Assembly: GCA_028715605.1 (NCBI GenBank)
Contig: JAQURM010000003.1
Location: 98,810 to 162,809 of the forward strand
Length of the DNA: 64,000 bases
Direction: 5' to 3'
Source of the DNA: Desulfovibrionales bacterium
Lineage (GTDB): Bacteria; Desulfobacterota; QYQD01
A program made the position numbers and the translations under genes. Positions within the stretch are counted from its first letter, which is position 1. The number at the start of each line of letters is the position of its first letter. The notes under the pieces were generated by a model, which saw only the letters and a program-made list of their open reading frames with translations, made no database searches and had not been told where the DNA came from. Of the stretch, positions 1 to 64,000 are shown one piece after another.

Positions 1-506
1 TGGGAACGGGAAGCGGCCGTTTTGCCGCAGCCTTAGGGGTTGAGTTTGGAATTGACCCTTCAATGATTATGCTTAATCTGGCCAAGGCCAGGGGAGTTAT
101 ATCCGTCCGGGCCATGGGGGAGGCTATTCCTTTCCGGGGTGAGACCCTTGCCGCCGTCTTTATCCTTTTTACATTGTGTTTTGTACAGCGCCCCTTGAAT
201 TTATTTAAAGAATGCGGGCGGATTTTGAGGCCGGGTGGACGGATAGTCATCGCCTGCATTAATAAAAACAGCGCATGGGGCAAGCTCTATGCGGAAAAGA
301 AGCAGGCCGGACACCCCTTATATAGATATGCCACTTTTTATGCTTCTACTGAGGTGGAAGGGTTGCTGATTGCAGCCGGATTCAAAGTGGAAAGATTATA
401 CTCGACCCTTTTGCAGCCACCGGGGCAGGTGGAGTCGATGGAGTATCCGAGAACCGAACTTTTAGACGAGGCAGGTATTACCCTTTTCTTAGGCAAAAAA
501 TGCTGA
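1..506 (+). CDS. Class I SAM-dependent methyltransferase (Methyltransf_11-like), 5'-partial at the window edge
   Basis: The frame is open from base 3. Motif I GTGSGRFAAAL and post-I/III-like motifs (LRPGGRIVIA) are visible; the ORF track shows residues 63-506. Confidence 0.7.
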   Translation, partial: GTGSGRFAAALGVEFGIDPSMIMLNLAKARGVISVRAMGEAIPFRGETLAAVFILFTLCFVQRPLNLFKECGRILRPGGRIVIACINKNSAWGKLYAEKKQAGHPLYRYATFYASTEVEGLLIAAGFKVERLYSTLLQPPGQVESMEYPRTELLDEAGITLFLGKKC

Positions 507-631
507 GCTGCGAATTTGGGGAGATTTGTTATGGCGTGGAAAAGTTGTTGACATCAGGGACAGGATGAATAAGATAGCTGTCAAATTTTGCCATCTTCAT
601 TTTGGCTTACCGGTTTTGGAGGGGATACGAC

Positions 632-1045
632 ATGGGTACGAAATTGAGCTTAAATAGTTTTAAAAATCCATTACTGGTGTTCTCGGTAACCGTCTGGTTT
701 ACAGCCTTTCTCCTGTTTCCGGCTTTAGCTACGGCCGCCCTTTCTGACTCCATTCTGAGCGGTCCGGGGGCATCTCTGGAGCGGGAGACAGAACTGGCTA
801 AGGTCAGGCAGGTCCTGGAGAACAAGATGGCCGTGCAGAAGCTAAAGGATTTTGGCTTGAGTCCGGACGAGGTCTCGGGCAAGTTATCTTCGATGACTGA
901 TGAACAGATTCATCACCTGGCTTCGCTTTCTGAGCGCATCACGGCCGGCGGTGATGGGGTAGGCACGGTCATCGGCGTATTACTCATCATTATTCTGGTC
1001 ATAGTAATTATCAATCTTCTGGATAAAAGGATTATCATAAGATAA
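632..1045 (+). CDS. Small membrane-anchored protein, PA2779-family-like partner of the downstream C39-like peptidase
   Basis: ATG at 632 is preceded by GGAGGGG. There is an N-terminal TM or signal segment and a C-terminal hydrophobic tail. It is adjacent to and co-directional with the C39-like peptidase and TPR genes, as in PA2778/PA2779 loci. Confidence 0.45.
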   Translation: MGTKLSLNSFKNPLLVFSVTVWFTAFLLFPALATAALSDSILSGPGASLERETELAKVRQVLENKMAVQKLKDFGLSPDEVSGKLSSMTDEQIHHLASLSERITAGGDGVGTVIGVLLIIILVIVIINLLDKRIIIR

Positions 1046-1052
1046 CGCCATC

Positions 1053-1661
1053 GTGACCCCGTTCCTTTCCGTGGCTTGGCGCAGGAATATAGGATTGCTT
1101 GCCGTCGTTCTACAGGTTTTTCTGGCGGCCTCCTGCAGCCGCATAACTACGCGTCTCCAGGTTATCGAGGCAATTACACGCGGAGAGGAACGGGGTCACT
1201 ACATCTCTTCCGTTCCTTTTATTTATCAAAAAGATAAGCGTTGCGGGACGGCGGCCCTGGCCGGCGTCCTTCACTATTATGGGGATACAATCAGTGAGGA
1301 GGCAATTGCCGGGGATATTTTTTCTCCGGGGCTGAGGGGGACATTGCTATCCGACCTGGAAAATTTTGCCCGCCGCCGGGGATTCTACACCCATGTCTAT
1401 CCGGGAAGTCTGTCCGACCTCAAAAGGCATATCGAACGTAATGAGCCTGTTATTATCCTTATCGATGAGGGTGTTTCAGTCTATCAACGTCCCCACTACC
1501 TCGTAGCGGTGGGGTATAGTGAAAAACAGAGGCTGGTGATTGTCCATACCGGGACAGAGGCCGATGCCCTCTGGTCTTACGGGCGGCTGGAATCGGCCTG
1601 GGCCCGGATGAATTATCTCTGCCTCCTTATTATGCCTGTTTCCAAGGCCATACAAGAGTAA
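1053..1661 (+). CDS. C39-like (papain-fold) cysteine peptidase family lipoprotein, PA2778-family-like
   Basis: Signal peptide with an LAASC lipobox. Has a CGTAALAGVLHYYG Cys-nucleophile motif and a downstream His in RPHYLVAVGY. Confidence 0.65.
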   Translation: MTPFLSVAWRRNIGLLAVVLQVFLAASCSRITTRLQVIEAITRGEERGHYISSVPFIYQKDKRCGTAALAGVLHYYGDTISEEAIAGDIFSPGLRGTLLSDLENFARRRGFYTHVYPGSLSDLKRHIERNEPVIILIDEGVSVYQRPHYLVAVGYSEKQRLVIVHTGTEADALWSYGRLESAWARMNYLCLLIMPVSKAIQE

Positions 1662-1662
1662 T

Positions 1663-2493
1663 ATGCGTTCTATTATTAAAGCGGCATTTAAATACATAAA
1701 TTCGTCAAATCCCCCTGTATCCCCCTTTATCAAAGGGGGACTTGACGGGATCCCCCCTTTAACAAAGGGACAAGCTAAAATCCCCCCTTTGGGAAAGGGG
1801 GGTGAGGGGGGATTTAGGCTTTTTAATTGCCGTAGCTATATCTCCTGGGCCTTTGTACTATGCTGGATCCTTTTGTGCCTGGGCTGCGGAAAACTACCGG
1901 AAATCGTCATCCTTCACGATCCGCTCACGGCGGAGGAACACAATAATCTGGGCGTGTCCTATGAGGCGCGCGGAGAATATAGTTTAGCAGAGCGCGAGTA
2001 TAAAGAGGCATTAAAGATAAGGAAAGACCTCTTTTGCGCCCAATTTAACATCGGGAACCTCTACTTAAAGACGGGACAGGAAAACGAGGCGGAAGATGCC
2101 TACAAGAAGGCGATAGCCCTTGATCCCGCACAGCCTGATATTTATAACAATCTGGCCCATCTTTATCTTCAGAGCGGCCGCCATCCGGATGAAGCGCAAA
2201 AAATGGCTGAAAAGGCCGTGAGCTTATCCGGCCCTACGCCTCGGCGTGTCTTCGAGCGGCGCTATCGTTATCTGGATACATTAGGCATGGCTTATCTTGG
2301 TCAGGGAGAGGTTGATAAGGCGCTCCGGTGTTTAGAGGAGGCGCTTGACATTGCGCCGGCTGAGGATAATGCCTTTCTGGTTGAGGTCTATAGACATCTG
2401 GCCGGGGCCTGTCGGATAAAAGGGGACGAAGTCCAGGCAAAAAAATATCTGGATAAGGCCCTGGAGTTGACAAAAAAAGGCCGTTCTCTTTAA
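1663..2493 (+). CDS. TPR-repeat protein; the N-terminal 50 codons overlap a palindromic repeat element, so the start is uncertain
   Basis: Multiple TPR motifs (NNLGVSYEARGEYSLAEREYKEAL, YNNLAHLYLQSG and others). Residues 10-50 are encoded by repeat family 1 (PPVSPFIKGG...GKGGEGGF). No in-frame ATG precedes the hydrophobic LLCLGCG segment. Confidence 0.65.
   Translation: MRSIIKAAFKYINSSNPPVSPFIKGGLDGIPPLTKGQAKIPPLGKGGEGGFRLFNCRSYISWAFVLCWILLCLGCGKLPEIVILHDPLTAEEHNNLGVSYEARGEYSLAEREYKEALKIRKDLFCAQFNIGNLYLKTGQENEAEDAYKKAIALDPAQPDIYNNLAHLYLQSGRHPDEAQKMAEKAVSLSGPTPRRVFERRYRYLDTLGMAYLGQGEVDKALRCLEEALDIAPAEDNAFLVEVYRHLAGACRIKGDEVQAKKYLDKALELTKKGRSL
1708..1814. repeat. Dispersed palindromic repeat family 1 (units CCCCCTTT-N-AAAGGGGG), copy a
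   Basis: aaatccccctgtatccccctttatcaaaggggga...tccccccttt gggaaaggggggtgaggggggatt. Related copies lie at 6073, 6569, 8811 and 16745. Confidence 0.85.
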
Positions 2494-2537
2494 GTTATTT
2501 ATCTAACTGCCGATAAAACAATAAAGGAGGCAGGGCC

Positions 2538-2990
2538 ATGAAGATAAAAGAGACAGTAACCCATTTGCCTGGCGGGGCCGGCCGGTTAAAGCCCGGGGAA
2601 AAAACAGAAGGGGCGTCCTTTCGGGATGTCTTTTCCAAAGTTGCGGGGAAGGCGGATCAAACGCCTGTGAGCGCAGGGCTAAACAATGCGGCGCCGCTTT
2701 CTTCTATTGATGCGCTGGCCGCTCCGGGGACAGATACCAGGCTCCGGGGAGTGGCCAGGGCAGAGGAATTGATTGCCCTTCTGGATCAATACCGTATGGC
2801 CCTTGCTGATCCAAAGAAAACCCTGAAAGATGCCGGTCTCCTGCTTGATTCGGCTGGTGAGAAGGTCAGACAACTTGATCCTGTTATCCAGGGATTGCCT
2901 TCAGGCGACCCGCTCAAAAGGCTTCTGAATGAAACAGGGGTTATTATTGCGGTTGAGACCATTAAATTCAATAGAGGCGACTATCTTTAA
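2538..2990 (+). CDS. Hypothetical protein (150 aa)
   Basis: Strong RBS AAAGGAGG sits 8 nt upstream of the ATG. No confident family assignment. Confidence 0.5.
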   Translation: MKIKETVTHLPGGAGRLKPGEKTEGASFRDVFSKVAGKADQTPVSAGLNNAAPLSSIDALAAPGTDTRLRGVARAEELIALLDQYRMALADPKKTLKDAGLLLDSAGEKVRQLDPVIQGLPSGDPLKRLLNETGVIIAVETIKFNRGDYL

Positions 2991-3010
2991 TACCAGGTTG
3001 CAATCCTTTC

Positions 3011-3409
3011 TTACCCCTCAATGACCTTAACATAAACCTTCCGGGTGCGCGGGCCGTCAAATTCGCAGAAGAAGATGCTCTGCCACGTTCCCAGCAAGAA
3101 CTTACCTGATTCTACAATTACCTTTACCGAAGAGCCCATGATACTGGCCTTTATATGGGCCGGCGAGTTGCCCTCAGCGTGACGGTAGGGGAAACGAAAA
3201 GGTATTACCTCATTCAGGACGGCCAGGATGTCCGTTTGCACACTTGGATCCGCCCCTTCATTAATGGTAACCCCGGCGGTGGTATGGGGGATAAAGATAC
3301 AACATAGACCGTCCTGAATCCCCTTTTCCTTTAAAACCCGCTCTACCTGACCGGTTATATCTATCAGCTCAGTCTGATTTGTCGTCTTTATAGTGATAGC
3401 GGAAGTCAT
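3011..3409 (-). CDS. YjbQ/UPF0047 family protein (secondary thiamine-phosphate synthase-like)
   Basis: Characteristic sequence IFIPHTTAGVTINEGADPSV...HIKASIMGSSV...GTWQSIFFCEFDGPR. Confidence 0.85.
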   Translation of the reverse strand: MTSAITIKTTNQTELIDITGQVERVLKEKGIQDGLCCIFIPHTTAGVTINEGADPSVQTDILAVLNEVIPFRFPYRHAEGNSPAHIKASIMGSSVKVIVESGKFLLGTWQSIFFCEFDGPRTRKVYVKVIEG

Positions 3410-3427
3410 GGATGTGTTTCCCGTAAT

Positions 3428-3522
3428 TGTTCACCGTTCACTGTTGACCGTTCACCGAAAAGACGTTCCTCGCGCTTTTCAGGTTCTTGCAGTCAACGGT
3501 GAACGGATAACGGTGAACGATT
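3428..3522. repeat. Dispersed inverted-repeat element family 2 (GTTCACCGTTCACTGTTGACCGTTCACCG ... CGGTGAACGGATAACGGTGAACG), copy a
   Basis: Imperfect inverted repeat of about 95 bp. Related copies lie at 22424-22552 and 26524-26600. Confidence 0.8.
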
Positions 3523-3537
3523 ACTTTCCTTAAGATG

Positions 3538-4605
3538 TCAGTTTTGGTCCCCGGCTACCGGTAATCTGACCACTACGGTGGTGCCTTTCCCGGCCTCACT
3601 TTCGATGTGGATGGTACCGTTTGCCCCGGTTACTATCTGATAAGCCGTCCATAAACCAAGCCCCGGAGACTGGGTCCCTTTTGTAGTGAAGAAAGGCAGA
3701 AAGACCCTGGGGATATCTTCGCGCGTGATTCCTGATCCCTGATCGATAAATCGAATCTCGACCATGTCCTGATCCTTGATCCGGTTTATGTTAACCTCAA
3801 TACTTCCTTGGCCGTCCATGGCTTCAACGGCATTCTGCACGATTTTTTCAAAGGCCAGAGAGATATTGCTTAATGCCTTCACGGATAGGGTCTGCCCGTC
3901 ACCGGTAACCTTTATGGTGAATGGCGCAAATTTTTTTCTGAGTGAGGAGAAAATAAAGGGAATATCTGCCGTAAATAACTCTTCTTTTTTGACGTAGGAA
4001 GTAACCATAAGAAGTTCGTTGACTACTTCCGTGACGCGCAGCGCGGCCTCAACAACAGATTTTAAGCGGTCTCTGGCCTTCTCCACCTCACTATGCTGCA
4101 GATGTTCGAGGGCAAGGTCCCCCAGGGCCACTACTGTGGTTATCCTGTTGTTCAATGTGTCGGCTAACCCCCGCACCAGGTCCAGCAGGGCATCCTGCTT
4201 CTCCTTTTCCTTGGCTATCCTTCCCAGTTGCTGCCTGTCCAGGGCCCGTTGCACCTTGAAGAGGAGATCAGCCTGTTCACAGGGTTTAAGGATGTAGTCC
4301 ATGGCCCCGGCATACATGGCATTTACGGCCGTCTCAACGGAGGAATGCCCGGTTATCATGAGGACCACCGATTCCGGCGAGATCTTTTTGGCCTCTTTAA
4401 GCAGGGTGAGACCGTCCATGCCATCCATGACCAGGTCAGTAAGGATGAGGTTATAAAACTCACGGCCCAGGCTGGCCAGGGCCTCTTTGCCGCCGGCGAC
4501 CGGCGTGACTTGATACCCGTCTCGTTCCAGCATGCTGGTCAGGATATCCAGCGTGAGCTTGTCATCATCTACAACCAGGATTTTTTGGGGCGCTGTATCG
4601 GCCAT
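3538..4605 (-). CDS. Response-regulator receiver domain fused to a histidine-kinase ATPase domain (hybrid sensor kinase/regulator)
   Basis: N-terminal REC (KILVVDDD...LTDLVMDGMDG...KP). C-terminal HATPase_c (N box, QNAVEAM; G boxes DQGSGI, GLGLW). Confidence 0.8.
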   Translation of the reverse strand: MADTAPQKILVVDDDKLTLDILTSMLERDGYQVTPVAGGKEALASLGREFYNLILTDLVMDGMDGLTLLKEAKKISPESVVLMITGHSSVETAVNAMYAGAMDYILKPCEQADLLFKVQRALDRQQLGRIAKEKEKQDALLDLVRGLADTLNNRITTVVALGDLALEHLQHSEVEKARDRLKSVVEAALRVTEVVNELLMVTSYVKKEELFTADIPFIFSSLRKKFAPFTIKVTGDGQTLSVKALSNISLAFEKIVQNAVEAMDGQGSIEVNINRIKDQDMVEIRFIDQGSGITREDIPRVFLPFFTTKGTQSPGLGLWTAYQIVTGANGTIHIESEAGKGTTVVVRLPVAGDQN

Positions 4606-4784
4606 ATTTTTACCTGATGGATTGTATCAATATTATGGGTATTTGGATTCCATGTCAAGAAGTCTGTTTTTGTATTTTTTTAGGGATTCCCTAAAAAAAG
4701 GAAACTCCGGATCTAATTTTTACCTTGACGTATGGGCAGTTTAGTGAGAATTAATTTATAAGGACCGGGAAAGGTAACAATTAT

Positions 4785-5990
4785 ATGGACTCTGAGCCCG
4801 TTTTTAAAAGCGACATCTTAAAGGCCCGTACACAGCGGCTCCAGGAAAAGATGCGGGCGCAAGGCATCGCTGGAGCCCTTATAAGACAGAATGCAGACCT
4901 TTACTATTTTAGCGGCACGATGCAGGAGGCTTATCTTTTTGTGCCCCTGAGCGGCTCACCCCTTCTCATGGTCAGACGCAACCTGGAACGGGCGAGAGCG
5001 GAGTCTTCCCTTGAAAACGTTATACCGCTTGGCGGTGTGCGGGGGATTCCCAAGGCGATAGCCGGGCATGGTTATGATGTCCCAGGGCTTTTGGGCCTGG
5101 AAATGGATGTCATCCCGGCCAAGCTATTTCTTTATTTAAGGGATGACGTATTTCCGGGAGTGAAAATAGCAGACATTTCTCATGCGATTCGCGAGGCGCG
5201 GATGCTCAAATCTCCCCTGGAGATAGAATGGATGCGGCAGGCTGCCGAACAACTGAACAGCGTCATTAAAGAGGTGCCGGATTTATTGCGGCCGGGAATG
5301 ACCGAACTGGAACTTTCCATTGAGCTTGAATACCGGCTCCGCCGGGCCGGCCACCAGGGATTTATGCGTATGCGAGCCTGGAACCAGGAACTTTTTTTTG
5401 GGCACATACTATCCGGGCCGTCCGGCGCGGAACCTTCTTATTTTAAGGGGGCCACAGGAGGCAGGGGTATCAATCCGGCCTTTAGCCAGGGGGCGTCAAG
5501 TAAGGTTATCTCTGTGGGGGAGCCTGTTAGTGTTGACCTGGGAGGATGTGTAAATGGTTATATGACCGACCAGACCAGGATGTTTGCCCTCGGTTTCCTG
5601 CCCGAGGAGTTGAAAAAGGCTTATGAGGCGGTCATTGAGATACACTATGGACTCCGGAAAAAGATAAGGGTAGGCGAGACCTGCGGCCGCATCTATGAAT
5701 GGGCCTCTGACAAGGCGGCCTCTCTGGGTTATGCGGACAACTTTATGGGATATGGAGAGGCTAAGATGCCGTTTATCGGTCACGGCATAGGGTTGGAAGT
5801 AGATGAGCTGCCGGTTTTTTCGGCCCGGAATCCTATGCGGCTTGAGGCCGGGATGACTTTTGCCATCGAGCCTAAGTTCATCTTCCCCGGAGTAGGGCAC
5901 ATAGGCGTTGAAGATACCTATGTTCTCACGCCGAAGGGCCTTGAGGCGATCACCACGTCACCGGACAGGCTGATGATTATTGACGTTTAG
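4785..5990 (+). CDS. M24 family Xaa-Pro aminopeptidase/creatinase-like peptidase
   Basis: Creatinase_N-like N-terminus and an M24 core with HGIGLEVDELP and metal-binding D/H/E motifs. Confidence 0.85.
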   Translation: MDSEPVFKSDILKARTQRLQEKMRAQGIAGALIRQNADLYYFSGTMQEAYLFVPLSGSPLLMVRRNLERARAESSLENVIPLGGVRGIPKAIAGHGYDVPGLLGLEMDVIPAKLFLYLRDDVFPGVKIADISHAIREARMLKSPLEIEWMRQAAEQLNSVIKEVPDLLRPGMTELELSIELEYRLRRAGHQGFMRMRAWNQELFFGHILSGPSGAEPSYFKGATGGRGINPAFSQGASSKVISVGEPVSVDLGGCVNGYMTDQTRMFALGFLPEELKKAYEAVIEIHYGLRKKIRVGETCGRIYEWASDKAASLGYADNFMGYGEAKMPFIGHGIGLEVDELPVFSARNPMRLEAGMTFAIEPKFIFPGVGHIGVEDTYVLTPKGLEAITTSPDRLMIIDV

Positions 5991-6072
5991 AGGCCTTGAA
6001 AGAGGGGTATTATCCATCCGGTGTCAATATTCTGAATTCTGTATCAGTTTAGCTGGTTGAAAGAGTATTCTA

Positions 6073-6150
6073 AAATCCCTCCCACCCTCCCTTTTTCAAA
6101 GGGAGGAGAAACGCTTCCCCCTTTGGGAAAGGGGGATTGAGGGGGATTTT
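6073..6150. repeat. Repeat family 1, copy b (CCCTCCC/GGGAGG subtype)
   Basis: aatccctcccaccctccctttttcaaagggaggagaaacgcttccccctttgggaaagggggattgagggggatttt. Near-identical to the copy at 16745-16820. Confidence 0.85.
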
Positions 6151-6192
6151 GGCCCTTATAGAGCGCCTTGCTTAGGCATATTTTTCAAAAAC

Positions 6193-7020
6193 CTAAAGTG
6201 TTACTGAATTCCGACTCCTGCATTCCGAATTCTGTATGATAAGCGGTATTTTCTCACCAAGCAACGCCACCCGAAGCCACCTGCACGCAAACTTAAAGAG
6301 AGAAAGTTCGTCTTGTAACGCCGTCCTTATCTCTTCGCCCTTAAGTTTGTATGTATCCAGGAAGCCTTGTCTGCACACCAGTTGAGCGAATTCGTCCAGG
6401 CTGTAACTGGCGAGAAAGAACATCTGTATGCCTGTTTTGTCCAGACCGCCGGCGGGGAACCTCTCGCTAAGGGTTACCTGGGACCACAGGTCGTTCATCT
6501 CTTCGTAAACAGCCGTCCCTTGTCTTTCCCTCCATGTCCTTACGGTTAACAAGTTATCTTCTTCCGGGAATCCCCCTGTATCTCCCTTTTCCAAAGGGGG
6601 ATTTTTTCCATTAAAGCCCAGGCAAAACGGCCGCTTAACTACTGAATACAAGGGGGTTGCTGGTTTGCTGTCCCTGGTTTTGTCAACGCATGGTTCCAGC
6701 GGAAAGATGCGGCATGACCAGGGACGGTCCGGATATACCCGGCATCCATCCGGACCGGAGAATGGACAGCGTTTTTCATCGCCGGTCATCTTCATTACCA
6801 CCAGGGGGTGGCCGATTTCTTCCATATAGAGGGCTGTGGTATAGCGGTCAAGGAATTCCCTTGAGGAAAGAGAAAGATTCCTTTTCAGCCGCATTATGTC
6901 ATAAGGCGTGAGGAAAAGGTTGATATCCCGGCAGCACCGGTTGAAGCAGTCCAAGCCCTTCCGGCAGTCAAAGGGGAATATGTCATCGAGAGTAAGTGTA
7001 AGACTTTCATCCATTGCCAT
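6193..7020 (-). CDS. YkgJ-family (UPF0153) Cys-cluster protein carrying an in-frame repeat-derived insertion
   Basis: FDCRKGLDCFNRCCRD Cys cluster and CPF..GCR..P..C motifs. The segment NPPLEKGDTGGF is encoded by repeat family 1 at 6569-6607. Confidence 0.7.
   Translation of the reverse strand: MAMDESLTLTLDDIFPFDCRKGLDCFNRCCRDINLFLTPYDIMRLKRNLSLSSREFLDRYTTALYMEEIGHPLVVMKMTGDEKRCPFSGPDGCRVYPDRPWSCRIFPLEPCVDKTRDSKPATPLYSVVKRPFCLGFNGKNPPLEKGDTGGFPEEDNLLTVRTWRERQGTAVYEEMNDLWSQVTLSERFPAGGLDKTGIQMFFLASYSLDEFAQLVCRQGFLDTYKLKGEEIRTALQDELSLFKFACRWLRVALLGEKIPLIIQNSECRSRNSVTL
6569..6607. repeat. Repeat family 1, short copy c, lying inside a CDS
   Basis: aatccccctgtatctcccttttccaaagggggatttttt, in-frame within the ykgJ-like gene. 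Confidence 0.8.
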
Positions 7021-7114
7021 GTCCTCAATTCAATAGCCAAAGTTAGAAGCCGTGGAGACAGGAGACAGAACACAGAATACAGAATACAGAATTATTCTGT
7101 CTTCTGACTTCTGA

Positions 7115-7498
7115 CTACTCAGTTTTTACCGCAATAAAGGCCATCTCTACCCGCGCGTCTTTAGGCAACCCGGAAACCTCCACTGTGGCCCTGGCCGGCG
7201 GATCGTCTTTAAAGAATTCACTATAGACGGCATTCATGGCGGCAAAGTCATCCAAATCTCTCAGATAGACAGTAGCCTGAACCACATCCGCATAGCCCAT
7301 ACCTGCCGCCCTTAATATCGCCCCAAGGTTTTTCAGAATCTGTCCGGTCTCGGCGGCTATATCTACATTGACCATCTCTCCGGTGACCGGGTCAAGGGCG
7401 ATCTGTCCGGAGATGAATAACTGGCCGCCGGCCATGACCGCCTGACTATATGGCCCTATGGCCTCCGGGGCCTCTTTTGTAGTAATGATCTTTTTCAT
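7115..7498 (-). CDS. ridA: RidA (YjgF/TdcF) family reactive-intermediate deaminase
   Basis: APEAIGPYSQAV...GQIALDP..G...A.VTVYL.D..DF..MN.VY. Typical 127-aa length. Confidence 0.9.
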   Translation of the reverse strand: MKKIITTKEAPEAIGPYSQAVMAGGQLFISGQIALDPVTGEMVNVDIAAETGQILKNLGAILRAAGMGYADVVQATVYLRDLDDFAAMNAVYSEFFKDDPPARATVEVSGLPKDARVEMAFIAVKTE

Positions 7499-7584
7499 CT
7501 TTTTTCCCTATCAGGACGTCCGCCTGGGCGGACAGATATGCGCAGAAAATTTTTCAAATTATCTTTCTATATTTAAAATCCTGG

Positions 7585-7810
7585 TAACACGTTAGGTGTT
7601 TGAAACAGTCCTACATTCAGAAAAGGCTATTAATCTGGAACTCACAACCTCATGAAAAGAAGATACAAAAATCTCACTTCAATTTGGAACTCATGAACTC
7701 ATGAAAAACAGAGCAACCAGAAGCCGAACTGCTGAAAATCAATTTCTCAAAAATACTTTCCTGATTTCCTGAGTTCCTGATTAAAACGTCTTCCTGAATT
7801 CCTGATTTGA
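7585..7810. repeat. MITE-like element family 3 (termini GTAACACnTTAGGTGTTTGAAAC...; internal TTCCTGAGTTCCTGATTAAAACGTCTTCCTGAA)
   Basis: Shares its arms with the inverted copy at 24855-25000. Solo termini lie at 6184-6200 and 16848-16868. Confidence 0.75.
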
Positions 7811-7879
7811 TATGTTTTTTGCACTTTTTATCATGTATTTTCAAAATGCTAACTTGTTACAAATCCTGTAAATCTGCGT

Positions 7880-8542
7880 TCATCTGCGTCCAATGTCCTG
7901 CTTTGATTCGAGAAGTTTCCTCCCCCGGGCGAGAAGACCATAGGTAAGGATACCGGCAAGCACCACTATGTCTTCCGTAGGGAGGAAGGAAGGGATCGTT
8001 TCATCAAAGAGGATGTTTCCTTCTGCCGGAAATTCGTCATCCCCCTGCCAGAGTACAAAGGCCAGGGGTATATTGGGGAGCGGACGACATACGAGCGAGA
8101 TGTCGCCCAGCCCAATAGAGGACAGGGTTGGCAGCCCCTTGGAAAATTTCCGCAATATCTCCGGGTGACGGCCAAAGAAACCGGTGAAAGGCTTAATACA
8201 CCTCTTGACGAAAGGTTCGTAGTAAAACATGCCCGATGGGATCTGCCGGAAGGTTATCCAGTTTTCCGTGATCGGGACTCCCCGGGCGTGTATCAGGTAA
8301 TGGAGGATAACGATTTGTTCCGTTGGTTTTAGCGCTTTTGGACCGGTGATAACCTCGATTTCCACTTCCGGGAAGCGGATGGCGCACTCTCCAGCCCAGA
8401 AAGTGAGATGGAGGAGCCCTTCGCCCCGGGCGTTTCCTTCCCATCTGCCGCCGGTTCTTATGGAGATTGGTTCCGGCTCCATCACGGCCAATGTTTTCCT
8501 GGCTAACGAGATCGATTCCTGGTAAGCCTCTTCAAAAGGCAT
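7880..8542 (-). CDS. Conserved hypothetical protein (220 aa)
   Basis: Clean ORF ending before the miaA region. No motif I can assign with confidence. Confidence 0.5.
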   Translation of the reverse strand: MPFEEAYQESISLARKTLAVMEPEPISIRTGGRWEGNARGEGLLHLTFWAGECAIRFPEVEIEVITGPKALKPTEQIVILHYLIHARGVPITENWITFRQIPSGMFYYEPFVKRCIKPFTGFFGRHPEILRKFSKGLPTLSSIGLGDISLVCRPLPNIPLAFVLWQGDDEFPAEGNILFDETIPSFLPTEDIVVLAGILTYGLLARGRKLLESKQDIGRR

Positions 8543-8640
8543 GTTTCACCTGAAAATATGCTCACCGCAAAGGCGCAAAGGGCGCAGAGAAAAATATGCT
8601 TTTCTCTGCGATCTCTGTGTGCTCTATGGTGAACAAGTTT

Positions 8641-9714
8641 TTACGATTTCTGCAAAAACAACCTTACCTGCCGGGAGATGCCGGATACATCCGACGGCGC
8701 ATACCACCTTATCTCCGGGTCGCCCCTGAACCACGTCAACTGTCTCTTGGCATAACGCCTGGTGTCCCGGATCATGGTGCGCAGCATCTCATCAAAGGTA
8801 TATTCACCTAAAAATCCCCCTGTATCCCCCTTTTTCAAAGGGGGACTTAACGTATCCCCCCCTTTAGTAAAGGGGGGTGAGGGGGGATTGCCTTCATTTT
8901 CGAGATACCGGATGACGTGCCGATAGCCGAGAGACTGCATGGGTTTGAGGTCTTTAGCGTAACCGGCCGCAAGAAGTCCCCTGACCTCATCAATCAGGCC
9001 CGCCTCCAACATCTCATGTGCGCGAATCTCGATCCTTTCATAAAGCTTATCACGCTCGAGTTCAAGTCCTATTTTTAACGTGTCATATTTGCTGTCGCTA
9101 AACTCATGCTCGGATTGATAAACTGAAATAGGTTTGCCGGTCAGGCGGAATACCTCGATGGCCCGCAAGACGCGCACCTTATCATGGCTGTGGATTTTCT
9201 CAGCGGCCTCCGGATCCGCCTCTTTCAATTCCGCATAGAGGCGGTCCGGGCCATTTTTTTCCATTTCGTTACGTAACGTCCGGCGTATGGCCTCGTCTGC
9301 AGCCGGAAGATAAAAAAGACCGCGCGTCAAGGCCTTGATATAAAGACCGGTTCCTCCGACCACGAAGGCGCATTTCTCCCGCCCGTATATATCCCGGATA
9401 GCCTCTTTCGCATCCTGACAGTAGCGGGCGGCATTATACACCTCATCCGGATAGACGATATCCAGGAGATGGTGCGGCGCCAGTTTTCTTTCCTCTGGTG
9501 AAGGCTTGGCCGTGCCGATGTCCATCAGCTTATAAATCTGCATGGAATCGGCATTTATGATCTCACCGCCGAACTTCCGGGCCAGCGCAATGGACAGGCC
9601 GGTCTTTCCAACTCCCGTTGGCCCGGCAATGATAATCAGCGTCAGTTTTTTATTTACGCTTGAAGCCTTTTTCCAATTCATAGTACGTGTAGAGCTGTTG
9701 GATGGGCCGGCCAT
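8641..9714 (-). CDS. miaA: tRNA dimethylallyltransferase MiaA with a roughly 26-aa repeat-derived insertion
   Basis: P-loop IIIAGPTGVGKT, DSMQIY and TRRYAKRQLTWFR motifs. The NPPSPPFTKGGDTLSPPLKKGDTGGF segment between YLENEG and EYTFDEM is encoded by repeat family 1 (8811-8889). Overlaps the mutL 3' end. Confidence 0.9.
   Translation of the reverse strand: MAGPSNSSTRTMNWKKASSVNKKLTLIIIAGPTGVGKTGLSIALARKFGGEIINADSMQIYKLMDIGTAKPSPEERKLAPHHLLDIVYPDEVYNAARYCQDAKEAIRDIYGREKCAFVVGGTGLYIKALTRGLFYLPAADEAIRRTLRNEMEKNGPDRLYAELKEADPEAAEKIHSHDKVRVLRAIEVFRLTGKPISVYQSEHEFSDSKYDTLKIGLELERDKLYERIEIRAHEMLEAGLIDEVRGLLAAGYAKDLKPMQSLGYRHVIRYLENEGNPPSPPFTKGGDTLSPPLKKGDTGGFLGEYTFDEMLRTMIRDTRRYAKRQLTWFRGDPEIRWYAPSDVSGISRQVRLFLQKS
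8811..8889. repeat. Repeat family 1, copy d, inside miaA
   Basis: aaaaatccccctgtatccccctttttcaaagggggacttaacgtatcccccctttagtaaaggggggtgaggggggatt. Confidence 0.85.
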
Positions 9715-11410
9715 GCGGGCAGTTTGAAGAAATGGGACAGGAGTTAAGCTGCTGCAAAAGGCTCTCCATCTCCTCGACCGTCAGCGGTTGTCCGGCTTTT
9801 ATGGCGGCGTGGCAGGCCATGAGGGCCAGAATATCATTAAGGAGTCTTTCGTCCAGAAACGAGCCTCCGGCAGTGGCCATGATAGCCAGGGCCGATTCCA
9901 CCAATCCCTTTATATCCCGGTTGGCGAGTATGGCGGGCGCAGCCCGGATGACAAAGGTTTCTCCGCCAAACGGGGCTATCTCCATCCCCAATGCGGCAAA
10001 ATCCGCGAGATGCCCGGATAAGGCCTCTCTTTCGGATCGGGCCAGTTCAAGGGTTACAGGAAAGAGGAGTTGCTGGCTATCAATTCCACCCTTCCGGAGT
10101 CTGTCTTTGAAACTCTCAAAAAGGATGCGTTCGTGAGCGGCATGCTGGTCGATGATAATCAGCCCTTCTTCCGACTGGCAAAGGAGGTAGCTTGCGGCCA
10201 ACTGGCCGATAAGTCGCAAATCAGAAGGTGAGGGTTGGGTCAACGGGAGAGAGCCGGTGTATGGAGCCGCTTTTTCCTGCACGCTGGCCCCGGCCTTTAG
10301 CGGTTCTTCAGAGAAGAGACCCTGTGTCTGATGGACAGCCACGCCGCAGGCAGATTTATCAGGTTCTCTATATGGCTCCCATGAGCGGTGCGTCTCGGCC
10401 GGTCCCGGCCCGCCGATTTTTTGCCGGGAGAGAATGGCCGCGCGGATGCCTTCACTGACTATCTGATGTATCAATTTGGGTTCCTTGAAACGAACCTCAT
10501 GTTTGGTCGGGTGCACGTTTACATCCACCCCGGCTGGAGGAAGCGTTACGTAGAGGGCTCCGACCGGATAGCGTCCCTTCATAAGGAAGCTTCCGTAGGC
10601 CTCGAGGACGGCATGCTGGATGATCCGGTCACGTACAAAACGCCCGTTGATAAAGATGCAGAGGGACCGTAAAGAGGCCCGGTTTATCTCCGGCCCGGCT
10701 ATATAACCGGAGAGGGCTATCTCTCCGCGGGCATTTGACACCGGGATCAGTTTACTGCTGTGGTCAAGATGAAATATGGCCTGCAGGCGATCTTCGAGCC
10801 TTTCGCCGGATGAGGTGGTGAACACCCCGCGCCCATCATTAGAGAAGATAAATTGCACGGCGCAGGCGGCAAGCGCTATATGCTCGACGACGTCCTGGAT
10901 ATGTCCGGTCTCCGTGTCGTATGACTTAAGGAACTTCCGGCGGGCCGGCAGGTTGCCGAAGAGATCCCTTACTTCAACTACTGTCCCTTCCGGGCAGCCC
11001 GTTTCCAGGACTTCTTTTATGCGGCCATAATGGATGGTAACCCGATGCCCGGATAGATCCCCGCGGCGGCGGGATATCAAGGCCATCCTGGAGACGGAGG
11101 CGATGCTGGGCAGGGCCTCTCCCCTGAATCCCAGGGTATTAATGTGGAACAGGTCCGTATCAGTCGCAATCTTGCTGGTGGCGTGGCGTTCCAGGGAAAG
11201 GAGGATGTCCTCGCGATCCATCCCCTCGCCATTATCTATGACCCGGATAAGCTGCTGTCCGCCGCCTGTTACCTCCACCTCTATGCGCTTTGCCCGGGCA
11301 TCCAGGGCGTTTTCGATGAGTTCTTTCACCACCGAGGCCGGGCGTTCGATGACCTCTCCGGCCGCAATCTGATTGGCAAGGGATTCATAGAGTATCTTTA
11401 TCTTAGCCAA
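9650..11410 (-). CDS. mutL: DNA mismatch repair protein MutL
   Basis: N-terminal GHKL ATPase (LANQIAAGEVIERPASVVKELIENALDA, DNGEGM), a transducer domain and a C-terminal dimerisation domain. mutL-miaA synteny is conserved. Confidence 0.95.
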   Translation of the reverse strand: MAKIKILYESLANQIAAGEVIERPASVVKELIENALDARAKRIEVEVTGGGQQLIRVIDNGEGMDREDILLSLERHATSKIATDTDLFHINTLGFRGEALPSIASVSRMALISRRRGDLSGHRVTIHYGRIKEVLETGCPEGTVVEVRDLFGNLPARRKFLKSYDTETGHIQDVVEHIALAACAVQFIFSNDGRGVFTTSSGERLEDRLQAIFHLDHSSKLIPVSNARGEIALSGYIAGPEINRASLRSLCIFINGRFVRDRIIQHAVLEAYGSFLMKGRYPVGALYVTLPPAGVDVNVHPTKHEVRFKEPKLIHQIVSEGIRAAILSRQKIGGPGPAETHRSWEPYREPDKSACGVAVHQTQGLFSEEPLKAGASVQEKAAPYTGSLPLTQPSPSDLRLIGQLAASYLLCQSEEGLIIIDQHAAHERILFESFKDRLRKGGIDSQQLLFPVTLELARSEREALSGHLADFAALGMEIAPFGGETFVIRAAPAILANRDIKGLVESALAIMATAGGSFLDERLLNDILALMACHAAIKAGQPLTVEEMESLLQQLNSCPISSNCPHGRPIQQLYTYYELEKGFKRK

Positions 11411-11558
11411 AGGTTTGATAATCTCGTAACAAGTAAAATTTTACCGCAGAGGTCGCCGAGAACGCTGAGATAACATATTGAATGATTTACGATTTTTCTC
11501 TACGGACTCTGCGTGCTCAGCGGTGAAAAAGTTTTTTTACGAAGCCGTCAAAGGTTGC

Positions 11559-12923
11559 TCAGTTGGATAATTTTAAAAGGACATTATCCTGGATCCAGTG
11601 CTCATCCCACCACTCGACCGGATTGACAAATGTTCCGCCTACCAGCATGGAAAAGTGGAGGTGGTCGCCGCCGGCCAGACCGGTAGATCCTGAACAGCCC
11701 AACACCATCCCCTTTTCTACCATCTGCCCGGGAGCGACATTGATGCTGCTTAAGTGGGCATACAGGCTGAAGATCCCCTGCCCGTGGTCCATGATAACGG
11801 TATTCCCGTAAATACCGAGGTATCCGGTAAAGATAATCTTGCCGGTATTGGCGGCCTGGATGGGCGCCCGTTCGTTTGAGGCCAAATCAATACCCAGATG
11901 GACAGCATGGTCTATTTCCTGCCCGTTGTAGGTGTAGATACGCTGATCGGCAAAGAGGCCCATGGGCGCTGCGTTTTGCATACGCAGAAATGCCCCGGTC
12001 CAGAGCGGCCCGGCCTCAGAACGGGAACAGATCTCCGCCACTTTGCGGTCATTTTCAACCCTGATTTTGTGGTTAACCTGCACAAAGACCTCTTCATAGC
12101 TCCCTTTGAGGTCTGGATAATGTTGCATAAGCTCCGGCATCTTGGTCTGCAGAAAGGCCGGAGAGAGAGCGATTTTATCTGCCCTGAACCGGCGGGTTTT
12201 TATACGATACGTAAAGGGCACCCGTGCCGTATTGCCGGCCTCGTCGCGAGCGGCAAGGTATAGGGGAACATTGGCACGCCCTGGCGCATCTGCGACTGGA
12301 GCGTCCCACGGCAGGGCGAAATAGGCCACATAAACACCTTTAGGGCCTTCCGGCTTTGGATACCCGCGATAGAATTTCGGGCCCACATAGACACCGCTCA
12401 CCGGAACATCATCCTCTGTCTGATAGACTACAAGCCCGCTGCCCCCCAGATTGATATTATGAGCGGCGCTCAGGGCATAAACGTCAGGCGGCCTGCTGTC
12501 AATGGAGACTTTTTTATCTATGATGCGCCTGTTGCCTGAAAACCATCCCCACCATGAATAATCCCGGACCGATACCCGGAGAAGGGCCTCACCATTAACC
12601 AGCCCCGCGCCAAGGGGGCGAAGCGTTACAGGCATAGAGTGGCCTTTTACGTTCCCTCTCAAAAGCAGGCCTCCTTTGGGAAAAGACTGCCTTGCCATTT
12701 CTACCTTTTTACCCCCTTGGAGAAGGGTTACTTCTATTTCCCTGAGTCCGCTCAGCCTGTCTTTAGCGGTAATGGTTATAGTCTTTTCCATGCCTACGCG
12801 CCTGACATCAGGCGCAATGCGCACCTCCGGCTTAAAAAATTCGAATTTTAATGCAGCTACTGCAAGTATTAAAAAGAATATTAGTAGTCCAAATACAGCG
12901 ATGGAAAAGCGGGATTTAGGCAT
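11559..12923 (-). CDS. M23 family metallopeptidase (LytM-like) with N-terminal TM anchor
   Basis: HLGIDLA...G....G..GN.V.I.HG.G..S.YAHL..... and GDHLHF motifs. Confidence 0.85.
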   Translation of the reverse strand: MPKSRFSIAVFGLLIFFLILAVAALKFEFFKPEVRIAPDVRRVGMEKTITITAKDRLSGLREIEVTLLQGGKKVEMARQSFPKGGLLLRGNVKGHSMPVTLRPLGAGLVNGEALLRVSVRDYSWWGWFSGNRRIIDKKVSIDSRPPDVYALSAAHNINLGGSGLVVYQTEDDVPVSGVYVGPKFYRGYPKPEGPKGVYVAYFALPWDAPVADAPGRANVPLYLAARDEAGNTARVPFTYRIKTRRFRADKIALSPAFLQTKMPELMQHYPDLKGSYEEVFVQVNHKIRVENDRKVAEICSRSEAGPLWTGAFLRMQNAAPMGLFADQRIYTYNGQEIDHAVHLGIDLASNERAPIQAANTGKIIFTGYLGIYGNTVIMDHGQGIFSLYAHLSSINVAPGQMVEKGMVLGCSGSTGLAGGDHLHFSMLVGGTFVNPVEWWDEHWIQDNVLLKLSN

Positions 12924-13129
12924 AAGGCGAGATTTACTCCTTTTGGGCTGTTATAACTTATGAAACTATACTGAAACAGGCAAAACGTCAAGTGGCACGA
13001 GATTCCACATCCCGGGATAGAAAATCGTCATTGCGAGTCCGCCGCAGATGGGCAAGGAGAACGTGGGGCGTCAGGACAGGAAAAATACACGCAAGGGCAA
13101 GAAGAAGTAAAAAGATGGTTTCCAAGAAA

Positions 13130-13168
13130 GTGGAACTATTTTCCATAAAAGTGGAACTATTTTTCCAC
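13130..13168 (+). promoter_or_regulatory. Tandem palindromic upstream activator sites (TGGAA-N5/6-TTCCA x2), likely enhancer-binding-protein sites
   Basis: tggaactattttcca and gtggaactatttttccac lie about 105-140 bp upstream of a -24/-12 promoter. A paralogous pair lies at 14648-14686. Confidence 0.6.
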
Positions 13169-13271
13169 TAAAGAGAAAACCTTTTCCATTCAGCCAAAAA
13201 ATTGATCCACCATCGCCTACGCTAACTATCCGTAAATAATATATTTTTTATTTTAAAAAGGTTTTGTGCAT

Positions 13272-13287
13272 CTGGCATACAAATTGC
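13272..13287 (+). promoter_or_regulatory. Sigma-54 (-24/-12) promoter TGGCAT-N5-TTGCT
   Basis: ctggcatacaaattgctt matches the TGGCAC-N5-TTGCW consensus, about 70 bp upstream of the PEP-CTERM gene start. Confidence 0.7.
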
Positions 13288-13359
13288 TTAATTATTGAAG
13301 CACAATTCACTTTGAAGATATGGTTCTGAGAAATTTTAAATGGGAGGAGGTGAAAAAGG

Positions 13360-14235
13360 ATGAAAAAGCTCTTGATGTTTTTGTGCGTCGTGTCCCTCGT
13401 AGCGCTTTGGGCTCCGGCATTTGCTTTGACGGTAACGCCGCTGGACAGCGCCGGTAATTTAGCCCAAAGTCTTGTGGGGCCGGGGGTCACAATATCGAAT
13501 GTTACTTATACGGGAGCAAACGCTGCATCGGGATATTTTACGGGTGGCCTTGCCGCTGGAATTGGCATCCAAAGCGGTATTGTTTTGACCTCTGGGTACG
13601 CTTCCAATCTGAATGGCACATCTAATACTTCAGACGCTATAACGGGTAATAATGGTTTAGCGGGTGCCGCCATGCTTAATGCTTTGATCCCTGGGTATAG
13701 CACATATGATGCCACCATTCTGGGGTTTGACTTCGTAAGTGCCGGGAACTCAGCTTATTTCAATTATGTCTTTGGTTCTGACGAGTATAATGAATGGGTT
13801 GCTTCAAGTTATAATGACGTGTTTGGTTTCTTTTTCAACGGAACGGCTGTTTCAGACAATGTAGCGCTCATTCCAGGGACAACGACAGCAGTTGCCATCA
13901 ACAATGTGAACAATGGATCCAACTCTCTCTATTATAACGATAATGATCCTGGTGACCTATCTCCGATTCCATTTGCTTTTGAATATGACGGGTTCACCGA
14001 CGTGTTTACCGCCAGCATACTAGGGCTGACTGCTGGGAATACATATCATCTGACATTGGCCATAGCCGATGCCGGTGATAGCGTTTTGGATTCCGGCGTT
14101 TTCTTACAGGCAAAAAGTTTTTCTCAAAATCCTGTGAATCCAGATGTCCCGGAGCCCGCGACCATGGTGTTGCTTGGTTCCGGTCTGGTTAGTCTGGCCG
14201 GGTTTGGACGGAAGAAGCTTTTCAAGAAAGGCTAA
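13360..14235 (+). CDS. PEP-CTERM sorting-domain secreted protein (choice-of-anchor-like beta-rich domain)
   Basis: RBS GGGAGGAGG. Signal peptide. C-terminal VPEPATMVLLGSGLVSLAGFGRKK is a PEP-CTERM motif (PEP, TM helix, basic tail). Confidence 0.8.
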   Translation: MKKLLMFLCVVSLVALWAPAFALTVTPLDSAGNLAQSLVGPGVTISNVTYTGANAASGYFTGGLAAGIGIQSGIVLTSGYASNLNGTSNTSDAITGNNGLAGAAMLNALIPGYSTYDATILGFDFVSAGNSAYFNYVFGSDEYNEWVASSYNDVFGFFFNGTAVSDNVALIPGTTTAVAINNVNNGSNSLYYNDNDPGDLSPIPFAFEYDGFTDVFTASILGLTAGNTYHLTLAIADAGDSVLDSGVFLQAKSFSQNPVNPDVPEPATMVLLGSGLVSLAGFGRKKLFKKG

Positions 14236-14262
14236 AAAAGAGATAATCAAAAACCATAAAAA

Positions 14263-14296
14263 GCCACCTCGGGGGAATCCCCAAGGTGGCTTTTAT
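14263..14296 (+). terminator. Rho-independent terminator
   Basis: gccacctcggggg aat ccccaaggtggc followed by ttttat. Confidence 0.7.
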
Positions 14297-14647
14297 ATTC
14301 TATGATGCTTTTCTTAGATTTCTTTAGTTTCAGAGTCAAGCGTTTCATTATACCAACTATCTCCGTAATGTCTCATCGGTTAACTTAATTCCATCTATCT
14401 CCATAAGCTTCTCAGATACCGGCATTAGTCCAAATCCTTGGGCTTCGCATTTCCTCCCTTTGGCAGATGGAGGGTAGGAGGGATTTTAAATAATGTTTTT
14501 TGCGCAAAATTGCTATCTTAAAGATCACATCGAGTCATGGTTATCAGGGGTGATTCATTCGCCTCTGGGCAGGGAGAACGCGGGGCATCAGGATAGAAAA
14601 AATATACGCAAGTGCAAAAAAAGAATTGAAAAGGTAGTTTACAAAAA

Positions 14648-14686
14648 TTGGAACTATTTTTCACAAAAGTGGAAATACTTTTCCAC
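14648..14686 (+). promoter_or_regulatory. Tandem palindromic upstream activator sites (paralogous to 13130-13168)
   Basis: ttggaactatttttcaca and gtggaaatacttttccac (a perfect GTGGAAA..TTTCCAC palindrome). Confidence 0.6.
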
Positions 14687-14708
14687 TCAAGAGAAAATTT
14701 TGTGTATC

Positions 14709-14724
14709 TGGCATAAAGATTGCT
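14709..14724 (+). promoter_or_regulatory. Sigma-54 (-24/-12) promoter TGGCAT-N5-TTGCT
   Basis: ctggcataaagattgctt. The flanking 250 bp are paralogous to the 13060-13330 region. Confidence 0.7.
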
Positions 14725-14785
14725 TATTGTTGAGTCACAATTCATTTTGATTAGATATGGTCTCATAAATTTTAGATAGAAGAAG

Positions 14786-15367
14786 ATGAAAAAGATAATA
14801 TTATTAATCGGTTTTGCAGTAATGTTGGTATTTGTAAGTGTCGCCCATGCGGCTCCTGTCGTAGATATTATCCAGGCTCCTACTGGATATTTTGTGCCTA
14901 CAGATGCGCAAAAGTATGATTATCCGTATTATCGCTGGTATGGCGAAGATTGGGGTTGGACACACAACGCCATTAGCGGGTCCATTACATCTGCGACTTT
15001 GAACATTAGTGCATTTGATGTGGATTATTCATCGGGTGAGCTGGATGAGATTTTCGCTTGGGACAGTGGTGCGTGGAGTTCACTCGGGTTTTTGACTGGT
15101 GTAGATGATGATTGGTCTTATGCGACATTTACATTGGGGTCGAGTTTCTTCGATGATATTGGTGCTGGTCTTCAAGTTTTTATGAAAATAGATACCGCTG
15201 ATGAGGGATGGGCTGTTACGCTTGCCAAATCAGTTCTTTCAGTCGATGGAGGTACGTTACCCAATCCCGATCCCAATCCTGTCCCCGAACCCTGTACCAT
15301 GATTCTCTTCGGTACTGGTATAGCGGGAGCTGCGGGCTTACTGAGAAAGAGGAGTAAGAAAAGTTAA
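14786..15367 (+). CDS. PEP-CTERM sorting-domain secreted protein
   Basis: Signal peptide (AVMLVFVSVAHA). C-terminal PVPEPCTMILFGTGIAGAAGLLRKRSKK is a PEP-CTERM motif. Confidence 0.75.
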   Translation: MKKIILLIGFAVMLVFVSVAHAAPVVDIIQAPTGYFVPTDAQKYDYPYYRWYGEDWGWTHNAISGSITSATLNISAFDVDYSSGELDEIFAWDSGAWSSLGFLTGVDDDWSYATFTLGSSFFDDIGAGLQVFMKIDTADEGWAVTLAKSVLSVDGGTLPNPDPNPVPEPCTMILFGTGIAGAAGLLRKRSKKS

Positions 15368-15400
15368 CCGGTACATTTGCACAATTATGTTAATTAAAAA

Positions 15401-15433
15401 AGGGCACGACCAAGACGGAGTGCCCTTTTTTGT
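15401..15433. terminator. Hairpin terminator (possibly bidirectional, between the convergent PEP-CTERM and dinB genes)
   Basis: agggcac gaccaagacggag tgccct followed by tttttgtg. Confidence 0.6.
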
Positions 15434-15449
15434 GTATGCTAAAAGGTAA

Positions 15450-16619
15450 TCAGGTCAGGCTCCGTCCCCGTTTTATGATCCCCGGCCCCAGTTTTTCCCG
15501 AATCCGGTCAATTGCATAATCGACTCGTTCCAGTTTCTCCATCTCTTTTTCCAGGCCGGGGAGGAGAGAATATTGCTGCCCTCCGCCAAAATTGGAGACG
15601 GCCAGCCCAATCAACCGCACGGGCGTCTTCAAATTATACCGTTCGAGAAGCATTACGGCGGTGTCATAGAGGATTTTAGTCGCACACGTGGCCTCTTTAA
15701 GGCTGTGGCTTCTGGTCACCAGGGTAAAGTCGCTGTGTTTCAGCTTTAAGGTTATGGTACTTCCTTTTAGACCATGCCTGCGCAGCCGTTCCCCCACCTC
15801 TTCTGCCTGGGACAGGAGCTGCTTCTTAAGGATATTAATATCGGTTGTGTCCTCGGGGAGGGTATCTTCGCTGCCCATGGATTTGGCCGGCCAGGGCCGA
15901 CCTATGGCCGGGATGCAAGGGATAACCGGTGAATCGTCGATTCCCTGGGCCAATTCCACCAGGCGCAGGCCATATTTGCCGAATTTTCTTTCCAATACCC
16001 CGGGCGGGAAGCTCAGAATATCAGAAACAATGCGGATTCCCAGCCCTCGGAGCGCCTCTTCAGATTTAGGGCCGATGCCGGGCAGTTTGCCGACCGACAG
16101 GTCTTTCAAAAAACTCTGCACCTCTTCCGGTACGATCGTCAGCCCGTCAGGCTTTTGCAGGTCAGAGGCTATCTTGGCCAGAAACTTATTGGGGGCAATA
16201 CCAGTAGAGCAGGTCAGGCATGCCTCGGCGTATATTCTCTCTTTAATTTTACGAGCGGCCTGCGTAGCGTCCCCATGCAGCCTTTCCGTGCCGGTGAGAT
16301 CGACAAAGGCCTCGTCTATGGATACCTGCTCGACCAGCGGCGATACGGCCTCCAGTACAGCCATCACTTTTTGTGATATCTCCTGGTATCTTTCCATCCT
16401 GACCGGTAAGAAGATACCCTGCGGGCACCGCCTTTTGGCCTCGAAGATAGGCATGGCCGACCGCACACCGTATTTCCGGGCCTCGTAAGAGGCGGTAGAG
16501 ACGACGCCTCGTTTTGCGCCGCCCACGATAACCGGTTTGCCCTTAAGCGCGGGATTATCGGCCTGCTCCACTGCGGCAAAAAAGGCATCCATATCCATGT
16601 GCAGGATAGTGCGGGGCAT
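15450..16619 (-). CDS. dinB: DNA polymerase IV (Y-family translesion polymerase)
   Basis: ILHMDMDAFFAAVE, SIDEAFLD, and HhH/little-finger regions. Confidence 0.9.
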   Translation of the reverse strand: MPRTILHMDMDAFFAAVEQADNPALKGKPVIVGGAKRGVVSTASYEARKYGVRSAMPIFEAKRRCPQGIFLPVRMERYQEISQKVMAVLEAVSPLVEQVSIDEAFVDLTGTERLHGDATQAARKIKERIYAEACLTCSTGIAPNKFLAKIASDLQKPDGLTIVPEEVQSFLKDLSVGKLPGIGPKSEEALRGLGIRIVSDILSFPPGVLERKFGKYGLRLVELAQGIDDSPVIPCIPAIGRPWPAKSMGSEDTLPEDTTDINILKKQLLSQAEEVGERLRRHGLKGSTITLKLKHSDFTLVTRSHSLKEATCATKILYDTAVMLLERYNLKTPVRLIGLAVSNFGGGQQYSLLPGLEKEMEKLERVDYAIDRIREKLGPGIIKRGRSLT

Positions 16620-16744
16620 TTTTTATTTATTTGCTCCTAACGCGGATACGTCATAGGCGGAGAACCAAATTTGCCACGAAGACACAAAGGCACGCATGTC
16701 TTCCGCGCATCTGCAAAAGGAAGCTGTTTGAAAAAGTATTTTAG

Positions 16745-16820
16745 AATCCCTCCCAACCTCCCTTTTCCAAAGGGAGGAGAAACACTTCCCCCTTTGAAAA
16801 GGGGGATCAAGGGGGATTTT
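16745..16820. repeat. Repeat family 1, copy e (CCCTCCC subtype)
   Basis: aatccctcccaacctcccttttccaaagggaggagaaacacttccccctttgaaaagggggatcaagggggatttt. Confidence 0.85.
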
Positions 16821-16922
16821 GAGGCACCGTTTTCTGGACGACCAGCTATTTTCAAACAGCCAAGGTGTTACTAATTTTTGATCTCTCCGTGCCTTGGCGC
16901 CTTTGTGGCTAAATTTTCCTTC

Positions 16923-17234
16923 TCATTCTGATAGGCCTTCTTTGCCTGCGGGTGCGGCGCTTTTTCTGCTCTTCCTGCGGTCGAGCACCTCGGCCAGAAT
17001 CGGTAAAAGCACCAGCCCCCCGGGCAGGAGCAAGATGGATAAGGCGGGTATCCTTTTGGCGAGACGGGTAAAGTGTTTCTTCATGGCGGCCAGATCTTCC
17101 CCTGTCCACTTGGCGTGCGTACCTTTCATAAGGATACCCATAAGATCCTGAGCCTGGAGGACTTCATTCAGTATCTCATTCCGGTACCTTAAAAAAGTGG
17201 CCTTAGTTTCCGCCTTGAGATCTTTTAGATGCAT
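16923..17234 (-). CDS. Small hypothetical protein with a C-terminal TM helix
   Basis: Internal ATG at 17234 (MHLKDLK...), chosen to avoid overlapping the der C-terminus. Unknown function. Confidence 0.4.
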   Translation of the reverse strand: MHLKDLKAETKATFLRYRNEILNEVLQAQDLMGILMKGTHAKWTGEDLAAMKKHFTRLAKRIPALSILLLPGGLVLLPILAEVLDRRKSRKSAAPAGKEGLSE

Positions 17235-17241
17235 AATAAGA

Positions 17242-18585
17242 CTATGTCTTCTTTTTGCCCCCGGGACGTTCGCTTTTTTCGCGGCGCCGTAAGATAAGCC
17301 GGAGCGGACACCGGTCAAAGGCGAACTTCTCGCGTAGTTGATTGATAAGGTAGCGTTCATAAGAAAAATGGATGGACTCCGGGTAATTGCTGAAGACCAC
17401 AAAGGTAGGCGGCTTTATCCCGGTCTGGGTCATATAGTATAACTTGACGCGGCGCCCGTTTCGGAGAGGCGGTTCGTGATGAGCGAGGATTTCCTTGAGG
17501 GCCTGGTTAACCTTACCGGTGGAGATGCGGGCCGTGTATTGTTCATATACCTTGTCCACAGACTTTAATATACTGTTAACCCGATAACCGCTCACGGCAG
17601 AGATTTTCAACACCGGGGCATAGGCCATAAAAGGCACGGCCACGGTAATATCCTCCATGAGCTTTTTCTTGCGCTTCTCATCATCCTTCACCAAATCCCA
17701 CTTATTAATTGCTATAATACAGCCCTTGTGGTTATCCGAGACATAGCCGAGGATGTGGGTATCCTGCTCGGTAATCCCTTCTGCGGCGTCAACAAGTACA
17801 ATGGCCACGTCGCACTCCGCCAGGCTCTTTAATGCCTTTAGGATGCTGTACTTTTCCAGACGATGGCTGATGCGCCCCTTCTTCCTTATTCCGGCGGTAT
17901 CGATCAGGCGGTATTTTGTCCCGCTCCTTTCCAGGATAGTGTCCACGGAATCACGTGTGGTGCCGGCTATCTCGGTCACCAGCATTCTCTCTTCGCCCAG
18001 TAACCTGTTAACTAGCGAAGATTTGCCGACGTTCGGCCGTCCCAGTATGGCCATCCGTATAACTTCCGGCCCGGCCTCCGCAGCGTCCTCCGCGGGAATG
18101 TGAGCAACAAGCTCATCCAAAAAATCCCTGATGCCATAACCATGCTCAGCCGAAACCCCATAAATATGATTCACTCCGAGCTGGTAAAAATCTAAGAGGA
18201 GGTCTTCCTTTTCCAGGCTATCTATCTTATTTGCCACGTAGAATACCGGTTTTTCTATCTTCCGCAGGCGATCGATGGCTTCATAATCGGTAGCCGTAAG
18301 CTCCTCTCGTCCGTCCATGAGAAAGATGACAGCGTCCGCCTCTTCCATGGCCAGAGTGGTCTGCTCCTGCATCCTTGAGACCAGTTTGTCGCCGCCGGCC
18401 GGTTCGAATCCGCCCGTGTCAACCAGGACAAACCGTTTTCCTTCCCAGGTAACGTCGCCATAGTTTCGATCCCGCGTCACGCCGGGTGTGGAGTCAACGA
18501 TAGCCCTCCGGCTGTGCGTCAGGCGGTTAAAAAAGGTTGATTTACCGGTGTTTGGCCGTCCTACAATAGCTACTAGAAAAGGCAT
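17242..18585 (-). CDS. der: Ribosome-biogenesis GTPase Der (EngA), double GTPase domains plus KH-like domain
   Basis: Two G1 motifs (GRPNTGKST, GRPNVGKSS), DTGG/DTAG motifs, and NKWD/NKID. Confidence 0.95.
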   Translation of the reverse strand: MPFLVAIVGRPNTGKSTFFNRLTHSRRAIVDSTPGVTRDRNYGDVTWEGKRFVLVDTGGFEPAGGDKLVSRMQEQTTLAMEEADAVIFLMDGREELTATDYEAIDRLRKIEKPVFYVANKIDSLEKEDLLLDFYQLGVNHIYGVSAEHGYGIRDFLDELVAHIPAEDAAEAGPEVIRMAILGRPNVGKSSLVNRLLGEERMLVTEIAGTTRDSVDTILERSGTKYRLIDTAGIRKKGRISHRLEKYSILKALKSLAECDVAIVLVDAAEGITEQDTHILGYVSDNHKGCIIAINKWDLVKDDEKRKKKLMEDITVAVPFMAYAPVLKISAVSGYRVNSILKSVDKVYEQYTARISTGKVNQALKEILAHHEPPLRNGRRVKLYYMTQTGIKPPTFVVFSNYPESIHFSYERYLINQLREKFAFDRCPLRLILRRREKSERPGGKKKT

Positions 18586-18595
18586 GAATACCTCA

Positions 18596-19594
18596 TCAGA
18601 TATGACTCACTACCCGGCGTAGTTTCTGGAAAGAAACAAATATCTCCCGGTCCAGGATATTTTTCAAGTTCTTTACAGCCACCGGGATATACGGCTCGAA
18701 AAAAGGCTTTTCCTTTACCCGGGTCAGAAAACCAAAGGCCCCCAGCACCTGTAGGGCTCGTTGCAGGGCTATATACCAGAAATGATGCCGGAAGTCTTCT
18801 TCATTAATCCGGCGCTGCCTCCGCAGCCTGCGAAGATAGGTCTCGAACAATGCCTCTTTCATATCATCCGGCGGGTCAACGTAGGGATCGAAGAGAAGAG
18901 AGGCCAGGTCATAGGCCGGGGGGCCGAGGCGTCCGCCCTGGAAGTCTATTAACCGCAGCCTCCCCTTACAGACCATGAGATTCCTTGACTGGAAATCACG
19001 ATGCAGAAAGAGGGTAGGGGATTGTTCACCGGCCAGGTCAGCCAGCCTTTCAAAATCCGGGGCCAGTTCATCCCGTGTGATCTCCAGCCCCAGGTAGCCT
19101 TGTAAGAAGGCCTGCAGGAAATAGCCGGACTCCCGTTCCAACATAAGCCTCCGGTCATAAACAGGCGTATCAAAACAATACCGGGTATCAAACCCCTCGG
19201 CCCCTCTTATCTGCATGTTCACCAGGATATCCACGGCCTCCAGATACCACCTTTCCGTCGCCCCGGTATTATTTTCTTCCCTGACGGCTCGCTCAAGATG
19301 CCTATCCCCCAGGTCTTCCATGATGATGGCCCCGGTGGCCCGGTCATAACCGTAGATAACCGGTGTGGGGATACCCTTTGCGGCCAGATGCCGGCCTATG
19401 TAATGATATGCCTCACTTTCCTTAAGGTGCAGGGGGTCTTTACTCTCAGGCAGGACAACTATGAGCGATCCTTTAGACCCGGAGATACGATAAAAAGGGC
19501 GGCTCGAACCGTCGCCGGTGAGCATTATAAGGTCCGGCGTTACCCCTCCATCCGTAATCAGAGAAAAATAAGGTTTTATAATATCCTGTAACAC
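18596..19594 (-). CDS. Aminoglycoside-phosphotransferase-fold kinase, AmgK-like (anomeric MurNAc/GlcNAc kinase candidate)
   Basis: APH-family Brenner motif HRDFQSRNLMV and DFQG. Immediately downstream of and co-oriented with an NDP-sugar pyrophosphorylase, as in amgK-murU. Confidence 0.6.
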   Translation of the reverse strand: MLQDIIKPYFSLITDGGVTPDLIMLTGDGSSRPFYRISGSKGSLIVVLPESKDPLHLKESEAYHYIGRHLAAKGIPTPVIYGYDRATGAIIMEDLGDRHLERAVREENNTGATERWYLEAVDILVNMQIRGAEGFDTRYCFDTPVYDRRLMLERESGYFLQAFLQGYLGLEITRDELAPDFERLADLAGEQSPTLFLHRDFQSRNLMVCKGRLRLIDFQGGRLGPPAYDLASLLFDPYVDPPDDMKEALFETYLRRLRRQRRINEEDFRHHFWYIALQRALQVLGAFGFLTRVKEKPFFEPYIPVAVKNLKNILDREIFVSFQKLRRVVSHI

Positions 19595-19597
19595 CGC

Positions 19598-20509
19598 TTA
19601 ATCCCGTGGAAAGACGCCGTGTACCACGGCATTGACAATCCGGCTGTCGGCCTTTACTTTGGCCCCCTCCCAGACTACGGACTGTTTCAGGTGTGTATGA
19701 GGCTCCACAGAGACCCGGTCGCCCAGGGAGACCCAATCTGTAAACTCTACGCCTTCGCCTATGGAGACATCCTCCCCCAGACAAAAGGGGGAGTCACATG
19801 GCAGAAGGTCATCTATCCCTTTCACCCGGCCTTTTAATAAATCGCCATGGAGCGATAGATAGGCCTCTGTCGTTCCGATGTCCGTCCAATAGTGGCCGCT
19901 AACCCTGAAGGCGCCCAGCTTTGCGCCTTTTGAGATAAGGGCGCGATAGGCATCCAGTATATCATAATAGACGCCTTTGGGGATAAGAGAAAGGACATCC
20001 GGATTTATCACATGGATACCGGTAAAGGCCATCCGGCCATCCGGATGAGAGCTAAAGCCCTTTATATAATCCCGGTCGTCAACCAGGACATTGTTGTATT
20101 TCGGATAGTGGTGGAGCGCCATGGTCGCCGTATTGCCTGAAGCGATATGGAAACTATAGGCCGCCTTTAAGTCTATGGTGGTAAATATATCCCCATTGAT
20201 TACCAGGAAGGGCGCGTCATCCAGGAAACGCCCGGCATTTCTAAGGCCGCCGCCCGTACCCAGGATTACCTCCTCGTGAAGGACGTGGGCAGTAATTCCT
20301 GAGAGATTATGTTTTTCAAGGAATGCCGCAATCTGATCGCCCAGGTGATGGGTATTGACCTCTATCTCAGTCACCCCGGCACGCCGGAGCTGCTCAATTA
20401 TTACTGCCAGAAGGGGTTTATTGAGGACCGGGAAAAGGGGCTTGGGCTTAAGGAGAGTGAGCGGCCTTAAGCGTGTACCAAACCCGGCTGCCAGAATCAT
20501 GGCCTTCAT
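19598..20509 (-). CDS. NDP-sugar pyrophosphorylase (MurU/GlmU-like nucleotidyltransferase) with a C-terminal left-handed beta-helix
   Basis: MILAAGFGTRLRPLT..KPK signature. C-terminal hexapeptide repeats (GEDVSIGEGVEF...RVSV). Confidence 0.65.
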   Translation of the reverse strand: MKAMILAAGFGTRLRPLTLLKPKPLFPVLNKPLLAVIIEQLRRAGVTEIEVNTHHLGDQIAAFLEKHNLSGITAHVLHEEVILGTGGGLRNAGRFLDDAPFLVINGDIFTTIDLKAAYSFHIASGNTATMALHHYPKYNNVLVDDRDYIKGFSSHPDGRMAFTGIHVINPDVLSLIPKGVYYDILDAYRALISKGAKLGAFRVSGHYWTDIGTTEAYLSLHGDLLKGRVKGIDDLLPCDSPFCLGEDVSIGEGVEFTDWVSLGDRVSVEPHTHLKQSVVWEGAKVKADSRIVNAVVHGVFPRD

Positions 20510-20636
20510 ATTATCTCTTAAGCTATCGGCTTTCAGCTATCAGCAGTCAGCCTTTAACGCTCGACGTTCGAGTTATTTTATTAGAAAAACCAGGATGGCG
20601 GGGATAAAGCGGGGGTTGGAATCCATTAACCGGAAG

Positions 20637-20939
20637 TTAAGCCTTTAATTTGTCAATACTCTCCTTTACCTCACGGGCTTCCTTCACTCCAGGGAGATCG
20701 TCCACGGCCTTTTCCAGGGGATTCTGGTCCCTCACCGCAGTTGTATCTTGTTTTGTCTTATTATCTGTTTGTTCAGAAAGAAGCCCTTTGCTGTCTTCTT
20801 CGATATCATTCAGGCCTTTTTTAAAGGAACGAATCCCTTTCCCCAGATCCCGGCCAATTTCCGGGAGCTTTTTGGCGCCGAAGATAAAAAAGGCCACTAC
20901 TAAGATAATGACCAGTTCCTGAGTTCCCAACCCGAACAT
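20637..20939 (-). CDS. Twin-arginine translocase TatA/TatB-family protein (longer paralog)
   Basis: MFGLGTQELVIILVVAFFIFGAKKLPEIGRDLGKGIRSFKKG. Confidence 0.8.
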   Translation of the reverse strand: MFGLGTQELVIILVVAFFIFGAKKLPEIGRDLGKGIRSFKKGLNDIEEDSKGLLSEQTDNKTKQDTTAVRDQNPLEKAVDDLPGVKEAREVKESIDKLKA

Positions 20940-20970
20940 CTCTATCCTCCTGGCTTGCCCCCGGAATCAC

Positions 20971-21171
20971 CTAATCATCGGAAGGGGGGTTATTTTTCCC
21001 CTCTATTTTAGACCGGTCGGACGGGGTCTCTTCCTCTCCCCGGATGCTCTTGCGAAAGTTTCGTATGCCCTTACCGATGCCAGCCCCTATCTGCGGCAAT
21101 TTACCCGCGCCAAAGATAACCAGAATAATGACCAGAATAATCAAAAGCTCCGGCATTCCTAATCCGAACAT
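20971..21171 (-). CDS. tatA: Twin-arginine translocase TatA/E-family protein
   Basis: [42 protein letters not shown]. Confidence 0.8.
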
Positions 21172-21299
21172 GAAAGAAAATCCTCCGAGAGGCCTGAATA
21201 ATAGAGTACTGGATCATTATTAACACCCTTTTATTGTGGCTGTCAATTAAAAAGGCTCCGGGCTTATGCCCGCTGACTAATTGGTACTACCCGATCGTC

Positions 21300-22346
21300 C
21301 TATACATTAAACCGGAAGTTTATTATGTCGCCGTCCTGGACGATGTAGTCACGGCCCTCCAGCCGAGCCAGTCCCTTTTTTTGGGCCTGGGCATAGGAAC
21401 CGTGCTCCACAAGATCACCATACGCCAGTACCTCGGCCCGGATAAACCCCTTCTCTATATCGGAATGTATCACGCCCGCCGCCTTCCGGGCAGGCGTGCC
21501 TTTCGTAATTGTCCAGGCACGCACCTCGTCCTTTCCTACGGTAAAGAAAGAAATAAGTCCCAAAAGGGCATAGGAATAACGTATAATTCTTTGCAATGCC
21601 GGTTCGGCATCCACCTCCAGACCGCCGCGGAAAACTTCAGACTCCTCCGGGCTTAACTGCGCAAGCTCCATTTCGATCTGGCCGCAGACCTCGGCGACCA
21701 TGGTGTTGGGCGGCGCCCCGGAAATCTCCACCTTTGGATATTTCTCTCCATTATTGATAACCCACAAGATTGGTTTTGCCGAAAGGAGGGAAAATCCTCT
21801 GAGGAGGGGTGAAGACACTGCCTCACTGAGGGAGCGCAGAGGTTTTTCCTCTTCCAGTGCAGTAAGACACATGGAAAGTAGATTATGCTCTTCTTCGTCT
21901 ATCTTCCGTCCCCTTTTTTTGTCTTCTTCTATCCTGGCAAGCCTCTTTTCTACCACGATAAGGTCAGCCAGTATAAGTTCAGATTCTACCTTCCCTATAT
22001 CAGACCGGGCCGCAGGCGCGATACCGCCTGTCTCAAAGTTACGGGCTACAAGCACGATGGCATCTGCCGGCCGCACAAGAGTCCATAGTTTTTCGTCAAG
22101 AGGTTTGTCCTTTTCGCCGGAGCTGTCAAGGCCGCCTACATCCGCATACTCAACGTGGGCATAGATAGTCTTTTGAGGCTCATACATAGTGGAAAGCAGG
22201 TCCACACGGCCATCCGGCACCTTTACCACACCGATATTGGCTTCCCTGGATCGTCCTCCCGCAGATATCGCCGCGTGTCCCCTGGTCAGGGCATTAAAGA
22301 GTGTGGTTTTACCGGAACCGGGCAGGCCAATTATAGCCAGTTTCAT
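21300..22346 (-). CDS. ychF: Ribosome-binding ATPase YchF (OLA1) with C-terminal TGS domain
   Basis: GLPGSGKTTLFNALT, NFETGG, and a C-terminal TGS domain (RAWTI.KGT.A..AAG.IHSD...GFIRAEV). Confidence 0.9.
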   Translation of the reverse strand: MKLAIIGLPGSGKTTLFNALTRGHAAISAGGRSREANIGVVKVPDGRVDLLSTMYEPQKTIYAHVEYADVGGLDSSGEKDKPLDEKLWTLVRPADAIVLVARNFETGGIAPAARSDIGKVESELILADLIVVEKRLARIEEDKKRGRKIDEEEHNLLSMCLTALEEEKPLRSLSEAVSSPLLRGFSLLSAKPILWVINNGEKYPKVEISGAPPNTMVAEVCGQIEMELAQLSPEESEVFRGGLEVDAEPALQRIIRYSYALLGLISFFTVGKDEVRAWTITKGTPARKAAGVIHSDIEKGFIRAEVLAYGDLVEHGSYAQAQKKGLARLEGRDYIVQDGDIINFRFNV

Positions 22347-22423
22347 TTAGCGCCCTTTCTTGATTCGTTTTTGCAAATATAACGCCTTCTATAGTGAATG
22401 TCATTAGTCAATAGTCATTAGTC

Positions 22424-22552
22424 ACTGGTAAAAGCTGTCAGCATTCAGCTATCGGCATGAAGCCGGTCCACCGTTCACTGTTGACCGTTTACCGAAAAAA
22501 ATGTCGGAAAACGGCTAACGGTTAACGGATAACAATCATGCTGATGGCTGAA
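22424..22552. repeat. Repeat family 2, copy b, with an outer inverted repeat GCTGTCAGCATTCAGC..GCTGAATGCTGACAGC
   Basis: ccaccgttcactgttgaccgtttaccg...cggctaacggttaacggataac, flanked by a perfect 16-nt inverted repeat. Confidence 0.8.
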
Positions 22553-22684
22553 TGCTGACAGCCTGATAAATAACATCTGCTTATGAATAATGCAATGACG
22601 TGACGGGAAAAGGTATACGAGACATGGAATCTACGAAGAAGAGACACAATGATGTCATTATATATAGTGTTAAAAGGTTAGCTG

Positions 22685-23908
22685 TTATGGGGGTGGGAGG
22701 AGCTTGAAAATAGCATAAAAGGTGGACCCACGACCCGGTTCACTATCTACAAAAATTTCACCGTCGTGGAGCTGGATGATTTCCCTGACTACTGCGAGTC
22801 CGATGCCCATACCCGGGGCCTTAGTTGAATGCGAAGATTTGGCCCGGTAATATCGCTCAAAGACCTTTCCCTGTTCTTCAGACGGGATGCCAATACCCGT
22901 ATCTTTAACTGAAATACACACCTTTTCCAGACCATAGGCCCTGGCCTCAATTTTAACGCTGCCTCCAGGCTGGTTGTATTTCACGGCATTGGAAAAAAGG
23001 TTATTAAACACCCTGCTCAACTGATGTGCGTCGCCCTGTATAATCATGGGGCCGTGTTCTATCTCTGTTTCCATAATTATATTTTTGAGTTCGGCGAGGG
23101 GTTCCAGCCAGGCCAAGCTTTTCCTTAAAACATCGCTGATATCTACCTCTCCTTTGTTTATAACCGGCTTTCCAGTCTTGGCCCGGGAATAATTCTCAAG
23201 GCATTCTACCAGCTCAGCCTCACGACTAATGGCCATGGAACAACTCCGCAGGAATTTGTCCTGCTTGGCCGTAAGCGGACCTGCTTTCTCACTCAACATC
23301 ATATCGACAAAGCCTTTGACCGCCGTCAAGGGTGTCTTCAAATCATGAACGATGCCGGCCAGGTATTGACTCCTCATTTGATCGAGAGTTTGAATTTCTG
23401 CATAGGCCTTTTCAACCCCGGTCTCTCTTTTCTGTTGCTCTGTAATGCCCCTGGCAACTGTCAGGAAGAATTTCTTTGAATGGCAGTATATGGCACGGCA
23501 ACTTACCTCTACAGGTTTTGCTTTGCCATTTTTACAGACATAAGCTGTTTTAAAGGTAACCGGCTGGTCATTTATATCCTTCGTAAAAAGGCGGGCAGGT
23601 ATTTTTGCTACTCCTGAAGCAGCGATATCACGATACCGCATACCTAATATCTCATCCTGTGAGTAGCCAAGCTCTATGCACACAGAAGGGCTGACTTCGA
23701 CGATATTACCTTTGCGATCTAACACGACGACCTGCTCGGGGATATGTGCGAATAAGACCTCGTATGTATCAGCCCCCAGAGCAGATGCAGGTCTGAAGTT
23801 ATTAAAATCGATTTCTGGATTGATCTCTGGTGGATAAAGATCATCTATGAACTCTTTATTATTAATCCAGGATTTTTTTCTTATTTCGGCAAGCGATCCG
23901 TTTAGCAT
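22685..23908 (-). CDS. PAS-domain sensor histidine kinase
   Basis: PAS segment. HisKA H-box HDLKTPLTAV. HATPase N/G boxes (NAVKYN, DTGIGIP, GMGIGL). Confidence 0.85.
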   Translation of the reverse strand: MLNGSLAEIRKKSWINNKEFIDDLYPPEINPEIDFNNFRPASALGADTYEVLFAHIPEQVVVLDRKGNIVEVSPSVCIELGYSQDEILGMRYRDIAASGVAKIPARLFTKDINDQPVTFKTAYVCKNGKAKPVEVSCRAIYCHSKKFFLTVARGITEQQKRETGVEKAYAEIQTLDQMRSQYLAGIVHDLKTPLTAVKGFVDMMLSEKAGPLTAKQDKFLRSCSMAISREAELVECLENYSRAKTGKPVINKGEVDISDVLRKSLAWLEPLAELKNIIMETEIEHGPMIIQGDAHQLSRVFNNLFSNAVKYNQPGGSVKIEARAYGLEKVCISVKDTGIGIPSEEQGKVFERYYRAKSSHSTKAPGMGIGLAVVREIIQLHDGEIFVDSEPGRGSTFYAIFKLLPPP

Positions 23909-24059
23909 GTCCTTTGGTCTTTCTCACTTTCTTTTAACGAGGTTTTATGTAATTATCCATCGACCTTATTAATTGAATTCATAAGAATATTTGGGCAATG
24001 TGCATTTTTTCTCTTATTATGGCCCTTGATACGGTGAATAAAGAGATTCAAAAGATAAC

Positions 24060-24650
24060 GTGTTAATCATGCAAAGCGGGCAATCTCGGATAGCGGCGGT
24101 CGAATACTGGAGGAAGGCCTTTCATCTTTGCGGCCTGTGCATCCCCTTGGCCTACATGTATCTGCCGGAAAATATTTTTTTGCGTCTCTTTTTTCCGATG
24201 GCAGCCGCCTTCATAATCATTGACTTGGCCAAGCTCAAAATAAAATGGCTGGGAAGGATATACCTGCGGGTCGCCAAAAATCTATTACGCGACAGGGAAT
24301 ATAGCGGGCCTGCGGCCAGTCTTTACTATCTCATTGGTTCCGGCCTGACTATCATCCTCTTTCCAAAACAGATCGCTATTGCGGCGCTGGCAGTACAAAC
24401 CATATCCGATACCGTGGCTGCTTTAGCCGGTCAGCGCTTAGGGAGACACAAAATAGGGAATAAGACTGTAGAGGGAAGTGTGGCCTTCTTCGTTTCGGCC
24501 TGGATAATTCTGGCCGTATATTTCGGCCGTGAGCCCTTAAAACATTTTATACCCGCCCTGGCTGGAACTCTGGCCGAGCTTTTCCCTATCCCTATCGATG
24601 ACAATCTGACTGTCCCGCTGGTCATAGGCCTGTCCTACGTGATCTTTTAG
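24060..24650 (+). CDS. CTP-transferase-like integral membrane protein (CdsA/dolichol-kinase family)
   Basis: Multi-TM protein. C-terminal GQRLGRHKIGNKTVEGSVAFF resembles the CdsA-family signature. Confidence 0.55.
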   Translation: MLIMQSGQSRIAAVEYWRKAFHLCGLCIPLAYMYLPENIFLRLFFPMAAAFIIIDLAKLKIKWLGRIYLRVAKNLLRDREYSGPAASLYYLIGSGLTIILFPKQIAIAALAVQTISDTVAALAGQRLGRHKIGNKTVEGSVAFFVSAWIILAVYFGREPLKHFIPALAGTLAELFPIPIDDNLTVPLVIGLSYVIF

Positions 24651-24854
24651 AGTCTCCCTATATCTTAAGAACCTCCAGTCTCTTCGCTTCACGGCTTGCA
24701 CAGCGACCCCTTCAAGGCTCGCAGGTGGAGAATGTTTGCCCCTTCCAGCCACTAAAGGGCTGGCTTTCCCCTTCCTGCTCTCTCTCGATGGGTACCCCGC
24801 TACTCCAGCAAGTTTCGCTCAGAAACATAGGGGTTCCGTAACAATTTAGCGTTT

Positions 24855-25000
24855 TGAAAATGCATGACAAAAAGTGCAAAGAACATATCAAATCTGGAAA
24901 TCAGGAAATCAGGAATGCGTTTTTCTTCATGAGTTCCTGAGTTCCAGATTAAAACGTCTTTCTGAATGTAGGACGATTTCAAACACCTAAAGTGTTACGG
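24855..25000. repeat. MITE-like element family 3, inverted copy
   Basis: Its reverse complement matches 7585-7660 (gtaacac.ttaggtgtttgaaa..gtcctacattcagaaa...ctggaactca..aactcatg). Confidence 0.75.
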
Positions 25001-25081
25001 GGTTCCTAAAAAGCAGGGGAACTTCAGACGTAATCTTAGGTTGACGGCACCTATATCGGCTGGTATGTTACTTTTTAAGCT

Positions 25082-26413
25082 ATGACTGATCTCAAAACCG
25101 TAACTATCATCGGCGGCGGGCTGGCCGGAAGCGAAGCCGCCTACCAGATTGCTAAAAGAGGCATCCGGGTCAGTCTTCATGAGATGAAACCGGTCAGGTT
25201 CTCGCCCGCCCACCAATCTCAAAATCTGGCTGAACTGGTTTGCAGCAACTCACTCCGGTCCGATGCCCTGGATTCTGCCGTGGGCCTGCTCAAGGAAGAG
25301 ATGCGCCGCATGGGTTCTCTCGTTATGGAGGCGGCGGATAATACCAAAGTCCCGGCTGGAAAAGCGCTGGCTGTTGACCGGGAGCGCTTTTCTTCTTACA
25401 TAACACAAAAAATAGCTGTCCATCCCTTGATAACCATAGTGCGCGAAGAGGTCACGGAAATTCCGGAAGAGGGCATAACCATTATTGCTACCGGCCCCTT
25501 GACCTCGGAGGGGCTATCTAAAAGATTGGGAGAACTGATCGGCGAAAATTACCTGTATTTCTACGATGCCATAGCCCCCATTATCTTCAAGGACTCCATC
25601 GACTTCAATGTGGCCTTCAAGGCCTCACGTTATGCAGAGGGCGAGGGAGATTATCTGAACTGCCCTATGGATGAGAAACAATACGAGGATTTTATCCGGG
25701 CATTAAAGGAGGCCGAGAAAGTGCCTCTGAAACCGTTTGAAAAGCCCGTCTATTTTGAGGGGTGCCTGCCCATCGAGGTCATGGCCGAACGGGGGGATGA
25801 GACTCTTCGGTTCGGTCCCATGAAGCCGGTAGGATTAAGAGACCCGCGTGCAGGAAAAGAGGCCTACGCCGTGGTGCAGTTAAGACAGGAAAATGTGGCC
25901 GGGACGCTTTACAACATGGTTGGGTTCCAGACCAAACTCAAATGGCCGGAACAGGAACGCATCTTCCGTATGATACCCGGCCTGGAAAAGGCAGAGTTTG
26001 CCCGTCTGGGCAGCATCCACCGCAACACCTTTGTCAAGGCGCCTGTGGTTATTACCAAGACTCTCCAATTACAAAAAAATAAAAATATTTTTCTGGCCGG
26101 TCAGATATCCGGGGTGGAAGGCTATGTGGAATCTACTGCCATGGGATTGATAACCGGGATAAACGCTGCCCTTCTGGCCGGTGGTAAGGAAATGATTGCG
26201 CCGCCGGATGCTACAGCCCACGGGGCGCTGATAAACCACATAACGGAAAGCAAACCCGAATCATTCCAGCCTATGAATGTCAACTTCGGCCTCTTCCTCC
26301 CACTCTCCGGGAAAATCCCCAAGAAAAAGCGTGGAGAGGGTTACGCAGAAAGGGCGCTGGCGGCACTAGAGATATGGATAAAAGAAAAAGATGTGCTTGT
26401 CCACGATGTATAG
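25082..26413 (+). CDS. trmFO: Methylenetetrahydrofolate--tRNA-(uracil-5)-methyltransferase TrmFO (Gid)
   Basis: FAD-binding [18 protein letters not shown] and the conserved TrmFO core. 443 aa. Confidence 0.9.
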
Positions 26414-26523
26414 ACATGCCTCTATTGCCAAACCGTTGAAGCCGAACCTTGACGGCTTCGTAAAAAGTCCATTTGCTGCGTTGTCCGCCTCCGGCGGATC
26501 ACTGCGGCGTAGCTATGGAAATA

Positions 26524-26600
26524 GTTCACCGTTCACTGTTTACCGTTCACCGTAAGTGCATGGTTTGTTGACGGACAACGGATAACGGTCAACGGATAAT
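26524..26600. repeat. Repeat family 2, copy c
   Basis: gttcaccgttcactgtttaccgttcaccg...gacggacaacggataacggtcaacggataa. Confidence 0.8.
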
Positions 26601-26681
26601 AGGATTTGCGCGCCTTACAACCGGAGTTTTTTACTGTGCCGTCCATGCTTTGATTTTTTACGAGCTCATCAACTTTATCCT

Positions 26682-26969
26682 TTAACCCTTCAGTGACTTG
26701 ATAAATTCATCAATCGGGATTGCCGCTAAGGTCATGCCTTGCATGGTGCCCCGGGCCCCAAGCTCCACGGAAACCCTGGTGACCGTGGTATTATCCGGCG
26801 CCTCCAGGATATTGACAAAGTCATAGGGGCCGAGCACGGCATACTGGGCCAATATTTTTACGCCCATGGCCTCCACTTCCTTGTTCACCTCTTTGATTCG
26901 TTCCGGATGTTTTTTGAGGGTCTCTCTGCCTTCACCGGTTAAACTGCTAAGCATCACATAAATACCCAT
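26682..26969 (-). CDS. GYD-domain protein (small, about 96 aa)
   Basis: Internal ATG at 26969 (MGIYVMLSSLTGEGRETLKKHPERIKEV...), a typical GYD-family N-terminus. The upstream extension in the ORF track is unlikely. Confidence 0.6.
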   Translation of the reverse strand: MGIYVMLSSLTGEGRETLKKHPERIKEVNKEVEAMGVKILAQYAVLGPYDFVNILEAPDNTTVTRVSVELGARGTMQGMTLAAIPIDEFIKSLKG

Positions 26970-27399
26970 GGCAAGCCTCCGTCGGAAATAGGTTTTTATC
27001 TTAATTTTATGATTGCAAATCTGCGTGGTCCTTGTCAACAGAAATTCTATTTTCAGCATCCCACAGCGACCGTTGCAGTATAGATCGCTATCAGTCGCCT
27101 GATAAAGGTTAGCATGACCTGTGCGAAAAATAACTTTTATTTTTCTTGACAAACTGAATGCAAATTCATAGTCTTTAATTAAAGGATACGCAACTAAATC
27201 TATTTTTTAACAAACGAGGATTTCCATGGATGGAAGCCCGCAGCCCTCTAAAAAATCAAATCTCACATATATACTCCCTGTTGAGCTTGGGTCGGCGACT
27301 GAGAGAAGGGTCGGCCCGTTCCTTCCGGATAAACTGTTTTTCTCCGAAACTGCGTGAGGCTTAAAAACATAAAAAGGGCTTAGGCCCGAGGAGGTAAAA

Positions 27400-28176
27400 A
27401 TGTCAAACGGAACGAGTGCAGCAGTAACCGAGGCCGCCCGCCTCAATGAAATTGGATTTCCGGAGTTTACGGCTAAACTGATTACAGATACCTTCGATGC
27501 CCTGGTAAGCGCCAATATACGTCAAACAGAGGCATATATTGAACTGGTTACCCAGGTATCAAAAACCATCACCCAATTCATCAACGACACCAAAGATGAT
27601 ATAAGCGGGGAGATGATCCTGCAGTTTCTGGCCAAAGTCCTTCCGGCCGCCGAGGAGGAATCCGGGACAAAGGTGAAAGAGGGGGGCACACTTACCGAAC
27701 AGGAAGCCACCACTATCACCAGTGCTGTGGCTGTAGCAGGAGATGAGGCCAATAATCCTGCCATTAGCCAGGGCGACATCGATAAGAGCAAGTATCAGTC
27801 AATCCTGGACGCCGTAGCCCGTCGTATTTCTGCCGACAAATACACCATGCTCAAAGAAATGGTCAAGATGGGCATCCTCCGGCTGGTAGTCGAGAACGGG
27901 GTAATCGAAACCCGGCTCACCTTTACCACGTACGGCTCGACCTTCTATCAAAAGCAAACGAGTAAATACCACCGCGATGCCTTCAGCTTCCGCGCCAAGG
28001 CCAAGACCGGATCTCTTGTCAGTCTGTGGGCCAAGGCCTCGGCATCTACGTCGTACAACAGCGTCAATATAAGCACGTCTAAAGAGACCAACCGCGATAT
28101 ATCCGGCAGCCGGGTACAGATTTACGGCCGGGTGGAGATTAATTTCAAAACCGATTATCAGCCTCTGACGGCGTAA
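27400..28176 (+). CDS. Hypothetical protein, paralog A of an unassigned three-member family (258 aa)
   Basis: RBS GGAGG. N-terminal motif EIGFPEFTAKLITDTFDALV and C-terminal motif GRVEINFKT, shared with the next two ORFs. Confidence 0.6.
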   Translation: MSNGTSAAVTEAARLNEIGFPEFTAKLITDTFDALVSANIRQTEAYIELVTQVSKTITQFINDTKDDISGEMILQFLAKVLPAAEEESGTKVKEGGTLTEQEATTITSAVAVAGDEANNPAISQGDIDKSKYQSILDAVARRISADKYTMLKEMVKMGILRLVVENGVIETRLTFTTYGSTFYQKQTSKYHRDAFSFRAKAKTGSLVSLWAKASASTSYNSVNISTSKETNRDISGSRVQIYGRVEINFKTDYQPLTA

Positions 28177-28186
28177 GGGTATCCCG

Positions 28187-28894
28187 ATGCCAAGCCCCAT
28201 CACTAAACCGGCGGAGGTGGGTTTTGCCGAGTTTACCGGCCAGCTCATCTCTGAAACCTTCCAGGCTGTGGTTCGTTCCCTGGTTCAACAGGAGAAAGAG
28301 GTCAGGGACATGGAGCAAATCGCAGCCCTGGAACCGGCGGATTTCGCCAGGCTCTATATTACCGAAGATATGCTGAGAGCCGAGATTGTTCGCTTGTTTC
28401 CATCTAAGGAGGGCAAAGAGACCGAAAGCTCTATATATCCAGGCTCCCCTTATACCCTACAGGATGAGAAACAGGCCGAGGACCCGCCTGTATTCATACT
28501 TACCGGCTACCGTATAACCGGGAAAGACTTGGAAAAGGATCGCGAAACCGGAAATCTTAAAATAAGTAAAGTTGGTTATGCGCATATTAAAGAGATTATC
28601 CAATCCATGCTGGCCGCCGGCTATAGGGACACCCTTCTCCTCATGTTTCAAAAGGGCATACCCAGGGTTATGATTGATCATGGAAAAATCAATACCAAAC
28701 TTTCATTTTATCTGACTAACGTTATGGAAAAGGGAGAGGAGACCAAATCCAAACTGCCTGCGGCCTTTATATCTAAGCTATCCCTGCCCAGACTGACGGT
28801 CAAGCCGGTGAGTAATCGTACCCCGGAATTTCTAACTCTCAAGATCGATGTTATTGGAGAGGTCGAGATAACATTTAAAACCATAAGCGCTTAA
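28187..28894 (+). CDS. Hypothetical protein, paralog B (235 aa)
   Basis: N-terminal EVGFAEFTGQLISETFQAVV and C-terminal GEVEITFKT. Separated from paralog A by 10 nt. Confidence 0.6.
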   Translation: MPSPITKPAEVGFAEFTGQLISETFQAVVRSLVQQEKEVRDMEQIAALEPADFARLYITEDMLRAEIVRLFPSKEGKETESSIYPGSPYTLQDEKQAEDPPVFILTGYRITGKDLEKDRETGNLKISKVGYAHIKEIIQSMLAAGYRDTLLLMFQKGIPRVMIDHGKINTKLSFYLTNVMEKGEETKSKLPAAFISKLSLPRLTVKPVSNRTPEFLTLKIDVIGEVEITFKTISA

Positions 28895-28923
28895 TCTGAT
28901 CGCTTACAGCTCCTTATAAGATT

Positions 28924-29385
28924 ATGCCATACAAAGATACGAAAATAACTGCAAAGACCAGAGACATTTTTCTGACGGAGACGATATTATCTATCCACCA
29001 TGACGTCCAGAGCGCCATCGATTACATAAGCGAGGTGTCCGGCCGCGAGTCCACAGAATTGGGAAAGAGCCCGGCGGTTATGGGAATTGAAAAAGTAAGG
29101 ATCAGGCTCCCCATCATTTTCGAGACAGAGCAGAAAGAGCATAAGGTAGATGAAAAACCGGCTGTCTTTGACATCAAGACCATTGTAGGTAATCTGGCGC
29201 GGCGGAAGGGTTTTCTCATAGACAAGGGGGCGCCGGGTAAACGCGGCCTATATACCAAGGTAAAGTTAATACACCCAAAAGCGGCGGAGACAGCAGGAGC
29301 CGGAGAAGAAGGACCACCGAAGCAGCAGCTCGTAGGTGAGATAGAGATTATTTTTGCCCCCTTGGGCCGGGAAGAGTCCGAATAG
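28924..29385 (+). CDS. Hypothetical protein, shorter paralog C (153 aa)
   Basis: Shares only the C-terminal strand motif GEIEIIFAP. Confidence 0.5.
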   Translation: MPYKDTKITAKTRDIFLTETILSIHHDVQSAIDYISEVSGRESTELGKSPAVMGIEKVRIRLPIIFETEQKEHKVDEKPAVFDIKTIVGNLARRKGFLIDKGAPGKRGLYTKVKLIHPKAAETAGAGEEGPPKQQLVGEIEIIFAPLGREESE

Positions 29386-29433
29386 GTGTTTCACGGCTCG
29401 ATCTGACCTCTGACGAATCTTACGGAGGGGATT

Positions 29434-29763
29434 ATGCATCTAATAACATCCTTCCGGCACCTGGAAATCAGAAAAATATCTTGTGTTGCTGTTTTGTTTC
29501 TCGCCTTGGTATTTTTTCTCCCATCCACAGTGCTGGCCGGTAAGTTACAAGGGACAGTCATCGGCCGGAAGGGAGACCTTAAAAAATACGTGAGAATCAG
29601 CTTAGTTGGCCGCGAATCCAGGACCACATTTACCAACGGCAGGGGAATTTTTGCCTTAGACGCACCCAATGGAAGATATGGAATGACTATATTTGAGAAA
29701 GGCAACGAACAGACATTTGCAGTTGAAATACCCGGCAGGTGGAAATTTCAGGTTGATTGGTAG
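29434..29763 (+). CDS. Secreted small protein with a CarboxypepD_reg-like beta-sandwich domain
   Basis: Signal peptide (VAVLFLALVFFLPSTVLAG), then GTVIGRKGD...NGRGIFAL..PNGRYGMTI. Confidence 0.55.
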   Translation: MHLITSFRHLEIRKISCVAVLFLALVFFLPSTVLAGKLQGTVIGRKGDLKKYVRISLVGRESRTTFTNGRGIFALDAPNGRYGMTIFEKGNEQTFAVEIPGRWKFQVDW

Positions 29764-29777
29764 GCGAAGGCAAGGCT

Positions 29778-30587
29778 ATGTCACAGGAACAAAATAATAA
29801 GACAAACGACAAAAGAAAAGATGCCTGGGACAAGGCAGATATCGTTATAAAGGGAATCGGCATAGCCGTCATTTCCGGGGCCATTACCCTCTACGGCATC
29901 TGGGCAAACAATAGCCGGGAAAGAGAGGCCGAGATCAACCGGAAATCCCAGCTTTTTGTACAGACTATGAGCAACCGGGAGGCCTCGGAGTCCAACCTGA
30001 GGGCCAAGATGTTTGAACAGCTCATGAATCATTATTTTGAAAAAAAAGACGAAGAGGCCCAACTCCTATTTTTAAAACTTATTGCCCTCAATTTTCAGGA
30101 ATACCTGAACGTCAAGCCCCTCTTTGAACACCTGGCCAGAAAACTGACCTCAAGCCTGCACAGGATGGAACTCCGGAGAGTAGCCAAGGATACGATCGGC
30201 CGCCAGATTGCGGAACTGGAAGGAAGCGGGGGCGAGGTATGGGAGGAGCCGGGTTGGCTTGAGAAAGGTAAGGTTACTCCCGCCGGACCGCTGCAATTGG
30301 AATTATTAGGGGTAAGCGAAGACCGTATTCGCATAAAAACATTGCCGGAAGATGAAGACGGATTCGAGGTGACATACTTCGATATGCCTTATGTGGACAA
30401 TAGTACTATAAATGCCATGAGATATTCTGTAGTGCTCGCAGGAATAGACTTAAAAGGGGAAAGGGCTAAGATAAAGATAGTCATTTTCCCGGAGAATTAC
30501 CTGAGTCCGAGAGACAGGCCGCGCATGGACTGCCTGATTACCGATCTTCTTAAAAACCAGGAGGCGCCTGCCCCTGTAAAGAAGTAA
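29778..30587 (+). CDS. Single-pass membrane protein of unknown function (holin/anchor-like N-terminus plus a roughly 220-aa soluble domain)
   Basis: ATG at 29778, after the previous stop. TM helix IVIKGIGIAVISGAITLYGIW. Confidence 0.5.
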   Translation: MSQEQNNKTNDKRKDAWDKADIVIKGIGIAVISGAITLYGIWANNSREREAEINRKSQLFVQTMSNREASESNLRAKMFEQLMNHYFEKKDEEAQLLFLKLIALNFQEYLNVKPLFEHLARKLTSSLHRMELRRVAKDTIGRQIAELEGSGGEVWEEPGWLEKGKVTPAGPLQLELLGVSEDRIRIKTLPEDEDGFEVTYFDMPYVDNSTINAMRYSVVLAGIDLKGERAKIKIVIFPENYLSPRDRPRMDCLITDLLKNQEAPAPVKK

Positions 30588-30596
30588 TGGAGACTG

Positions 30597-30680
30597 TTAA
30601 GCAGTTCAAGCAGTTCAAGCAGCTCAAACAGATCAAACAGTTTAAACAGCTTAAACGGTTTAAGCTGCTGTATTAAATTC
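30597..30680. repeat. Degenerate 9-bp tandem repeat (8-9 units, TTCAAGCAG / NTCAAACAG)
   Basis: gttaagcag ttcaagcag ttcaagcag ctcaaacag atcaaacag tttaaacag cttaaacgg tttaagctg. A related array lies at 50505-50565. Confidence 0.8.
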
Positions 30681-30697
30681 CGTCAAAAGGTGGCTAT

Positions 30698-31417
30698 ATG
30701 TTTCTCAAAAGAGGGAGCCAGGGCCGCCTGGTAAAAAACCTACAGGAAAGACTTAATGAACTGGGTTATGAAGCCGGGGAGGTTGACGGCTTTTTCGGGC
30801 CGAATACGGAAAAGGCGGTTTTAAGATTCCAGCAGGATAAGAAGATAGATGCCGATGGTATCGTAGGCAATCAGACCTGGCAGGCCCTGTTTGCAGAGGC
30901 CATACCCGAAACAGCCACTTCTCTGGATACACCGCCTTCTGAGGCATTATGCTTCGATATCTTCGGAGACTTCAGATTGGCCGGCTGGTCTGAACATAAC
31001 CTGGTGCGCTGCGACCTGTCGGAATGGAAAGATGCCTTCCGCCACGTCTATTACAAGACCGCGACAGAGACCATAAGGATATTTGAACATACAGACTGGT
31101 TCGGGTTCCGGACCCACCGCCTTATAGTTCCGCAATTGCGGCTGGCCTTTAAAAACCTGGCCGGGCGCGGCTTATCAAATGATCTCAAGACCTTTGACGG
31201 GTGTTTTAACCCCAGACTGAAACGGGGCGGGTCCACCTGGTCCGTCCACTCCTGGGCCATAGCCATAGATGTAAATGCCGCCTGGAATGCCTTTGGGCAA
31301 AGAGACTTCGAAATGTCGAAAGAGTTCGCCGCCTGCTTTGAGGACGTTGGCTTCATTTGGGGCGGAAGATGGTCAAAACCGGACGCCATGCACTTCCAGT
31401 ACTGTATGGACAGGTAG
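30698..31417 (+). CDS. Endolysin-like cell-wall hydrolase: PG_binding_1 domain plus LAS/M15-type metallopeptidase
   Basis: LQERLNELGY..GEVDGFFGPNTEKAV..FQ PG-binding repeat. C-terminal HSWAIAID (HxxxxxxD) with terminal DAMHFQY His. Confidence 0.8.
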   Translation: MFLKRGSQGRLVKNLQERLNELGYEAGEVDGFFGPNTEKAVLRFQQDKKIDADGIVGNQTWQALFAEAIPETATSLDTPPSEALCFDIFGDFRLAGWSEHNLVRCDLSEWKDAFRHVYYKTATETIRIFEHTDWFGFRTHRLIVPQLRLAFKNLAGRGLSNDLKTFDGCFNPRLKRGGSTWSVHSWAIAIDVNAAWNAFGQRDFEMSKEFAACFEDVGFIWGGRWSKPDAMHFQYCMDR

Positions 31418-31529
31418 GGTGATTACGGCAGGTATAAAGAACGGCCAGGCGCAGGTGTAAAATGACGGGGGAAAGCGGAGCGCAGATTTTGAAAGGCCCA
31501 AGAATGAATACTCTCCAGGAGGTGAAAAC

Positions 31530-32051
31530 ATGACAGAATTTGTCGTTAATCCACACCGGTGTGATCCTTATAAGCAATTCAAATTCCGTATCAAGTGGGA
31601 TGGGAAATATATTGCCGGAGTCTCAAAGGTAAGCGCCCTTAAGCGGATAACCGAGGTCGTGACCCACCGCGAGGGTGGGAGTCCTAATACCGTCCATAAA
31701 TCGCCGGCACAAACCGTATACGAGCCCATTATTCTCGGCAGAGGCCGGACACACGACCCGGAATTCGAGAAGTGGGCCAATAAAGTCTGGAACCCCGGGG
31801 CAGGATCAGGGGCGGAAGTCTCTCTAAAGGACTTCCGGAAGGATATAATTATAGAGCTTTACAATGAGGCCGGGCAGCTTGCTATGGCCTTCACGGTATA
31901 TCGTTGCTGGCCTTCTGAATACGTGGCCTTGAGTGAGCTCAATGCCAACGACAGCTCCGTGGCGTTTGAGTCCATAACGCTTCAGCACGAAGGCTGGGAG
32001 CGTGATTACGAAGTTACCGAGCCTATGGAACCGTCATTCACCGAACCATGA
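31530..32051 (+). CDS. Contractile-tail tube protein homolog (T4 gp19 / TIGR02241 'phage tail region protein' family)
   Basis: RBS AGGAGGTG. QFKFRIKWDG..AGVSKVSAL..ITEVVTHREGG ... WPSEYVALSELNANDSSVAFESITLQHEGWER matches the N- and C-terminal signature strands of eCIS/phage tube proteins. Confidence 0.8.
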   Translation: MTEFVVNPHRCDPYKQFKFRIKWDGKYIAGVSKVSALKRITEVVTHREGGSPNTVHKSPAQTVYEPIILGRGRTHDPEFEKWANKVWNPGAGSGAEVSLKDFRKDIIIELYNEAGQLAMAFTVYRCWPSEYVALSELNANDSSVAFESITLQHEGWERDYEVTEPMEPSFTEP

Positions 32052-32064
32052 AGGGGGTAAAAAA

Positions 32065-34401
32065 ATGAATGAAAAAGGTAAAAAAAAGAATGAGTTGACG
32101 CTGACCGTCAAGGTGCGTCTGGAACAGGCTAAAGGCAAGGAGCTTCCGGAGGTCGTGGTTTACGCCTTTGACCAGACCGGCCAGTTTCTTACCGCTGCCA
32201 AACTACCAAAGGGCGAGCAGGCCGAGGTCAGGCTGGATCTACCCATAGGGTTGCGAGGTACAACCGTACGAGCCATTCTCGGTCCACCCCTGGCTGCGGA
32301 AGACGAAGATGTGCCATCCTGGATGGCCATACTGATGCGCAGGGGCAAGGAACAAAAGGAAGTACCATCGTCAGCCGTCCTCGTACAGAGGGGGGCATAC
32401 GAGAAGCGCGCCCGTATGCATACGGAGCACGAGGTGCTCAGTGTAGCGGTTTTTCCCCATGACTGGACAAAGTGGCTTCGATGTTTATGTACGGTGCAGG
32501 GTAGAGTAGTCAAACGCATGGCCCTGCCGGACGGCACAACCAAAGACCTGGGTGTCTGTCACGCCTGCGTCAAGATCTATGAGGTGGACAAGTTTCCTAA
32601 ATTGATTGCGCGTCTGCCGGAGCGTGACCTTTTCCGGCTGAGGGATGATCTGTGGCGCCGCTTCAGGCAGTGGCCTCCCGAAGAATTGCCGTTTGAATAC
32701 AAACCCAGGGTTTGGCCGTCTCCGCCGCCCCCGCCACCCGAACGTACCCAAATGTCCGGCATCTCCTCTCTCGAAGCTGTCTCAGCCGTGGCCATTAACC
32801 CCCAACCTGAACCTCCGATTGAGGCCCTTGGAAAGGGAACAGTAATTACCCCCATAAATAGTCAGATACAGACGGAGCTTGAACCAATCCTCCTCGCCGT
32901 ATCCGCCACTGAACTGCGGTCGGCCCTGGTTGCCAAGGCAGACATACTGGTCCGTTTCGCCTGTCTCTGGGAATGGCTTTACTCCTATTTCCACACGGAC
33001 CTGATCAAGTGTGCCTGCACGGATGAACAGGGTCGCTTTCAGACGACCGTCTCGTATCCCTGTGGCGGTGATAAGCCCGATCTCTACTTCAAGGTGATGC
33101 AGTGTATCGATGGCGCTTTGCACACCTTATACGACCCGGGGGTGGCATGTCACACCTACTGGAACTACGAATGCGGGAGTGAGGTAACCCTTGAGGTCAC
33201 CGATCCGGCGGCCAGGGTCTGCGTGCCGACGGATCCTGTAGAAGTGCCGGCCGGCGTCTCTCTCTGGGTGATGCCTTATGCCGTGGGCGGCATCAGTCTG
33301 GATCGGATCAAGCCTAACTGGCAAAAGAACCTAACATGGCATGTGGCTGATCCGGATCCCACTAAGCGTGGTCTCACCGATTACGGAAGCATCGTAGATG
33401 CCCCGTTCGGCGGCTGGCTCGGTTTCCGTCATGGTTACGCCAGCAGCATTCCCACCCCTGCCCTGTATTACTACCGCTGGCGCTACAAAAAAGAAGGCGA
33501 AGCCGAGTGGCACGATTTCAGCGAACCTGTGGTGCGTCACTACGTCAAGGAAATGCCGGGAAAGCTGCCTACCTTCCCGGTCTGCACCCTGGGGCCAAAG
33601 GGGGTGGACGGCAAGAACCTGTACCGTTTCAAACCGCATGATCCATCCGAGTGTGGCGATTTTATCCCAGGTGGCACCAATTACTGGCCCACCGATGACT
33701 GGTTCGGCGACATCTACACCGGCTTTCTGAATTCACCCGGCCTGCCCGGGGGCGTGGACACCTCGGCCGGTAAGTACAAGATAAAGCTGGAGGTCTATGA
33801 CCAGGCAGGCAACCGTGTCACTTCCGGGCCGGGGACCTTTCAGTTTATTGTGCCTACGGGCGTGGCAGATGATGGCGTGACCATCGAGACCCGGCTGGCT
33901 GATGCCGCCGAAATCGAGAGCGATGGTTTTGTCTTTTATCTGCACATAGACAACCGGAAGTGCACGGCTATCATTGACGCGCCGACTATTGGCGGCGTTT
34001 CGGCAGGTGACGTGTGCGGATTCCTCCGCTACACGCCGGGCGATTCCACCCCGGTGCACATCGCCTTCCACGCCGTGCATACGGCCAATTTTGCCACATT
34101 CTCTTTTTCGGTCACACGCGGCGCCACTCCGGTGAGCAACGTCGGTGGCGAGGTGGCGGCCGGCTCTGTAGCGGATAAGACCACGGCTCCGTCGGACCAC
34201 AGTTACACGGGCGACGGCAACGGCAACTTCCAGCATGATTTTCCAACCGGCCGCCTGCTGGGGCCGTGTGCGGAGGCCGCCTTTGCCGAGGTTCTGAACG
34301 TGGATGCCAAGGCCACCAATGGCTGGCGGCGGCTTGACGAATATGATGCGGACGCGGTCCGCGCCTTCGCCCTAGCCCCGGAGACAGGCGATGAGACATA
34401 A
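32065..34401 (+). CDS. Large Cys-rich protein (778 aa): Lys-rich N-terminus, beta-sandwich-like domains, PPPPPP linker
   Basis: ATG at 32065 behind AAGGGGG. No signal peptide. PSPPPPPPE linker. Many Cys residues (CACTDEQGRFQ..CGGDKPDLYF..C..C). No catalytic motif I recognise. Confidence 0.65.
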   Translation: MNEKGKKKNELTLTVKVRLEQAKGKELPEVVVYAFDQTGQFLTAAKLPKGEQAEVRLDLPIGLRGTTVRAILGPPLAAEDEDVPSWMAILMRRGKEQKEVPSSAVLVQRGAYEKRARMHTEHEVLSVAVFPHDWTKWLRCLCTVQGRVVKRMALPDGTTKDLGVCHACVKIYEVDKFPKLIARLPERDLFRLRDDLWRRFRQWPPEELPFEYKPRVWPSPPPPPPERTQMSGISSLEAVSAVAINPQPEPPIEALGKGTVITPINSQIQTELEPILLAVSATELRSALVAKADILVRFACLWEWLYSYFHTDLIKCACTDEQGRFQTTVSYPCGGDKPDLYFKVMQCIDGALHTLYDPGVACHTYWNYECGSEVTLEVTDPAARVCVPTDPVEVPAGVSLWVMPYAVGGISLDRIKPNWQKNLTWHVADPDPTKRGLTDYGSIVDAPFGGWLGFRHGYASSIPTPALYYYRWRYKKEGEAEWHDFSEPVVRHYVKEMPGKLPTFPVCTLGPKGVDGKNLYRFKPHDPSECGDFIPGGTNYWPTDDWFGDIYTGFLNSPGLPGGVDTSAGKYKIKLEVYDQAGNRVTSGPGTFQFIVPTGVADDGVTIETRLADAAEIESDGFVFYLHIDNRKCTAIIDAPTIGGVSAGDVCGFLRYTPGDSTPVHIAFHAVHTANFATFSFSVTRGATPVSNVGGEVAAGSVADKTTAPSDHSYTGDGNGNFQHDFPTGRLLGPCAEAAFAEVLNVDAKATNGWRRLDEYDADAVRAFALAPETGDET

Positions 34402-34439
34402 TAACCGGAGGATTTCAAATAAGAAGGAGGTAAAAAGCT

Positions 34440-35633
34440 ATGCATAAGCCGAGGTTTTTAAGAAGTCTGGTGTTCATTGGATTAATGGTACTGGCAATGG
34501 CAGGCAGTGTTTTTGCCCAGCACGACGTATACCTGGAAACCCCAAATACTGTCCCTTCATATTGTCAGGAAACAAATATCTGGTGTGGTGCGGCCACTAC
34601 ACAGATGATCCTGGAAGGATATCCGGGCGGAACCGAACATCCATTTACGCAAACGCATATCTGGAACAGGATTCAGGCCCACAGGGATGACCTGGCGGTA
34701 AACTGGGCCACAGACCCTGATGGGCTGAGGGATACACTTATGGAGCTTGGCGGGGACCCCGGGGTGAGTTGGAATATCTATGCCAACTCCAATGCCCAGT
34801 CGTTGATGTACTCTGTCAGCTATTGGATGACCAGACGACAGTTCCCGACGGCCGTATTGGTCTATGGCTTTCAGCATTGGGTCATGATTGACGGCTTCAC
34901 AACAGATGTGAATCCTACTACAAATGCTACAATAAATCTCCAGTCGATCGAGATTGTTGATCCTGGAAACTTTCCCTGTCCGACGGCCTCTTCCGGCGGC
35001 GTGCGATCCTTAATGACCGGAGCCAACTGGTACGCCAATTACTGGTACACGCCGGGCAATATCGCGGCCAGTAAGTGGAACGGCAACTATGTCGCCGTAA
35101 TTGAACCGCCCGCCAAAGAGGGTGTAGCCAAGGCGCCCAGGCAGGTGGAAGAAGGACGTATAATCTCTGAGGGCGCCGCCAAAGAGCATGCCATGAGATG
35201 GTTTAAGGAACTTCGCCTGGAAAAACGGGCGCCCTATGCCGTACTGCGGCAGACCAAGGGACTTCAGCCGCTCCTGGTGAATCCAAAACGCAAGGGGTAT
35301 TTCCTGGTCCCCCTGGGCTATAGTGAAGGGGAACTAAGCCAGGGAGCGATCCTTGTAAATGCGTACGATGGGAGTTTTCAGGAGGTGGGTGTCTTTCAAA
35401 GACCTCTCAAGTACCTCTCCAGGGATCAGGCCATACGGATTGCCCGCAACTACCTGTGCGCCTGCAAGGATAAGCGGCTAAGAGTTCAGGCCCAGCTCAT
35501 GTTTCAACCTTCGGAGCAGACCCAAAGCCGGTTTATGCCCTTATGGGAGGTTATGGTGGACAGAGTCACTCTCTATATCACCCAGGAGGGCAAGGTATTT
35601 GAGAAGCTGACTCCGCTTCCACTGGGAGATTAA
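34440..35633 (+). CDS. Secreted papain-fold (C39-like) cysteine peptidase domain protein
   Basis: RBS GAAGGAGG. Sec signal peptide. NIWCGAATTQMILEGY Cys motif, comparable to CGTAALAGVLHYYG of the 1053 gene, and a downstream His in FQHWVMIDGF. Confidence 0.6.
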   Translation: MHKPRFLRSLVFIGLMVLAMAGSVFAQHDVYLETPNTVPSYCQETNIWCGAATTQMILEGYPGGTEHPFTQTHIWNRIQAHRDDLAVNWATDPDGLRDTLMELGGDPGVSWNIYANSNAQSLMYSVSYWMTRRQFPTAVLVYGFQHWVMIDGFTTDVNPTTNATINLQSIEIVDPGNFPCPTASSGGVRSLMTGANWYANYWYTPGNIAASKWNGNYVAVIEPPAKEGVAKAPRQVEEGRIISEGAAKEHAMRWFKELRLEKRAPYAVLRQTKGLQPLLVNPKRKGYFLVPLGYSEGELSQGAILVNAYDGSFQEVGVFQRPLKYLSRDQAIRIARNYLCACKDKRLRVQAQLMFQPSEQTQSRFMPLWEVMVDRVTLYITQEGKVFEKLTPLPLGD

Positions 35634-35734
35634 AAAAACTATGATTATGGGGTTGCCGGAAGCGCTTGAAGATATTGTTATGCAGTGCCGCGAGACCGGC
35701 AACCCCTGCAATGGCCTGGATATGGTGAATAAAA

Positions 35735-37456
35735 ATGTCCGACAAGCCTAAAAAGCTTTCCGAAATAAGGTTTAAACCGGCGAGCCGGGTCTTCCCCTCT
35801 CCTTTAGATTGGCGGGACCAGTTCGTTTATTTTCTCCTGGTGGACCGGTTTAACAGCGGGAAAGGTGATATCCCTCCATTCGTACCTGGCTCAACGTCCA
35901 CCGGCAGAAATGATGAAGAAGGCGAAAAATGGCAGGGCGGGACACTGAAAGGTATTACTGAGAGACTCGACTATATAAAAGGCCTGGGCTGTACGGCCGT
36001 ATGGCTCAGCCCTATATTCAAAAACCGCACAGAGCTTAACACCTACCATGGCTACGGCATCCAGAATTTTCTCGATATTGACCCGCGCCTTGGGTCGGTT
36101 AAAGACTTACAGACCCTGGTAAAAAAAGCCCACAAGATGGGGATGTATGTAATTCTCGATATAGTCTTGAACCATACCGGCGACAACTGGGCCTATCCGG
36201 GAGGCTACCGCTACGAATACTGTGGGGGGCAGAGATTTCCCTTTGGTTTCTGGCGGGAAGTTACCCCTGGTTCAGGGATCGAGTGGCCGGATGATGCGGT
36301 CTGGCCGGTAGAATTCCAGAATCCCGAGTGGTACAGGCGAAAGGGCGAGATCCGAAACTGGGACACATTCCCGGAGGCGAGGGACGGCGACTTTTGTACT
36401 CTGAAAGAGCTTGATACCTCAAGCCGTGAAGTACTGCGAGCCCTCATCGACATACATAAGCACTGGATTGCCGTCACCGATGTGGATGGCTACCGACTCG
36501 ATGCGGTAAAGCACCTGGAAGAGTCAAGCACTGCTCTATTTTGCGCGGCCATAAGGGAATATGCCCAGTACATCGGCAAAAAGAATTTCCTATTCTTTGG
36601 AGAGATCATCGGAGACGACCGTTTTATCGACCAGTATATCGGCAGAAATGCCCGCATCCCGGGCACTAACGAACGTTTTCCTTCCCTGGACGCCGCCCTT
36701 GACTTTCCCTTGTGGGGGATACTGGAAGGGGTAATAAAGGGATTTACAAATCCGGCCGAACTCAGGAAAAGATATGAAGGATTCCGGGAATTATATAGCG
36801 ACCACGGTCGGGCCGGCGAATATTTTGTGACTTTTATTGATAACCACGACCAGATTGGCCGCTCGCCAAGGGCCAGATTTCTCCATAACGATCCCCTCCA
36901 GAGACAGGCTGTTCTGGCCATAGGTTACCTGCTTACAAGCATCGGTATCCCCTGCCTCTATTATGGGACAGAGCAGGGGTTCGACGGCGGAGGTGACCAT
37001 GATAAGTACATACGTGAATGTATGTTCGGCGGCCGCTGGGGGGCCTTCAATACTACAGGGCATCATTTCTTTAACCCGGATAACCCCATCTATAAAGATA
37101 TATCCCGTATCGCAGGGATAAGAGGGGAAGAGCCTGCTCTGCGTTATGGAAGACAATACTTCCGGGAGATATCAGGAAACGGCATCGATTTTGGCTATCC
37201 TATCGACGGCCGTTCTACCCTGGCCTATTCCCGTATTCTCGACAGCACCGAGATACTCGTGACCATGAATCTGGATATGAAGCCAAGGAGTGACTTTGTA
37301 ACCGTAGATAGCAGCCTTTCTCCCATTGGTAAAGAAATGGTTAACCTTCTGGACGCGCGGTCAAGAGTAAAGATAAGCGAGGTAAGCGGACGGCATATAG
37401 TCCGCACCGACTTGCAGCCTCATGAAATAGCAATATTTAAAATCATTGTTCCATAA
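35735..37456 (+). CDS. GH13 alpha-amylase-family glycoside hydrolase (cytoplasmic)
   Basis: YHGYGIQNF..DP..G....L...HKMGMYVILDIVLNHTG, GYRLDAVKH and FIDNHD conserved regions. Confidence 0.9.
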   Translation: MSDKPKKLSEIRFKPASRVFPSPLDWRDQFVYFLLVDRFNSGKGDIPPFVPGSTSTGRNDEEGEKWQGGTLKGITERLDYIKGLGCTAVWLSPIFKNRTELNTYHGYGIQNFLDIDPRLGSVKDLQTLVKKAHKMGMYVILDIVLNHTGDNWAYPGGYRYEYCGGQRFPFGFWREVTPGSGIEWPDDAVWPVEFQNPEWYRRKGEIRNWDTFPEARDGDFCTLKELDTSSREVLRALIDIHKHWIAVTDVDGYRLDAVKHLEESSTALFCAAIREYAQYIGKKNFLFFGEIIGDDRFIDQYIGRNARIPGTNERFPSLDAALDFPLWGILEGVIKGFTNPAELRKRYEGFRELYSDHGRAGEYFVTFIDNHDQIGRSPRARFLHNDPLQRQAVLAIGYLLTSIGIPCLYYGTEQGFDGGGDHDKYIRECMFGGRWGAFNTTGHHFFNPDNPIYKDISRIAGIRGEEPALRYGRQYFREISGNGIDFGYPIDGRSTLAYSRILDSTEILVTMNLDMKPRSDFVTVDSSLSPIGKEMVNLLDARSRVKISEVSGRHIVRTDLQPHEIAIFKIIVP

Positions 37457-37468
37457 GGAGGGAACGGT

Positions 37469-38341
37469 ATGAGTAAATTTGACAAATCAGCTCTGGGGTG
37501 GCTACCTGACTATCCTGATTTCAGGGACTATACACAGGAGCAGGAAAAGATCAGCAAAGTGCTGGCGCCCACCGGCGTTCTGAAGGCCAGGGTGAAGCAG
37601 CCTACCGCCGTCGATTTAAGGCCGTGGTGTTCAGCCATTGAGGATCAGGGGGCCCTCGGGTCATGCACGGCCCATGCGGGTGTGGGGATTGTAGAATATT
37701 ACGAGAGGCGCGCCCTTGGAAGGCATATCGATGCCTCCCGGCTATTTCTTTACAAAGCCACCCGCAATCTTCTCCACTGGACCGGGGATACCGGGGCGTT
37801 TTTGCGGAGCACTATGGGCGCATTGGTCCTTTTTGGCGTACCGCCTGAAGAGTACTGGCCTTACGCCATCGCCGATTTTGACAAAGAGCCGCCGGCCTTC
37901 TGTTATGCCTTTGCCCAAAACTATCAGGCTATTCAATATTACCGCCACGACCCGCCCGGGACGCCGGGAGATGCCCTGCTTGATCGAATAAAAACTTACC
38001 TGGCCGTAGGTCATCCCTCTATGTTCGGGTTCACAGTCTATAGCTCCATTGAGCAGGCGGACAAGACAGGTAAAATCCCATTTCCCTGCCGGGGAGAAAG
38101 GATAGAAGGCGGCCACGCTATTGTAGCCGTTGGTTACGATGATAAGGTGAAGATTAAAAATACGGGTAAATGCGGGGTCGAAACTGCCGGCGCCCTTCTC
38201 ATTCGGAACTCGTGGGGCACAGGCTGGGGAGATGCAGGCTATGGCTGGCTGCCGTATGAATACGTACTTAGAGGACTGGCCGAGGACTTTTGGTCTATTC
38301 TTAAGAAGGAATGGGTGGATACCGGAGAATTCAAGGCCTGA
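37469..38341 (+). CDS. C1 (papain) family cysteine peptidase
   Basis: QGALGSCTAHAG Cys region, HAIVAVGYDD His, and NSWGTGWGDAGYGW. Confidence 0.8.
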   Translation: MSKFDKSALGWLPDYPDFRDYTQEQEKISKVLAPTGVLKARVKQPTAVDLRPWCSAIEDQGALGSCTAHAGVGIVEYYERRALGRHIDASRLFLYKATRNLLHWTGDTGAFLRSTMGALVLFGVPPEEYWPYAIADFDKEPPAFCYAFAQNYQAIQYYRHDPPGTPGDALLDRIKTYLAVGHPSMFGFTVYSSIEQADKTGKIPFPCRGERIEGGHAIVAVGYDDKVKIKNTGKCGVETAGALLIRNSWGTGWGDAGYGWLPYEYVLRGLAEDFWSILKKEWVDTGEFKA

Positions 38342-38359
38342 GAATTGTGGAGATATAAC

Positions 38360-39286
38360 ATGGAGTTGGAAGAACTGGGGCGACTGCTCCTGCGCTATGC
38401 TGACTTGTGCCTTAGGGCCGGATGTACCGAAGACGCCCGAATCATGGCCCATACCGCCGTTGAAGTGCTGAAGAATACCGGATCGGGACAAGGGATTACG
38501 GCCGCATACAGATTTTTCTACCAGATAGATGAGATTGAAAAAAAGGAAAAAGGTAAGGCCGCTACGCCCCGGCGCATCTCCGACCGGGCTGATAGTTTAG
38601 GGCTGGCCCCGGCAAATCCAAGGTTACAGGGATTGGAGTATGATTTACTCTCTGCCCTTGATCATATTACACTGGCCAGAGCTTTCCTGGATCTCTACGG
38701 GTACTTTAAATCAGGCCCAAATAATTTAGACTTTTCGCACGCCTCGGCGCATCTACGGCCGGACACCCTTATATCCAGGGCTGAAGAGCACCTTAAGGCA
38801 GCAGATAAGACCGGCACTAATTATGAAGATATACTCTCCTGTCAAGCCGAGTTATGGCGTTTAAAGGGAAACCTCCGGGAGGCCAAAAAGCATTGGCTGG
38901 AGATTATAAGAAGATTTAAAGATGAGGCTCAGGTGGCCTTACTTACCCCTGCCCCGCTCCCGGATAGAGCCCGGGACGGCCTCAGATTATTTTGCGCTGC
39001 GGCCGTCAACTTCGGGCAGTCATGTTTTTCTTTTGAGACTGGAGAATTGCAGGACGCCACATTTCTGGGAGACAGAGACTATATTGATGCCGTAGCCCTG
39101 GCTACGAGACTGAGCCACAAGTACCCCCAGATATTACCTGACGTGAGGAGCCGTGTTATCTTGCATGGGATAATGGGGAGGCTGTTTGCCTTTCAAAGTA
39201 AGTGGCCGGAGGCCTTTTTTGCCTTTCTGAAAATAACCGGTGATATTCCTGTCCCGGGGACGTCATGTATTATGTTATCTGAATAA
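38360..39286 (+). CDS. Hypothetical protein (helical repeat-like)
   Basis: ATG at 38360. No recognised motif. Confidence 0.45.
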   Translation: MELEELGRLLLRYADLCLRAGCTEDARIMAHTAVEVLKNTGSGQGITAAYRFFYQIDEIEKKEKGKAATPRRISDRADSLGLAPANPRLQGLEYDLLSALDHITLARAFLDLYGYFKSGPNNLDFSHASAHLRPDTLISRAEEHLKAADKTGTNYEDILSCQAELWRLKGNLREAKKHWLEIIRRFKDEAQVALLTPAPLPDRARDGLRLFCAAAVNFGQSCFSFETGELQDATFLGDRDYIDAVALATRLSHKYPQILPDVRSRVILHGIMGRLFAFQSKWPEAFFAFLKITGDIPVPGTSCIMLSE

Positions 39287-39373
39287 CGTGGGCAAGGGGA
39301 CCGCTATTTTCTCGCCATTGGCCAAGACGCTTACTGTCATAGCAAAGGAGAATTCGGTACAGAGAGAGGCGTT

Positions 39374-39946
39374 ATGGTGCAGGTGGATTTGCCGGGGGCA
39401 TTTGCAGCGAGCCAGATTTTCGCCTTTTTGAGCAGGGGATATCTCAAAAGGGAGAAACGCCTTTTCATGCACAGGCTGATGGGGCCTATGGCCGCATATT
39501 TCGCCCTCCTGTTTGCTCCCACGGGAATTTTTCTCCTCATCTGCTGGCCGGCCTGGGAATGTATGTACCGGTGGGAATGGGTGGAAAAACCTGCCGGAAA
39601 TCAATCTGTTACGCTCTTTTATGTAGGCTTTTACATGGCCATGGTAGTGATAGGGTGCGCCAGTTATATGCTTGCCCACTGGCTTTACAGGCAGGGTAAA
39701 GACCGGACGGTAAAAAGACTGTGTGTCGCCAGCGTGATTGCAACTCTGCTGCCCTTTTTTCTGTGGCCGTTTACCTGGTATTACATAGGCACTTACGCTC
39801 AGTACCACGCCTTTCCAAGGCAGTCTGCAACGTTCGGCACGCCTTTTTTCTTCTTTTCATGGCTTGGCGCCATGGGCTACTTCATTACAGCCTCGGTCTT
39901 TTTCGGTCTGTGGTTAAAAAGGAAGTCAAAGATTATGGAGTTGTAG
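39374..39946 (+). CDS. Hypothetical polytopic membrane protein
   Basis: 4-5 predicted TM helices, rich in aromatic residues. Confidence 0.5.
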   Translation: MVQVDLPGAFAASQIFAFLSRGYLKREKRLFMHRLMGPMAAYFALLFAPTGIFLLICWPAWECMYRWEWVEKPAGNQSVTLFYVGFYMAMVVIGCASYMLAHWLYRQGKDRTVKRLCVASVIATLLPFFLWPFTWYYIGTYAQYHAFPRQSATFGTPFFFFSWLGAMGYFITASVFFGLWLKRKSKIMEL

Positions 39947-39957
39947 CGTGAGGAACC

Positions 39958-41169
39958 ATGGATGTGTTGTTTAGCCCCGGCAGGATAGGATCGCTTGAAT
40001 TAAAAAACAGAATGATACGTTCTGCCTCTCATGAGGGACTTGCGGACAGGAGAGGCGCCCCGACAGAGAGACAATTTCAATTTTATAAGCGGGTTATAGA
40101 AGGCGGCATCGGGCTAATTATTACCGGTTACGCAGGTATGATGCAGAATGGCAAGAGCGCTCTCTACCACATGACAATGATCGACTCAGACGACCTGATA
40201 CCTGCGCACAGGACTATGGTCAATAATATACACAACATCGAAGGGAAGATAGTGCTTCAGATCGCCCATTGCGGAAGGCAGACACTATCCTCGGAAACAG
40301 GCGAAGCCACACTGGTGTCGCCCTCGTCTGTTCCGAACCGTTTTTATAAAGAGGTGCCCCGGGAACTGTCTGAACCTGAAATCGCTGAGATCATCGAAAA
40401 TTTTGCCGCGGCCGCCCGAAGGGCGAAGACTGCCGGATATGACGGTGTGCAGATACACGCCGCGCACGGCTATCTCCTGTCCACTTTTCTGTCAAGGCAT
40501 TCCAATAAAAGGACCGACCGGTGGGGAGGACACATGGAGAACAGGTTTAGAATAGTGGGCGAGACCCTTCGGGCCGTGCGGGATACCGTGAGCCGGGACT
40601 ACCCGGTCTTTATTAAACTGAACTCATTCGAAAAAGCCCGGGACGGGATAAGACCCGATGAATGTGTTCGTTTTTCAAGAATGGTGGAAGACACGGGTTG
40701 TTGCGACGCCATCGAGCTCAGCGCCGGAAGCAACGAGGACAGTTTCTACATGGCGCGGGGTAAATTTCCAACCGAAGGTATCCTCAAATATCTGAGACCG
40801 TACTGTAAGATGGGGAGGGTGGCCAAATTTCTCATAAGACACGCGGTCGCCCCGGTGCTTTCCAAAGTCCAGCCGCCCTTCAGGGAAGGCTATAATCTGG
40901 AGACCGCGGCCAGGGTAAAGAAGGCGGTCTCGTTACCTGTTATTACGGTAGGGGGTATGAGGTCAAAGGCCTTTATGGAGGCGGCTATCAGGGAGGGCAA
41001 GACGGATTTCGTCTCTATGGCGAGGCCGCTTCTGCTTGAGCCGGATCTGGCAAATAAGTTCAAGACAGGGGAGAGCTCAGTTGCCAGATGCGACAACTGC
41101 AATATCTGTTTTGTCGCCACAGACACCATGCCCATCCGTTGTCATAGAGACGAATTCAAGGGGCGCTGA
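39958..41169 (+). CDS. Old-Yellow-Enzyme family NADH:flavin oxidoreductase
   Basis: LKNRMIRSA, HAAHGYLLSTFLS, R.D.WGG and TIM-barrel FMN motifs. Confidence 0.85.
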   Translation: MDVLFSPGRIGSLELKNRMIRSASHEGLADRRGAPTERQFQFYKRVIEGGIGLIITGYAGMMQNGKSALYHMTMIDSDDLIPAHRTMVNNIHNIEGKIVLQIAHCGRQTLSSETGEATLVSPSSVPNRFYKEVPRELSEPEIAEIIENFAAAARRAKTAGYDGVQIHAAHGYLLSTFLSRHSNKRTDRWGGHMENRFRIVGETLRAVRDTVSRDYPVFIKLNSFEKARDGIRPDECVRFSRMVEDTGCCDAIELSAGSNEDSFYMARGKFPTEGILKYLRPYCKMGRVAKFLIRHAVAPVLSKVQPPFREGYNLETAARVKKAVSLPVITVGGMRSKAFMEAAIREGKTDFVSMARPLLLEPDLANKFKTGESSVARCDNCNICFVATDTMPIRCHRDEFKGR

Positions 41170-41173
41170 GAGG

Positions 41174-41746
41174 ATGAAAAAACTAGCGGAGTTTCTCAAC
41201 TCACCTTTCGGGCTTCTTATCGCAGGGGCCATAATCAGCGGGCTTCTCGTCCAGTATATAGCCTCTAAGTGGCAGCAGAAGAACTGGCTCTTTCAACAAC
41301 GGTTCACGGCAGAGAGCGCCAAATTTGATAAGGAGCTGGAACAGAAATACAAAATCCTGGAGGAGATTAATAGGTCTGTTGCAGAGATTCTGACACACTC
41401 TCAGGATGTGACAGTAGGGTATATGAAACAGGTACCGGCAAAGCAAAGGGAGGAAGAAATCCTCAACTACAACGAAGCGCAGATGAAATGGGAAAATAAT
41501 TTCCGGATACATACGATCCGCATCAAGACTTTTTTTACGGACAAGAAGCTCCAGACAATGTGGGACGATATCAAGAAAGAACGGGACCACTTGGATGTTG
41601 CGTTTTACATGCTGACGGCACGAGGTCAAGGAACGCCTGAAGAATGTCTGGATATGATCAATAAGATTTCTGATATGACCGTTAACTTATCGCAGCGTAT
41701 GCTGGCAGAGATTAATCAGATGAAACAACGTGGTTCCAAGTTGTAA
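41174..41746 (+). CDS. Hypothetical protein with N-terminal TM helix and coiled-coil region
   Basis: ATG at 41174 behind GAGAGG. LLIAGAIISGLLVQYIA TM segment. Confidence 0.5.
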   Translation: MKKLAEFLNSPFGLLIAGAIISGLLVQYIASKWQQKNWLFQQRFTAESAKFDKELEQKYKILEEINRSVAEILTHSQDVTVGYMKQVPAKQREEEILNYNEAQMKWENNFRIHTIRIKTFFTDKKLQTMWDDIKKERDHLDVAFYMLTARGQGTPEECLDMINKISDMTVNLSQRMLAEINQMKQRGSKL

Positions 41747-41833
41747 GACACACTTCCGGATGACGCAGGACTAATCTTTCCCGTAACCGGGAAACAACAG
41801 GCCTACGGCTTGCCGTAGGCAGGAGGAGAGGAG

Positions 41834-42694
41834 ATGATCGGTATCAAGGGACTCGCTGATTTTCAGGATCGTTTTTTCAACAGCGTCAAGGAGAAAAGTG
41901 CGGAACTAATAAAAGGGAATCTGGACGAGGAATTAAGGTCAGGTAAAGATTTTCCCGTATCAATCAGAGCTGACTTCTGCCTGCTTATAAACGAAATAAA
42001 TGCCCTGAAGGGGGCGGAGAGCCTTCTCGCTGGCGTTACCAAAGAGTTACAAAATGATTTTAAGGAGCTTATCAACAGTACGAGTTTCGATAACTTTGTT
42101 GACAACTTCAGGGAGCTGGTCACGGTCGAACAGTTTAAAAAGGCACCCGACGTCTTGCGTGGTATCATCCACATGGAAATAGGTCTGGTTTTATCGTTTG
42201 TCACCGTCCTAAAGAACTTCGAAAGGCTTCAGATGGAAGATTATGCAGAGAGCCTTAATCAGTATTTCTTTGCACGGGACGGATACAAAACCGTATCCGG
42301 GGATCTGATTATGCGGCCTCAGTTCCCTAATGTCCGCAATTTGGAGGACGCAAGGGGAATCGGTGACCAGATCAATGCCGAACGTTATATCCGGGATATA
42401 ACCAGGATCGTCGGAGAAACTACCGGCGACGCACTGTATGATCTCAGGCCCCGCTACGTCAGGCTTGTTCAGCAGTATCAGTCGGATTCCATTAAGAAGC
42501 TCATAGGCTGGTTTAATTCATTTGGAGACCTGGCGGAGGCCTCGTTGCTCCCGGCCGTTGAAGGTATAATCAACGGGGCCTTTAACCTCAGCTTAAATCC
42601 CCTGATAGCCGCAGCCATAGGGACGTTTTGCTCGGTTACCGCACGAAAGGCCACGGAGCATTCGTATCTTGCTCTTTTGAGGATAATGCCGTAG
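41834..42694 (+). CDS. Hypothetical protein (286 aa)
   Basis: RBS AGGAGGAGAGGAG preceded by a perfect hairpin GCCTACGG-CTT-GCCGTAGGC. Confidence 0.5.
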   Translation: MIGIKGLADFQDRFFNSVKEKSAELIKGNLDEELRSGKDFPVSIRADFCLLINEINALKGAESLLAGVTKELQNDFKELINSTSFDNFVDNFRELVTVEQFKKAPDVLRGIIHMEIGLVLSFVTVLKNFERLQMEDYAESLNQYFFARDGYKTVSGDLIMRPQFPNVRNLEDARGIGDQINAERYIRDITRIVGETTGDALYDLRPRYVRLVQQYQSDSIKKLIGWFNSFGDLAEASLLPAVEGIINGAFNLSLNPLIAAAIGTFCSVTARKATEHSYLALLRIMP

Positions 42695-42766
42695 GATTTG
42701 AAATTTCAAATTTGAGATCAGGACAAAAGAAGGAAGCAGCCATGTTAGCGAAACCCTTTGCAGAAT

Positions 42767-42800
42767 CCCCGCGGCTTGCCGCGGGGTGCCATATTTTATT
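42767..42800 (+). terminator. Hairpin terminator downstream of the 41834 gene
   Basis: ccccgcgg cttg ccgcgggg followed by a T-rich tract. Confidence 0.55.
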
Positions 42801-42840
42801 TATTGACACACAGTCTTGAGTCTGGTAAACGTAACCTAAT

Positions 42841-42894
42841 ATGAAAATTTATGACGGCATAATTTTACGCTGGTGGTGGAGTGGGTTGATATAG
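42841..42894 (+). CDS. trpL: trp operon leader peptide MKIYDGIILRWWWSGLI with three consecutive Trp codons
   Basis: 17-codon ORF with TGG TGG TGG at 42871-42879, followed by alternative hairpins and an attenuator terminator 190 nt upstream of trpE. Confidence 0.7.
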   Translation: MKIYDGIILRWWWSGLI

Positions 42895-42944
42895 GGTGAG
42901 GTGTACCCACTTCCCGGTTATTAACATACGTGCCGTTCAATAAA

Positions 42945-42979
42945 CCGTGGGTCATCTCAAAATGACCTGCGGTTTTTTT
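42945..42979 (+). terminator. trp attenuator: 11-bp stem (2 G-U pairs), CUCAAA loop, U7 tail
   Basis: ccgtgggtcat ctcaaa atgacctgcgg ttttttt. The left arm gtgggt can alternatively pair with acccac (42905-42910), giving an antiterminator. ggagtgggt (region 1, after the Trp codons) can pair with acccacttcc. Confidence 0.75.
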
Positions 42980-43089
42980 ATTGTAACTGCTCAATTAGCC
43001 ACCAAGGCACCAAGACACAAAAGAAAGAAATCCCTAATGTTGACGCCTTGGCGTCTTAGTGGCTGAATAGTTGTTTTTTAAAAGGTAAA

Positions 43090-44565
43090 ATGTATTCACC
43101 AACCTTTGAACAATTTAATAAGCTTGCTCAGCAAGGAAATCTCATTCCGGTCTATCGGGACATCCTTGCGGATATGGAGACCCCTCTTTCCATTTACCGT
43201 AAGCTGGAAGAGGGAAAATATTCCTTTCTCCTGGAGAGCATGGAGGGCGGGGAAAAATGGGGGCGTTATAGTTTCATCGGCCTGAACCCCTCGGTCATAA
43301 TCCGGGCCAAAGGCGACAGATTGGAACGCCTCAATGCCGCCGGTGAGGTCCATACTGAAACCGGGGATCCTATCCTGTTCCTGCGCAAGGTCTTGTCGGC
43401 TTACAAACCCGTGGTATTTGACGGCCTGCCCCGTTTTTTTGGCGGCGCCGTGGGTTACCTGGGTTATGACACCGTACGCTTTATAGAGGCTATTCCGGAG
43501 ATCAATCCGGACGTGCTTGGCTTCCACGATATGGTCTTTGTAATATGTGACCAGATCCTCATCTACGACACCTTCAACCAGTCTCTTAGGGTCATAACGA
43601 ATGTGCGCATCAAGGAAGGCGATGATCTGCAATCGCTTTATGATCAGGCCATAGCCGGGATAGACGGCATTGTTGACAGACTGCGCAGGGCACCGGTTTC
43701 GCAGCCGGAGGATATTCCCCAGGATGATCTTCCGGTATCGGCCAACATGCCGCCTGAGGACTTTAAGTGTATGGTCGGAAAGGCCAAGGAGTATATCCGG
43801 GCGGGAGACATCATTCAGGTGGTGTTGGCCCAGCGCTTTCAGACGACGTGGCAAGGAGATCCCTTTTCGGTTTATCGGGCGTTGCGTAAGATAAATCCCT
43901 CGCCGTACCTCTTTTACCTCCGTTTTGATGACGAATATCTGATCGGTTCTTCACCGGAGGTCCTGGTACGGCTGGAGAACCGGAAAATAGAAGTCCGGCC
44001 CATTGCCGGGACGCGGCCCCGCGGAACAAACGAGGAAGAAGATCGCAGGCTGGAACAAGAACTCCTGAACGATCCCAAGGAACGGGCCGAGCATATAATG
44101 CTGGTTGACCTGGGGCGAAATGATGTGGGCCGGGTAGCCGGATACGGCAGCGTAGAAGTAAACGAACTGATGGCTATTGAACGGTATTCACACGTCATGC
44201 ATATAGTTTCCAATGTGCGCGGCCTGTTAAAAGAAGGCAAGGATGCCTTTGACGTTTTCTCCGCTACGTTTCCGGCCGGCACGGTAAGCGGCGCCCCAAA
44301 GGTGCGGGCCATGGAGATCATTGAAGAACTGGAGCCCGACCGCCGCGGGCCGTACGCCGGTGCGGTTGGTTATTTCAGCTTTTCCGGCAACATGGACCTG
44401 TGTATCGCCATCCGCACGCTGCTCATTAAAAATGGACGGATAAGTGTCCAGGCCGGGGCGGGGATCGTAGCTGATTCCGATCCGGATAAGGAATATCAGG
44501 AGACGGTAAACAAGGCGCGCGGTATGCTGAGGGCTATCGAATGGGCAAAAAAGGGATTGGAATAG
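43090..44565 (+). CDS. trpE: Anthranilate synthase component I
   Basis: LLES..GG..GRYSFIG and the chorismate-binding C-terminal core (GAVGYF, G.G.V.DS). Confidence 0.95.
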   Translation: MYSPTFEQFNKLAQQGNLIPVYRDILADMETPLSIYRKLEEGKYSFLLESMEGGEKWGRYSFIGLNPSVIIRAKGDRLERLNAAGEVHTETGDPILFLRKVLSAYKPVVFDGLPRFFGGAVGYLGYDTVRFIEAIPEINPDVLGFHDMVFVICDQILIYDTFNQSLRVITNVRIKEGDDLQSLYDQAIAGIDGIVDRLRRAPVSQPEDIPQDDLPVSANMPPEDFKCMVGKAKEYIRAGDIIQVVLAQRFQTTWQGDPFSVYRALRKINPSPYLFYLRFDDEYLIGSSPEVLVRLENRKIEVRPIAGTRPRGTNEEEDRRLEQELLNDPKERAEHIMLVDLGRNDVGRVAGYGSVEVNELMAIERYSHVMHIVSNVRGLLKEGKDAFDVFSATFPAGTVSGAPKVRAMEIIEELEPDRRGPYAGAVGYFSFSGNMDLCIAIRTLLIKNGRISVQAGAGIVADSDPDKEYQETVNKARGMLRAIEWAKKGLE

Positions 44566-44568
44566 GCG

Positions 44569-45147
44569 ATGATATTCATCCTCGATAATTATGATTCCTT
44601 TACTTATAATCTCGTCCAGGCCTTTGGCGAGATGGGTGAAGACCTGATCGTGGAGCGCAACGATAAGATCGGCCTCAAGGGGATTGAAAGACTTTCTCCC
44701 TCACACCTGGTCATTTCTCCCGGGCCGTGTTCTCCGGAAGAGGCTGGCATTTCCGTGACAGCTATCCGGTATTTTGCCGGCCGGCTGCCCATACTCGGGG
44801 TCTGCCTGGGGCATCAGTCCATAGGCGCGGCCTTTGGCGGCCGCATAGCGCGCGCCGAAAGGCTCATGCACGGCAAGACCTCTTTGATCTATCACGACGG
44901 GCAAACGATTTTTGAGGGGCTGCCGCTGCCCTTTGAGGCCACGCGCTATCACTCGCTTATTGTAGAGAAAGAGTCCCTGCCCGATTGTCTGGAGATAACC
45001 GCCTGGACCGAAGAGGGAGAAATCATGGGCCTTCGGCACAAAGAGCTTATCATAGAGGGGGTACAATTCCACCCCGAATCAATCCTGACCAGAGAGGGAC
45101 CGGGGCTCCTGAAGAATTTTACAAGACTGTCCGGGGGGAGGAGATGA
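44569..45147 (+). CDS. trpG: Anthranilate synthase component II (glutamine amidotransferase)
   Basis: [12 protein letters not shown] catalytic Cys and HPES. Confidence 0.95.
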
Positions 45148-46166
45148 CTGTGATCAAGGAAACGCTGGCTCGGGTAGTTAACCGCCAGGACTTAAGCGAA
45201 GAGGAAATGACGGCGGTTATGGAAGAGATTATGAGCGGCGCCTGTACGCCGGCCCAGATAGGGGCCTTTATCACGGCGCTCCGCATGAAGGGTGAATCTG
45301 TAGCGGAGATAACCGGAGCAGCCCGCGTAATGCGGGAAAAAGCCACTCAGATTAAGGTTGAGGCAGAGATAGTGGTGGATATCGTCGGCACCGGCGGTGA
45401 CGCCTCTAATACCTTCAATGTTTCTACAACCGCTGCCTTTGTAATAGCCGCATCGGGAGTGAAAGTGGCGAAACATGGAAATCGTGCGGTCTCATCCCGT
45501 TGTGGGAGCGCCGATGTCCTGGAGGCGCTGGGGGCCAACTTAGATATTTCACCTTCACTCGTGGCCGCCTGCATAGGTAAGGTTGGTTTTGGCTTTCTTT
45601 TCGCTCCCAAATTACACCTGGCCATGAAACACGCCATCGGTCCCCGAAGGGAGATAGGACTGCGTACCATATTCAACATTCTTGGGCCTCTGACCAATCC
45701 GGCCGGGGCCAATGTTCAGGTCCTCGGGGTCTATGATGGCAGTCTGGCGAATACCTTGGCCTCGGTGCTGAAAAATCTGGGGTGCAAGGCGGCTATGGTG
45801 GTCTTTGGTGAAGGCGGGTATGACGAGCTGAGTATAGTTGGGCCTACCCGGGTAAGCGAACTCAAAGGAGGCGCTGTCCGCGATTATGTCGTGCAGCCGG
45901 ATGATTTTGGCCTCAAAAGGGCTACTCCGGCGGAGATTATTGGTGGCGATGCGGCAAAAAACGCACAGATTGTGCGGTCTATTTTTGCCGGTGAAAAAGG
46001 GGCCTGCCGGGATATGGTGGTTCTTAATGCGGCTGCCGCCTTGGCTATCAGCGGCAAGGCGAGAGACATGTCCGAAGGTGTAAGGATGGCCGAGGAACTC
46101 ATAGATAGCGGTGCAGCAGGCAAAAAGCTTGAGGAATACATCACGTTTTCCCGGAAAGCGGCATGA
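45144..46166 (+). CDS. trpD: Anthranilate phosphoribosyltransferase
   Basis: ATGA overlap with the trpG stop. [27 protein letters not shown]. Confidence 0.9.
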
Positions 46167-46219
46167 GATGAGAGATAGAAAAGATCATGGCTGATAGCTG
46201 ACCGCTGAAAGCTGAAGGC

Positions 46220-47035
46220 TTGATTACTATGATTTTAGATAAAATCGTTGCCCATAAGAGACTTGAGGTGGCCCGGCGTAGGGAGGAAGAACCCATTCCT
46301 GTCTTGATGCAGGAGATAGGTCGCTTGGCAGCACCGCGTTCATTGAGCAGCGCTCTTACTGCGGGTGGCGGAATAAATATAATTGCCGAGATAAAGCGGG
46401 CTTCACCCTCTGCCGGCATGATAGCCGGTAACATAGACCCGTCGTCTGTTGCTATGGAATATGAGATGGGTGGGGCAGCGGCCATTTCGGTATTGACGGA
46501 CAGGGAATTTTTTGCCGGTGACATTGCCTTTCTGCCCCAGGTCAGGCGGACGGTCTCGCTTCCCGTGCTTCGTAAAGATTTCCTCATAGACCCCTACCAG
46601 GTCTATGAGGCCAGGGCCTACGGGGCGGATGCCATCCTGCTCATTGCCGCCATCCTGGGAAACAGAGAGCTGAAGTCGTTTCTTGATTTGACACATGGGC
46701 TGGGGATGGAGGCCCTGGTTGAGGTGCATGATGAGCATGAACTCCATCGGGTACTGGAGACCGGAGCCGGCGTGATCGGGATCAATAACCGGAACCTCAA
46801 GGACTTTACAGTATCGCTGGAAGCCACCTTTAACCTTTGCCGCAAGATACCGGCGGGGAAGATAATAGTCAGTGAAAGCGGGATTAAAACCCGTTCCGAC
46901 ATTGTCCGGCTGGAAGAGGCCGGGATACAGGCGGTCTTGATCGGAGAGACCTTGATGCGAGCCCCGGACAGGACAAAAGCGATTATGGAGCTGTTAGGAA
47001 AAAGTGATCAGGATAAAGGTGTGTGGTATCACTAA
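46220..47035 (+). CDS. trpC: Indole-3-glycerol-phosphate synthase
   Basis: IIAEIKRASPS, LRKDF, and the GINNRNL region. Confidence 0.95.
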   Translation: MITMILDKIVAHKRLEVARRREEEPIPVLMQEIGRLAAPRSLSSALTAGGGINIIAEIKRASPSAGMIAGNIDPSSVAMEYEMGGAAAISVLTDREFFAGDIAFLPQVRRTVSLPVLRKDFLIDPYQVYEARAYGADAILLIAAILGNRELKSFLDLTHGLGMEALVEVHDEHELHRVLETGAGVIGINNRNLKDFTVSLEATFNLCRKIPAGKIIVSESGIKTRSDIVRLEEAGIQAVLIGETLMRAPDRTKAIMELLGKSDQDKGVWYH

Positions 47036-47618
47036 TATTGAGGATGCGTTGGCGGCCCAGGCCCTTGGGGCAGACGCCATAGGGCTGGTATTTGCCGAAA
47101 GCCCCCGCCGGGTGGAGAAAGAACGGGCCCGGAAGATCGTCCATGCCCTGCCTCCCTTTGTGCATTTGGTCGGGGTTTTCGTGGATGAAGAAAAGAGCGT
47201 GGTAGAGGAGATAGCTGATTTTTGCCGGTTGACGGTCTTGCAGTTCCACGGGTCGGAATCTCCTGAGTATTGTGCGGGATTTACCCGTCCTGTAATTAAG
47301 GCATTTCGCATAAGTCAGAGAGAAGATATCGAACGTATGGAACCGTACCAGGGTAAGGTAAGCGCATTTCTTTTAGACACCTATCACCCCGCGCTTGCCG
47401 GCGGTACCGGGCAGGCCTTTGATTGGACTATGGCTAAAGAGGCCGGAAAGATCGGGCCGGTTATCCTGGCCGGCGGCCTTAACCCGGATAATGTCGAGGC
47501 TGCCATCCGGGCTGTTAGGCCCTATGCGGTTGATGTGAGCAGCGGCGTGGAGATGTCGCCGGGCAAGAAGGATCATGATAAGATACAGCTGTTTATAGAA
47601 CGGGCGCAGCAGGCGTAA
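47004..47618 (+). CDS. trpF: Phosphoribosylanthranilate isomerase
   Basis: IKVCGIT, QFHG.E and LAGGL. 32-nt overlap with trpC. Confidence 0.9.
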   Translation: MIRIKVCGITNIEDALAAQALGADAIGLVFAESPRRVEKERARKIVHALPPFVHLVGVFVDEEKSVVEEIADFCRLTVLQFHGSESPEYCAGFTRPVIKAFRISQREDIERMEPYQGKVSAFLLDTYHPALAGGTGQAFDWTMAKEAGKIGPVILAGGLNPDNVEAAIRAVRPYAVDVSSGVEMSPGKKDHDKIQLFIERAQQA

Positions 47619-47682
47619 ATCATATAATCAGCCCGTCTTCTGAATTCTGTCTTCTGTATTCTTTCTAAAGGAGGTAAGCATA

Positions 47683-48870
47683 ATGCTTCCAGACAAAAGA
47701 GGGCATTTTGGCATGTTTGGGGGACGTTTTGTCCCGGAAACATTGATGCCGGCCCTTATGGAACTCGGGAAAAAATATCACTACTACCGGAAAGACAGGT
47801 CCTTTAAGGAAGAGCTCCGCTTCTACCTTACGGAATACACGGGCAGGCCAACCCCGCTTTACTTCTGCAAGCGTCTTACGGAGAAACTAAAAAGGGCCAG
47901 GGTCTATTTAAAGCGGGAAGACTTGACCCACACCGGGGCACACAAGATAAATAATACCTTGGGCCAGGTCTTGCTGGCCAGGAAAATGGGCAAAAAGCGG
48001 GTTATTGCCGAGACCGGAGCCGGACAGCACGGCGTGGCCACGGCCACCGCTGCGGCCCTTTTGGGCCTGGAGTGCGATGTCTATATGGGCGCGGTGGACA
48101 TCAAGAGACAGGCCATGAATGTCTTTCGTATGCAGCTACTCGGTGCCAAGGTCATACCTGTGGAACAGGGCAGCAAGACCCTGAAGGACGCTATTAACGA
48201 GGCTATCCGGGACTGGGTAACCAACGTTCAAAATACCCATTATGTGATCGGCTCGGTGGTGGGGCCGCATCCTTATCCCATGATAGTCCGTGACTTCCAA
48301 TCGGTAATCGGTCAGGAGACGCGGCGGCAAATCCTAAAAAAAGAGGGACGCCTTCCCGATGTTATTATAGCCTGCGTGGGCGGCGGGAGTAATGCTATGG
48401 GCATCTTTTATCCCTTCCGAAGTGACCCGGTCCGCTTGATCGGCGTGGAGGCGGGTGGGGAGGGCATCCCCTCCGGGCAGCACTCGGCTACCCTCGGTGC
48501 CGGAAGCATCGGCGTTCTGCATGGGGCTATGAGCTACCTGCTTCAGACCGCTGACGGCCAGATCAGAGATACCCATTCCGTAGCTGCGGGTCTTGACTAT
48601 CCCGGTGTGGGGCCGGAACACGCCCATTATCAGGATAGCAAGCGCGCGGAATACGTCTCGGTAACGGATGCCGAGGCATTGGAAGGTTTTAAGCTCCTTT
48701 CCGAGACCGAGGGGATTATCCCTGCCTTGGAGAGTGCGCATGCCATCGCCTACGCCGCCAAGATTGTGCCCAGGTTGTCCCGTAAGGATATAGTAGTAAT
48801 CAACCTCTCCGGCCGGGGAGATAAAGATGTAGAGACCGTAGCCGGTCTTTTAGCAGGAGGTGCTGCATGA
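47683..48870 (+). CDS. trpB: Tryptophan synthase beta chain
   Basis: [12 protein letters not shown]-Lys and GGGSNA.G. Confidence 0.95.
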
Positions 48871-49658
48871 GCCGTATAGCAGAGGTTTTTGCCGGCAAGA
48901 AAAAAAACAAGAAAGCTGCTCTCATCCCGTTTCTTACCGCCGGTGATCCATCTCTTGACCATACCGCAGAACTGGTGTTGGAGATGGAACGGCAGGGGGC
49001 GGATCTAATTGAATTGGGTGTGCCTTTTTCCGATCCCTTAGCCGACGGGCCGACCATCCAGGCCGCCAGCCAGCGTGCCTTGACCCAGGGTGTACGCCTG
49101 GAGGACGTCATCGGCCTGGTTCGGAATCTTCGCAGCAAAACCCGTATCCCGCTCGTCCTGATGACTTATTATAATCCGGTCTTGCAGTATGGGTTGAAAC
49201 GCACGGCCCGGAAAGCAGCTCAAGCCGGCGTGGATGGCTTTATCATCCCTGATCTTCCTCCCGAAGAAGCAGAAGAGTGGAAAAAAGAGGCAGACAAAGC
49301 CGGTCTGGACACCATTTTTCTCCTGGCTCCGACCAGTGACCTCGACCGGATTAAGAAGGTTACCCGCTTGAGCAGCGGTTTTATCTACTATGTCTCGGTT
49401 ACCGGCATAACCGGCGTCAGGAAAGATCTGCCGGGCGATCTTCTGGCTAAGTTAAAATTGGTCAAGAAACACGCTACCGTTCCTGTGTCTGTGGGATTTG
49501 GCATCTCCACACCGGAACAGGTGGCCATGCTGGCCCCGCATGCGGACGGCATCATCGTGGGCAGCGCCATTGTAAATCTTATAGCCAGACATGCTGAAGA
49601 TCCGCAGCTCGTGCCCATCGTGGGCCGATTTGTGGCCCATCTCAAGACCGGGATATAG
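48867..49658 (+). CDS. trpA: Tryptophan synthase alpha chain
   Basis: ATGA overlap with trp[22 protein letters not shown] and YYVS.TGVTG. Confidence 0.95.
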
Positions 49659-49666
49659 TAGCTTAA

Positions 49667-50449
49667 TTATATTTGTCCTCTGAGTTTGGTCCAGGCTATC
49701 CCTAAATATTCGTAAACAGCCGTTTCCGACTTATGGAGGTTATCCGCATGGGGAAAGAACGAACCAGGGCCTAACGCCTGGTTACTCTTGACCCGATGTC
49801 TGGTAGGGGCAGGAATCGGATTCATCCCTAGCTTTTTAAACAGGGACATGGCCCGCGGCATGTGGGAGGCTGAGGTCACCAGGACAAAAGGGGCGCTGCC
49901 GACTATAGACTTCATGATGCAGGCCTCATCGTGCGTATCTTTGGGCCTGCTTTCGACAATTATATCGTTCCTATCAACACCAAGTTCCCTGGCAATACCG
50001 GCCATAACCTCGGCATTAGGAACCGGGTCAAACACCCTTCCGCCGGACAAAACAAGCTTACTACCCGGTTGCTTCCGGTAAATTCGAATTCCCTCTGCCA
50101 GACGAACCATGGAAGAATCATCTATCTGACTGGTCATGGGAAGTTTTGGGTCAGAGGTATGCCCTCCGCCCAGGACGACAACAAACCTTGGCGGATATTT
50201 AGGCCCATCCGCCGCACCTTCAGTAACATAAGTCTTGTATCTGTTTTCGAGGGGATGCAGGAGCCGGTCAGATATAAACCCATAGCTTAAAAGCGTCAGG
50301 GTAATTAAGCCGATAGATATAAGCGCCTTGCCCAGCCTTTGTCTTCGCGTGAAGTACAGCAGGAATAATCCTGTAAGGGAAATTTCAAGGCACAAGGGTA
50401 GCGGGAGCAAAAGTTGAGAGATTATTTTTTTTAGCAGAAACATAAGCAT
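49667..50449 (-). CDS. DUF218 (SanA/YdcF/ElyC-family) membrane-anchored protein
   Basis: N-terminal TM. VVLGGG, LVLSGG and E...M...A...GV...I..E..S..T. Confidence 0.75.
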   Translation of the reverse strand: MLMFLLKKIISQLLLPLPLCLEISLTGLFLLYFTRRQRLGKALISIGLITLTLLSYGFISDRLLHPLENRYKTYVTEGAADGPKYPPRFVVVLGGGHTSDPKLPMTSQIDDSSMVRLAEGIRIYRKQPGSKLVLSGGRVFDPVPNAEVMAGIARELGVDRNDIIVESRPKDTHDEACIMKSIVGSAPFVLVTSASHMPRAMSLFKKLGMNPIPAPTRHRVKSNQALGPGSFFPHADNLHKSETAVYEYLGIAWTKLRGQI

Positions 50450-50504
50450 ATCCCTATCGATGATAATCGTATTGTCAAAAGATTAACCACAGAGCACACC
50501 GAGA

Positions 50505-50565
50505 AGAGACGGTTTCAACCGTTTGAGCGGTTTAAGCTGCTTGAACTGTTATAAGCGGTTTAACA
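50505..50565. repeat. 9-bp tandem repeat array related to 30597-30680
   Basis: ggtttcaac cgtttgagc ggtttaagc tgcttgaac tgttataagc ggtttaaca. Confidence 0.7.
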
Positions 50566-50604
50566 AATGATGATGGCCACGTAACTTCAAAACAGTATGG
50601 CGGC

Positions 50605-52464
50605 CTACTGTAAAATTCCAACCTGCGGTGGGCACGCCTCGTCGTGCTCCCTCTCTCTAATCGCACATTTTTTTTCAAAGCCGGCGTATAGAGATTTCAG
50701 CCGGGCTTTCTGCCGCTCCACAGTCGGCGGGATGGATGCCAGGTTTTCTCCCGGATAGGGCTGCTTTCGCCCAATATCAAGGCAAAAATCCATACTTTTT
50801 TCGAGATGGTCCTTGAATTCCCGCAGGTTTTTGATTTCTTTGGGCGTGTGTTGACTGCGAGCCACCTGTTTTTCGAAGTAATCCACGTACAGCACGATTT
50901 CGTTGGCAAACATGTGCGGCCGCTGAGATGAAACCAGGGACGGGCTCCGCCCGTAGATGTGATCCACCATCTCTTGCAAGGTGTAAATTCCGTTGAACCA
51001 GGCGAGGTTAGGGCCGGGGCATATACACTGGGGCGCATCTTTGGCCTCGGCGATTCCCAGGGCGATGAGGGCTCCATTTCCCAGATGATCGCAGATACAG
51101 GCCCTTTCCATGATCTCCTCACGCAGCCTTTCTTTCTCAGCCTCCGGAAGCCCCATCTGGTTTATCTCTTTCAGCTTATTTTTCTGGAATTGTCTGGAGG
51201 CAAGACATATAGGTTTTTTAGTAAATTCGGTGTTGGATATCAGATAACCCTTGGCACAGGGAGAGCCCGGCCTGCCCTCCGCCGCCATCTTGCGCAGCCA
51301 CAGTTCTGACCCGGTGTTGCGCACATTGTTGAAAGGAATTCCGAGAGGGGAGGCGCCGCTAATGTAGAGATCAGTTTCTCCGGCCTGCCTTAATAACTCA
51401 CGGGTAGGGGCATCCACACAGGTGGCTTCAGGGACCAGGAGAAACGGGGTGCCCCATCCGGTCAGGTCCATACCGAAGTCTTCCTGCAGCCTGCGCACCT
51501 CTCCGTGGTTGCCGATACCACCCTGAACAGTGATGAGTGGGCCGGTTTCCAGACCCGGTTCCGGATAGGTCCAGCCCATATCCCGGTAGTGCCTGAGTAT
51601 CAGCGGTTTAAATTCTGCGGCCAGTTGCCCGCGTTTTTCCTTGAATTCCTGGAGAATGCCGGGGAGTAAAATTCCGTTGGTGGGAAAGGCATGCCCTCCG
51701 CAATTAAGTCCTGATTCAACGCGGAATTCATGCACCTCCAATCCCTTTTTCGCCAGGAACTTCCCCTGGATGAGTGCGGAGCGGAAGTCGCTCACCTTGA
51801 GGATTATCTTCTTTTTGACCTCACCCCGTTCATCCCGGTAAAAATCCCGGAACCGGGTCATGTAGGTGTAAAGGCTCTGGTTAATCCCGGCGGAAAATAC
51901 GATGCCGGACCTGAGGCTGCTATCGGCATAGCCTTTAAGGGCTGTTTTGGCGTCGCTGAATTCATCATCGCGGGGGTGGCCGTTTCTGTCAAAGGTGTTG
52001 TCCAGTTTGACCATAATATTGACGTCAATAGAGCCGGCGTGCATTCTACGGGTCAGATCCCTTTCCAGCGCATCTCGTTCCGGCCCGGCGTGCATATCCA
52101 ACAGCCTGCTGTAATCCTTTTTCAGGGGGCTTTCATCCGGTAACAGCTCAAAATACTTCCTCTTGTCGTTGTCTGCGAAGAAGGGTTGTTGCCGGATGTC
52201 CTCCATTCTAAGCCGAACGATTTCCCGAACGACTTCGAGGTAAGCAGTGATCCTTTTTGCCCTGCCATGCTCTTCGTGCCTTGGGATTTCGACGTATGGT
52301 AAATTGTATTTTTCGCTGTAGTATTTGCGGATTTGTTCGAGCAAAATATCATCTACCAATGAAATAACGGAAGAGATACCCAGCGGAGCCACACGGATGG
52401 GCGTGTCAACAGAGTGCCCGGTACCCATGACCGGGATGTGAAAGGTGTGGTAATAGTCTATCAT
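50605..52464 (-). CDS. Large conserved protein with an FMN-type TIM-barrel-like core (IMPDH/NPD-like GGIGN..G motif) and a C-terminal Cys cluster. Function unknown
   Basis: ATG at 52464 (MIDYYHTF), RBS AAAGGGG. LNCGGHAF, VQGGIGNHGEVRRLQEDFGMDLTGWGTPFLL, CICDH..CICPG. Confidence 0.55.
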   Translation of the reverse strand: MIDYYHTFHIPVMGTGHSVDTPIRVAPLGISSVISLVDDILLEQIRKYYSEKYNLPYVEIPRHEEHGRAKRITAYLEVVREIVRLRMEDIRQQPFFADNDKRKYFELLPDESPLKKDYSRLLDMHAGPERDALERDLTRRMHAGSIDVNIMVKLDNTFDRNGHPRDDEFSDAKTALKGYADSSLRSGIVFSAGINQSLYTYMTRFRDFYRDERGEVKKKIILKVSDFRSALIQGKFLAKKGLEVHEFRVESGLNCGGHAFPTNGILLPGILQEFKEKRGQLAAEFKPLILRHYRDMGWTYPEPGLETGPLITVQGGIGNHGEVRRLQEDFGMDLTGWGTPFLLVPEATCVDAPTRELLRQAGETDLYISGASPLGIPFNNVRNTGSELWLRKMAAEGRPGSPCAKGYLISNTEFTKKPICLASRQFQKNKLKEINQMGLPEAEKERLREEIMERACICDHLGNGALIALGIAEAKDAPQCICPGPNLAWFNGIYTLQEMVDHIYGRSPSLVSSQRPHMFANEIVLYVDYFEKQVARSQHTPKEIKNLREFKDHLEKSMDFCLDIGRKQPYPGENLASIPPTVERQKARLKSLYAGFEKKCAIREREHDEACPPQVGILQ

Positions 52465-52613
52465 GTACGCCCCTTTTTGTTCGGTCGAACCGATACAATG
52501 CCTTCGAAAAGGCGCAATACGCAATATGTTACAGCAACCTGCGGTAAGATTCCATAAATCTGTTAAAAAGTCAATGGAGTTCAGGAAGATGTCCCGGGCA
52601 GGCCTCCGATAAT

Positions 52614-53471
52614 TTATCTTCTTACCAGGCTGATTATAAAGGTGAGTAAAAAGCAGAGCGATGCCGTGAGGATGATAGAGGCGCCGGTGGCCATATCGGT
52701 GTAGAAGGAGATTACCAGCCCGGAGATACCGGATACCCAGGCAAAAACCAGAGCGTACCAGAACATCTGGCGGACGTTCCGGCTGACATTTCGGGCGCTG
52801 GCCGGGGGGACAATAAGGAGCGCGGTGATAAGCAGCATGCCGATAGTTCTTATACCCACGGTTACCACCACGGCCAGGATTATGGCAAAAATGTAGTTAT
52901 AGATCTTGACCGGGATGTCTTGTGAGCGCGCCAATGGTTCGTTGATCCCGGTGAGTAGGAGGCGGTTATAGCTAAGGGCTATGAAGATAAGAACGACTGC
53001 GAACAGGGCGAAAGTGACGGCTATCTCCATTTCTGCTATGGTGAGGACGTCACCAAAGAGGAAAGGGGAAAGGGTCTGGGAGAGACCTTTGCGAGTGCTG
53101 ATTATGGCGATACCCAGGGCGATGGTGGCGGCAAAAAAGACGCCGATTATGGTGTCCATAGGGAGATCGGAACGGGTTTTAAACTTGGCGATGCCCAAGG
53201 CTACCAGGACCCCGAATACGACCATGGTCAGGAGCGGATTTATGTTTAAAAGCAGGCCGAGGGCGATACCGGCAAAGGCCGAATGAGAGATGGCATCACT
53301 GAAAAAGGCCATACGGTAATTTACCACCTGTATGCCGACGATGGCGCAGAGCGGGGTTATGAGCATGATTTCCAGAAAGGCCCTTTTCATAAAGAGAGAA
53401 GCGGCCCAGGCGAATGGGAGGGCGGTGTCCAGAAGGCTGTAGATTGTGGCGAAGAGAGATTCCATAGTCAT
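52614..53471 (-). CDS. znuB: Zinc/manganese ABC transporter permease (ABC-3 family)
   Basis: 8-TM ABC-3 topology with the conserved loop motif. Confidence 0.85.
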   Translation of the reverse strand: MTMESLFATIYSLLDTALPFAWAASLFMKRAFLEIMLITPLCAIVGIQVVNYRMAFFSDAISHSAFAGIALGLLLNINPLLTMVVFGVLVALGIAKFKTRSDLPMDTIIGVFFAATIALGIAIISTRKGLSQTLSPFLFGDVLTIAEMEIAVTFALFAVVLIFIALSYNRLLLTGINEPLARSQDIPVKIYNYIFAIILAVVVTVGIRTIGMLLITALLIVPPASARNVSRNVRQMFWYALVFAWVSGISGLVISFYTDMATGASIILTASLCFLLTFIISLVRR

Positions 53472-53474
53472 AGG

Positions 53475-54263
53475 TTATTTATGGTGCAAGGGATGGATAC
53501 AGGTCGTAGATGCGCCGGGGCGTATATCCTGGCCGTGCCGGTACAGACCGGCGTGGGGGCCATAGACGGCCATGATATTTTCCGGTGTCAATACTTCCGG
53601 CGCTCCACCCTGGCACTGGACGGTTCGGTTAAGGCAGATGACGTGTTCGGCATGGCCGGTCACTATGGAAAGATCATGCGAGACAATCACCATGGTTAAG
53701 TGGCCTTCCCTCTGCACCCGGGTCATAAATTCACAGAACAGGACTTCTCCGGAGACGTCGACCCCCGTGGCCGGTTCGTCCAGAAGCAGGATTTCCGGAT
53801 CCCGCGAGATAGCCATGGCCAGCATAACCCGCTGCAGTTCTCCGCCGGATAGCCGTCCGATCTGACGCTCGCGCAAGTGTTCCACACCGATCTCACGGAG
53901 GGCTTCCAGGGCCTTGTCTCTTTTTGCCTGTTGGTAGCCCAGCCAGAGGGGGCGCCGTTGGGAAGAAAGGGTGAGAAAATCGAGGACGGTGAGCGGCAAC
54001 CCGCGATCAAAATCCAGGCGCTGCGGAACGTAACCGATGCGGGGTCTGGCTGTTTCCCGCCGGCCGTCCCGGAGAAAGAATATCTCCCCTTCATGCGGGA
54101 TGACACCGAGGATGGCCAGTATCAGCGTAGTCTTCCCGGCACCGTTGGGGCCGATCAGGGCCGTAATTTTGCCCTTAGGGATGCCGGCGCTGACATTCTT
54201 TAGAAGAGACACACGATTTACAGTTACGCTTACATTTACAAGTTCGATAGCTGTGTTGGCCAT
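53475..54263 (-). CDS. znuC: Zinc ABC transporter ATP-binding protein
   Basis: Walker A GPNGAGKTT, signature LSGGELQRV, Walker B LLLDEP. Confidence 0.9.
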   Translation of the reverse strand: MANTAIELVNVSVTVNRVSLLKNVSAGIPKGKITALIGPNGAGKTTLILAILGVIPHEGEIFFLRDGRRETARPRIGYVPQRLDFDRGLPLTVLDFLTLSSQRRPLWLGYQQAKRDKALEALREIGVEHLRERQIGRLSGGELQRVMLAMAISRDPEILLLDEPATGVDVSGEVLFCEFMTRVQREGHLTMVIVSHDLSIVTGHAEHVICLNRTVQCQGGAPEVLTPENIMAVYGPHAGLYRHGQDIRPGASTTCIHPLHHK

Positions 54264-55209
54264 CAGTTAATTCTCCTGCCAGGGCTTTTTGTATAATAGC
54301 AAGGTTTGCGTGCATGACCTTTTCATAGTAATCAAGCCCGATAGTTCCTTGAGCAGTGGTTACCGGGTCTAAGACATAAAACGGGACCCCGGTTTCATGG
54401 CTCAAGACCTGGGCCAGGCGGGGCGGATACTGGGGTTCGGCAAAAATGGCGGCGACCTTCTCTTTTTGTATGGTCTGGATTAATTTGTTCAATTTCCCGG
54501 CAGATGGCGGTTGGCCGGGATCTTCTTCGATATAAGCGACTACCGTAAGGCCAAGGTCGCGAGCCAGGTAATCAAAAACGTTATGGAAGGCAACCACCTT
54601 TCGTTTTTTAATCCTACAGGCGGCGTCTTTGACCCCGGAGATGAGTTTTTCCAGCCGTGCCGTAAAATTTGCGGCGTTTTTGCGGTAGAGTACAGAATGT
54701 TTCAGGTCTATGGCGGAAAGAGACTCGGCAATATTTCTAACTTGAACCGCGGCCAGAGCCGGGCTGGTCCATACGTGGGCATTGATCCGGCCGGGATGAT
54801 GTTCATGGCCATGGTGGCTGTGGCCTTCTTTCGCTTCCAGAGGTGTAATCCCTCTTGAAGCATCTATGATCTTAATATCAGGGTTTGCTGCCTGAACAGG
54901 GCGGCCGGCAAATTCTTCCATGCCGAGACCATTGATGACCAGAACGGAGGATGCAGCGATCTTCTTCAAGTCGCCCGGTGTCAAGGTATAGTCATGCGGA
55001 CAACCCGTGCCCGGAGGGAGCATGAGTTCGACAGATACCCCCGGAATTCCCCGGACTACATTATTTGTAAAGATATAGATGGGCAGGAAAGATGCGAGGA
55101 TGCGAAGGTTTTCCCCCCCTTGCGATGAAGAGGCATGGGCCGGCATCGGACATACAAACAGGGCTAACGAGATAATGAAGCAAACAGCGAGCGAAATTAG
55201 TTTACGCAT
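54175..55209 (-). CDS. znuA: Zinc ABC transporter periplasmic binding protein with a His-rich loop
   Basis: Signal peptide. EGHSHHGHEHHPGRINAHVW His-rich region, and the cluster-9 SBP fold. The 3' end overlaps znuC by 89 nt. Confidence 0.85.
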   Translation of the reverse strand: MRKLISLAVCFIISLALFVCPMPAHASSSQGGENLRILASFLPIYIFTNNVVRGIPGVSVELMLPPGTGCPHDYTLTPGDLKKIAASSVLVINGLGMEEFAGRPVQAANPDIKIIDASRGITPLEAKEGHSHHGHEHHPGRINAHVWTSPALAAVQVRNIAESLSAIDLKHSVLYRKNAANFTARLEKLISGVKDAACRIKKRKVVAFHNVFDYLARDLGLTVVAYIEEDPGQPPSAGKLNKLIQTIQKEKVAAIFAEPQYPPRLAQVLSHETGVPFYVLDPVTTAQGTIGLDYYEKVMHANLAIIQKALAGELTDGQHSYRTCKCKRNCKSCVSSKECQRRHP

Positions 55210-55402
55210 AAAATTACTCCCCAGCGCTTTGGTAGTCAGTTGTCCGTAGTCCGTCAAATTCTTAAATCAAGAACTCAGGAACTTATAAAAATACTATTCT
55301 GTTCCTGTTTTTCCGCCCCGGCGGATCTGACTGTGGCACGACTTAATTTCCAGATTCATCCATATTAGTTACATCCATTGTAACCGGCAACTGACAGCGG
55401 GC

Positions 55403-55849
55403 TTAGATCCCCTGACAATCCGGGCAAATTCCGAAGCATTCCAGATAGTGGTCTTCCAGGGTAAAACCTGATTCTTTTTGAATGGCATCAGCCATATCCT
55501 GCACCACACAATGGCGCACTTTTTCTATCCGGCCGCAGACCTGGCACTTGATATGGTGCACATGCCGGCCGGGTAGTATAGCTTCGTAGCGTTTGAAAGC
55601 CTCTCTTAAATCGATTTCCCTAACCAGGCCAACGCCCTTCAGGGCGCGCAGATTGCGATAGACAGTAGCCAGATCGACCTTATGGCCTGCAAGTCGCCGG
55701 TGGATCTCATCCGGGCTTAAGGGCTTTTCGCTTTGGGTCAGTATACGCCATATTTCTGCCCGGGCCCGGGTGAGAGATTTTCTGTGCCTGCGCAGATGGT
55801 TCGCTATGTCCACAAATAATACAATAACAAAAATGCAAATCATTTGCAA
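55403..55849 (-). CDS. zur: Fur-family zinc uptake regulator
   Basis: R..IL..L. helix, HHH.H..C..CG....C and C..C metal sites. Start at 55849 or 55843. Confidence 0.8.
   Translation of the reverse strand: MQMICIFVIVLFVDIANHLRRHRKSLTRARAEIWRILTQSEKPLSPDEIHRRLAGHKVDLATVYRNLRALKGVGLVREIDLREAFKRYEAILPGRHVHHIKCQVCGRIEKVRHCVVQDMADAIQKESGFTLEDHYLECFGICPDCQGI
55832..55846. promoter_or_regulatory. Perfect 15-bp palindrome TGCAAAT-C-ATTTGCA overlapping the zur start (candidate Zur/Fur operator)
   Basis: aaaaatgcaaatcatttgcaagtttt in an AT-rich context at the 5' end of the zur-znuACB operon. Confidence 0.5.
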
Positions 55850-56099
55850 GTTTTGTTACGACAACGAGGAGTCGCATATTAAATATCAGGTGAATAGAGT
55901 CGATAAGACAAAAAACGATCCTGGCTTCCTGGTGGGGGAACGTCTGCTTTTTGTTCCAAAAACTCTCAAGGTATTGGTACAAGTTAGTTTGCGGTCGATA
56001 AAAAATTAAGGGGGTATGTATCCTTTTTGTTGTATAATTGCATCATTCAATAAATAGTATATAAGGTCATTTTGATTTTAAGGAAGACGAGGAGGTAAG

Positions 56100-58025
56100 G
56101 TGGAGAACGTAAGATATGATGTAAGCCTTATTACAGAACATGATACCTATCTTTTTAAAGAAGGAAATCACTTTCGACTCTATGACAAACTGGGGTCGCA
56201 TGCGACGACCGTAGGTGATATGCGGGGTATTTACTTTGCCGTCTGGGCGCCGAATGCGCATAAGGTGTCCGTAGTCGGAGATTTCAACGGATGGGTTCCG
56301 GAGGCCCATCCCTTAAGGTCAAGGGACGATAGCTCCGGTATATGGGAAGGCTTTATCCCCGGTATCGGCCGGGGTGCGCTCTATAAGTACCATATTGTTT
56401 CGAATTACAATAACTATATGGTAGATAAGGGAGATCCCTATGCCTTTCTATGGGAGGCTCCTCCGCGAACTGCCAGCGTGGTGTGGGGCCTGGGATATGA
56501 ATGGAACGACGGGGAATGGATGAAAAACCGACGCCATCATAACAGGCTTGACGCCCCTTTTTCCATCTACGAGGTTCATCTGGGATCATGGCGCCGGGTG
56601 CCGGAAGAGGGCAACCGGTTTCTCACCTACCGGGAGATGGCACATTACCTGGCGGATTATACAAAAGAGATGGGTTTTACCCATGTTGAATTATTGCCGG
56701 TAATGGAACATCCCTTCTACGGCTCCTGGGGGTATCAGACCCTGGGATATTTTGCCCCTACCAGCCGGTATGGGACTCCCCAGGATTTTATGTACTTCGT
56801 TGACCATCTCCATCAGAATGGAATCGGCGTTATCCTGGATTGGGTGCCTTCGCATTTTCCGAATGACGAGTACGGACTTATCTATTTTGACGGCACGCAC
56901 CTTTATGAACATGAAGACCCCAGGAAGGGATTTCACCCCGATTGGAACAGCGCCATTTTTAATTATGGCCGTAACGAGGTGAGAAATTTCCTTATCAGCA
57001 GCGCCCTCTTCTGGCTTGACAAATATCATATTGACGGGTTGAGGGTGGATGCCGTGGCCTCCATGCTCTACCTGGACTATGCGAGAACTGGTGGAGATTG
57101 GATACCGAATGAATACGGGGGGAACGAGAATATAGAAGCGATAAGCCTTATAAGAAGGTTTAACGAGGCGGTTTACGAAAATTATCCAGATGTTCAGACC
57201 ATGGCGGAAGAGTCCACCGCCTGGCCTATGGTTTCACGGCCGACATACGTGGGGGGCCTCGGATTCGGCATGAAGTGGAACATGGGCTGGATGCACGATA
57301 CGTTGGATTATTTTTCTATCGACCCTGTTTTCAGGAAGTATCATCATGACCAGCTTACCTTCAGTCTCTGGTATGCCTTTACAGAAAATTTTGTTCTCCC
57401 TCTTTCCCACGATGAGGTGGTTCATGGAAAAGGCTCGCTGTCCGGAAAGATGCCCGGGGATGAGTGGCAGAGGTCTGCCAACCTCAGGCTTTTGTTTGGA
57501 TATATGTACGGTCACCCCGGAAAGAAGCTGCTCTTTATGGGCGATGAATTCGGGCAGTGCAGGGAGTGGGTCCACGAAGAGAGTCTGGAATGGCATGTCC
57601 TTGAGTATCCCGCTCATCATGGGGTGCACAGGTGGCTCAGGGACCTGAACCACTTTTACCGGAACGAGCCGGCCATGCATGAGCTGGATTTTGAGGCAGA
57701 GGGTTTTGAGTGGATAGACTTCTATGATTGGGAGCAAGGCAGTATAAGCTTTATAAGAAAAGGCAAAACCACGGACGATATGATCCTGGTGGTCTGTAAC
57801 TTTACGCCGGTTCCCAGAGAGAACTACAGGCTCGGGGTCCCGCGGGGAGGCTTCTGGCGAGAGGTCTTAAACAGCGATGCCCGGATATATTGGGGGAGCA
57901 ATTGGGGGAATTCCGGGGGCGTTGAAGCAGCCCCGGTTCCGGCGCATGGGAGACCCTATTCTCTGTCCCTGCGGCTGCCTCCACTGGGTGTTCTCTTTTT
58001 TAAAAGTGAGGGGCATAGAAGATAA
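56100..58025 (+). CDS. glgB: 1,4-alpha-glucan branching enzyme (GTG start)
   Basis: GAGGAGG lies 6 nt upstream of the GTG. CBM48 and GH13 motifs ([37 protein letters not shown]). Confidence 0.95.
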
Positions 58026-58072
58026 CAGTGAACAATGCCGAAAAGGTAATGTCAAAAGTTATATGAAAAACA

Positions 58073-58302
58073 AGCCACAGAGGACACAGAGCGCACAGAG
58101 CAACGTAAAGAAATCAAAAGAAAAAGACAGAGCAGCTAAGAAAAAAGCAGATTTATGGGCACTTCCGTGACCTGTGTACCCTCAAGGGCTGTGATTGAGC
58201 CATTGTCTGGGGGACAACAAGAGCATTGGAGAAACTGGGGAGGGGAGGAACCAAATTGTGCTTTAACCTACTGATACCTCTGTGTTCTCTGTGCTCTCTG
58301 TG
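58073..58302. repeat. Inverted-repeat pair CCACAGAGGACACAGAGCGCACAGAGC / GCTCTCTGTGCTCTCTGTGG flanking about 170 bp, between glgB and malQ
   Basis: The arm at 58073-58103 is complementary to 58275-58302. Related CAGAACACAGAATACAGAAT motifs lie at 7050-7110. Confidence 0.6.
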
Positions 58303-58345
58303 GCAAAAGTTTTGACAGTACGGCCGAAAATTTGAGGAGAAATAA

Positions 58346-59845
58346 ATGAAGAGGCGAGGAAGCGGCATATTGCTCCACATCACATCCCTGCCTTCATCTT
58401 ACGGTATAGGGGATTTGGGTCCATCGGCGTACCAGTTTGTGGATTTTCTTTCTGAAGCCAGACAGGGCTTCTGGCAGATACTCCCCTTAAAGCCTACCAG
58501 TACGGCGCACGGGAATTCTCCCTACAGCAGTTTTTCCGCCTTTGCGGGGAATACGCTCCTTATCAGTCCTGAGCGCCTGGTAGAGGAAGGCCTTCTCTCA
58601 AAAAGGGATGTCGAAGACTGCCCTCCGTTCTCTAATGAAATGGTTATCTACGAGGCCGTGACCGGGTACAAGACAGAACTTTTTCGCGCCGCCTATGGCA
58701 ACTTTAAAAAAAGAAGGCAAAAAGATTGCGACTTTGAAGAGTTCTGTAATGAGAATCGCTACTGGCTGGATGATTATGCCCTGTTTGTGACTCTAAAGGA
58801 AAGTTTCAGCGGGGCCATCTGGGGCGAATGGCCGGAGGATATCAGAGATAGAAAAGGGGATATAAGTAAAAGGTTAAAGGGCAGGCTTAAAGACAAAATT
58901 GAGATGGAGAAGTTCCTTCAGTATGTATTTTACAAACAGTGGCATTCATTAAGGGCTTACTGTAATAGCAGAGACATCCAGATAATAGGAGACATTCCTA
59001 TCTATGTGAATTACGACAGCGCAGACGTATGGGCCAATCCCCGGATATTCAAATTGGGCGAAAACAGAAGACCGACCTTTGTGGCCGGGGTTCCCCCCGA
59101 TTACTTTAGCAGCACAGGCCAGTTGTGGGGTAATCCGGTTTATAATTGGGAAGCCCTGAAGAAAACCGGCTACGCTTGGTGGATAAGGCTTATAGAACAC
59201 AACCTGAAACTCTTTAATATAATCAGGCTTGACCATTTCAGGGGGCTTGTGGCCTATTGGGAGGTCCCGGCCGGTGAAGAGACGGCTATAAATGGGAAAT
59301 GGGTAGAAGTCCCGGTCCGGGACTTTTTCGATAAGCTTTTGAAACATTTTCTCTCCCTTCCCATTATTGCTGAAGACCTGGGGATTATAACCCCGGATGT
59401 ACGGGAAATCGTTGACCTATACGGATTTCCGGGGATGAAGCTGCTCCTCTTTGCCTTTGGTGACGACCTGGCGACGAATCCTTACGTGCCGCACAATCAC
59501 GTAAAAAACTGTGTGATATATACAGGAACGCATGACAATAATACGGCTAAGGGATGGTTCGGGAAAGAGGCCAGACCTGAAGATAAGCGGAGGCTTTTTC
59601 AATACCTGGGGCGGGAGGTCTCAGAGGAGACGGTTCACCAGGAACTCACAAGGATGGCCATGATGTCCGTGGCCGATCTGGCTATCATCCCCATGCAGGA
59701 CATCCTTGGCCTGGGGGAAGAGGCCCGGATGAACGTCCCGGCCACGGCCGACGGCAATTGGGGCTGGCGGCTCTTACCGGAACAATTAACGCCTTCCCTG
59801 GCTGCCAGCCTTTCAGAACTTACCCATATTTATGGAAGGGCGTAA
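58346..59845 (+). CDS. malQ: 4-alpha-glucanotransferase (amylomaltase)
   Basis: RGSGILLHITSLPS..GIGDLG, GD.P and GTHDN GH77 motifs. Confidence 0.9.
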   Translation: MKRRGSGILLHITSLPSSYGIGDLGPSAYQFVDFLSEARQGFWQILPLKPTSTAHGNSPYSSFSAFAGNTLLISPERLVEEGLLSKRDVEDCPPFSNEMVIYEAVTGYKTELFRAAYGNFKKRRQKDCDFEEFCNENRYWLDDYALFVTLKESFSGAIWGEWPEDIRDRKGDISKRLKGRLKDKIEMEKFLQYVFYKQWHSLRAYCNSRDIQIIGDIPIYVNYDSADVWANPRIFKLGENRRPTFVAGVPPDYFSSTGQLWGNPVYNWEALKKTGYAWWIRLIEHNLKLFNIIRLDHFRGLVAYWEVPAGEETAINGKWVEVPVRDFFDKLLKHFLSLPIIAEDLGIITPDVREIVDLYGFPGMKLLLFAFGDDLATNPYVPHNHVKNCVIYTGTHDNNTAKGWFGKEARPEDKRRLFQYLGREVSEETVHQELTRMAMMSVADLAIIPMQDILGLGEEARMNVPATADGNWGWRLLPEQLTPSLAASLSELTHIYGRA

Positions 59846-59887
59846 CTGTCCCCTGGACTTAGTCTTTAATGGGGTGATTGAGGGAAA

Positions 59888-60310
59888 TCAGGATGGATTG
59901 CCACCGCCAAACCCCATGATTCTTTCCGTGAAAGCAACAAGATTATCAAGATCGCTTTTTATGACGGATTTAACAATCTCTATATCCATCCTTTGATACT
60001 GATGAATGACGACATTTCGAAAGTGGACCATTTTCTTTAATTTTTCTGTAAGAGCGCTGTCGATGACGGATTTCTTCCGCAGGAGGTCAAAACTCTCGGC
60101 GCTGGAAGTTGGGATTCCCATTTTGTGTGCTTTAATAATATGATTTGCCAGGTCGAGCGCCTGTTCGCATGCCCGAAGGATATTTAAGACAGCGGCATCC
60201 TGCCGGGAGTAATCCTCATCAAATCCCTCCGGATTTTTCATATACTCCTCTCTTGCGCGTTCTATGCAGCGTTGAATGCTTTGTATTTTATTAATCACAA
60301 TGTCATTCAT
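59888..60310 (-). CDS. hepT: HepT-family (DUF86) RNase toxin of a type VII toxin-antitoxin pair
   Basis: Rx4HxY motif RNVVIHQY. 4-nt overlap with upstream mntA. Confidence 0.8.
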   Translation of the reverse strand: MNDIVINKIQSIQRCIERAREEYMKNPEGFDEDYSRQDAAVLNILRACEQALDLANHIIKAHKMGIPTSSAESFDLLRKKSVIDSALTEKLKKMVHFRNVVIHQYQRMDIEIVKSVIKSDLDNLVAFTERIMGFGGGNPS

Positions 60311-60720
60311 ACATTAAAAGCCCTCCTGGTCTCAAAGAATGACTGTAAAATATCCCTGCGTTCCTCGCTTAATTTCTGGTAATAAGAAAGGACGAGCATT
60401 TCGAATTCATCGGTGGCATATTCATCGGCACAATAAATTCGGCGACCGGCAACGATAACTTCCTTCTGGAGGATAGTGGAAACCTCTCGTAAATTGATCA
60501 AATCCACATCCTTATTCAACAAAGATTCCAGTTCAAAACGTAAGTCGCTTATCATTAGAGAGCCTGCCTCTTTTGCCTTTTTCCATGGCAAAAGCAGCGC
60601 AATATCGACATCACTGTCCGGCCATTCCTCATCCGTGCCGTATGTGCCGAAAATATAAATGGCCTGTAAATCGGGATAATACTTAAGAGAGGCCTTAATA
60701 ATGACATCCCTTGCGTTCAT
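60307..60720 (-). CDS. mntA: MntA-family nucleotidyltransferase antitoxin
   Basis: GTYGTDEEWPDSDVDIALL minimal NTase motif (GS/T-x9-DxD). Confidence 0.8.
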   Translation of the reverse strand: MNARDVIIKASLKYYPDLQAIYIFGTYGTDEEWPDSDVDIALLLPWKKAKEAGSLMISDLRFELESLLNKDVDLINLREVSTILQKEVIVAGRRIYCADEYATDEFEMLVLSYYQKLSEERRDILQSFFETRRAFNV

Positions 60721-60821
60721 ACCCTCACCTCGATAATCTTTATAGTGTCGTTGCCGAAGATGTTCAACACTTCCACGGTGATCTTACGCCACCCCCGGCG
60801 CGCATTCGTGATATATACTTT

Positions 60822-60986
60822 TCAACTCCAAGGGGCGGTTTTTCTTGGTGCGGAAGGACCGCCATTCCATACCAATTCAACTTCCCGTTTCTCTTCAAAC
60901 AGCAAAAAACTGTACTTCTCCGGCAACGGCTTGCCCGCTTCGAGATGCCGGGTGATATCCCTGATTTCATTATCAGTCAGTTTCAT
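60822..60986 (-). pseudogene. 54-codon ORF resembling the N-terminus of an N6-adenine DNA methyltransferase (Type III Mod / Type IIG-like), probable gene remnant
   Basis: MKLTDNEIRDITRHLEAGKPLPEKYSFLLFEEKREVELVWNGG, compared with the conserved K.eLtWiGKe methylase N-termini. Ends at a stop 5 nt downstream of the 860-aa gene, with no catalytic domain. Confidence 0.35.
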
Positions 60987-60990
60987 CTGC

Positions 60991-63573
60991 CTATCTGTTC
61001 AGTTCCTTCTCTTCTTTTCCCGCCAGCGGTTTTTTCCTCTGTCCCCTTGTACTAACCTCTCTCGACGCTAAGTAAATGCTGCTAGTCCGTCTTCCAAACC
61101 ATCCTAAGTCAGCGGGATGATCATTAAATCCTTGAACATCATAGGCCACAATTGTTTTTAACTCGATATGAGAGCCTATGTGGTTTCTTATTTCATCAGA
61201 TGCCTTGATTAGAGATGCTTTCGTAGCCGATACATTTTCTTCTGGTTCACAATATCGCTCAAACGATAGCATGGCAATGTCTGGTTGAATTAAATTTATC
61301 TTTTTGATGAACTTATCTACTTCCCCAGGTTTGTTTATAAAAAGAGAAACGCTGAGTTTTACTTCAACTGCATAAAACTTACCGTCAAGAACGCAAAAAA
61401 TATCCATTTCATTTTTTGTCTCAGCATCATCGGACTTCTCAAATAGATCGACCTCTGGTAGATACCAAAAACTTCCTCTAATAAACCGATCATGCAAGAA
61501 TCCCAGAGTCCACAGTACGGGTAAGCCAGTCTGTTTAATTAGTGAGCGATAAACAAAATCATTAAGTTGATATGTCCATCCAAGATCAATAGGCGCTAAG
61601 TATTCCCTGCTACAAATTTCACAGCTATTCTTAATTTTCATGCCATCGAAGCTGCGAGAGTTCGTATGCCCACAATATTGACATCTCCACTGGTGCACTT
61701 GATAGAAGACATTAGTTCTTATTAGGTATTCGAGTGTATCGGTAAGATTGTTCATCATAAAATTTGAAACCTTACCGATATTACTTACATTCAGCTTTTT
61801 CATTAATTTTTCTCTAGTTGGCCGATCATTTGGGAGAAACCCGTTTAGTTTTTCACGGTCATATACGAGATATTTTACCGAATCTTCTTTTCCTGCTCTT
61901 AATACTGCTCTCCAATACTTATTGGTCAGAATTTCATAGGCGCTGGAGAGACTGCCAACCATTGAGATAACACCTCGTAGATTTTGTCCCTTATCAGATA
62001 TCGATAGATCTTGGTAAGAATTCTTCACTATCGAAGCTCGTAAATCATCCGGTGGATACTTGAAGAAATCTAGTACTAGGTGTTGGAAAAATATCTCATC
62101 ATCAGGTAAAGACAAGTTATACAAATACTCTTTATTAATAGATTGGTCACCGATGGGAAAGTCTTCTGTTGTTGGTAGAAGTGCGAGTCGGTGACCGATG
62201 GTAACTTTTCCTAAGTTTTTAGTAAAAGCTCTTACGATTTTACGTCTTCGCGGCAACACCCAGTTGTCAACAACGTTAGAATATCTGGACAAGTTATTGT
62301 GTCTCTGGATATCAAGTTCAACGACCCATTGACCCTTGGCGATGCCCTTGTAACGAGGAGGTATATAGGTGAAATGCGCGGGCTCTTCAGCTGGTAACGT
62401 ATTAGTATCTTCATTTAGTTTGAATGTGGATGTGTCGGTTGATCTTCTAAAGTAACCTGCCTTTAATTTCTTTTTCTCCGGTAATGCAGGTACGTTGAAA
62501 TTTTTTCCAACAAATATCGAGTTGTAGGTGTGCTTACTCAGCTTATCTTGGATTGAGCGCAGCTCTTCTTCGCTATGGCTGTAGCTTCGAATGGAAACCT
62601 TAGCGGGACCGTTTTCTTGTCCCAGGAAATTGTTCTGGTTCAGATATTGACCCAACTGACTTATCAAGTTTTCATCATTGAAAAATGTAGCTTCTATGAT
62701 AAATGCGCCCGGTGTTGTGGCGTAACTAGGAGTGAAATGGCGAGCGTTCCAGAAATGAACTCGATCAAGAAGTGTTTTTCCTATGAAAAGGTTAAAGCTA
62801 TGCGCCCATTCATATGGTTCAACCCGAGGTATAGCTTCGCTATGTGCCGACGCAAGTCTAGCAATTGGCAATGCCTTTCGGTTGCTAAGCGCAGAAAGTA
62901 TATCTGCAATCGAACCGCATCTCTCGGTACCTGCGATGATACGGTCGGATAGATCAGGAGGAACTAGGCAAAGCGTTCGAAAGAGATCAGGGATGGCATG
63001 AGTGACTATGTGAACCTTAAATGCCGTACCAAAGTTATCACTTAACAGGCGATGTGTGGATTCGTTACCGTATTGGGTGATGACGGTAATTTCACTCTCT
63101 GGTTTTTGCCTCATAAAGGACGGATACTGCGCATGGGGGCTTTGGATCGTTGTCATCGATGATATAGGTCTAAAGTAGTGTTGCCAGTCATGAATAAACG
63201 CGCGCCAGTGAAGATCGTCTAAATCATGTTTCCTAATCTCATGCCGTAGAAACGCGATCGGAGAGCACACCCTATCGATTTTTTCGACCAGGTCTTTTTC
63301 CAGTTCAACGTATGTACAAACGAAATCCGGATCGAAAAATTCCAACCACGATTCATAAGCTGGATCGAGGAACTCCATTGAACCAGAAGGAACGATTAGC
63401 GTGTAAGCGCCGGCCCAGCGTGTGTAGGACTCATAGAATAACGCGTCCAATAACATATGATTAACAGATAATTCGTCGTAGGGGACTAGATACGCGATCT
63501 TTATGGGCCGGTTGCTGGTCTTGACCTCAATCGTTTTCCCAAGACTTTGGGGGCGGTCTAAATTCATATTCAT
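60991..63573 (-). CDS. Large AT-rich gene (860 aa) of unknown function with a C-terminal C4 zinc ribbon and a PD-(D/E)xK-like nuclease motif
   Basis: By eye about 36-40% GC against about 53% for the flanks. CQYCGHTN...CEICSREY. EMDIFCVLDGKFYAVEVKLS (D..D/E-V-K). No Walker A, no RT YxDD. Confidence 0.7.
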   Translation of the reverse strand: MNMNLDRPQSLGKTIEVKTSNRPIKIAYLVPYDELSVNHMLLDALFYESYTRWAGAYTLIVPSGSMEFLDPAYESWLEFFDPDFVCTYVELEKDLVEKIDRVCSPIAFLRHEIRKHDLDDLHWRAFIHDWQHYFRPISSMTTIQSPHAQYPSFMRQKPESEITVITQYGNESTHRLLSDNFGTAFKVHIVTHAIPDLFRTLCLVPPDLSDRIIAGTERCGSIADILSALSNRKALPIARLASAHSEAIPRVEPYEWAHSFNLFIGKTLLDRVHFWNARHFTPSYATTPGAFIIEATFFNDENLISQLGQYLNQNNFLGQENGPAKVSIRSYSHSEEELRSIQDKLSKHTYNSIFVGKNFNVPALPEKKKLKAGYFRRSTDTSTFKLNEDTNTLPAEEPAHFTYIPPRYKGIAKGQWVVELDIQRHNNLSRYSNVVDNWVLPRRRKIVRAFTKNLGKVTIGHRLALLPTTEDFPIGDQSINKEYLYNLSLPDDEIFFQHLVLDFFKYPPDDLRASIVKNSYQDLSISDKGQNLRGVISMVGSLSSAYEILTNKYWRAVLRAGKEDSVKYLVYDREKLNGFLPNDRPTREKLMKKLNVSNIGKVSNFMMNNLTDTLEYLIRTNVFYQVHQWRCQYCGHTNSRSFDGMKIKNSCEICSREYLAPIDLGWTYQLNDFVYRSLIKQTGLPVLWTLGFLHDRFIRGSFWYLPEVDLFEKSDDAETKNEMDIFCVLDGKFYAVEVKLSVSLFINKPGEVDKFIKKINLIQPDIAMLSFERYCEPEENVSATKASLIKASDEIRNHIGSHIELKTIVAYDVQGFNDHPADLGWFGRRTSSIYLASREVSTRGQRKKPLAGKEEKELNR

Positions 63574-63599
63574 TTAGCAAAGAAACCTATTTTGTGCAG

Positions 63600-63900
63600 A
63601 TAAAGCCGCTAAGCAGCCACGCAGCGTTTTTGCGTCGGTTGAATTAGCCTTGTGTACGCCCGGCATGGGCCTGAACCCTGCTTAATGTGTTGATACCTTA
63701 GCAGAAGTCCTGGCCGAAGGCAAGGGCGGAATCGTGATCCGCCTGCGGCGGACAGGGAGACCGTCTGAAGGAAGCTGAATATTGAAGCTCCCCGCTGCAA
63801 GCAGCGGGGGATGCGCTCGCTATGCATGTTCACTATTCCGCCTCAGGCGGATGCCAGGTGGGGAGGGGCCAGGGGTGAGAAGCTACCGCTTCCTGAATTA
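63600..63900. other. GC-rich, hairpin-dense non-coding block (candidate structured RNA or mobile-element boundary)
   Basis: Multiple perfect hairpins: CCGCC-tg-CGGCGG, CCCCGCTG-caag-CAGCGGGG, CCGCC-tca-GGCGG. Flanked by AT-rich sequence on both sides. Confidence 0.4.
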
Positions 63901-64000
63901 GATGGCTATTGTTTTTTAATCCCAAAAATCTTTCGGGTCTATATTGAAACGACGTAATATTGCCAAGATGGTTTGAAAGTATATTTCAGTGGATGGGCCA

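Follow-up and report, generated by a model that had tools for sequence, protein, structure and literature searches.

The window, that is, the whole 64-kb stretch of DNA analysed here, carries five copies of a palindromic repeat, as a preliminary description had proposed (Table 1). Three of them lie within open reading frames, those of a TPR-repeat protein (copy 1), a YkgJ-like protein (copy 3) and the tRNA dimethylallyltransferase MiaA (copy 4), and two are intergenic. All five sites were confirmed with a profile of 362 distinct units, every one taken from loci outside the window. The profile search of the 64 kb gave no sites beyond these five; a decayed single unit was added as a sixth. The window motif CCCCCTTT-N(1-30)-AAAGGGGG has 6 matches vs 0.00 expected from shuffles, and the fold energies of copies 1, 2, 4 and 5 are far better than those of shuffled sequences (z -3.6 to -4.6), which bears out the claim of a palindromic repeat family.

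Table 1. Repeat copies, host genes and associated features in the 64-kb window.
Feature	Position	Strand	Basis
Host gene 1, TPR-repeat protein	1663..2493	+	Pfam TPR families; N-terminal comparison
TPR insertion block	1677..1843	+	comparison with relatives L001 and L004
Copy 1, 108-nt palindromic element in TPR ORF	1708..1815		motif and profile matches
MITE A, carrier of copy 2	6041..6204		terminal inverted repeats 6041-6062 and 6183-6204
Copy 2, palindromic core, CTCCC/CCCCC subtype, intergenic	6073..6150		profile match
Host gene 2, YkgJ-family CxxCxxCC protein	6193..7020	-	Pfam PF03692; orthologue alignment
Copy 3, single 35-nt unit in YkgJ-like ORF	6569..6603		profile match
Host gene 3, miaA, tRNA dimethylallyltransferase	8641..9714	-	Pfam IPPT, 2.8e-87; alignment
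MiaA 30-codon insertion, EG...LG, EGNPPSPPFTKGGDTLSPPLKKGDTGGFLG	8806..8895	-	orthologue alignments, empty sites
Copy 4, 80-nt palindromic element in miaA	8811..8890		motif and profile matches
Decayed single unit, CTCCC subtype	14454..14485	-	orthologous copy in L001 intact
MITE C, carrier of copy 5	16713..16871		right terminal repeat 16850-16871 intact; left 16713-16734 degenerate
Copy 5, palindromic core, intergenic	16745..16820		profile match; repeat family D5

Across the five sites and the decayed sixth, the repeat unit reads AATCCCCC-N5-CCCCCTTT-N3-AAAGGGGG, and the building block of about 35 nt can be written as AATCCCCC(Y)-NNN-(Y)CCCCCTTT-NNN-AAAGGGGG(R). Units are 32-45 nt long and form GC-run hairpins of 9 bp with a 3-nt loop, and a second copy of the hairpin's own left arm stands ahead of it. 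In a full element, a short spacer of variable sequence separates a unit from its inverted counterpart; the element has the ends AATCCCCC...GGGGGATT and can be folded as a single long hairpin. The ninth pair of the stem shows covariation across the 362 units (T:A in 236, C:G in 104) and is of Watson-Crick type in 340/362, where 202 would be expected (p = 3e-82); positions outward of it showed no pairing in the same set. When five orthologous copies are compared, 3/66 columns are variable in the arms vs 32/104 flanking four-fold sites (p = 2.5e-5), and 10/12 columns in the spacer. This conservation of the arms could stem from gene conversion or from constraint at the protein level rather than from selection on structure.

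The copies fall into more than one class: copies 2 and 5 each form the core of a larger MITE bounded by terminal inverted repeats, and the three in-gene copies have no terminal repeats besides the palindrome itself. The latter are derived in-frame insertions, as is evident from the reading frames and from orthologues, 80-91% identical, that have empty sites. Both the earlier statement that three copies lie in frame and the alignment of MiaA and YkgJ orthologues suggested as a check were thus borne out. The insertions add 30 amino acids to MiaA, 15 to the YkgJ-like protein and 52 to the TPR protein, and comparison of filled with empty sites shows short, imperfect direct repeats (4-11 bp) flanking each of the three. 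Sequences with both the miaA and the ykgJ insert, with either one alone and with neither are all found.

In copy 1, a forward and an inverted unit enclose a partial hairpin, and the whole folds as one long hairpin (-63.7 kcal/mol, z = -3.6). The insertion block measures 167 nt vs 11 nt in L001 and L004 (net +156 nt, 52 codons) and is bordered by the imperfect direct repeat CGTTCTATTAT / CGTAGCTATAT. It had been thought to form the N-terminus of the TPR protein; the element actually sits behind the first five residues, MRSII, a start that the relatives have in common, and the hydrophobic segment LCWILLCLGCG comes after the insertion. For copy 3, the added segment described for the YkgJ-like protein is indeed an in-frame insertion, with its size corrected to a net +45 nt (15 codons; block 6561-6608). 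The empty site is seen in the DNA of L125/L126 and in the proteins P0126 and P0127. This is an older copy, now decaying, and the stop codon and last residues of its host gene lie within the right terminal repeat of MITE A.

In miaA, copy 4 has the order forward unit, 12-nt spacer, inverted unit (-48.4 kcal/mol, z = -3.8), and the insertion, first given as 26 codons, is bordered by the short direct repeat (A/G)TGAA. The true start of the gene is probably the Met at 9681, as homologues have it. Residues 276-302 are predicted as coil with a pLDDT below 50, between helices 262-273 and 307-330, and in this model the insert is a disordered loop between two helices. In the solved Bacillus MiaA structure 2qgn, the residues aligned to 273 and 303 of the query are one and the same (252), so the flanks are contiguous there, as had been asserted for other MiaA proteins. 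The insert is present in five independent assemblies, each with its own substitutions (the window, GCA_040754095.1, GCA_040755415.1, GCA_040961635.1 and JGI 3300038466). On the MiaA tree it is carried by the window, P0001-3 and L125, and is missing from P0004, sister to P0001 (bootstrap 0.85), and from P0005 and P0006, sister to L125 (bootstrap 0.93); this placement calls for a single gain, with precise loss on at least two occasions.

Copy 2 occupies the space between two convergent genes (-51.1 kcal/mol, z = -4.6). The terminal repeats of its carrier, 22 bp in length, have the consensus GTAACAnnTTAGSnnTTTGAAA, and an 8-bp target duplication, TGAATTCT (6033-6040) / TGAATTCC (6205-6212), is visible for this one of the two carriers. 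The entire intergenic region around copy 2 differs in L001 and L004. Copy 5 (-44.6 kcal/mol, z = -3.9), located downstream of der/engA and upstream of dinB, is together with its flank 88% identical to copy 2. Two more MITEs in the window have the same ends and other cores. The 22-bp ends starting with GTAAC resemble IS66-family ends, a likeness and no more, and an IS66-family element with GTAAC-type ends and an 8-bp direct repeat is on record; the window itself yielded no IS66 transposase.

Outside the window, the unit is found in genomes of many phyla, isolates included (at least 120 stretches), and in at least 120 viral contigs; the TGTAT subfamily alone accounts for at least 120 metagenome contigs with a GC content of 31-68%. 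Complete plasmids also hold it, among them Acinetobacter plasmids, one of which has a copy just past the 3' end of a gene. Many of these copies keep the frame of a conserved gene: other in-frame hosts are UvrD, LpxK and a glycosyltransferase, and Mu-like portal proteins carry the unit in frame in three different reading frames. The repeats appear to belong to a wider, pan-bacterial superfamily of C-run/G-run palindromes. The view that such elements are unusual outside one lineage has to be given up, and in-frame insertion is not exceptional either, since in-frame MITE insertions are on record for Coxiella, enterobacteria and Anabaena.

Genes of the DUF559 family recur beside units, with inverted units on either side. 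In loci selected for the unit, 7/8 DUF559 genes are at most 125 nt from a unit, against a background of 18.8% of ORFs in the same loci (p = 5e-5). A tblastn search of plasmid records, blind to the unit, supplied 14 DUF559 genes; inspection by eye and without a matched control found inverted C-run/G-run hairpin units on both sides of nine, units on one side or a looser version in four, and none in one truncated gene. DUF559 genes chosen independently in other phyla have lineage-specific versions of the unit alongside, as would be expected of co-evolving partners. The same geometry, in which two inverted units face an intervening gene with their outer ends, is found in cyanobacteria, alphaproteobacteria, Deinococcus and the family studied here, the order being inverted unit, gene, forward unit, the reverse of that in dispersed elements. 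At locus L271, an IS is inserted in the same spot. In E. coli, a 56-nt repeat at the 3' end of ycjD, a DUF559 gene, occurs in a median of 14 places per genome; judging by size and copy number, it is probably BoxC. DUF559 is a member of the Vsr / I-Bth0305I clade of PD-(D/E)xK nucleases. Neither the window nor its syntenic relatives contain a DUF559 gene, so that the link rests on other genomes. We infer from this association a partnership between nuclease and repeat; DUF559 genes could also land by preference at the repeats, or the repeats could serve them as terminators.

Several other explanations for the repeats have to be weighed. An origin of the Pro/Gly-rich segments as protein features, either ancestral or particular to a lineage, would agree with inserts that are intact in several genomes and with the conserved MiaA peptide. 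This is already contradicted by the empty orthologues, in which the flanks are joined exactly, by the near-perfect palindromic DNA that the segments have in common with intergenic copies and hundreds of unrelated loci, and by their absence from more distant homologues and the solved structure, and we give it almost no credence. Assembly or binning artefacts are just as implausible: contigs do break at repeats, and L003 ends inside a copy, but the individually substituted miaA inserts and the units in isolate genomes and complete plasmids speak against them. The units might instead be functional structures, either bidirectional intrinsic terminators or mRNA-stabilising hairpins, that spread or converged because they are useful, with the in-gene copies being accidental. 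Full elements are strong hairpins between an A-tract and a T-tract, several units were flagged as terminator-like, the stem covaries, and the positions of copy 2 and of the Acinetobacter plasmid copy would suit a terminator. Intergenic units are found between convergent genes in 34 cases vs 16 between divergent ones, yet this excess is modest against a background of 213 to 161. Since, moreover, 124/321 classifiable units lie inside crude ORFs, a terminator within miaA would be harmful, and convergence on terminators leaves the identity of 24 specified bases across phyla unexplained, we regard this explanation as unlikely.

The remaining alternatives concern the way in which the repeats spread. 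If every copy were an ordinary MITE that a DDE transposase, for example an IS66-family enzyme, mobilised in trans, the GTAAC repeats around copies 2 and 5, the 8-bp duplication, the two further MITEs and the IS66-family precedent would be accounted for. The in-gene copies, however, lack GTAAC terminal repeats and have imperfect direct repeats of varying length; no transposase family recurs beside units in about 360 loci, and exact target duplications were not enriched in 28 complete elements from many phyla. Such a general DDE mechanism is therefore distinctly unlikely. Even less probable is a REP/REPIN family mobilised by a RAYT (Y1 HUH transposase), which the singlets, the inverted doublets forming a long hairpin, the want of clear target duplication and the gene between inverted units call to mind. 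Here, a GTAG or CGTC tag is absent, many copies are intragenic, the sequence is common to many phyla whereas REPs are species-specific, and the gene between units is DUF559 and not a Y1 transposase in a Pfam scan that covered part of the neighbours. A more serious, though still doubtful, candidate is that DUF559 genes are independent selfish or repair genes that insert beside palindromes or use them as insulators or terminators, the repeats being spread by something else, for example host replication or repair, or phage-borne illegitimate recombination. REP-like sequences are known landing sites of IS, as is QMITE2; the IS at L271 sits in the same spot, E. coli has one ycjD vs about 14 repeats, DUF559 relatives work in short-patch repair, and units occur in viral contigs. 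What argues against such independence is that the same geometry returns in all four groups named above, each lineage having its own unit variant.

We consider it probable that each of the five sites carries a non-autonomous copy of a small palindromic DNA element that is mobile and belongs to a pan-bacterial superfamily, with DUF559 as its putative partner. Copies would land anywhere, and those in genes would be kept only if their length is a multiple of three, the frame stays open and the loop is tolerated. The C, T, A and G runs are translated into Pro, Phe/Leu, Lys and Gly, respectively, so that the host protein acquires a flexible stretch of the type NPPxPPFxKGG...GGF, found here in the inter-helix loop of MiaA, in the YkgJ-like protein and before the N-terminal hydrophobic segment of the TPR protein. 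Precise loss may occur via slippage between the short direct repeats bordering the palindrome, and copies 2 and 5 ride inside ordinary MITEs with 22-bp terminal repeats. The small Vsr-like endonuclease encoded between two inverted units would nick or recognise extruded hairpins, leading to copying or homing, and short-patch correction driven by it would keep the arms complementary.

Parts of this picture have counterparts in known systems. The GTAAC-type terminal repeats and the 8-bp target duplication of one carrier resemble those of IS66 elements (ISBst12 group), a likeness limited to the four carrier MITEs and not extending to the palindromic cores. Coxiella QMITE1/2, ERIC/RU and the Anabaena MITEs are likewise non-autonomous repeats that overlap or extend ORFs, and copies 2 and 5 lie within true MITEs with terminal inverted repeats; those families, however, are larger and confined to a genus or species, and the in-gene copies have no such repeats. 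QMITE2 has direct repeats of 7-11 nt with variable sequence and contains a REP. The small dispersed repeats of Nostoc are reportedly very small, mobile and nested in hairpins or MITE-like sequences, like the units here, and are said to differ from them in sequence and host range. The E. coli ycjD repeat has the same layout (C-run, N, C-run, hairpin, G-run), is multi-copy and adjoins a DUF559 gene. BoxC repeats are 56 bp long with 22-32 copies, and BLAST of the window variant against 5,426 E. coli genomes gave no match, which sets it apart. The likeness to Rickettsia palindromic elements (RPEs), stressed in the preliminary description, holds for behaviour: both are palindromic, lie in frame in unrelated conserved genes with the peptide at a tolerated surface position, and are in part intergenic. 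Membership of that family is rejected, as the host is a relative of Thermodesulfobacteriota and GC-run units of 32-45 nt are not RPE-sized. RPEs measure about 100-150 bp and are restricted to Rickettsia, whereas the present units range over many phyla and are also found in viral contigs and plasmids; their precise loss is documented, and no sequence relationship was shown. Compared with REP/REPIN-RAYT systems, the units have no GTAG/CGTC tag, are often intragenic, keep one sequence across phyla and enclose a PD-(D/E)xK gene instead of a Y1 HUH transposase; in both, short hairpins occur singly or as inverted doublets that fold up into a single long hairpin, target duplications are not obvious, and a small nuclease gene lies between inverted units.

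The five copies of the palindromic element noted in the preliminary description (see the table) were borne out by direct reading, repeat finding and fuzzy search. The motif proposed there matches six times in the window, versus 0.00 matches expected from dinucleotide-preserving shuffles. Repeat finding grouped the copies in families D2, D4 and D5, and when 362 distinct units from unrelated loci were combined into a profile, it matched the 64-kb window at these five sites only. A sixth unit has decayed in the window, and its orthologue is intact in a relative. All five sites and the decayed unit lie within positions 1-17000, with none in the remaining 47 kb (17001-64000). Searching the window against Rfam at the gathering threshold gave zero matches.

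Repeats and associated features in the window
Feature	Position	Location	Description
Copy 1	1708-1815	TPR gene	additional middle hairpin
Copy 2	6073-6150	intergenic	carried by MITE A
Copy 3	6569-6603	YkgJ-like gene	one unit alone
Copy 4	8811-8890	miaA
Copy 5	16745-16820	intergenic	carried by MITE C
Decayed sixth unit	14454-14485
Inserted MiaA segment	8806-8895	miaA	30 codons
Probable miaA start	9681		ORF reaches 9714
YkgJ-like C-terminal end	6193-6240	YkgJ-like gene	last ~14 residues (IQNSECRSRNSVTL) and stop
MITE A	6041-6204		8-bp duplication TGAATTCT / TGAATTCC
MITE B	7584-7860		MITE A-type 22-bp GTAAC...TTTGAAA ends, different core; perfect 8-bp duplication AAATCCTG
MITE C	16713-16871
MITE D	24838-24998		MITE A-type 22-bp GTAAC...TTTGAAA ends, different core; perfect 8-bp duplication GGGGTTCC
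Third palindromic family, three copies	3425-3519, 22462-22527, 26520-26594	intergenic	arm GTTCACCGTTCACTGTTGACCGTTCACCG opposite CGGTGAACGGATAACGGTGAAC
Family D1	30594-30678, 50493-50550		tandem 9-nt repeats (CAGTTCAAG-like)
Family D3	13127-13204, 14624-14722	two intergenic stretches close to the decayed unit	repeated GTGGAA(N)TTCCAC-type palindromic motifs

The unit has the layout AATCCCCC-N5-CCCCCTTT-N3-AAAGGGGG. Across the 362 distinct units, the base 5' of CCCCCTTT covaries with the base 3' of AAAGGGGG (T:A in 236, C:G in 104), and this pair is Watson-Crick in 340 of 362 units versus 202 expected (p = 3e-82); in the same set, pairing is absent from positions farther out. Because the flanking base pair covaries and the outer positions do not, the hairpin comprises 9 bp and a 3-nt loop. 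The 5' part of the unit, AATCCCCC(Y), duplicates the left arm, and the 362 units carry it as the extension AATCCCCC(Y)NNN. In a full element, a forward unit is followed by a spacer and an inverted unit, with the ends AATCCCCC...GGGGGATT. Units measure 32-45 nt and full elements 43-110 nt. Inverted doublets that form a long hairpin and singlets are both present, and the bare copies are palindromic along their entire length. Structure prediction, as suggested in the preliminary description, folds the full copies into one long hairpin (-44 to -64 kcal/mol, z -3.6 to -4.6).

The host organism is a relative of the Thermodesulfobacteriota, and syntenic contigs were recovered at 88-95% DNA identity. 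In-frame insertion into conserved genes, the central claim of the preliminary description, is confirmed by pairs of filled and empty orthologues for all three genes. The MiaA segment is present in the window, in the homologous proteins P0001-3 and on contig L125. It is absent, with the flanks joined exactly, from P0004 (91% identical), P0005, P0006 and all remoter homologues. The conserved flanks are indeed contiguous elsewhere, as query residues 273 and 303 both align to residue 252 of the solved Bacillus MiaA. In the AlphaFold model, residues 276-302 form a coil of pLDDT < 50 that separates helix 262-273 from helix 307-330; the site is structurally tolerated, with the insert as a disordered inter-helix loop, and it is as such loops that in-gene copies are tolerated. 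The longest miaA ORF begins 11 codons upstream of the start common to all homologues (MNWKK), and the true start is probably the common one.

The YkgJ-like protein has gained a net 15 codons in the window and in P0121-125. This insert is missing from P0126 and P0127 (80-81% identical) and from everything more distant, and the copy is decaying in relatives. The C-terminal end of the same protein has its codons in the right terminal repeat of MITE A and in the target-site region; this extension is common to P0121 and P0126, and the proteins of the related contigs L001 and L004 stop earlier. In the TPR gene, 167 nt of the window correspond to 11 nt in L001 and L004, a net gain of 52 codons that precedes the hydrophobic segment LCWILLCLGCG. 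The element lies inside this ORF as described, but it does not form the N-terminus, since the start MRSII is conserved in relatives.

Two ways in which these observations could have been misleading were weighed. If the segments were ancestral, they would not be element-derived; the orthologue comparison speaks against this and identifies them as derived. An assembly artefact is likewise contradicted, as the miaA insert is found, with its own substitutions, in five independent assemblies. How the filled and empty states arose was addressed with a MiaA tree computed without the insert columns. In this tree, the empty P0004 is sister to the filled P0001 (bootstrap 0.85), and the empty P0005 and P0006 are sister to the filled L125 (bootstrap 0.93), both groups lying inside a clade with 100% support. 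The filled miaA copies have a common spacer sequence and therefore a single origin, and the simplest history has a single gain and, after it, two or more clean losses. Recombination in place of repeated loss of the insert is the alternative. All four combinations of miaA and ykgJ insert states exist. With regard to loss, the empty miaA alleles read GAAAATGAATAT or GAAGATGAATAC, and in the filled alleles (A/G)TGAA flanks the insert on either side; the YkgJ-like and TPR inserts are likewise bordered by short, imperfect direct repeats. As far as can be judged from the alleles, such direct repeats would fit slippage across the palindrome. The elements are mobile palindromes, and in-gene copies can be lost cleanly.

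The in-frame copies are those that survived selection. A design that keeps the element open in all six frames was considered and rejected, as complete elements have on average 3.2 of 6 open frames versus 3.3 for random genomic segments, and no bias of complete-element lengths toward multiples of three was found. Both the stem and the arms are maintained. Of the 66 arm and loop columns in the five orthologous miaA copies, just 3 are variable, versus 32 of 104 flanking four-fold degenerate sites (p = 2.5e-5); the 12-nt spacer varies in 10 of its 12 columns. The low variation of the arms relative to four-fold sites means that they are kept constant by something besides the genetic code, the candidates being structure, recognition, or a homogenising effect of other copies.

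The intergenic copies 2 and 5 are carried as cargo by ordinary MITEs. Both are bracketed by 22-bp terminal repeats with the consensus GTAACAnnTTAGSnnTTTGAAA, and unrelated contigs contain the same core-to-terminal-repeat junction. An 8-bp target duplication is visible for MITEs A, B and D, and the cores of B and D are rich in GGAACTCA/TTCCTGA. MITE B, together with surrounding sequence, is missing from L001 and L004. An IS66-family element in the literature has GTAAC-type ends and an 8-bp direct repeat, features that the carrier MITEs have as well, which is a resemblance only. The bare palindromes have imperfect flanking repeats of 4-11 bp at three sites. Exact target duplications were not enriched in 28 complete elements from many phyla, where shared flank 4-6-mers did not exceed shuffled pairings.

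Outside the window, the unit was found in at least 120 genome stretches, while chance alone would, by our arithmetic, give about 0.01 matches to the 24-base unit pattern in the genome collection. The matches listed include Nitrospirota, Desulfobacterota, Beta- and Gammaproteobacteria, Chloroflexi, one cyanobacterium, candidate-phyla-radiation lineages and others (taxonomy of metagenome-assembled genomes as deposited), and among them are the isolates Lysobacter, Iodobacter, Pseudoxanthomonas, Thiorhodococcus and Geomesophilobacter. At least 120 IMG/VR contigs and three Acinetobacter plasmids also carry the unit, and the TGTAT subfamily alone occurs in at least 120 metagenome contigs with a GC content of 31-68%. 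No match to the window variant was found in 5,426 E. coli genomes or in cultured-phage records. On a Nitrospirales chromosome (OY820905.2; L080, 5212-6280), four units of identical sequence are spaced by ~274 nt inside a larger tandem repeat. Literature searches, both for sequence strings and with in-frame and palindromic terms, returned nothing matching the window repeat family.

By a strict criterion, long ORFs contain about a tenth to a fifth of units; with crude ORFs, 124 of 321 classifiable units at loci outside the window are inside. Other confirmed hosts are UvrD, LpxK and a glycosyltransferase, and an exhaustive search with the 30-aa peptide gave 14 significant proteins, which are examples and not a measure of prevalence. 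In Mu-like portal proteins of eight viral loci (L128, L141, L244, L205, L150, L159, L208 and L202), the unit lies in the C-terminal linker and is read in three different frames, as NPPQPPFAKGG, KSPLAPLFQRGE and IPPASPPPFEKGG. Occupation of the same linker in different phage lineages and in three frames implies that the unit was inserted there several times independently, at a tolerant spot.

A recurrent transposase was not found beside the units at the loci collected: clustering of 4,326 neighbouring ORFs, part of them also scanned with Pfam, yielded phage structural and ordinary genes only. A look at the ORFs bracketed by two units yielded one IS and several DUF559 genes. DUF559/YcjD belongs to the PD-(D/E)xK proteins and falls into one clade with Vsr and the homing endonuclease I-Bth0305I. 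Of the 8 DUF559 genes in the unit-selected loci, 7 lie at most 125 nt from a unit, versus a background of 18.8% for ORFs there (p = 5e-5). At seven loci (L059, L271, L087, L295, L305, L336 and L289), inverted AATCCCCC-variant copies flank the gene in a fixed geometry, with the inverted unit just upstream of the start codon and the forward unit at or after the stop. At L271 (1-2078), an IS (DDE_Tnp_1 and DUF772, 422-1810) lies between the DUF559 gene (132-420) and the right-hand unit (1814-1845). For a reciprocal set, 14 DUF559 genes were collected by tblastn from plasmid and chromid records with the unit ignored. Scored by eye and without a matched control, nine of them are bracketed on either side by inverted C-run/G-run hairpin units (Synechocystis, Pseudanabaena, Picosynechococcus, Sphingomonas, Sphingobium, Sinorhizobium, Azospirillum and two Deinococcus), four have them on one side or in a looser version, and one, a truncated gene, has none. 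DUF559 genes are specifically flanked by such units, which have one architecture and, in each lineage, their own sequence variant. We propose to group them as DUF559-associated palindromic repeats, whose units run C-run, N3-5, second C-run, loop and G-run and whose inverted copies flank a DUF559 gene in some genome with that variant; the AATCCCCC variant fits this description through the seven loci above.

On a Sphingomonas plasmid (L372; NZ_CP155753.1, 112149-113421), a DUF559 gene with flanking hairpin units stands between sufB and sufC, an arrangement that suggests insertion of a DUF559 cassette into the operon. In E. coli, a 56-nt repeat overlaps the ycjD 3' end and is present at a median of 14 sites per genome; it matches BoxC in reported size and copy number, and on these two features may be BoxC. 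The literature mentioning DUF559, consulted mostly as titles and abstracts, revealed no link to repeats, and a pattern scan of IMG/VR confirmed no DUF559 relatives. No DUF559 gene was found in the window, whose ORFs were Pfam-scanned to about 18.6 kb, and the copies there would therefore be non-autonomous. Some units are flagged as terminator-like. Across the units, a weak bias toward gene 3' ends was found, and not the strong one that a terminator would lead one to expect.

Few components of bacterial genomes are as poorly understood as small palindromic repeats, and to our knowledge neither function nor mechanism of spread is known for most families, E. coli BoxC included. For the present repeats, a DUF559 nuclease might recognise or nick extruded hairpins, leading to copying and short-patch correction; excision could proceed via slippage, and phages may aid spread between phyla. 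We tentatively propose, as a possibility that we ourselves rate as rather doubtful, that DUF559 endonucleases (YcjD-like, Vsr-fold) serve as partner enzymes to C-run/G-run palindromic repeats that form one pan-bacterial superfamily, in a REP-RAYT-like symbiosis with a PD-(D/E)xK nickase replacing the Y1 transposase. This superfamily would unite the AATCCCCC family of the window with the BoxC-like repeat of E. coli and with PSPxGEG-type repeats from alphaproteobacteria and cyanobacteria; its members would cross phyla, perhaps on phages, enter conserved genes and excise precisely, their arms being kept complementary by nuclease-triggered short-patch correction.

The filled and empty close relatives provide unusually clean evidence for in-frame entry, persistence as a disordered loop and scarless exit. 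The recurrent DUF559 neighbour makes two questions approachable in E. coli, the role of the widespread DUF559/YcjD and the upkeep of BoxC-like repeats. In practice, the repeats yield spurious or extended ORFs and break metagenomic assemblies, and the Pro/Gly-rich inserted peptides should be recognised by annotators and structure predictors.

In behaviour, the element resembles the Rickettsia palindromic elements, as a palindromic repeat inserted in frame in conserved genes at a tolerated site. However, RPE-1 to RPE-10 are about 100-150 bp long and belong to Rickettsia genomes, whereas the window repeats are set apart by their size, their Thermodesulfobacteriota-relative host and their spread over many phyla. 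With MITEs there is a likeness in the 22-bp terminal inverted repeats around copies 2 and 5. The BoxC-like 56-bp repeat of E. coli has the architecture in common with the window element, but sequence similarity is absent across the 5,426 E. coli genomes. One 32-nt unit persisting nearly unchanged across many phyla, viral contigs and plasmids is unlike the normal behaviour of a REP or MITE family. In architecture, the likeness is to REPINs, with inverted hairpin doublets, singlets and a flanked nuclease gene. The REP tag GTAG or CGTC at the palindrome end is, however, absent from the 362 units, and while REPs are extragenic, three of the five window copies lie in ORFs. Finally, the gene flanked by REP repeats is the RAYT, a Y1 transposase, whereas here, among neighbours that were clustered and in part scanned with Pfam, the recurrent flanked gene is DUF559.

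Follow-up and report, generated by a model that had tools for sequence, protein, structure and literature searches.

A solo eCIS-type tube gene among apparently unrelated modules in a Desulfovibrionales bacterium

The locus and its tube gene

We analyzed a stretch of 64,000 nucleotides (64 kb) from a Desulfovibrionales bacterium, hereafter the window, in which a compact run of genes includes one coding for a tube protein. The features considered here are collected in Table 1.

Table 1. Features of the locus, in window coordinates
Feature	Position	Strand	Description
Protein A	27400..28176	+	258 aa; first gene of the independent three-gene A-B-C cassette
Protein B	28187..28894	+	235 aa; divergent A paralog, immediately downstream of A
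Protein C	28924..29385	+	153 aa; third cassette gene, short 'C2' type
Lineage-specific pair	29434..30587	+	109 aa (29434-29763) and 276 aa (29757-30587)
Cell-wall hydrolase	30698..31417	+	239 aa; PG_binding_1 + Peptidase_M15_4; endolysin-like architecture
Presence/absence segment	31417..35740		tube, 778-aa and 397-aa genes; M15 stop codon to amylase start codon
Solo tube gene	31530..32051	+	173 aa; gp19/Afp1/Pvc1 type
778-aa protein	32065..34401	+	ATG at 32065; 13 nt after the tube stop codon
397-aa protein	34440..35633	+	N-terminal Sec-type signal peptide, by eye

The tube gene has a strong ribosome-binding site (AGGAGGTGAAAACATG) and its product carries no signal peptide. The protein reaches 139.7 bits with PF06841 (E 6.6e-41; profile positions 2-134 of 134), for which the curated cutoff is 28.2, and 138.8 bits with TIGR02241, for which it is 62.4. 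It also matches two solved CIS tubes, Anabaena All3324 (7b5h, E 4.7e-13) and AlgoCIS (7adz, E 7.3e-12), in alignments spanning residues 13-156. On the strength of these matches it is a genuine gp19/TIGR02241 tube protein, as a preliminary description of this DNA had proposed in calling it a T4 gp19 homolog. It resembles the inner tubes of eCIS and tCIS (Afp1/Pvc1) in its full-length domain, shows 65-73% identity (around 70%) over its full length to tubes encoded directly 3' of the sheath gene in canonical eCIS clusters, and would be expected from its family membership to assemble into stacked hexameric rings.

Regarding its surroundings, the flanks contain housekeeping genes only, and Pfam detected no sheath, baseplate, Pvc16, AAA ATPase, capsid, terminase or integrase gene in them; nor did Pfam and PHROGs reveal a capsid, terminase, integrase or other tail gene near the tube. 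Using tblastn with a complete eCIS gene set, we obtained no other match anywhere within the 64-kb window. The queries came from locus L102, which has the canonical order (sheath, tube, an unassigned gene, Pvc16_N, AAA, eCIS_core and CIS_tube); its sheath found nothing in the window, and the same was true of Pvc16_N, AAA, eCIS_core, CIS_tube and the neighbouring proteins. The Pfam and tblastn results bear out the earlier observation that no sheath, baseplate, spike, AAA ATPase, capsid, terminase or integrase lies nearby, and that the tube is an orphan, with no partner gene in the 64-kb window, and part of neither a prophage, an R-type tailocin nor a canonical eCIS. A collection of viral contigs yielded a single relative of the tube, on a contig of 2.3 kb with a sheath match as well, and no relatives of A or the 778-aa protein were found on viral contigs or in phage records.

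The hydrolase upstream of the tube has no signal peptide, and its PG_binding_1 (E 2.7e-20) and Peptidase_M15_4 (E 8.9e-15) domains agree with the LAS-type, endolysin-like assignment first given to it. Both this architecture and its matches to endolysin PHROGs liken it to phage endolysins of the PG_binding_1 plus M15 type. It differs from them, however, in having no phage context and in keeping its synteny in relatives whether or not they have the tube. Moreover, its gene carries an internal deletion of about 500 nt in L005 and L007 (30733-31229 of the window), and the holin PHROG match of the adjacent pair is weak (E 0.006). Within that pair, inspection by eye pointed to an N-terminal hydrophobic, signal-like segment in the 109-aa protein and one apparent transmembrane (TM) segment in the 276-aa protein. 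Across the 80 loci containing gene A, the pair is confined to the window's lineage; at L020, a TM protein with 25% identity stands upstream of A in place of the 276-aa protein.

Two family assignments of the preliminary description fell below threshold: CarboxypepD_reg for the 109-aa protein (23.3 bits, threshold 32.3) and a C39-like peptidase for the 397-aa protein, where Peptidase_C39_2 reached 16.2 bits (threshold 24, E 0.016) over 46 residues only. The 397-aa protein has no NCBIfam, PHROG, PADLOC or PDB match, and a 35% identical relative lies near A in L049. Finally, the PADLOC defence models gave no match to ten proteins of the locus at E values up to 0.1.

The A-B-C cassette and the 778-aa protein

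Protein A has 624 homologs, with 60-70% identity to sequences from Clostridia, Bathyarchaeia and Desulfobacterota (about 65% between Bathyarchaeia and bacteria), and is extremely conserved, with dN/dS values of 0.02-0.09. The evidence for A-B-C comprises 1,489 clusters at 50% identity. The cassette turned up in 80 genome loci, which come from many groups of bacteria and archaea; its cultured carriers include Kangiella spp., Acetivibrio cellulolyticus, Desulfolithobacter dissulfuricans, Geomobilimonas luticola and a Halorubrum strain. A B-type gene directly follows A in 64 of the 70 loci where A was called, and the search for homologs of B itself gave 12 sequences. The third gene comes in two types, C2 in 26-27 loci and an alternative C1 of around 237 aa in 35, which have about 43 N-terminal columns in common (hhalign probability 63%).

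A and B are clearly related (BLASTP E 2e-10; hhalign probability 99.8%, E 3e-30), and the reading of the three genes as tandem paralogs holds for these two. It was not borne out for C, which gave BLASTP E values of 0.2 and 12, and whose C2 profile aligned with the A/B profiles over the last 10-16 residues only, at a probability below 7%. What the three proteins have in common is a terminal GEIEIxF strand motif.

Protein A is organized as a helical N-terminal domain followed by a beta-rich C-terminal region. No match to it was found in Pfam, NCBIfam, PHROG, PADLOC or PDB, and a PDB profile search with its alignment came back empty. Its AF2 model, made with 37 homologs, has a pLDDT of 60 and is confident only at about residues 30-160 (10-residue block means of 59-86), with values below 50 in the conserved beta region. 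A Foldseek comparison of this model with PDB gave nothing significant and no sheath or terminator fold, a weak test for A given the low confidence of the beta region; the top match, a COMMD-like octamer (E 0.48, TM about 0.1), was not treated as evidence. Neither A, B, C nor the 778-aa protein has a Pfam, NCBIfam or PHROG match to sheath, gp15/gp3 or Pvc16 proteins, and the suggested likeness of the paralogs to the handshake strand of sheath and tube-terminator proteins found no backing in any of these searches. Longer members of the A family contain no Pfam fusion domains. An iterated HMM search for partners over the 80 loci returned a few C1 peptidases, the TM protein of L020 and the 397-aa relative of L049, which are too few to call an association. 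Judged from its distribution, A-B-C is a self-contained cassette, very widely transferred and independent of the tube.

The 778-aa protein is Cys-rich (17 Cys), with a PPPPPP linker and no signal peptide, exactly as first described, and an identical protein is recorded in a Desulfovibrionales MAG (P0121). At its N-terminus, a beta-sandwich is followed by a conserved CxC...CxxC cluster (C140, C142, C165 and C168), a poly-Pro linker that is disordered (residues 214-262), a bundle of helices and a large C-terminal region rich in beta-sandwiches. It matches no Pfam family, and a PDB profile search with its alignment was empty. The AlphaFold model (pLDDT 86.8) is a chain of generic beta-sandwich domains and matched only generic beta-sandwiches, with no sheath, baseplate, spike or terminator fold among them. 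In comparison with multi-Ig/MG surface proteins, such as pilins, adhesins and the MG domains of alpha-2-macroglobulin, it differs by the lack of a signal peptide or anchor, by the CxC...CxxC cluster and by whole-chain TM-scores of about 0.1. The family is found without the tube in Peptococcaceae, Bacteroidales and Chloroflexota, and its members stand alone at L085, L086, L087 and L169. The idea that the 778-aa gene stands at the distal end of an eCIS cluster, on one contig with L102, was rejected; the two loci covered by this check, L169 and L170, show no CIS genes.

Distribution of the modules among relatives

Several relatives with 88-98% nucleotide identity to the window in the flanking genes carry variants of the locus. 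In L006 and L007, whose gene A is 92-98% identical to that of the window at the nucleotide level, the entire segment between the hydrolase and the amylase is absent as a block. L171 lacks positions 34384-35695, and with them the 397-aa gene only, while L089 lacks 32075-34159 and 34405-35471, so that it keeps the tube, has lost most of the 778-aa gene and has a truncated 397-aa gene, of which most is also missing. No direct or inverted repeats were found flanking the segment; one candidate 'repeat', D1, is merely the ribosome-binding site common to three genes. Promoter and terminator scans stayed at chance level, and Rfam gave no family at threshold anywhere in the window. We also compared all the proteins of the window with the 80 A-containing loci by tblastn. 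A and B were present almost everywhere, and the tube, 778-aa and 397-aa genes occurred together only in L005, which is of the same lineage. Over these 80 loci and 81 tube-containing ones, the co-occurrence of cassette and tube is confined to the window's own lineage.

One could argue that A, B, C, the hydrolase, the secreted proteins, the tube and the 778-aa protein build a single apparatus, a reduced or novel tube-based surface or secretion structure, which was the original proposal for this locus. All the genes lie on the same strand with short gaps, a similar beta-strand motif closes A, B and C, and the poor definition of the beta region in the A monomer is what would be expected of strand-exchanging polymers. 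Nevertheless, the cassette occurs without the tube elsewhere, the 778-aa gene occurs alone elsewhere and the deletions differ among close relatives, so that a single apparatus is not supported; the generic fold of the 778-aa protein and the lack of a sheath or terminator fold match for A, low-confidence beta region included, also speak against it. We regard this possibility as extremely unlikely and already largely refuted by comparative genomics. By the same comparisons, the neighbours of the tube appear to be unrelated modules that are inherited independently and not parts of a tube machine. A local functional pairing of the tube with the 778-aa gene may still exist, as the two are separated by 13 nt and co-occur in four members of the lineage.

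A clade of tubes without sheath

To place the tube among its relatives, we used a neighbour-joining tree of about 173 residues with the best 80 of more than 555 metagenome matches. The nearest 18 relatives (73-99% identity), five of them from the window's own lineage and several others on short contigs, form a separate clade, and the split between this solo clade and the rest has a bootstrap of 448/500. With the L102 gene set as tblastn queries, CIS genes were found near none of the 18 solo tubes (the whole 64-kb window included); outside the clade, a sheath match was present in 62 of 66 loci and some CIS gene in 64 of 66. The solo clade thus differs from eCIS and tCIS inner tubes in that none of its members has a sheath, baseplate, terminator or ATPase gene nearby, and also in five fixed diagnostic substitutions (N16Q, V73R, V128P, Q147E and N153H) and in the presence of Sec-type signal peptides in some of its proteins. 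These signal peptides precede complete PF06841 domains in four members (L097, L101, L152 and L164). Besides, L110, another orphan locus, has two tandem tube copies, both with a Sec-type signal peptide and a complete PF06841 domain. CIS tubes are not known to carry such signal peptides. As the window tube has none either, its exported relatives say nothing direct about it.

All the genes of the solo clade are intact, with 170-173 aa in the aligned domain, no internal stops and dN/dS values of 0.08-0.14, even though synonymous sites are saturated across the clade. They are found in at least eight unrelated genomic contexts, beside MFS transporters, DJ-1/PfpI, methyltransferase, SH3, MsrAB or beta-lactamase-family genes, and no recurrent, effector-like partner was seen among the contexts examined. 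Orphan hcp genes, in contrast, usually lie beside vgrG or effector genes, and Hcp belongs to a sequence family other than that of the solo tube. The solo clade is therefore monophyletic, intact, under purifying selection and scattered over unrelated contexts, and some of its members have acquired Sec-type signal peptides. The window tube is therefore a free-standing paralog, probably exapted, with the putative function outlined below.

The tube could instead be left over from a degraded eCIS or prophage, without function and awaiting loss. In favour of this, relatives differ in whether they carry the segment, genes beside the tube are being deleted in some of them and no partner genes are present. 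Yet the tube has a dN/dS of 0.12 within the lineage (against L005, L171 and L089) and the same dS as the flanking housekeeping genes; intact frames and the five fixed substitutions persist across a clade with saturated synonymous sites, and L089 retains the tube though both of its neighbours are hit by deletions. In view of this, a relic seems very unlikely.

A trans-acting role deserves more weight, although we still find it unlikely. Here, the tube would serve a CIS encoded elsewhere in the genome as a specialised or spare inner-tube subunit, perhaps with the 778-aa protein as cargo. Its identity to sheath-linked tubes, the purifying selection on solo genes and the tight spacing of the 778-aa gene are consistent with this role, and a complete CIS may lie elsewhere in the genome, the search for CIS genes having covered the 64-kb window. 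By analogy, orphan or minor hcp genes of the T6SS are likewise tube-fold genes away from the main cluster and under selection. Specialised minor Hcp paralogs provide a precedent (PMC13213661). Against it, no CIS gene appears in the window or at any solo locus, solo tubes neighbour ordinary metabolic and transport genes with no recurrent effector-like partner, 778-aa homologs occur without the tube and, in L089, the tube has outlasted the 778-aa gene. Furthermore, the Sec-type signal peptides of the four clade members are incompatible with cytoplasmic CIS assembly.

The explanation that we consider probable, with some reserve, is that of a mosaic of unrelated modules together with a solo tube that derives from an eCIS inner tube and was exapted as a ring or tube former. 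The locus would be an accessory stretch prone to recombination, with housekeeping genes on either side (TrmFO/GYD upstream, amylase and the trp operon downstream), where the A-B-C cassette, a lineage-specific envelope trio (the signal-like small protein, the TM protein and the M15 hydrolase), the solo tube, the 778-aa gene and the 397-aa gene became neighbours on one strand by chance. The solo tube would descend from the gene that directly follows the sheath in eCIS clusters and codes for their main inner tube; it would now belong to a clade whose members never have a sheath, baseplate, terminator or ATPase gene as a neighbour. It would still form hexameric rings like those of gp19 and Hcp and act without a contractile machine encoded alongside, in the cytoplasm in this genome and after export in some relatives. 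The earlier suggestion of a domesticated phage module is supported for the tube gene alone, with its sheath-less clade under purifying selection, and not for the other genes.

A further-reaching version, which we advance only tentatively, is that the sheath-less clade was exapted from CIS to make rings or tubules on its own, partly with Sec export, and that A-B-C is an undescribed bacterial and archaeal system. Exported solo tubes may then reach the periplasm or the cell surface in some lineages, and A and B may assemble by strand exchange into a hetero-oligomer or polymer whose third subunit is interchangeable.

In the literature searched, we found nothing relevant on orphan, stand-alone or exported CIS tubes. 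CIS surveys define loci by multi-gene clusters and, hence, isolated tube genes go uncounted. Our analysis sets apart A-B-C as a unit of its own and removes a false lead, since the genes beside the tube do not appear to be parts of a tube machine. It also reveals at least one coherent clade of eCIS-type tubes that is maintained by selection outside any cluster, with some members fused to export signals. This suggests that the tube fold has been put to a use other than injection; if true, a tube protein would be at work with no contractile machine at all.

Layout of the locus

Every gene between 27.4 and 39.3 kb lies on the + strand, with short gaps in between; the coordinates are collected in the table below. 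Using Pfam, we found housekeeping genes on both sides: DinB, EngA, YchF, TatA, a histidine kinase, TrmFO/GidA, GYD and an OYE-type oxidoreductase, as well as the trp operon, MutL, MiaA, ZnuA, GlgB and MalQ. No Rfam family was present in the window. Two long ORFs, 50605-52524(-) (639 aa) and 60991-63573(-) (860 aa), matched nothing in Pfam at E up to 1e-5, and the second falls where the window's GC content is lowest (0.416 at 60-62 kb).

The endolysin-like architecture noted in the preliminary description for the hydrolase was recovered with Pfam and PHROG. Its labels for two neighbours were not supported: the CarboxypepD_reg score of the 109-aa protein and the Peptidase_C39_2 score of the 397-aa protein, described as C39-like, were both under the Pfam gathering thresholds. 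In agreement with its statement on about 10 kb either side, Pfam found no contractile injection system (CIS) or phage structural gene besides the tube in the window, and tblastn of the window with the full gene set of a related eCIS cluster gave no CIS gene.

Coordinates of the window genes and of the signal-bearing tube genes in other genomes or contigs
Feature	Position	Strand	Basis
A	27400-28176	+	
B	28187-28894	+	
C	28924-29385	+	
109-aa protein, signal-like N-terminus	29434-29763	+	translation read by eye, no predictor
276-aa protein, one apparent TM segment	29757-30587	+	translation read by eye, no predictor
PG_binding_1 + Peptidase_M15_4 hydrolase (M15)	30698-31417	+	
Tube	31530-32051	+	
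778-aa protein	32065-34401	+	
397-aa protein, signal peptide	34440-35633	+	translation read by eye, no predictor
Alpha-amylase, then papain-family peptidase, further genes	downstream of 397-aa gene	+	
Tube with signal peptide, L097	951-1649		
Tube with signal peptide, L101	523-1122		
Tube with signal peptide, L164	9914-10519		
Tube with signal peptide, L152	about 494-1096		
Tandem tubes with signal peptides, L110	500-1219 and 1317-1991		

A tube without a sheath

The assignment of the tube ORF to the tail-tube family, made by sequence comparison, is solid. It matches the full PF06841 domain (E 6.6e-41, 139.7 bits), scores 138.8 bits (cutoff 62.4) with the TIGR02241 model proposed for it beforehand, and has a tail tube match in PHROG, while residues 13-156 match the solved tubes of the Anabaena tCIS (7b5h) and AlgoCIS (7adz).

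We compared it with the best 80 of more than 555 relatives from a metagenome scan, plus L168, a 2.3-kb contig from a viral-contig scan with a sheath match on the same contig. By neighbour clustering, relatives at 65-73% identity sit within a conserved gene cluster that Pfam identifies as a canonical eCIS (Phage_sheath_1/1C, tube, one gene without a Pfam assignment, Pvc16_N, AAA ATPase, eCIS_core and CIS_tube). The closest relatives, with 73-99% identity, are never found in it. In tblastn searches, proteins of the reference eCIS cluster L102 matched 64 of the 66 non-solo loci, with a sheath in 62, and none of the 18 solo loci. A neighbour-joining tree groups the 18 sequences without a sheath in a single new clade (bootstrap 448/500), set apart by five diagnostic substitutions and including the orphan tube. 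Five of the 18 come from the window's lineage and the others occupy at least seven further genomic contexts, including DJ-1/PfpI with a methyltransferase, MFS transporters, an M29 peptidase, an SH3 protein, MsrAB with a beta-lactamase-family gene, and a small OMP-like gene.

One could argue that the tube is a non-functional relic. This conflicts with the selection data: all 18 genes are intact, with dN/dS values of 0.08-0.14 wherever dS is unsaturated. Moreover, within the window's lineage the tube and its flanking genes have the same dS, so the tube is resident and not a recent import. The window tube is a free-standing, selectively maintained and phylogenetically distinct, genuine family member.

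By analogy with other members, it would still build hexameric rings, and it may work independently of any adjacent contractile apparatus. The main alternative is that it acts in trans in a CIS encoded elsewhere in the genome, of which our search covered the 64 kb window. Regarding this, the solo tubes of L097, L101, L152 and L164 present Sec-type signal peptides N-terminal to complete PF06841 domains. Both tandem copies in L110, an orphan locus branching beside the CIS-linked clade, also bear such signals, with a 30-45-aa linker before the domain. Signals were called from a charged n-region, a hydrophobic core (Kyte-Doolittle screen) and a c-region, rather than with SignalP. None of these five loci has CIS genes near the tube. 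Sheath-linked tubes all begin M-[A/V]-x-F-[S/T]-V-N, with no extension; the window tube, read by eye, has no signal peptide. Because export is incompatible with cytoplasmic sheath assembly, at least part of the radiation would work outside a contractile machine. We know of no previously described exported tail-tube protein, and a literature search found none.

Mosaic variation and the 778-aa protein

Close relatives with 88-98% nucleotide identity in the flanking genes carry varying combinations of the tube, 778-aa and 397-aa genes, which makes these three accessory here. L005 and L088 have the window's arrangement, L171 has the tube and 778-aa genes and no 397-aa gene, and L089 retains an intact tube and has lost most of the other two. 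L006 and L007 lack exactly 31417-35740, the stretch between the M15 stop codon and the amylase start codon, and no repeats were found flanking this indel. The M15 gene is internally deleted in L005 and L007.

Purifying selection acts on every gene (dN/dS 0.02-0.37). Between the window and L171:10001-12277, the 778-aa gene reaches a dS of 1.85, compared with 0.2-0.4 for neighbouring genes and 0.19 for the adjacent tube; dS is 1.2 for B in L007, and 0.76-0.98 for the 109-aa gene in L005 and L007. These alleles are far older than their flanks, a sign that the region is a mosaic in which recombination has replaced alleles.

The 778-aa protein has 291 homologs, none with Pfam domains. All the loci examined are tube-free: in Peptococcaceae, Bacteroidales and Chloroflexota the gene stands alone, and in another proteobacterial MAG its neighbours are an Amidase_3 and a C1 peptidase. 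Its AF2 model (pLDDT 86.8) comprises N-terminal beta-sandwiches, a CxC...CxxC cluster, a disordered poly-Pro linker, a helical bundle and a large beta-sandwich region. The cluster consists of C140, C142, C165 and C168 (window 32482-32568), the first three being invariant or nearly so across the family. This suggests a putative metal site in a protein with no export signal.

The A-B-C cassette

A, B and C had been described as three paralogs. This stands for A and B (BLASTP E 2e-10; profile-profile probability 99.8%); C is not demonstrably paralogous, its likeness to their termini being limited to its last 10-16 residues (GEIEIxF).

Protein A has 624 homologs. Sequences from Acetivibrio cellulolyticus, Bathyarchaeota and Desulfolithobacter share 60-70% identity with it, and in each of the three genomes B and then a third small gene come after A, with no PF06841 gene within 10 kb. 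A profile scan with one genome per species gave 80 loci, in Thermodesulfobacteriota, Bacillota, Bacteroidota, Chlorobiota, Actinomycetota, Acidobacteriota, Nitrospirota, Verrucomicrobiota, Myxococcota, Chloroflexota, Gammaproteobacteria (Kangiella, Alteromonas, Pleionea), Bathyarchaeia, Methanocella and Halorubrum. The A proteins of Bathyarchaeia and of bacteria share about 65% identity. In tblastn with all window proteins, A and B were adjacent nearly everywhere, and the tube, 778-aa and 397-aa genes occurred together only in the near-identical L005. Clustering of the neighbours shows no recurrent gene beyond A, B and a third one. The third gene is either about 237 aa (C1; L013:2027-2776 and 34 other loci) or about 152 aa (26 loci). 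C1 aligns with the window's C over about 43 N-terminal columns (hhalign probability 63%), has a sub-threshold match to DUF4332, helix-hairpin-helix-like (E 0.001), and carries no GEIEIxF motif at its end.

HMMER, run exhaustively with a profile of A and B, gave 1,489 clusters at 50% identity (E up to 0.001); the best 150 matches are almost all stand-alone proteins of 225-300 aa, and ten longer members had no above-threshold Pfam domain. The family carries no annotation in any library searched, and A had no match in PADLOC, PDB, Pfam, PHROG, phage records or viral contigs. A is very strongly constrained (dN/dS 0.02-0.09). Its AF2 model is confident only in the helical N-terminal domain, and Foldseek, proposed as a check against sheath and tube folds, returned nothing significant. 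The conserved terminal strands, together with the poorly determined beta region, suggest that A and B may form an obligate hetero-oligomer or polymer.

Peptidase genes (papain-family C1, M4, or a relative of the 397-aa protein) adjoin the cassette in several Desulfobacterota and one Nitrospirota (L020:7333-9757, L025:2-283, L026 on both sides, L004:7675-9933 and L049:6523-7698, the last 35% identical to the 397-aa protein and upstream of A), too few for an association. Distant A-like domains (25-28% identity) lie inside longer proteins encoded among hypotheticals on two plasmids: Burkholderia pyrrocinia pBPJTT (L172, 5743-7197), beside an adenylate/guanylate cyclase and a patatin-like phospholipase, and a Tolypothrix plasmid (L173, 5737-6858), beside an S8 peptidase and a peptidoglycan-binding protein. 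L058, from an Acidimicrobiia MAG, is the sole A-B-C locus with a CIS match (Pvc16-like) in the stretch fetched, probably by coincidence.

The preliminary description, which had tentatively joined A-B-C, the hydrolase, the secreted proteins, the tube and the 778-aa protein in a single apparatus, is partly confirmed: comparative genomics contradicts that apparatus, and of the reading only the negative part and the alternative of a domesticated module find support. A-B-C is a self-contained three-gene cassette, widely transferred and independent of the tube. What remains of the locus is an orphan tube from a new clade without sheaths, alongside this unrelated cassette.

Follow-up and report, generated by a model that had tools for sequence, protein, structure and literature searches.

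A three-gene module, A-B-C, in a Desulfovibrionales bacterium: two paralogous proteins with a long beta-hairpin and a small third protein

A pair of paralogs and an exchangeable third gene

Three short genes lie in tandem in the window, that is, the whole 64,000-nt stretch of Desulfovibrionales bacterium DNA that was analysed (GC 50%), and they raise the question of which proteins they encode and what these proteins could build. The original prediction saw in them three tandem paralogs of no recognisable family, with common terminal segments and divergent middles, that would polymerise by exchange of terminal strands in the manner of sheath, tube-adaptor or pilin-like subunits. Gene A (MDD5451258.1, 27400-28176, + strand, 258 aa) encodes a highly conserved protein, the presumed major subunit; gene B (MDD5451259.1, 28187-28894, + strand, 235 aa) a paralog that has the architecture of A and evolves fast; and gene C (MDD5451260.1, 28924-29385, + strand, 153 aa) a small alpha+beta protein, the putative adaptor. 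The predicted layout was confirmed, as the three ORFs are on the same strand and separated by spacers of 10 nt (A-B) and 29 nt (B-C).

Near their C-termini the three proteins all carry the motif G-x-[IV]-E-I-x-F, within GRVEINFKT in A (28126-28152, + strand, residues 243-251), GEVEITFKT in B (28856-28882, + strand, residues 224-232) and GEIEIIFAP in C (29335-29361, + strand, residues 138-146). The existence of a C-terminal segment common to the three ORFs was borne out by motif counts: there are exactly three occurrences in the ~128,000 residues of the six-frame translation of the whole window, and 69 in the ORFs of related loci (624,000 residues), 64 of these 69 being at most 15 residues from the C-terminus. 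The N-terminal motif, which had also been attributed to the three proteins, is present in A, where it is helical (27442-27549, + strand, residues 15-50), and in B (28214-28273, + strand, residues 10-29), but absent from C.

Pairwise alignment, which had been proposed together with the prediction, revealed that A and B are homologous from end to end (BLASTP: 23% identity, E 2e-10; hhalign: probability 99.6%, E 6.6e-24). They have both the N-terminal and the C-terminal motifs in common and, judging from these comparisons, are true paralogs. The claim of three tandem paralogs thus stands for A and B but not for C, which was aligned with A and B at E 0.2 and 12 by BLASTP and at E 0.008 and 0.067 by hhalign. 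The best alignment of C (E 4.4e-4, 33% probability) covers the last ~37 columns of a superfamily profile of 425 sequences and falls on the last arm of A/B; the evidence for C as a relative or docking partner of these proteins is marginal.

The protein C consists of an N-terminal helix LTETILSIHHDVQSAIDYISEV, a strand IEKVRIRLP and the terminal strand GEIEIIFAP. Among 83 related loci, we found 23 cassettes of the type A-B-C, 7 of the type A-B and 47 of the type A-B-C', in which the place of C is taken by C', a protein with a helix-hairpin-helix domain. The N-termini of C and C' can be aligned (E 0.0044), and in one locus (L082) a single protein of 119 aa is matched by both the C and the C' HMMs. 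The helix-hairpin-helix domain of C' (residues ~98-149) resembles the thumb of Y-family polymerases and the NusA C-terminal domain (E 4e-7), with weak matches to DUF4332 and HHH_5 in Pfam. The likeness to helix-hairpin-helix and DUF4332 proteins concerns only C', the C of the window having no such domain, and C' differs from them by its unannotated N-terminal helix-strand module and C-terminal helical region. A likeness of C to trypco2 or DUF2589-type small domains was not supported (no Pfam match for 18 members of the C family at E<=10).

The part of the prediction concerning the lack of a recognisable family held for all three proteins. Searches of Pfam, NCBIfam, PHROGs and PADLOC with A, B and C returned only noise, with no match at E<=1, and searches of the PDB by sequence and by profile were empty for each of the three proteins and for a joint profile of A and B. 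The defence HMMs of PADLOC-DB 2.0 did not match A, B, C or the unknown proteins encoded downstream (E<=1). Among the folds of filaments, shells, sheaths and pilins, none was detected by the fold searches, which had no match in BFVD either, and we found no description of the family in the literature searched. These searches show that the A-B-C family, as defined by its sequences, matches no known family or solved fold.

Distribution and genomic surroundings

A word index retrieved 624 homologues of A. This protein keeps an identity of more than 60% from Clostridia through Desulfobacterota to Bathyarchaeia, and its archaeal and bacterial versions have ~55-65% of their residues in common. When both proteins were compared over one set of 72 loci, the mean identity was 55% for A and 33% for B; the identity matrices of the two proteins correlate (r 0.73), and B sorts according to the type of the third gene. 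Such divergence is typical of a core subunit under constraint whose partners evolve fast.

Genomes with the cassette belong to Desulfobacterota, Clostridia, Gammaproteobacteria (including all Kangiella genomes scanned), Bacteroidota, Chlorobiota, Actinomycetota, Nitrospirota, Chloroflexota, Verrucomicrobiota and Acidobacteriota, as well as to Bathyarchaeia, Methanocella and Halorubrum. The family amounts to ~1,500 clusters at 50% identity. Its absence from Pfam, NCBIfam, PHROGs, PADLOC and the PDB, despite this size and the conservation of A across domains, is a rare combination, usually the sign of a machine that assembles itself or is under mechanical constraint and has remained unstudied.

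No conserved neighbour emerged when ORFs were clustered over 84 loci or when 150 flanking proteins were surveyed with Pfam and PADLOC; the 168 Pfam families recovered in this survey were each present in three flanking proteins at most. DUF6512 was located near the cassette in two loci, with no wider association. There was no signal of defence islands, since the flanks contained only scattered single PADLOC matches. The structure of the module and its distribution show A-B-C to be an apparently autonomous and horizontally mobile set of three genes. It can be directly tested, because it comprises only three genes, requires no conserved neighbours and is present in cultured organisms (Kangiella species, Acetivibrio cellulolyticus, Geomobilimonas luticola, Desulfolithobacter dissulfuricans, Prosthecochloris vibrioformis and Halorubrum). 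An origin in phages or plasmids found no support: relatives of A were absent from 50,697 phage records and from IMG/VR, and only four plasmid records contained relatives, all of them distant (25-28% identity).

Downstream of C, two lineage-specific accessory genes (29434-30587, + strand) encode a small secreted CarboxypepD_reg-like protein recognised by Pfam (29434-29763, + strand) and a single-pass membrane protein of 276 aa (29757-30587, + strand). They are possibly on the same transcript as A-B-C, the scan having revealed no terminator after C. This pair is absent outside Desulfobacterota; in one locus (L019), it is located together with a C1 peptidase directly upstream of A, in a different gene order. 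The cassette of the window likewise neighbours a C1 peptidase besides the single-pass membrane protein, a Peptidase_C13 gene is located upstream of the cassette in another locus (L048), and distant relatives adjoin an S8 peptidase (in Tolypothrix) or a patatin with a cyclase. Proteases are nevertheless adjacent to the cassette in only ~8 of the 83 loci and absent from ~90% of them. We did not adopt a general model of activation by proteolysis because these proteases are lineage-specific.

The beta-hairpin and the assemblies that it could form

In A, a variable surface segment (27646-27789, + strand, residues 83-130) precedes a long C-terminal beta-hairpin (27868-28161, + strand, residues 157-254). 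Mean-field DCA on 425 sequences (Meff 274) produced a continuous antiparallel ladder from A157-A254 through A207-A211, with 10-14 pairs at z>2 for the even column sums 406, 408 and 410, against 1-6 for the other column sums. The GRVEINFKT strand is paired in antiparallel with residues 159-176 (A166-A248, z 9.3; A168-A246, z 7.1), and the N-terminal helix contacts the base of the hairpin (20-173, 24-171, 25-249, 32-162, 39-251 and 43-157). The topology of the hairpin and its contacts with the helix are shown by these covariation signals; the base being buried against the helix, the hairpin would not be a free stem over its entire length. The arms have ~48 residues each in A and ~38 in B. In the AF2 models, both of monomers, the helical head was predicted with confidence (pLDDT 77-95 for residues 20-160 of B) and the hairpin at low confidence (pLDDT <50), as expected for an element that becomes ordered only in an oligomer or after a switch.

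The tip of the A hairpin, FSFRAKAKTGSLVSLWAKASASTSY (27982-28056, + strand, residues 195-219), is made of near-invariant residues, with F/A/T/V/L/Y on one face, S/R/K on the other and a turn T203-G204...L209-W210. Its odd face has a mean hydropathy of +1.4 and its even face of -1.3 to -1.6, and one of the faces bears R198, K200, K202 and K212. The base of the hairpin is also two-faced (+2.25 versus -2.7) and its middle is polar. With ~12 residues per arm and aromatics at both ends, the tip has an amphipathic pattern of bilayer-spanning length, a pattern only, which is compatible with packing between proteins as well. The tip is shorter, variable and polar in B; the distant relatives To5 and Bp5 have Gly- and aromatic-rich alternating tips, and their paralogs Bp2 and Bp3 polar tips like that of B. 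A and B are both acidic (pI 5.0-5.9), with neither transmembrane helix nor signal peptide.

The best explanation at present, which we propose tentatively, is that A and B form a cytoplasmic hetero-oligomer acting on membranes as a conflict or stress module, with C or C' as adaptor; we infer its co-assembly, its membrane targeting, the role of the adaptor and the biological role alike. In both A and B, the conserved N-terminal helix of the helical head packs on the base of the two-stranded hairpin, and A, the major subunit, would assemble side by side with B through the hairpins into a beta-sheet or barrel-like oligomer. The conserved tip of A, an amphipathic element with Leu and Trp at its cap and Arg and Lys on its flanks, would then bind to or insert into the cytoplasmic membrane from the inside. 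C or C' would be a minimal helix-plus-strand adaptor, docking via the common terminal strand motif, that nucleates, caps or gates the assembly; in cassettes with C', this protein would also link it to nucleic acid. As for function, a perturbation or permeabilisation of the membrane during conflict or stress would be the likeliest. The membrane or protease partners present in some lineages argue for this membrane-active module, whereas the scarcity of such proteases argues against it, as do the buried base of the hairpin, the absence of transmembrane helices and signal peptides, and flanks that give no defence-island signal. The conservation of A, far above that of typical defence effectors, also argues against a conflict module, and the near-invariant Ala/Ser/Thr on the supposed lipid-facing side of the tip are unusual for the stem of a pore-forming toxin; this small-residue face would fit tight packing between proteins equally well. 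A bolder version, namely a pan-prokaryotic, cytoplasmic two-component machine in which a barrel or sheet of giant hairpins, gated by C/C' as an exchangeable sensor or adaptor, attacks or remodels the membrane of its own cell, and which would be a new system of cell suicide, defence or membrane remodelling with a new fold, appears to us rather doubtful. If the module is membrane-active, it would represent a new architecture among the few intracellular pore-formers of prokaryotes; if it forms a polymer, a new cytoplasmic structure. In either case, A-B-C merits the definition of a family.

Several known pore-forming systems resemble the proposed membrane-active assembly in part. The leukocidin, gamma-haemolysin and alpha-haemolysin family similarly features two tandem co-transcribed paralogs with ~20-30% identity, each with an amphipathic hairpin that the monomer keeps packed or disordered, and expected hetero-oligomerisation. 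A and B, however, are cytoplasmic, without signal peptide, and have a helical head instead of a beta-sandwich; their hairpin is 2-3 times longer, with its base under a helix and, in A, a sequence-invariant tip, and there is a third, adaptor subunit. No profile or fold match to leukocidin/alpha-haemolysin or aerolysin was obtained, and the resemblance is one of logic, membership not being supported by this comparison. Bacterial gasdermins are likewise cytoplasmic beta-rich proteins, patchily distributed by horizontal transfer in bacteria and archaea, and their target would be the inner membrane, reached from the cytoplasmic side, some A-B-C loci also adjoining a Cys or Ser peptidase (C1 in the window and L019, C13 in L048, S8 in Tolypothrix). 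They differ in architecture, being single proteins with an inhibitory C-terminal peptide instead of two paralogs and an adaptor, and the gasdermin domain was not matched in Pfam or PADLOC. The tripartite toxins of the ClyA family (Hbl, Nhe, AhlABC/SmhABC, MakABE) also consist of tandem related subunits that act together, in which a helical body bears a hydrophobic beta-tongue hairpin, but their 350-450 aa are almost all in helices, their tongue is short, and Pfam recognises them; HBL or ClyA profiles gave no Pfam match here, and C is not a demonstrable paralog.

Generalising the idea of the original prediction, the module could alternatively form a cytoplasmic structural polymer or cage, a possibility that we consider somewhat unlikely. 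A would polymerise via its termini, its N-terminal helix packing in trans on the base of the next subunit's hairpin and the small-residue face of the tip zipping against the neighbour, with B as a minor or seam subunit and C/C' as cap, nucleator or anchor, C' tethering the structure to DNA. The extreme conservation of A across domains, combined with a variable middle surface segment, recalls self-assemblers of the flagellin, GvpA or shell type, and the tip Ala, Ser, Thr and Gly are invariant. The covariation between helix and hairpin base could be intermolecular, the low pLDDT of the hairpin in the monomer is consistent with a polymer, A has the strongest ribosome-binding site of the module, and the module is not restricted to defence islands. 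Against a polymer, the fold searches gave no match of the filament, shell, sheath or pilin type, there are no co-occurring genes for cargo or assembly, and a patchy horizontal distribution with a swappable third subunit would be unusual for a component of the cytoskeleton or of an organelle.

It is unlikely that A and B form a complex binding nucleic acids, in which basic-faced beta-ribbon arms would clamp DNA or RNA as in HU/IHF, with additional contacts from C', to serve as a nucleoid-associated or DNA-sensing device. The helix-hairpin-helix of C' and the Arg and Lys residues on one face of the A tip would fit such a role, but both proteins are acidic, the C-type cassette of the window has no nucleic-acid-binding domain, the hydrophobic Leu/Trp turn is unlike a DNA-intercalating arm, and helix-hairpin-helix domains (such as the NusA C-terminal domain) mediate contacts between proteins as well. 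Less likely still, by analogy with prefoldin or Skp, is a holdase or chaperone oligomer resembling a jellyfish, with a barrel of hairpins as body and the helical heads as client-binding arms; Prefoldin and Skp-type proteins were not matched by family profile or fold.

The sheath, tube or pilin identities originally suggested did not survive, although the strand-exchange reading keeps some support: as in those systems, the termini are conserved around a variable middle, and the subunits have a terminal beta-strand motif in common, but the N-terminal motif of A and B is helical. Phage_sheath_1, TssB/TssC and Afp2-4 had no match in Pfam, NCBIfam or PHROGs (E<=1), no baseplate or spike genes were present, including in the census of 150 neighbours, and neither the handshake strands of sheaths (terminal beta-strands augmenting the sheet of a neighbour) nor their fold was found. 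As for pilins, the maximal 19-residue hydropathy is at most 1.5 and the N-terminus is polar and not signal-like. The tail tube, Hcp and T4 gp19 profiles (PF06841, TIGR02241, Hcp) matched only an unrelated and unlinked ORF ~2 kb downstream of the cassette (Phage_T4_gp19/TIGR02241 tube protein, 31530-32051). That A, B and C work with this tube gene, which is close to an endolysin-like M15 peptidase (30698-31417), as components of a contractile-injection or phage-tail-like machine is extremely improbable, and effectively refuted by an indel and by the distribution: the block of tube, p799 and p397 genes exists only in the window and L005, being absent from all other loci, including L006 and L007, which retain A-B-C, there are no sheath, baseplate, spike or ATPase genes, and the three proteins have no PHROG match, phage-database or IMG/VR relative, or BFVD fold match.

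Promoter and leader

A candidate sigma-70 promoter precedes A (27146-27174, + strand), with a -35 hexamer TTGACA at 27146-27151, instead of about 27156 as predicted, a spacer of 17 nt and a -10 hexamer TAGTCT at 27169-27174. The latter matches the consensus at only 3 of 6 positions, so that the promoter was missed by a consensus scan; the proposal is strengthened by the conservation of the block TTCTTGACAAACTGAATGCAAATTCATAGTCT, the sequence of which is unchanged across four related genomes (those of the window, L005, L006 and L007) despite differing flanks, those of L006 having diverged. The spacer contains a palindrome, TGAAT-N4-ATTCA (27155-27168), which is a possible operator. The leader (27175-27399, + strand, ~225 nt, GC 0.44), described as AT-rich in the original prediction, is only mildly so (GC 42-44% versus 50% in the window), and no Rfam family, riboswitch or other RNA element was recognised in it at E<=1. 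Near its end, a small conserved hairpin, GGGC-TTAG-GCCC (27376-27387, + strand), adjoins the Shine-Dalgarno sequence of A, read as GGAGG at 27390-27394 (+ strand).

Kinship of the Three Proteins

Genes A (27400-28176, 258 aa), B (28187-28894, 235 aa) and C (28924-29385, 153 aa) lie on the same strand, with gaps of 10 nt (A/B) and 29 nt (B/C), as originally predicted. Gene A is preceded by a strong Shine-Dalgarno sequence (GGAGG, 27390-27394), that of B is weaker, and no obvious one was present in the sequence for C. The products are identical to MDD5451258.1, MDD5451259.1, and MDD5451260.1, respectively, from a Desulfovibrionales MAG, each named "hypothetical protein". The earlier statement that they belong to no recognisable family held: we obtained no match in Pfam, PHROGs, NCBIfam, or PADLOC, nor against PDB sequences in single-sequence or profile searches.

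The proposal that all three are tandem paralogs held for A and B only. These two could be aligned along their full length with 23% identity (BLASTP E 2e-10), and their profiles matched with an hhalign probability of 99.6% (E 6.6e-24), whereas C gave no significant alignment with A and B (BLASTP E 12 and 0.2; hhalign E 0.067 and 0.008) and lacks the N-terminal motif that had been attributed to the three proteins. The C-terminal segment said to be common to them was recovered. When the whole 64-kb window is translated in six frames, G-x-[IV]-E-I-x-F turns up three times and no more, each time at the C-terminus of one of A, B, and C; in 624,000 ORF residues of related loci it is found 69 times (64 of the 69 at most 15 residues from a C-terminus), and it is invariant among C family members. 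Its presence in A, B, and C is not due to chance. The original observation was largely correct: A and B are true paralogs, with which C has only the terminal strand in common. With a profile of 425 A/B-superfamily sequences, the last arm of A/B matched the last ~40 residues of C (E 4.4e-4, probability 33%), and a middle-deleted A/B profile, in which the N-terminal helix is joined to the first strand, matched the N-terminus of C', the alternative third protein of the cassette in other genomes, over 47 columns (E 2.2e-3). These marginal matches suggest that C may be related to A/B in a drastically reduced form, or may mimic their helix-plus-strand core.

Distribution and Evolution of the Cassette

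A word index retrieved 624 homologues of A, the best 120 of which were all at least 60% identical; Acetivibrio cellulolyticus, Desulfolithobacter, and a Bathyarchaeota MAG are represented among the homologues. A joint A+B profile, run as an exhaustive HMM search, recovered 1,491 clusters (50% identity) at E<=1e-3 and 901 at E<=1e-10. Scanning one genome per species yielded 80 loci, found among Bacteria in Thermodesulfobacteriota, Geobacterales, Dehalococcoidales, Clostridia, Alteromonas, Pleionea, Bacteroidales, Chlorobiaceae, Actinomycetota, Nitrospirota, Verrucomicrobiota, Acidobacteriota, and every Kangiella species scanned, and among Archaea in Bathyarchaeia, Methanocella, and Halorubrum. 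No relatives were detected in the phage collection or IMG/VR, and only four plasmid records carried relatives, all distant.

In 83 loci, A-B precedes either of two alternative third genes, namely C (~152 aa) in 23 and C' (~237 aa) in 47; A-B stood alone in seven, some of them on truncated contigs. An N-terminal helix and a VRVR-type strand are common to C and C' (hhalign E 0.0044), and a 119-aa protein of one locus (L082) matches both HMMs. C' contains a helix-hairpin-helix domain matching the Y-family polymerase thumb and the NusA C-terminal domain (E 4e-7), with weak DUF4332 and HHH_5 matches in Pfam. We found no conserved neighbours: the 168 Pfam families among 150 non-redundant flanking proteins were each present in at most three proteins, and PADLOC gave only scattered singleton matches in the flanking proteins.

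Across the same 72 loci, mean pairwise identity was 55% for A and 33% for B. The A and B identity matrices were correlated (r 0.73) and the B sequences sorted by third-gene type (C or C'), indicating that the cassette is transferred and evolves as one unit, in which one subunit is under strong constraint and its partners change quickly. A-B-C is an unannotated, widespread, and horizontally mobile three-gene module of unusual giant-hairpin architecture, with no known relatives.

Hairpin Anatomy and Possible Function

Mean-field DCA was performed on the 425 A/B-superfamily sequences (Meff 274). The strongest long-range couplings formed one continuous antiparallel ladder from A157-A254 to A207-A211 (numbered in protein A), with pairs A166-A248 (z 9.3), A168-A246 (z 7.1), A193-A223 (z 6.2), and A207-A211 (z 6.8), as well as A157-A254, A176-A238, A181-A233, and A195-A213. 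Pairs with z>2 numbered 10-14 on the anti-diagonals of column sums 406, 408, and 410 and 1-6 on others; this alternation between even and odd sums marks a beta-ladder rather than gap artefacts. The ladder thus indicates that the last ~100 residues of A form a single very long hairpin, with ~48 residues per arm and a turn at T203-G204...W210. The four strands predicted by AF2 (159-176, 182-192, 222-232, and 238-254) all fall on it. Covariation links the N-terminal motif to the base of the hairpin (A20-173, z 7.5; A24-171, z 6.6; also 25-249, 32-162, 39-251, and 43-157); the motif is a helix resting on the hydrophobic side of the paired strands that bear G-x-V-E-I-x-F-K-T, which explains the joint conservation of both termini.

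The two faces of the hairpin base differ in hydropathy (+2.25 vs -2.7), both are polar in the middle section, and they differ again at the tip (195-219; +1.4 vs about -1.4). One face of the tip consists of F195, F197, A199, A201, T203, V207, L209, A211/V, A213, A215, T217, and Y219, the other of S196, R198, K200, K202, K212, S214, S216, and S218, with L206 and W210 in the turn. The tip of B is shorter, variable, and polar. In distant plasmid-borne paralog sets, one member has a Gly-/aromatic-rich alternating tip (To5, Bp5) and the others are polar.

A, B, and C are mildly acidic to neutral and have neither signal peptides nor transmembrane helices, which indicates a cytoplasmic system. The best explanation, which we put forward tentatively, is a hetero-oligomer that acts on the membrane, with C or C' as its gate or nucleator. 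The paralogs A and B, with their oligomerisation-prone giant hairpins, would form the hetero-oligomer; the conserved amphipathic tip of one of them, aromatic-capped and flanked by basic residues, would contact the membrane; and the swappable small third subunit, with its common terminal strand, would gate or nucleate assembly. Occasional membrane-protein or protease neighbours complete the four anatomical elements from which this membrane-active reading is drawn. The main rival, a cytoplasmic polymer or cage, is in our view somewhat less likely, although it would better account for how extremely conserved A is and for the small residues that are invariant in the tip. A DNA clamp or a holdase is less likely still. 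A tail or sheath component is essentially excluded, the sheath, tube, or pilin interpretation of the original prediction having found no support: the nearby tube gene lies on an indel, and sheath and baseplate genes are absent.

Neighbouring Genes and the Upstream Region

That tube gene (31530-32051), a clear T4 gp19/TIGR02241 tail-tube homologue, opens a block (31530-35633) that continues with 799-aa and 397-aa proteins, neither matching Pfam, NCBIfam, PHROG, or PADLOC. Only the window and L005 carry the block. It is lacking in L006 and L007, which are closely related and retain A-B-C with its flanking genes, and in every other locus, and the tube gene was thus rejected as a cassette partner. 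A Nitrospirota MAG (L048) encodes, 2.3 kb upstream of its cassette, a protein of 625 aa with a region 36% identical to the 397-aa protein.

Other neighbours are lineage-specific. Gene C is followed by a pair of genes, one (29434-29763) for a small secreted CarboxypepD_reg protein and the other (29757-30587) for a 276-aa single-pass membrane protein, with no obvious terminator between C and this pair, and the window also encodes a papain-family C1 peptidase (37469-38341). In L019, a C'-type cassette of another Desulfobacterota genome with a gene order unlike that of the window, the same pair and a C1 peptidase 71% identical to the window's lie immediately upstream of A (5252-7811). In the Nitrospirota MAG, genes for a Peptidase_C13 (legumain/caspase-clan) and a stand-alone response-regulator receiver domain (6398-7675) are directly upstream of A, co-directional, and separated by short gaps. 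Two plasmids carry distant, expanded versions of the family. The Burkholderia pyrrocinia plasmid pBPJTT (L085, 1931-7197) encodes three A-like paralogs in tandem (433-484 aa), with N-terminal extensions of ~130 aa and Pro/Ala-rich tails, followed by an adenylate/guanylate cyclase-domain protein and a patatin. On a Tolypothrix plasmid (L086, 5737-11543), genes for an S8 peptidase and a PG-binding protein are followed by those for A-like, C-like, and C'-like proteins, the last with helix-hairpin-helix plus TIG. Such contexts hint at conflict-system wiring and membrane or protease partners; they account for no more than about a tenth of the loci.

Flanking genes for C1-like peptidases were likewise seen in L024 and L025. 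A gene for a DUF6512 membrane protein is situated less than 1 kb from the cassette in Acetivibrio cellulolyticus and a Bathyarchaeota MAG (L002, 12018-12218; L004, 8691-9221) and is not among the recurrent neighbours of other loci. An endolysin-like protein (30698-31417; PG_binding_1 and Peptidase_M15_4, strong PHROG endolysin matches) has no signal peptide, and L005 and L007 keep only its PG-binding part; the single-pass membrane protein encoded just before it has a weak PHROG holin-family match (E 0.006).

Upstream of A, the TTGACA hexamer originally placed near 27156 does exist, at 27146-27151. Read from the sequence, this candidate -35 is separated by 17 nt from a candidate -10 (TAGTCT, 27169-27174), and the spacer contains a perfect palindrome (TGAAT-GCAA-ATTCA, 27155-27168). 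A consensus scan did not call this candidate. Four related genomes nevertheless share an identical 32-nt block here, with divergent sequence around it, which supports 27146-27174 as a candidate promoter with an embedded operator; the palindrome, invariant in the four genomes, may be that operator. The leader (~225 nt, 42-44% GC) has no Rfam match. A divergent GYD-domain gene is listed at 26682-27152 (minus strand) as a 156-aa TTG ORF; its Pfam domain is confined to residues 65-152, so that the real start is probably an internal ATG near 26960. Minus-strand promoter-like sites at 27038 and 27105 lie in the intergenic region common to the GYD gene and A.
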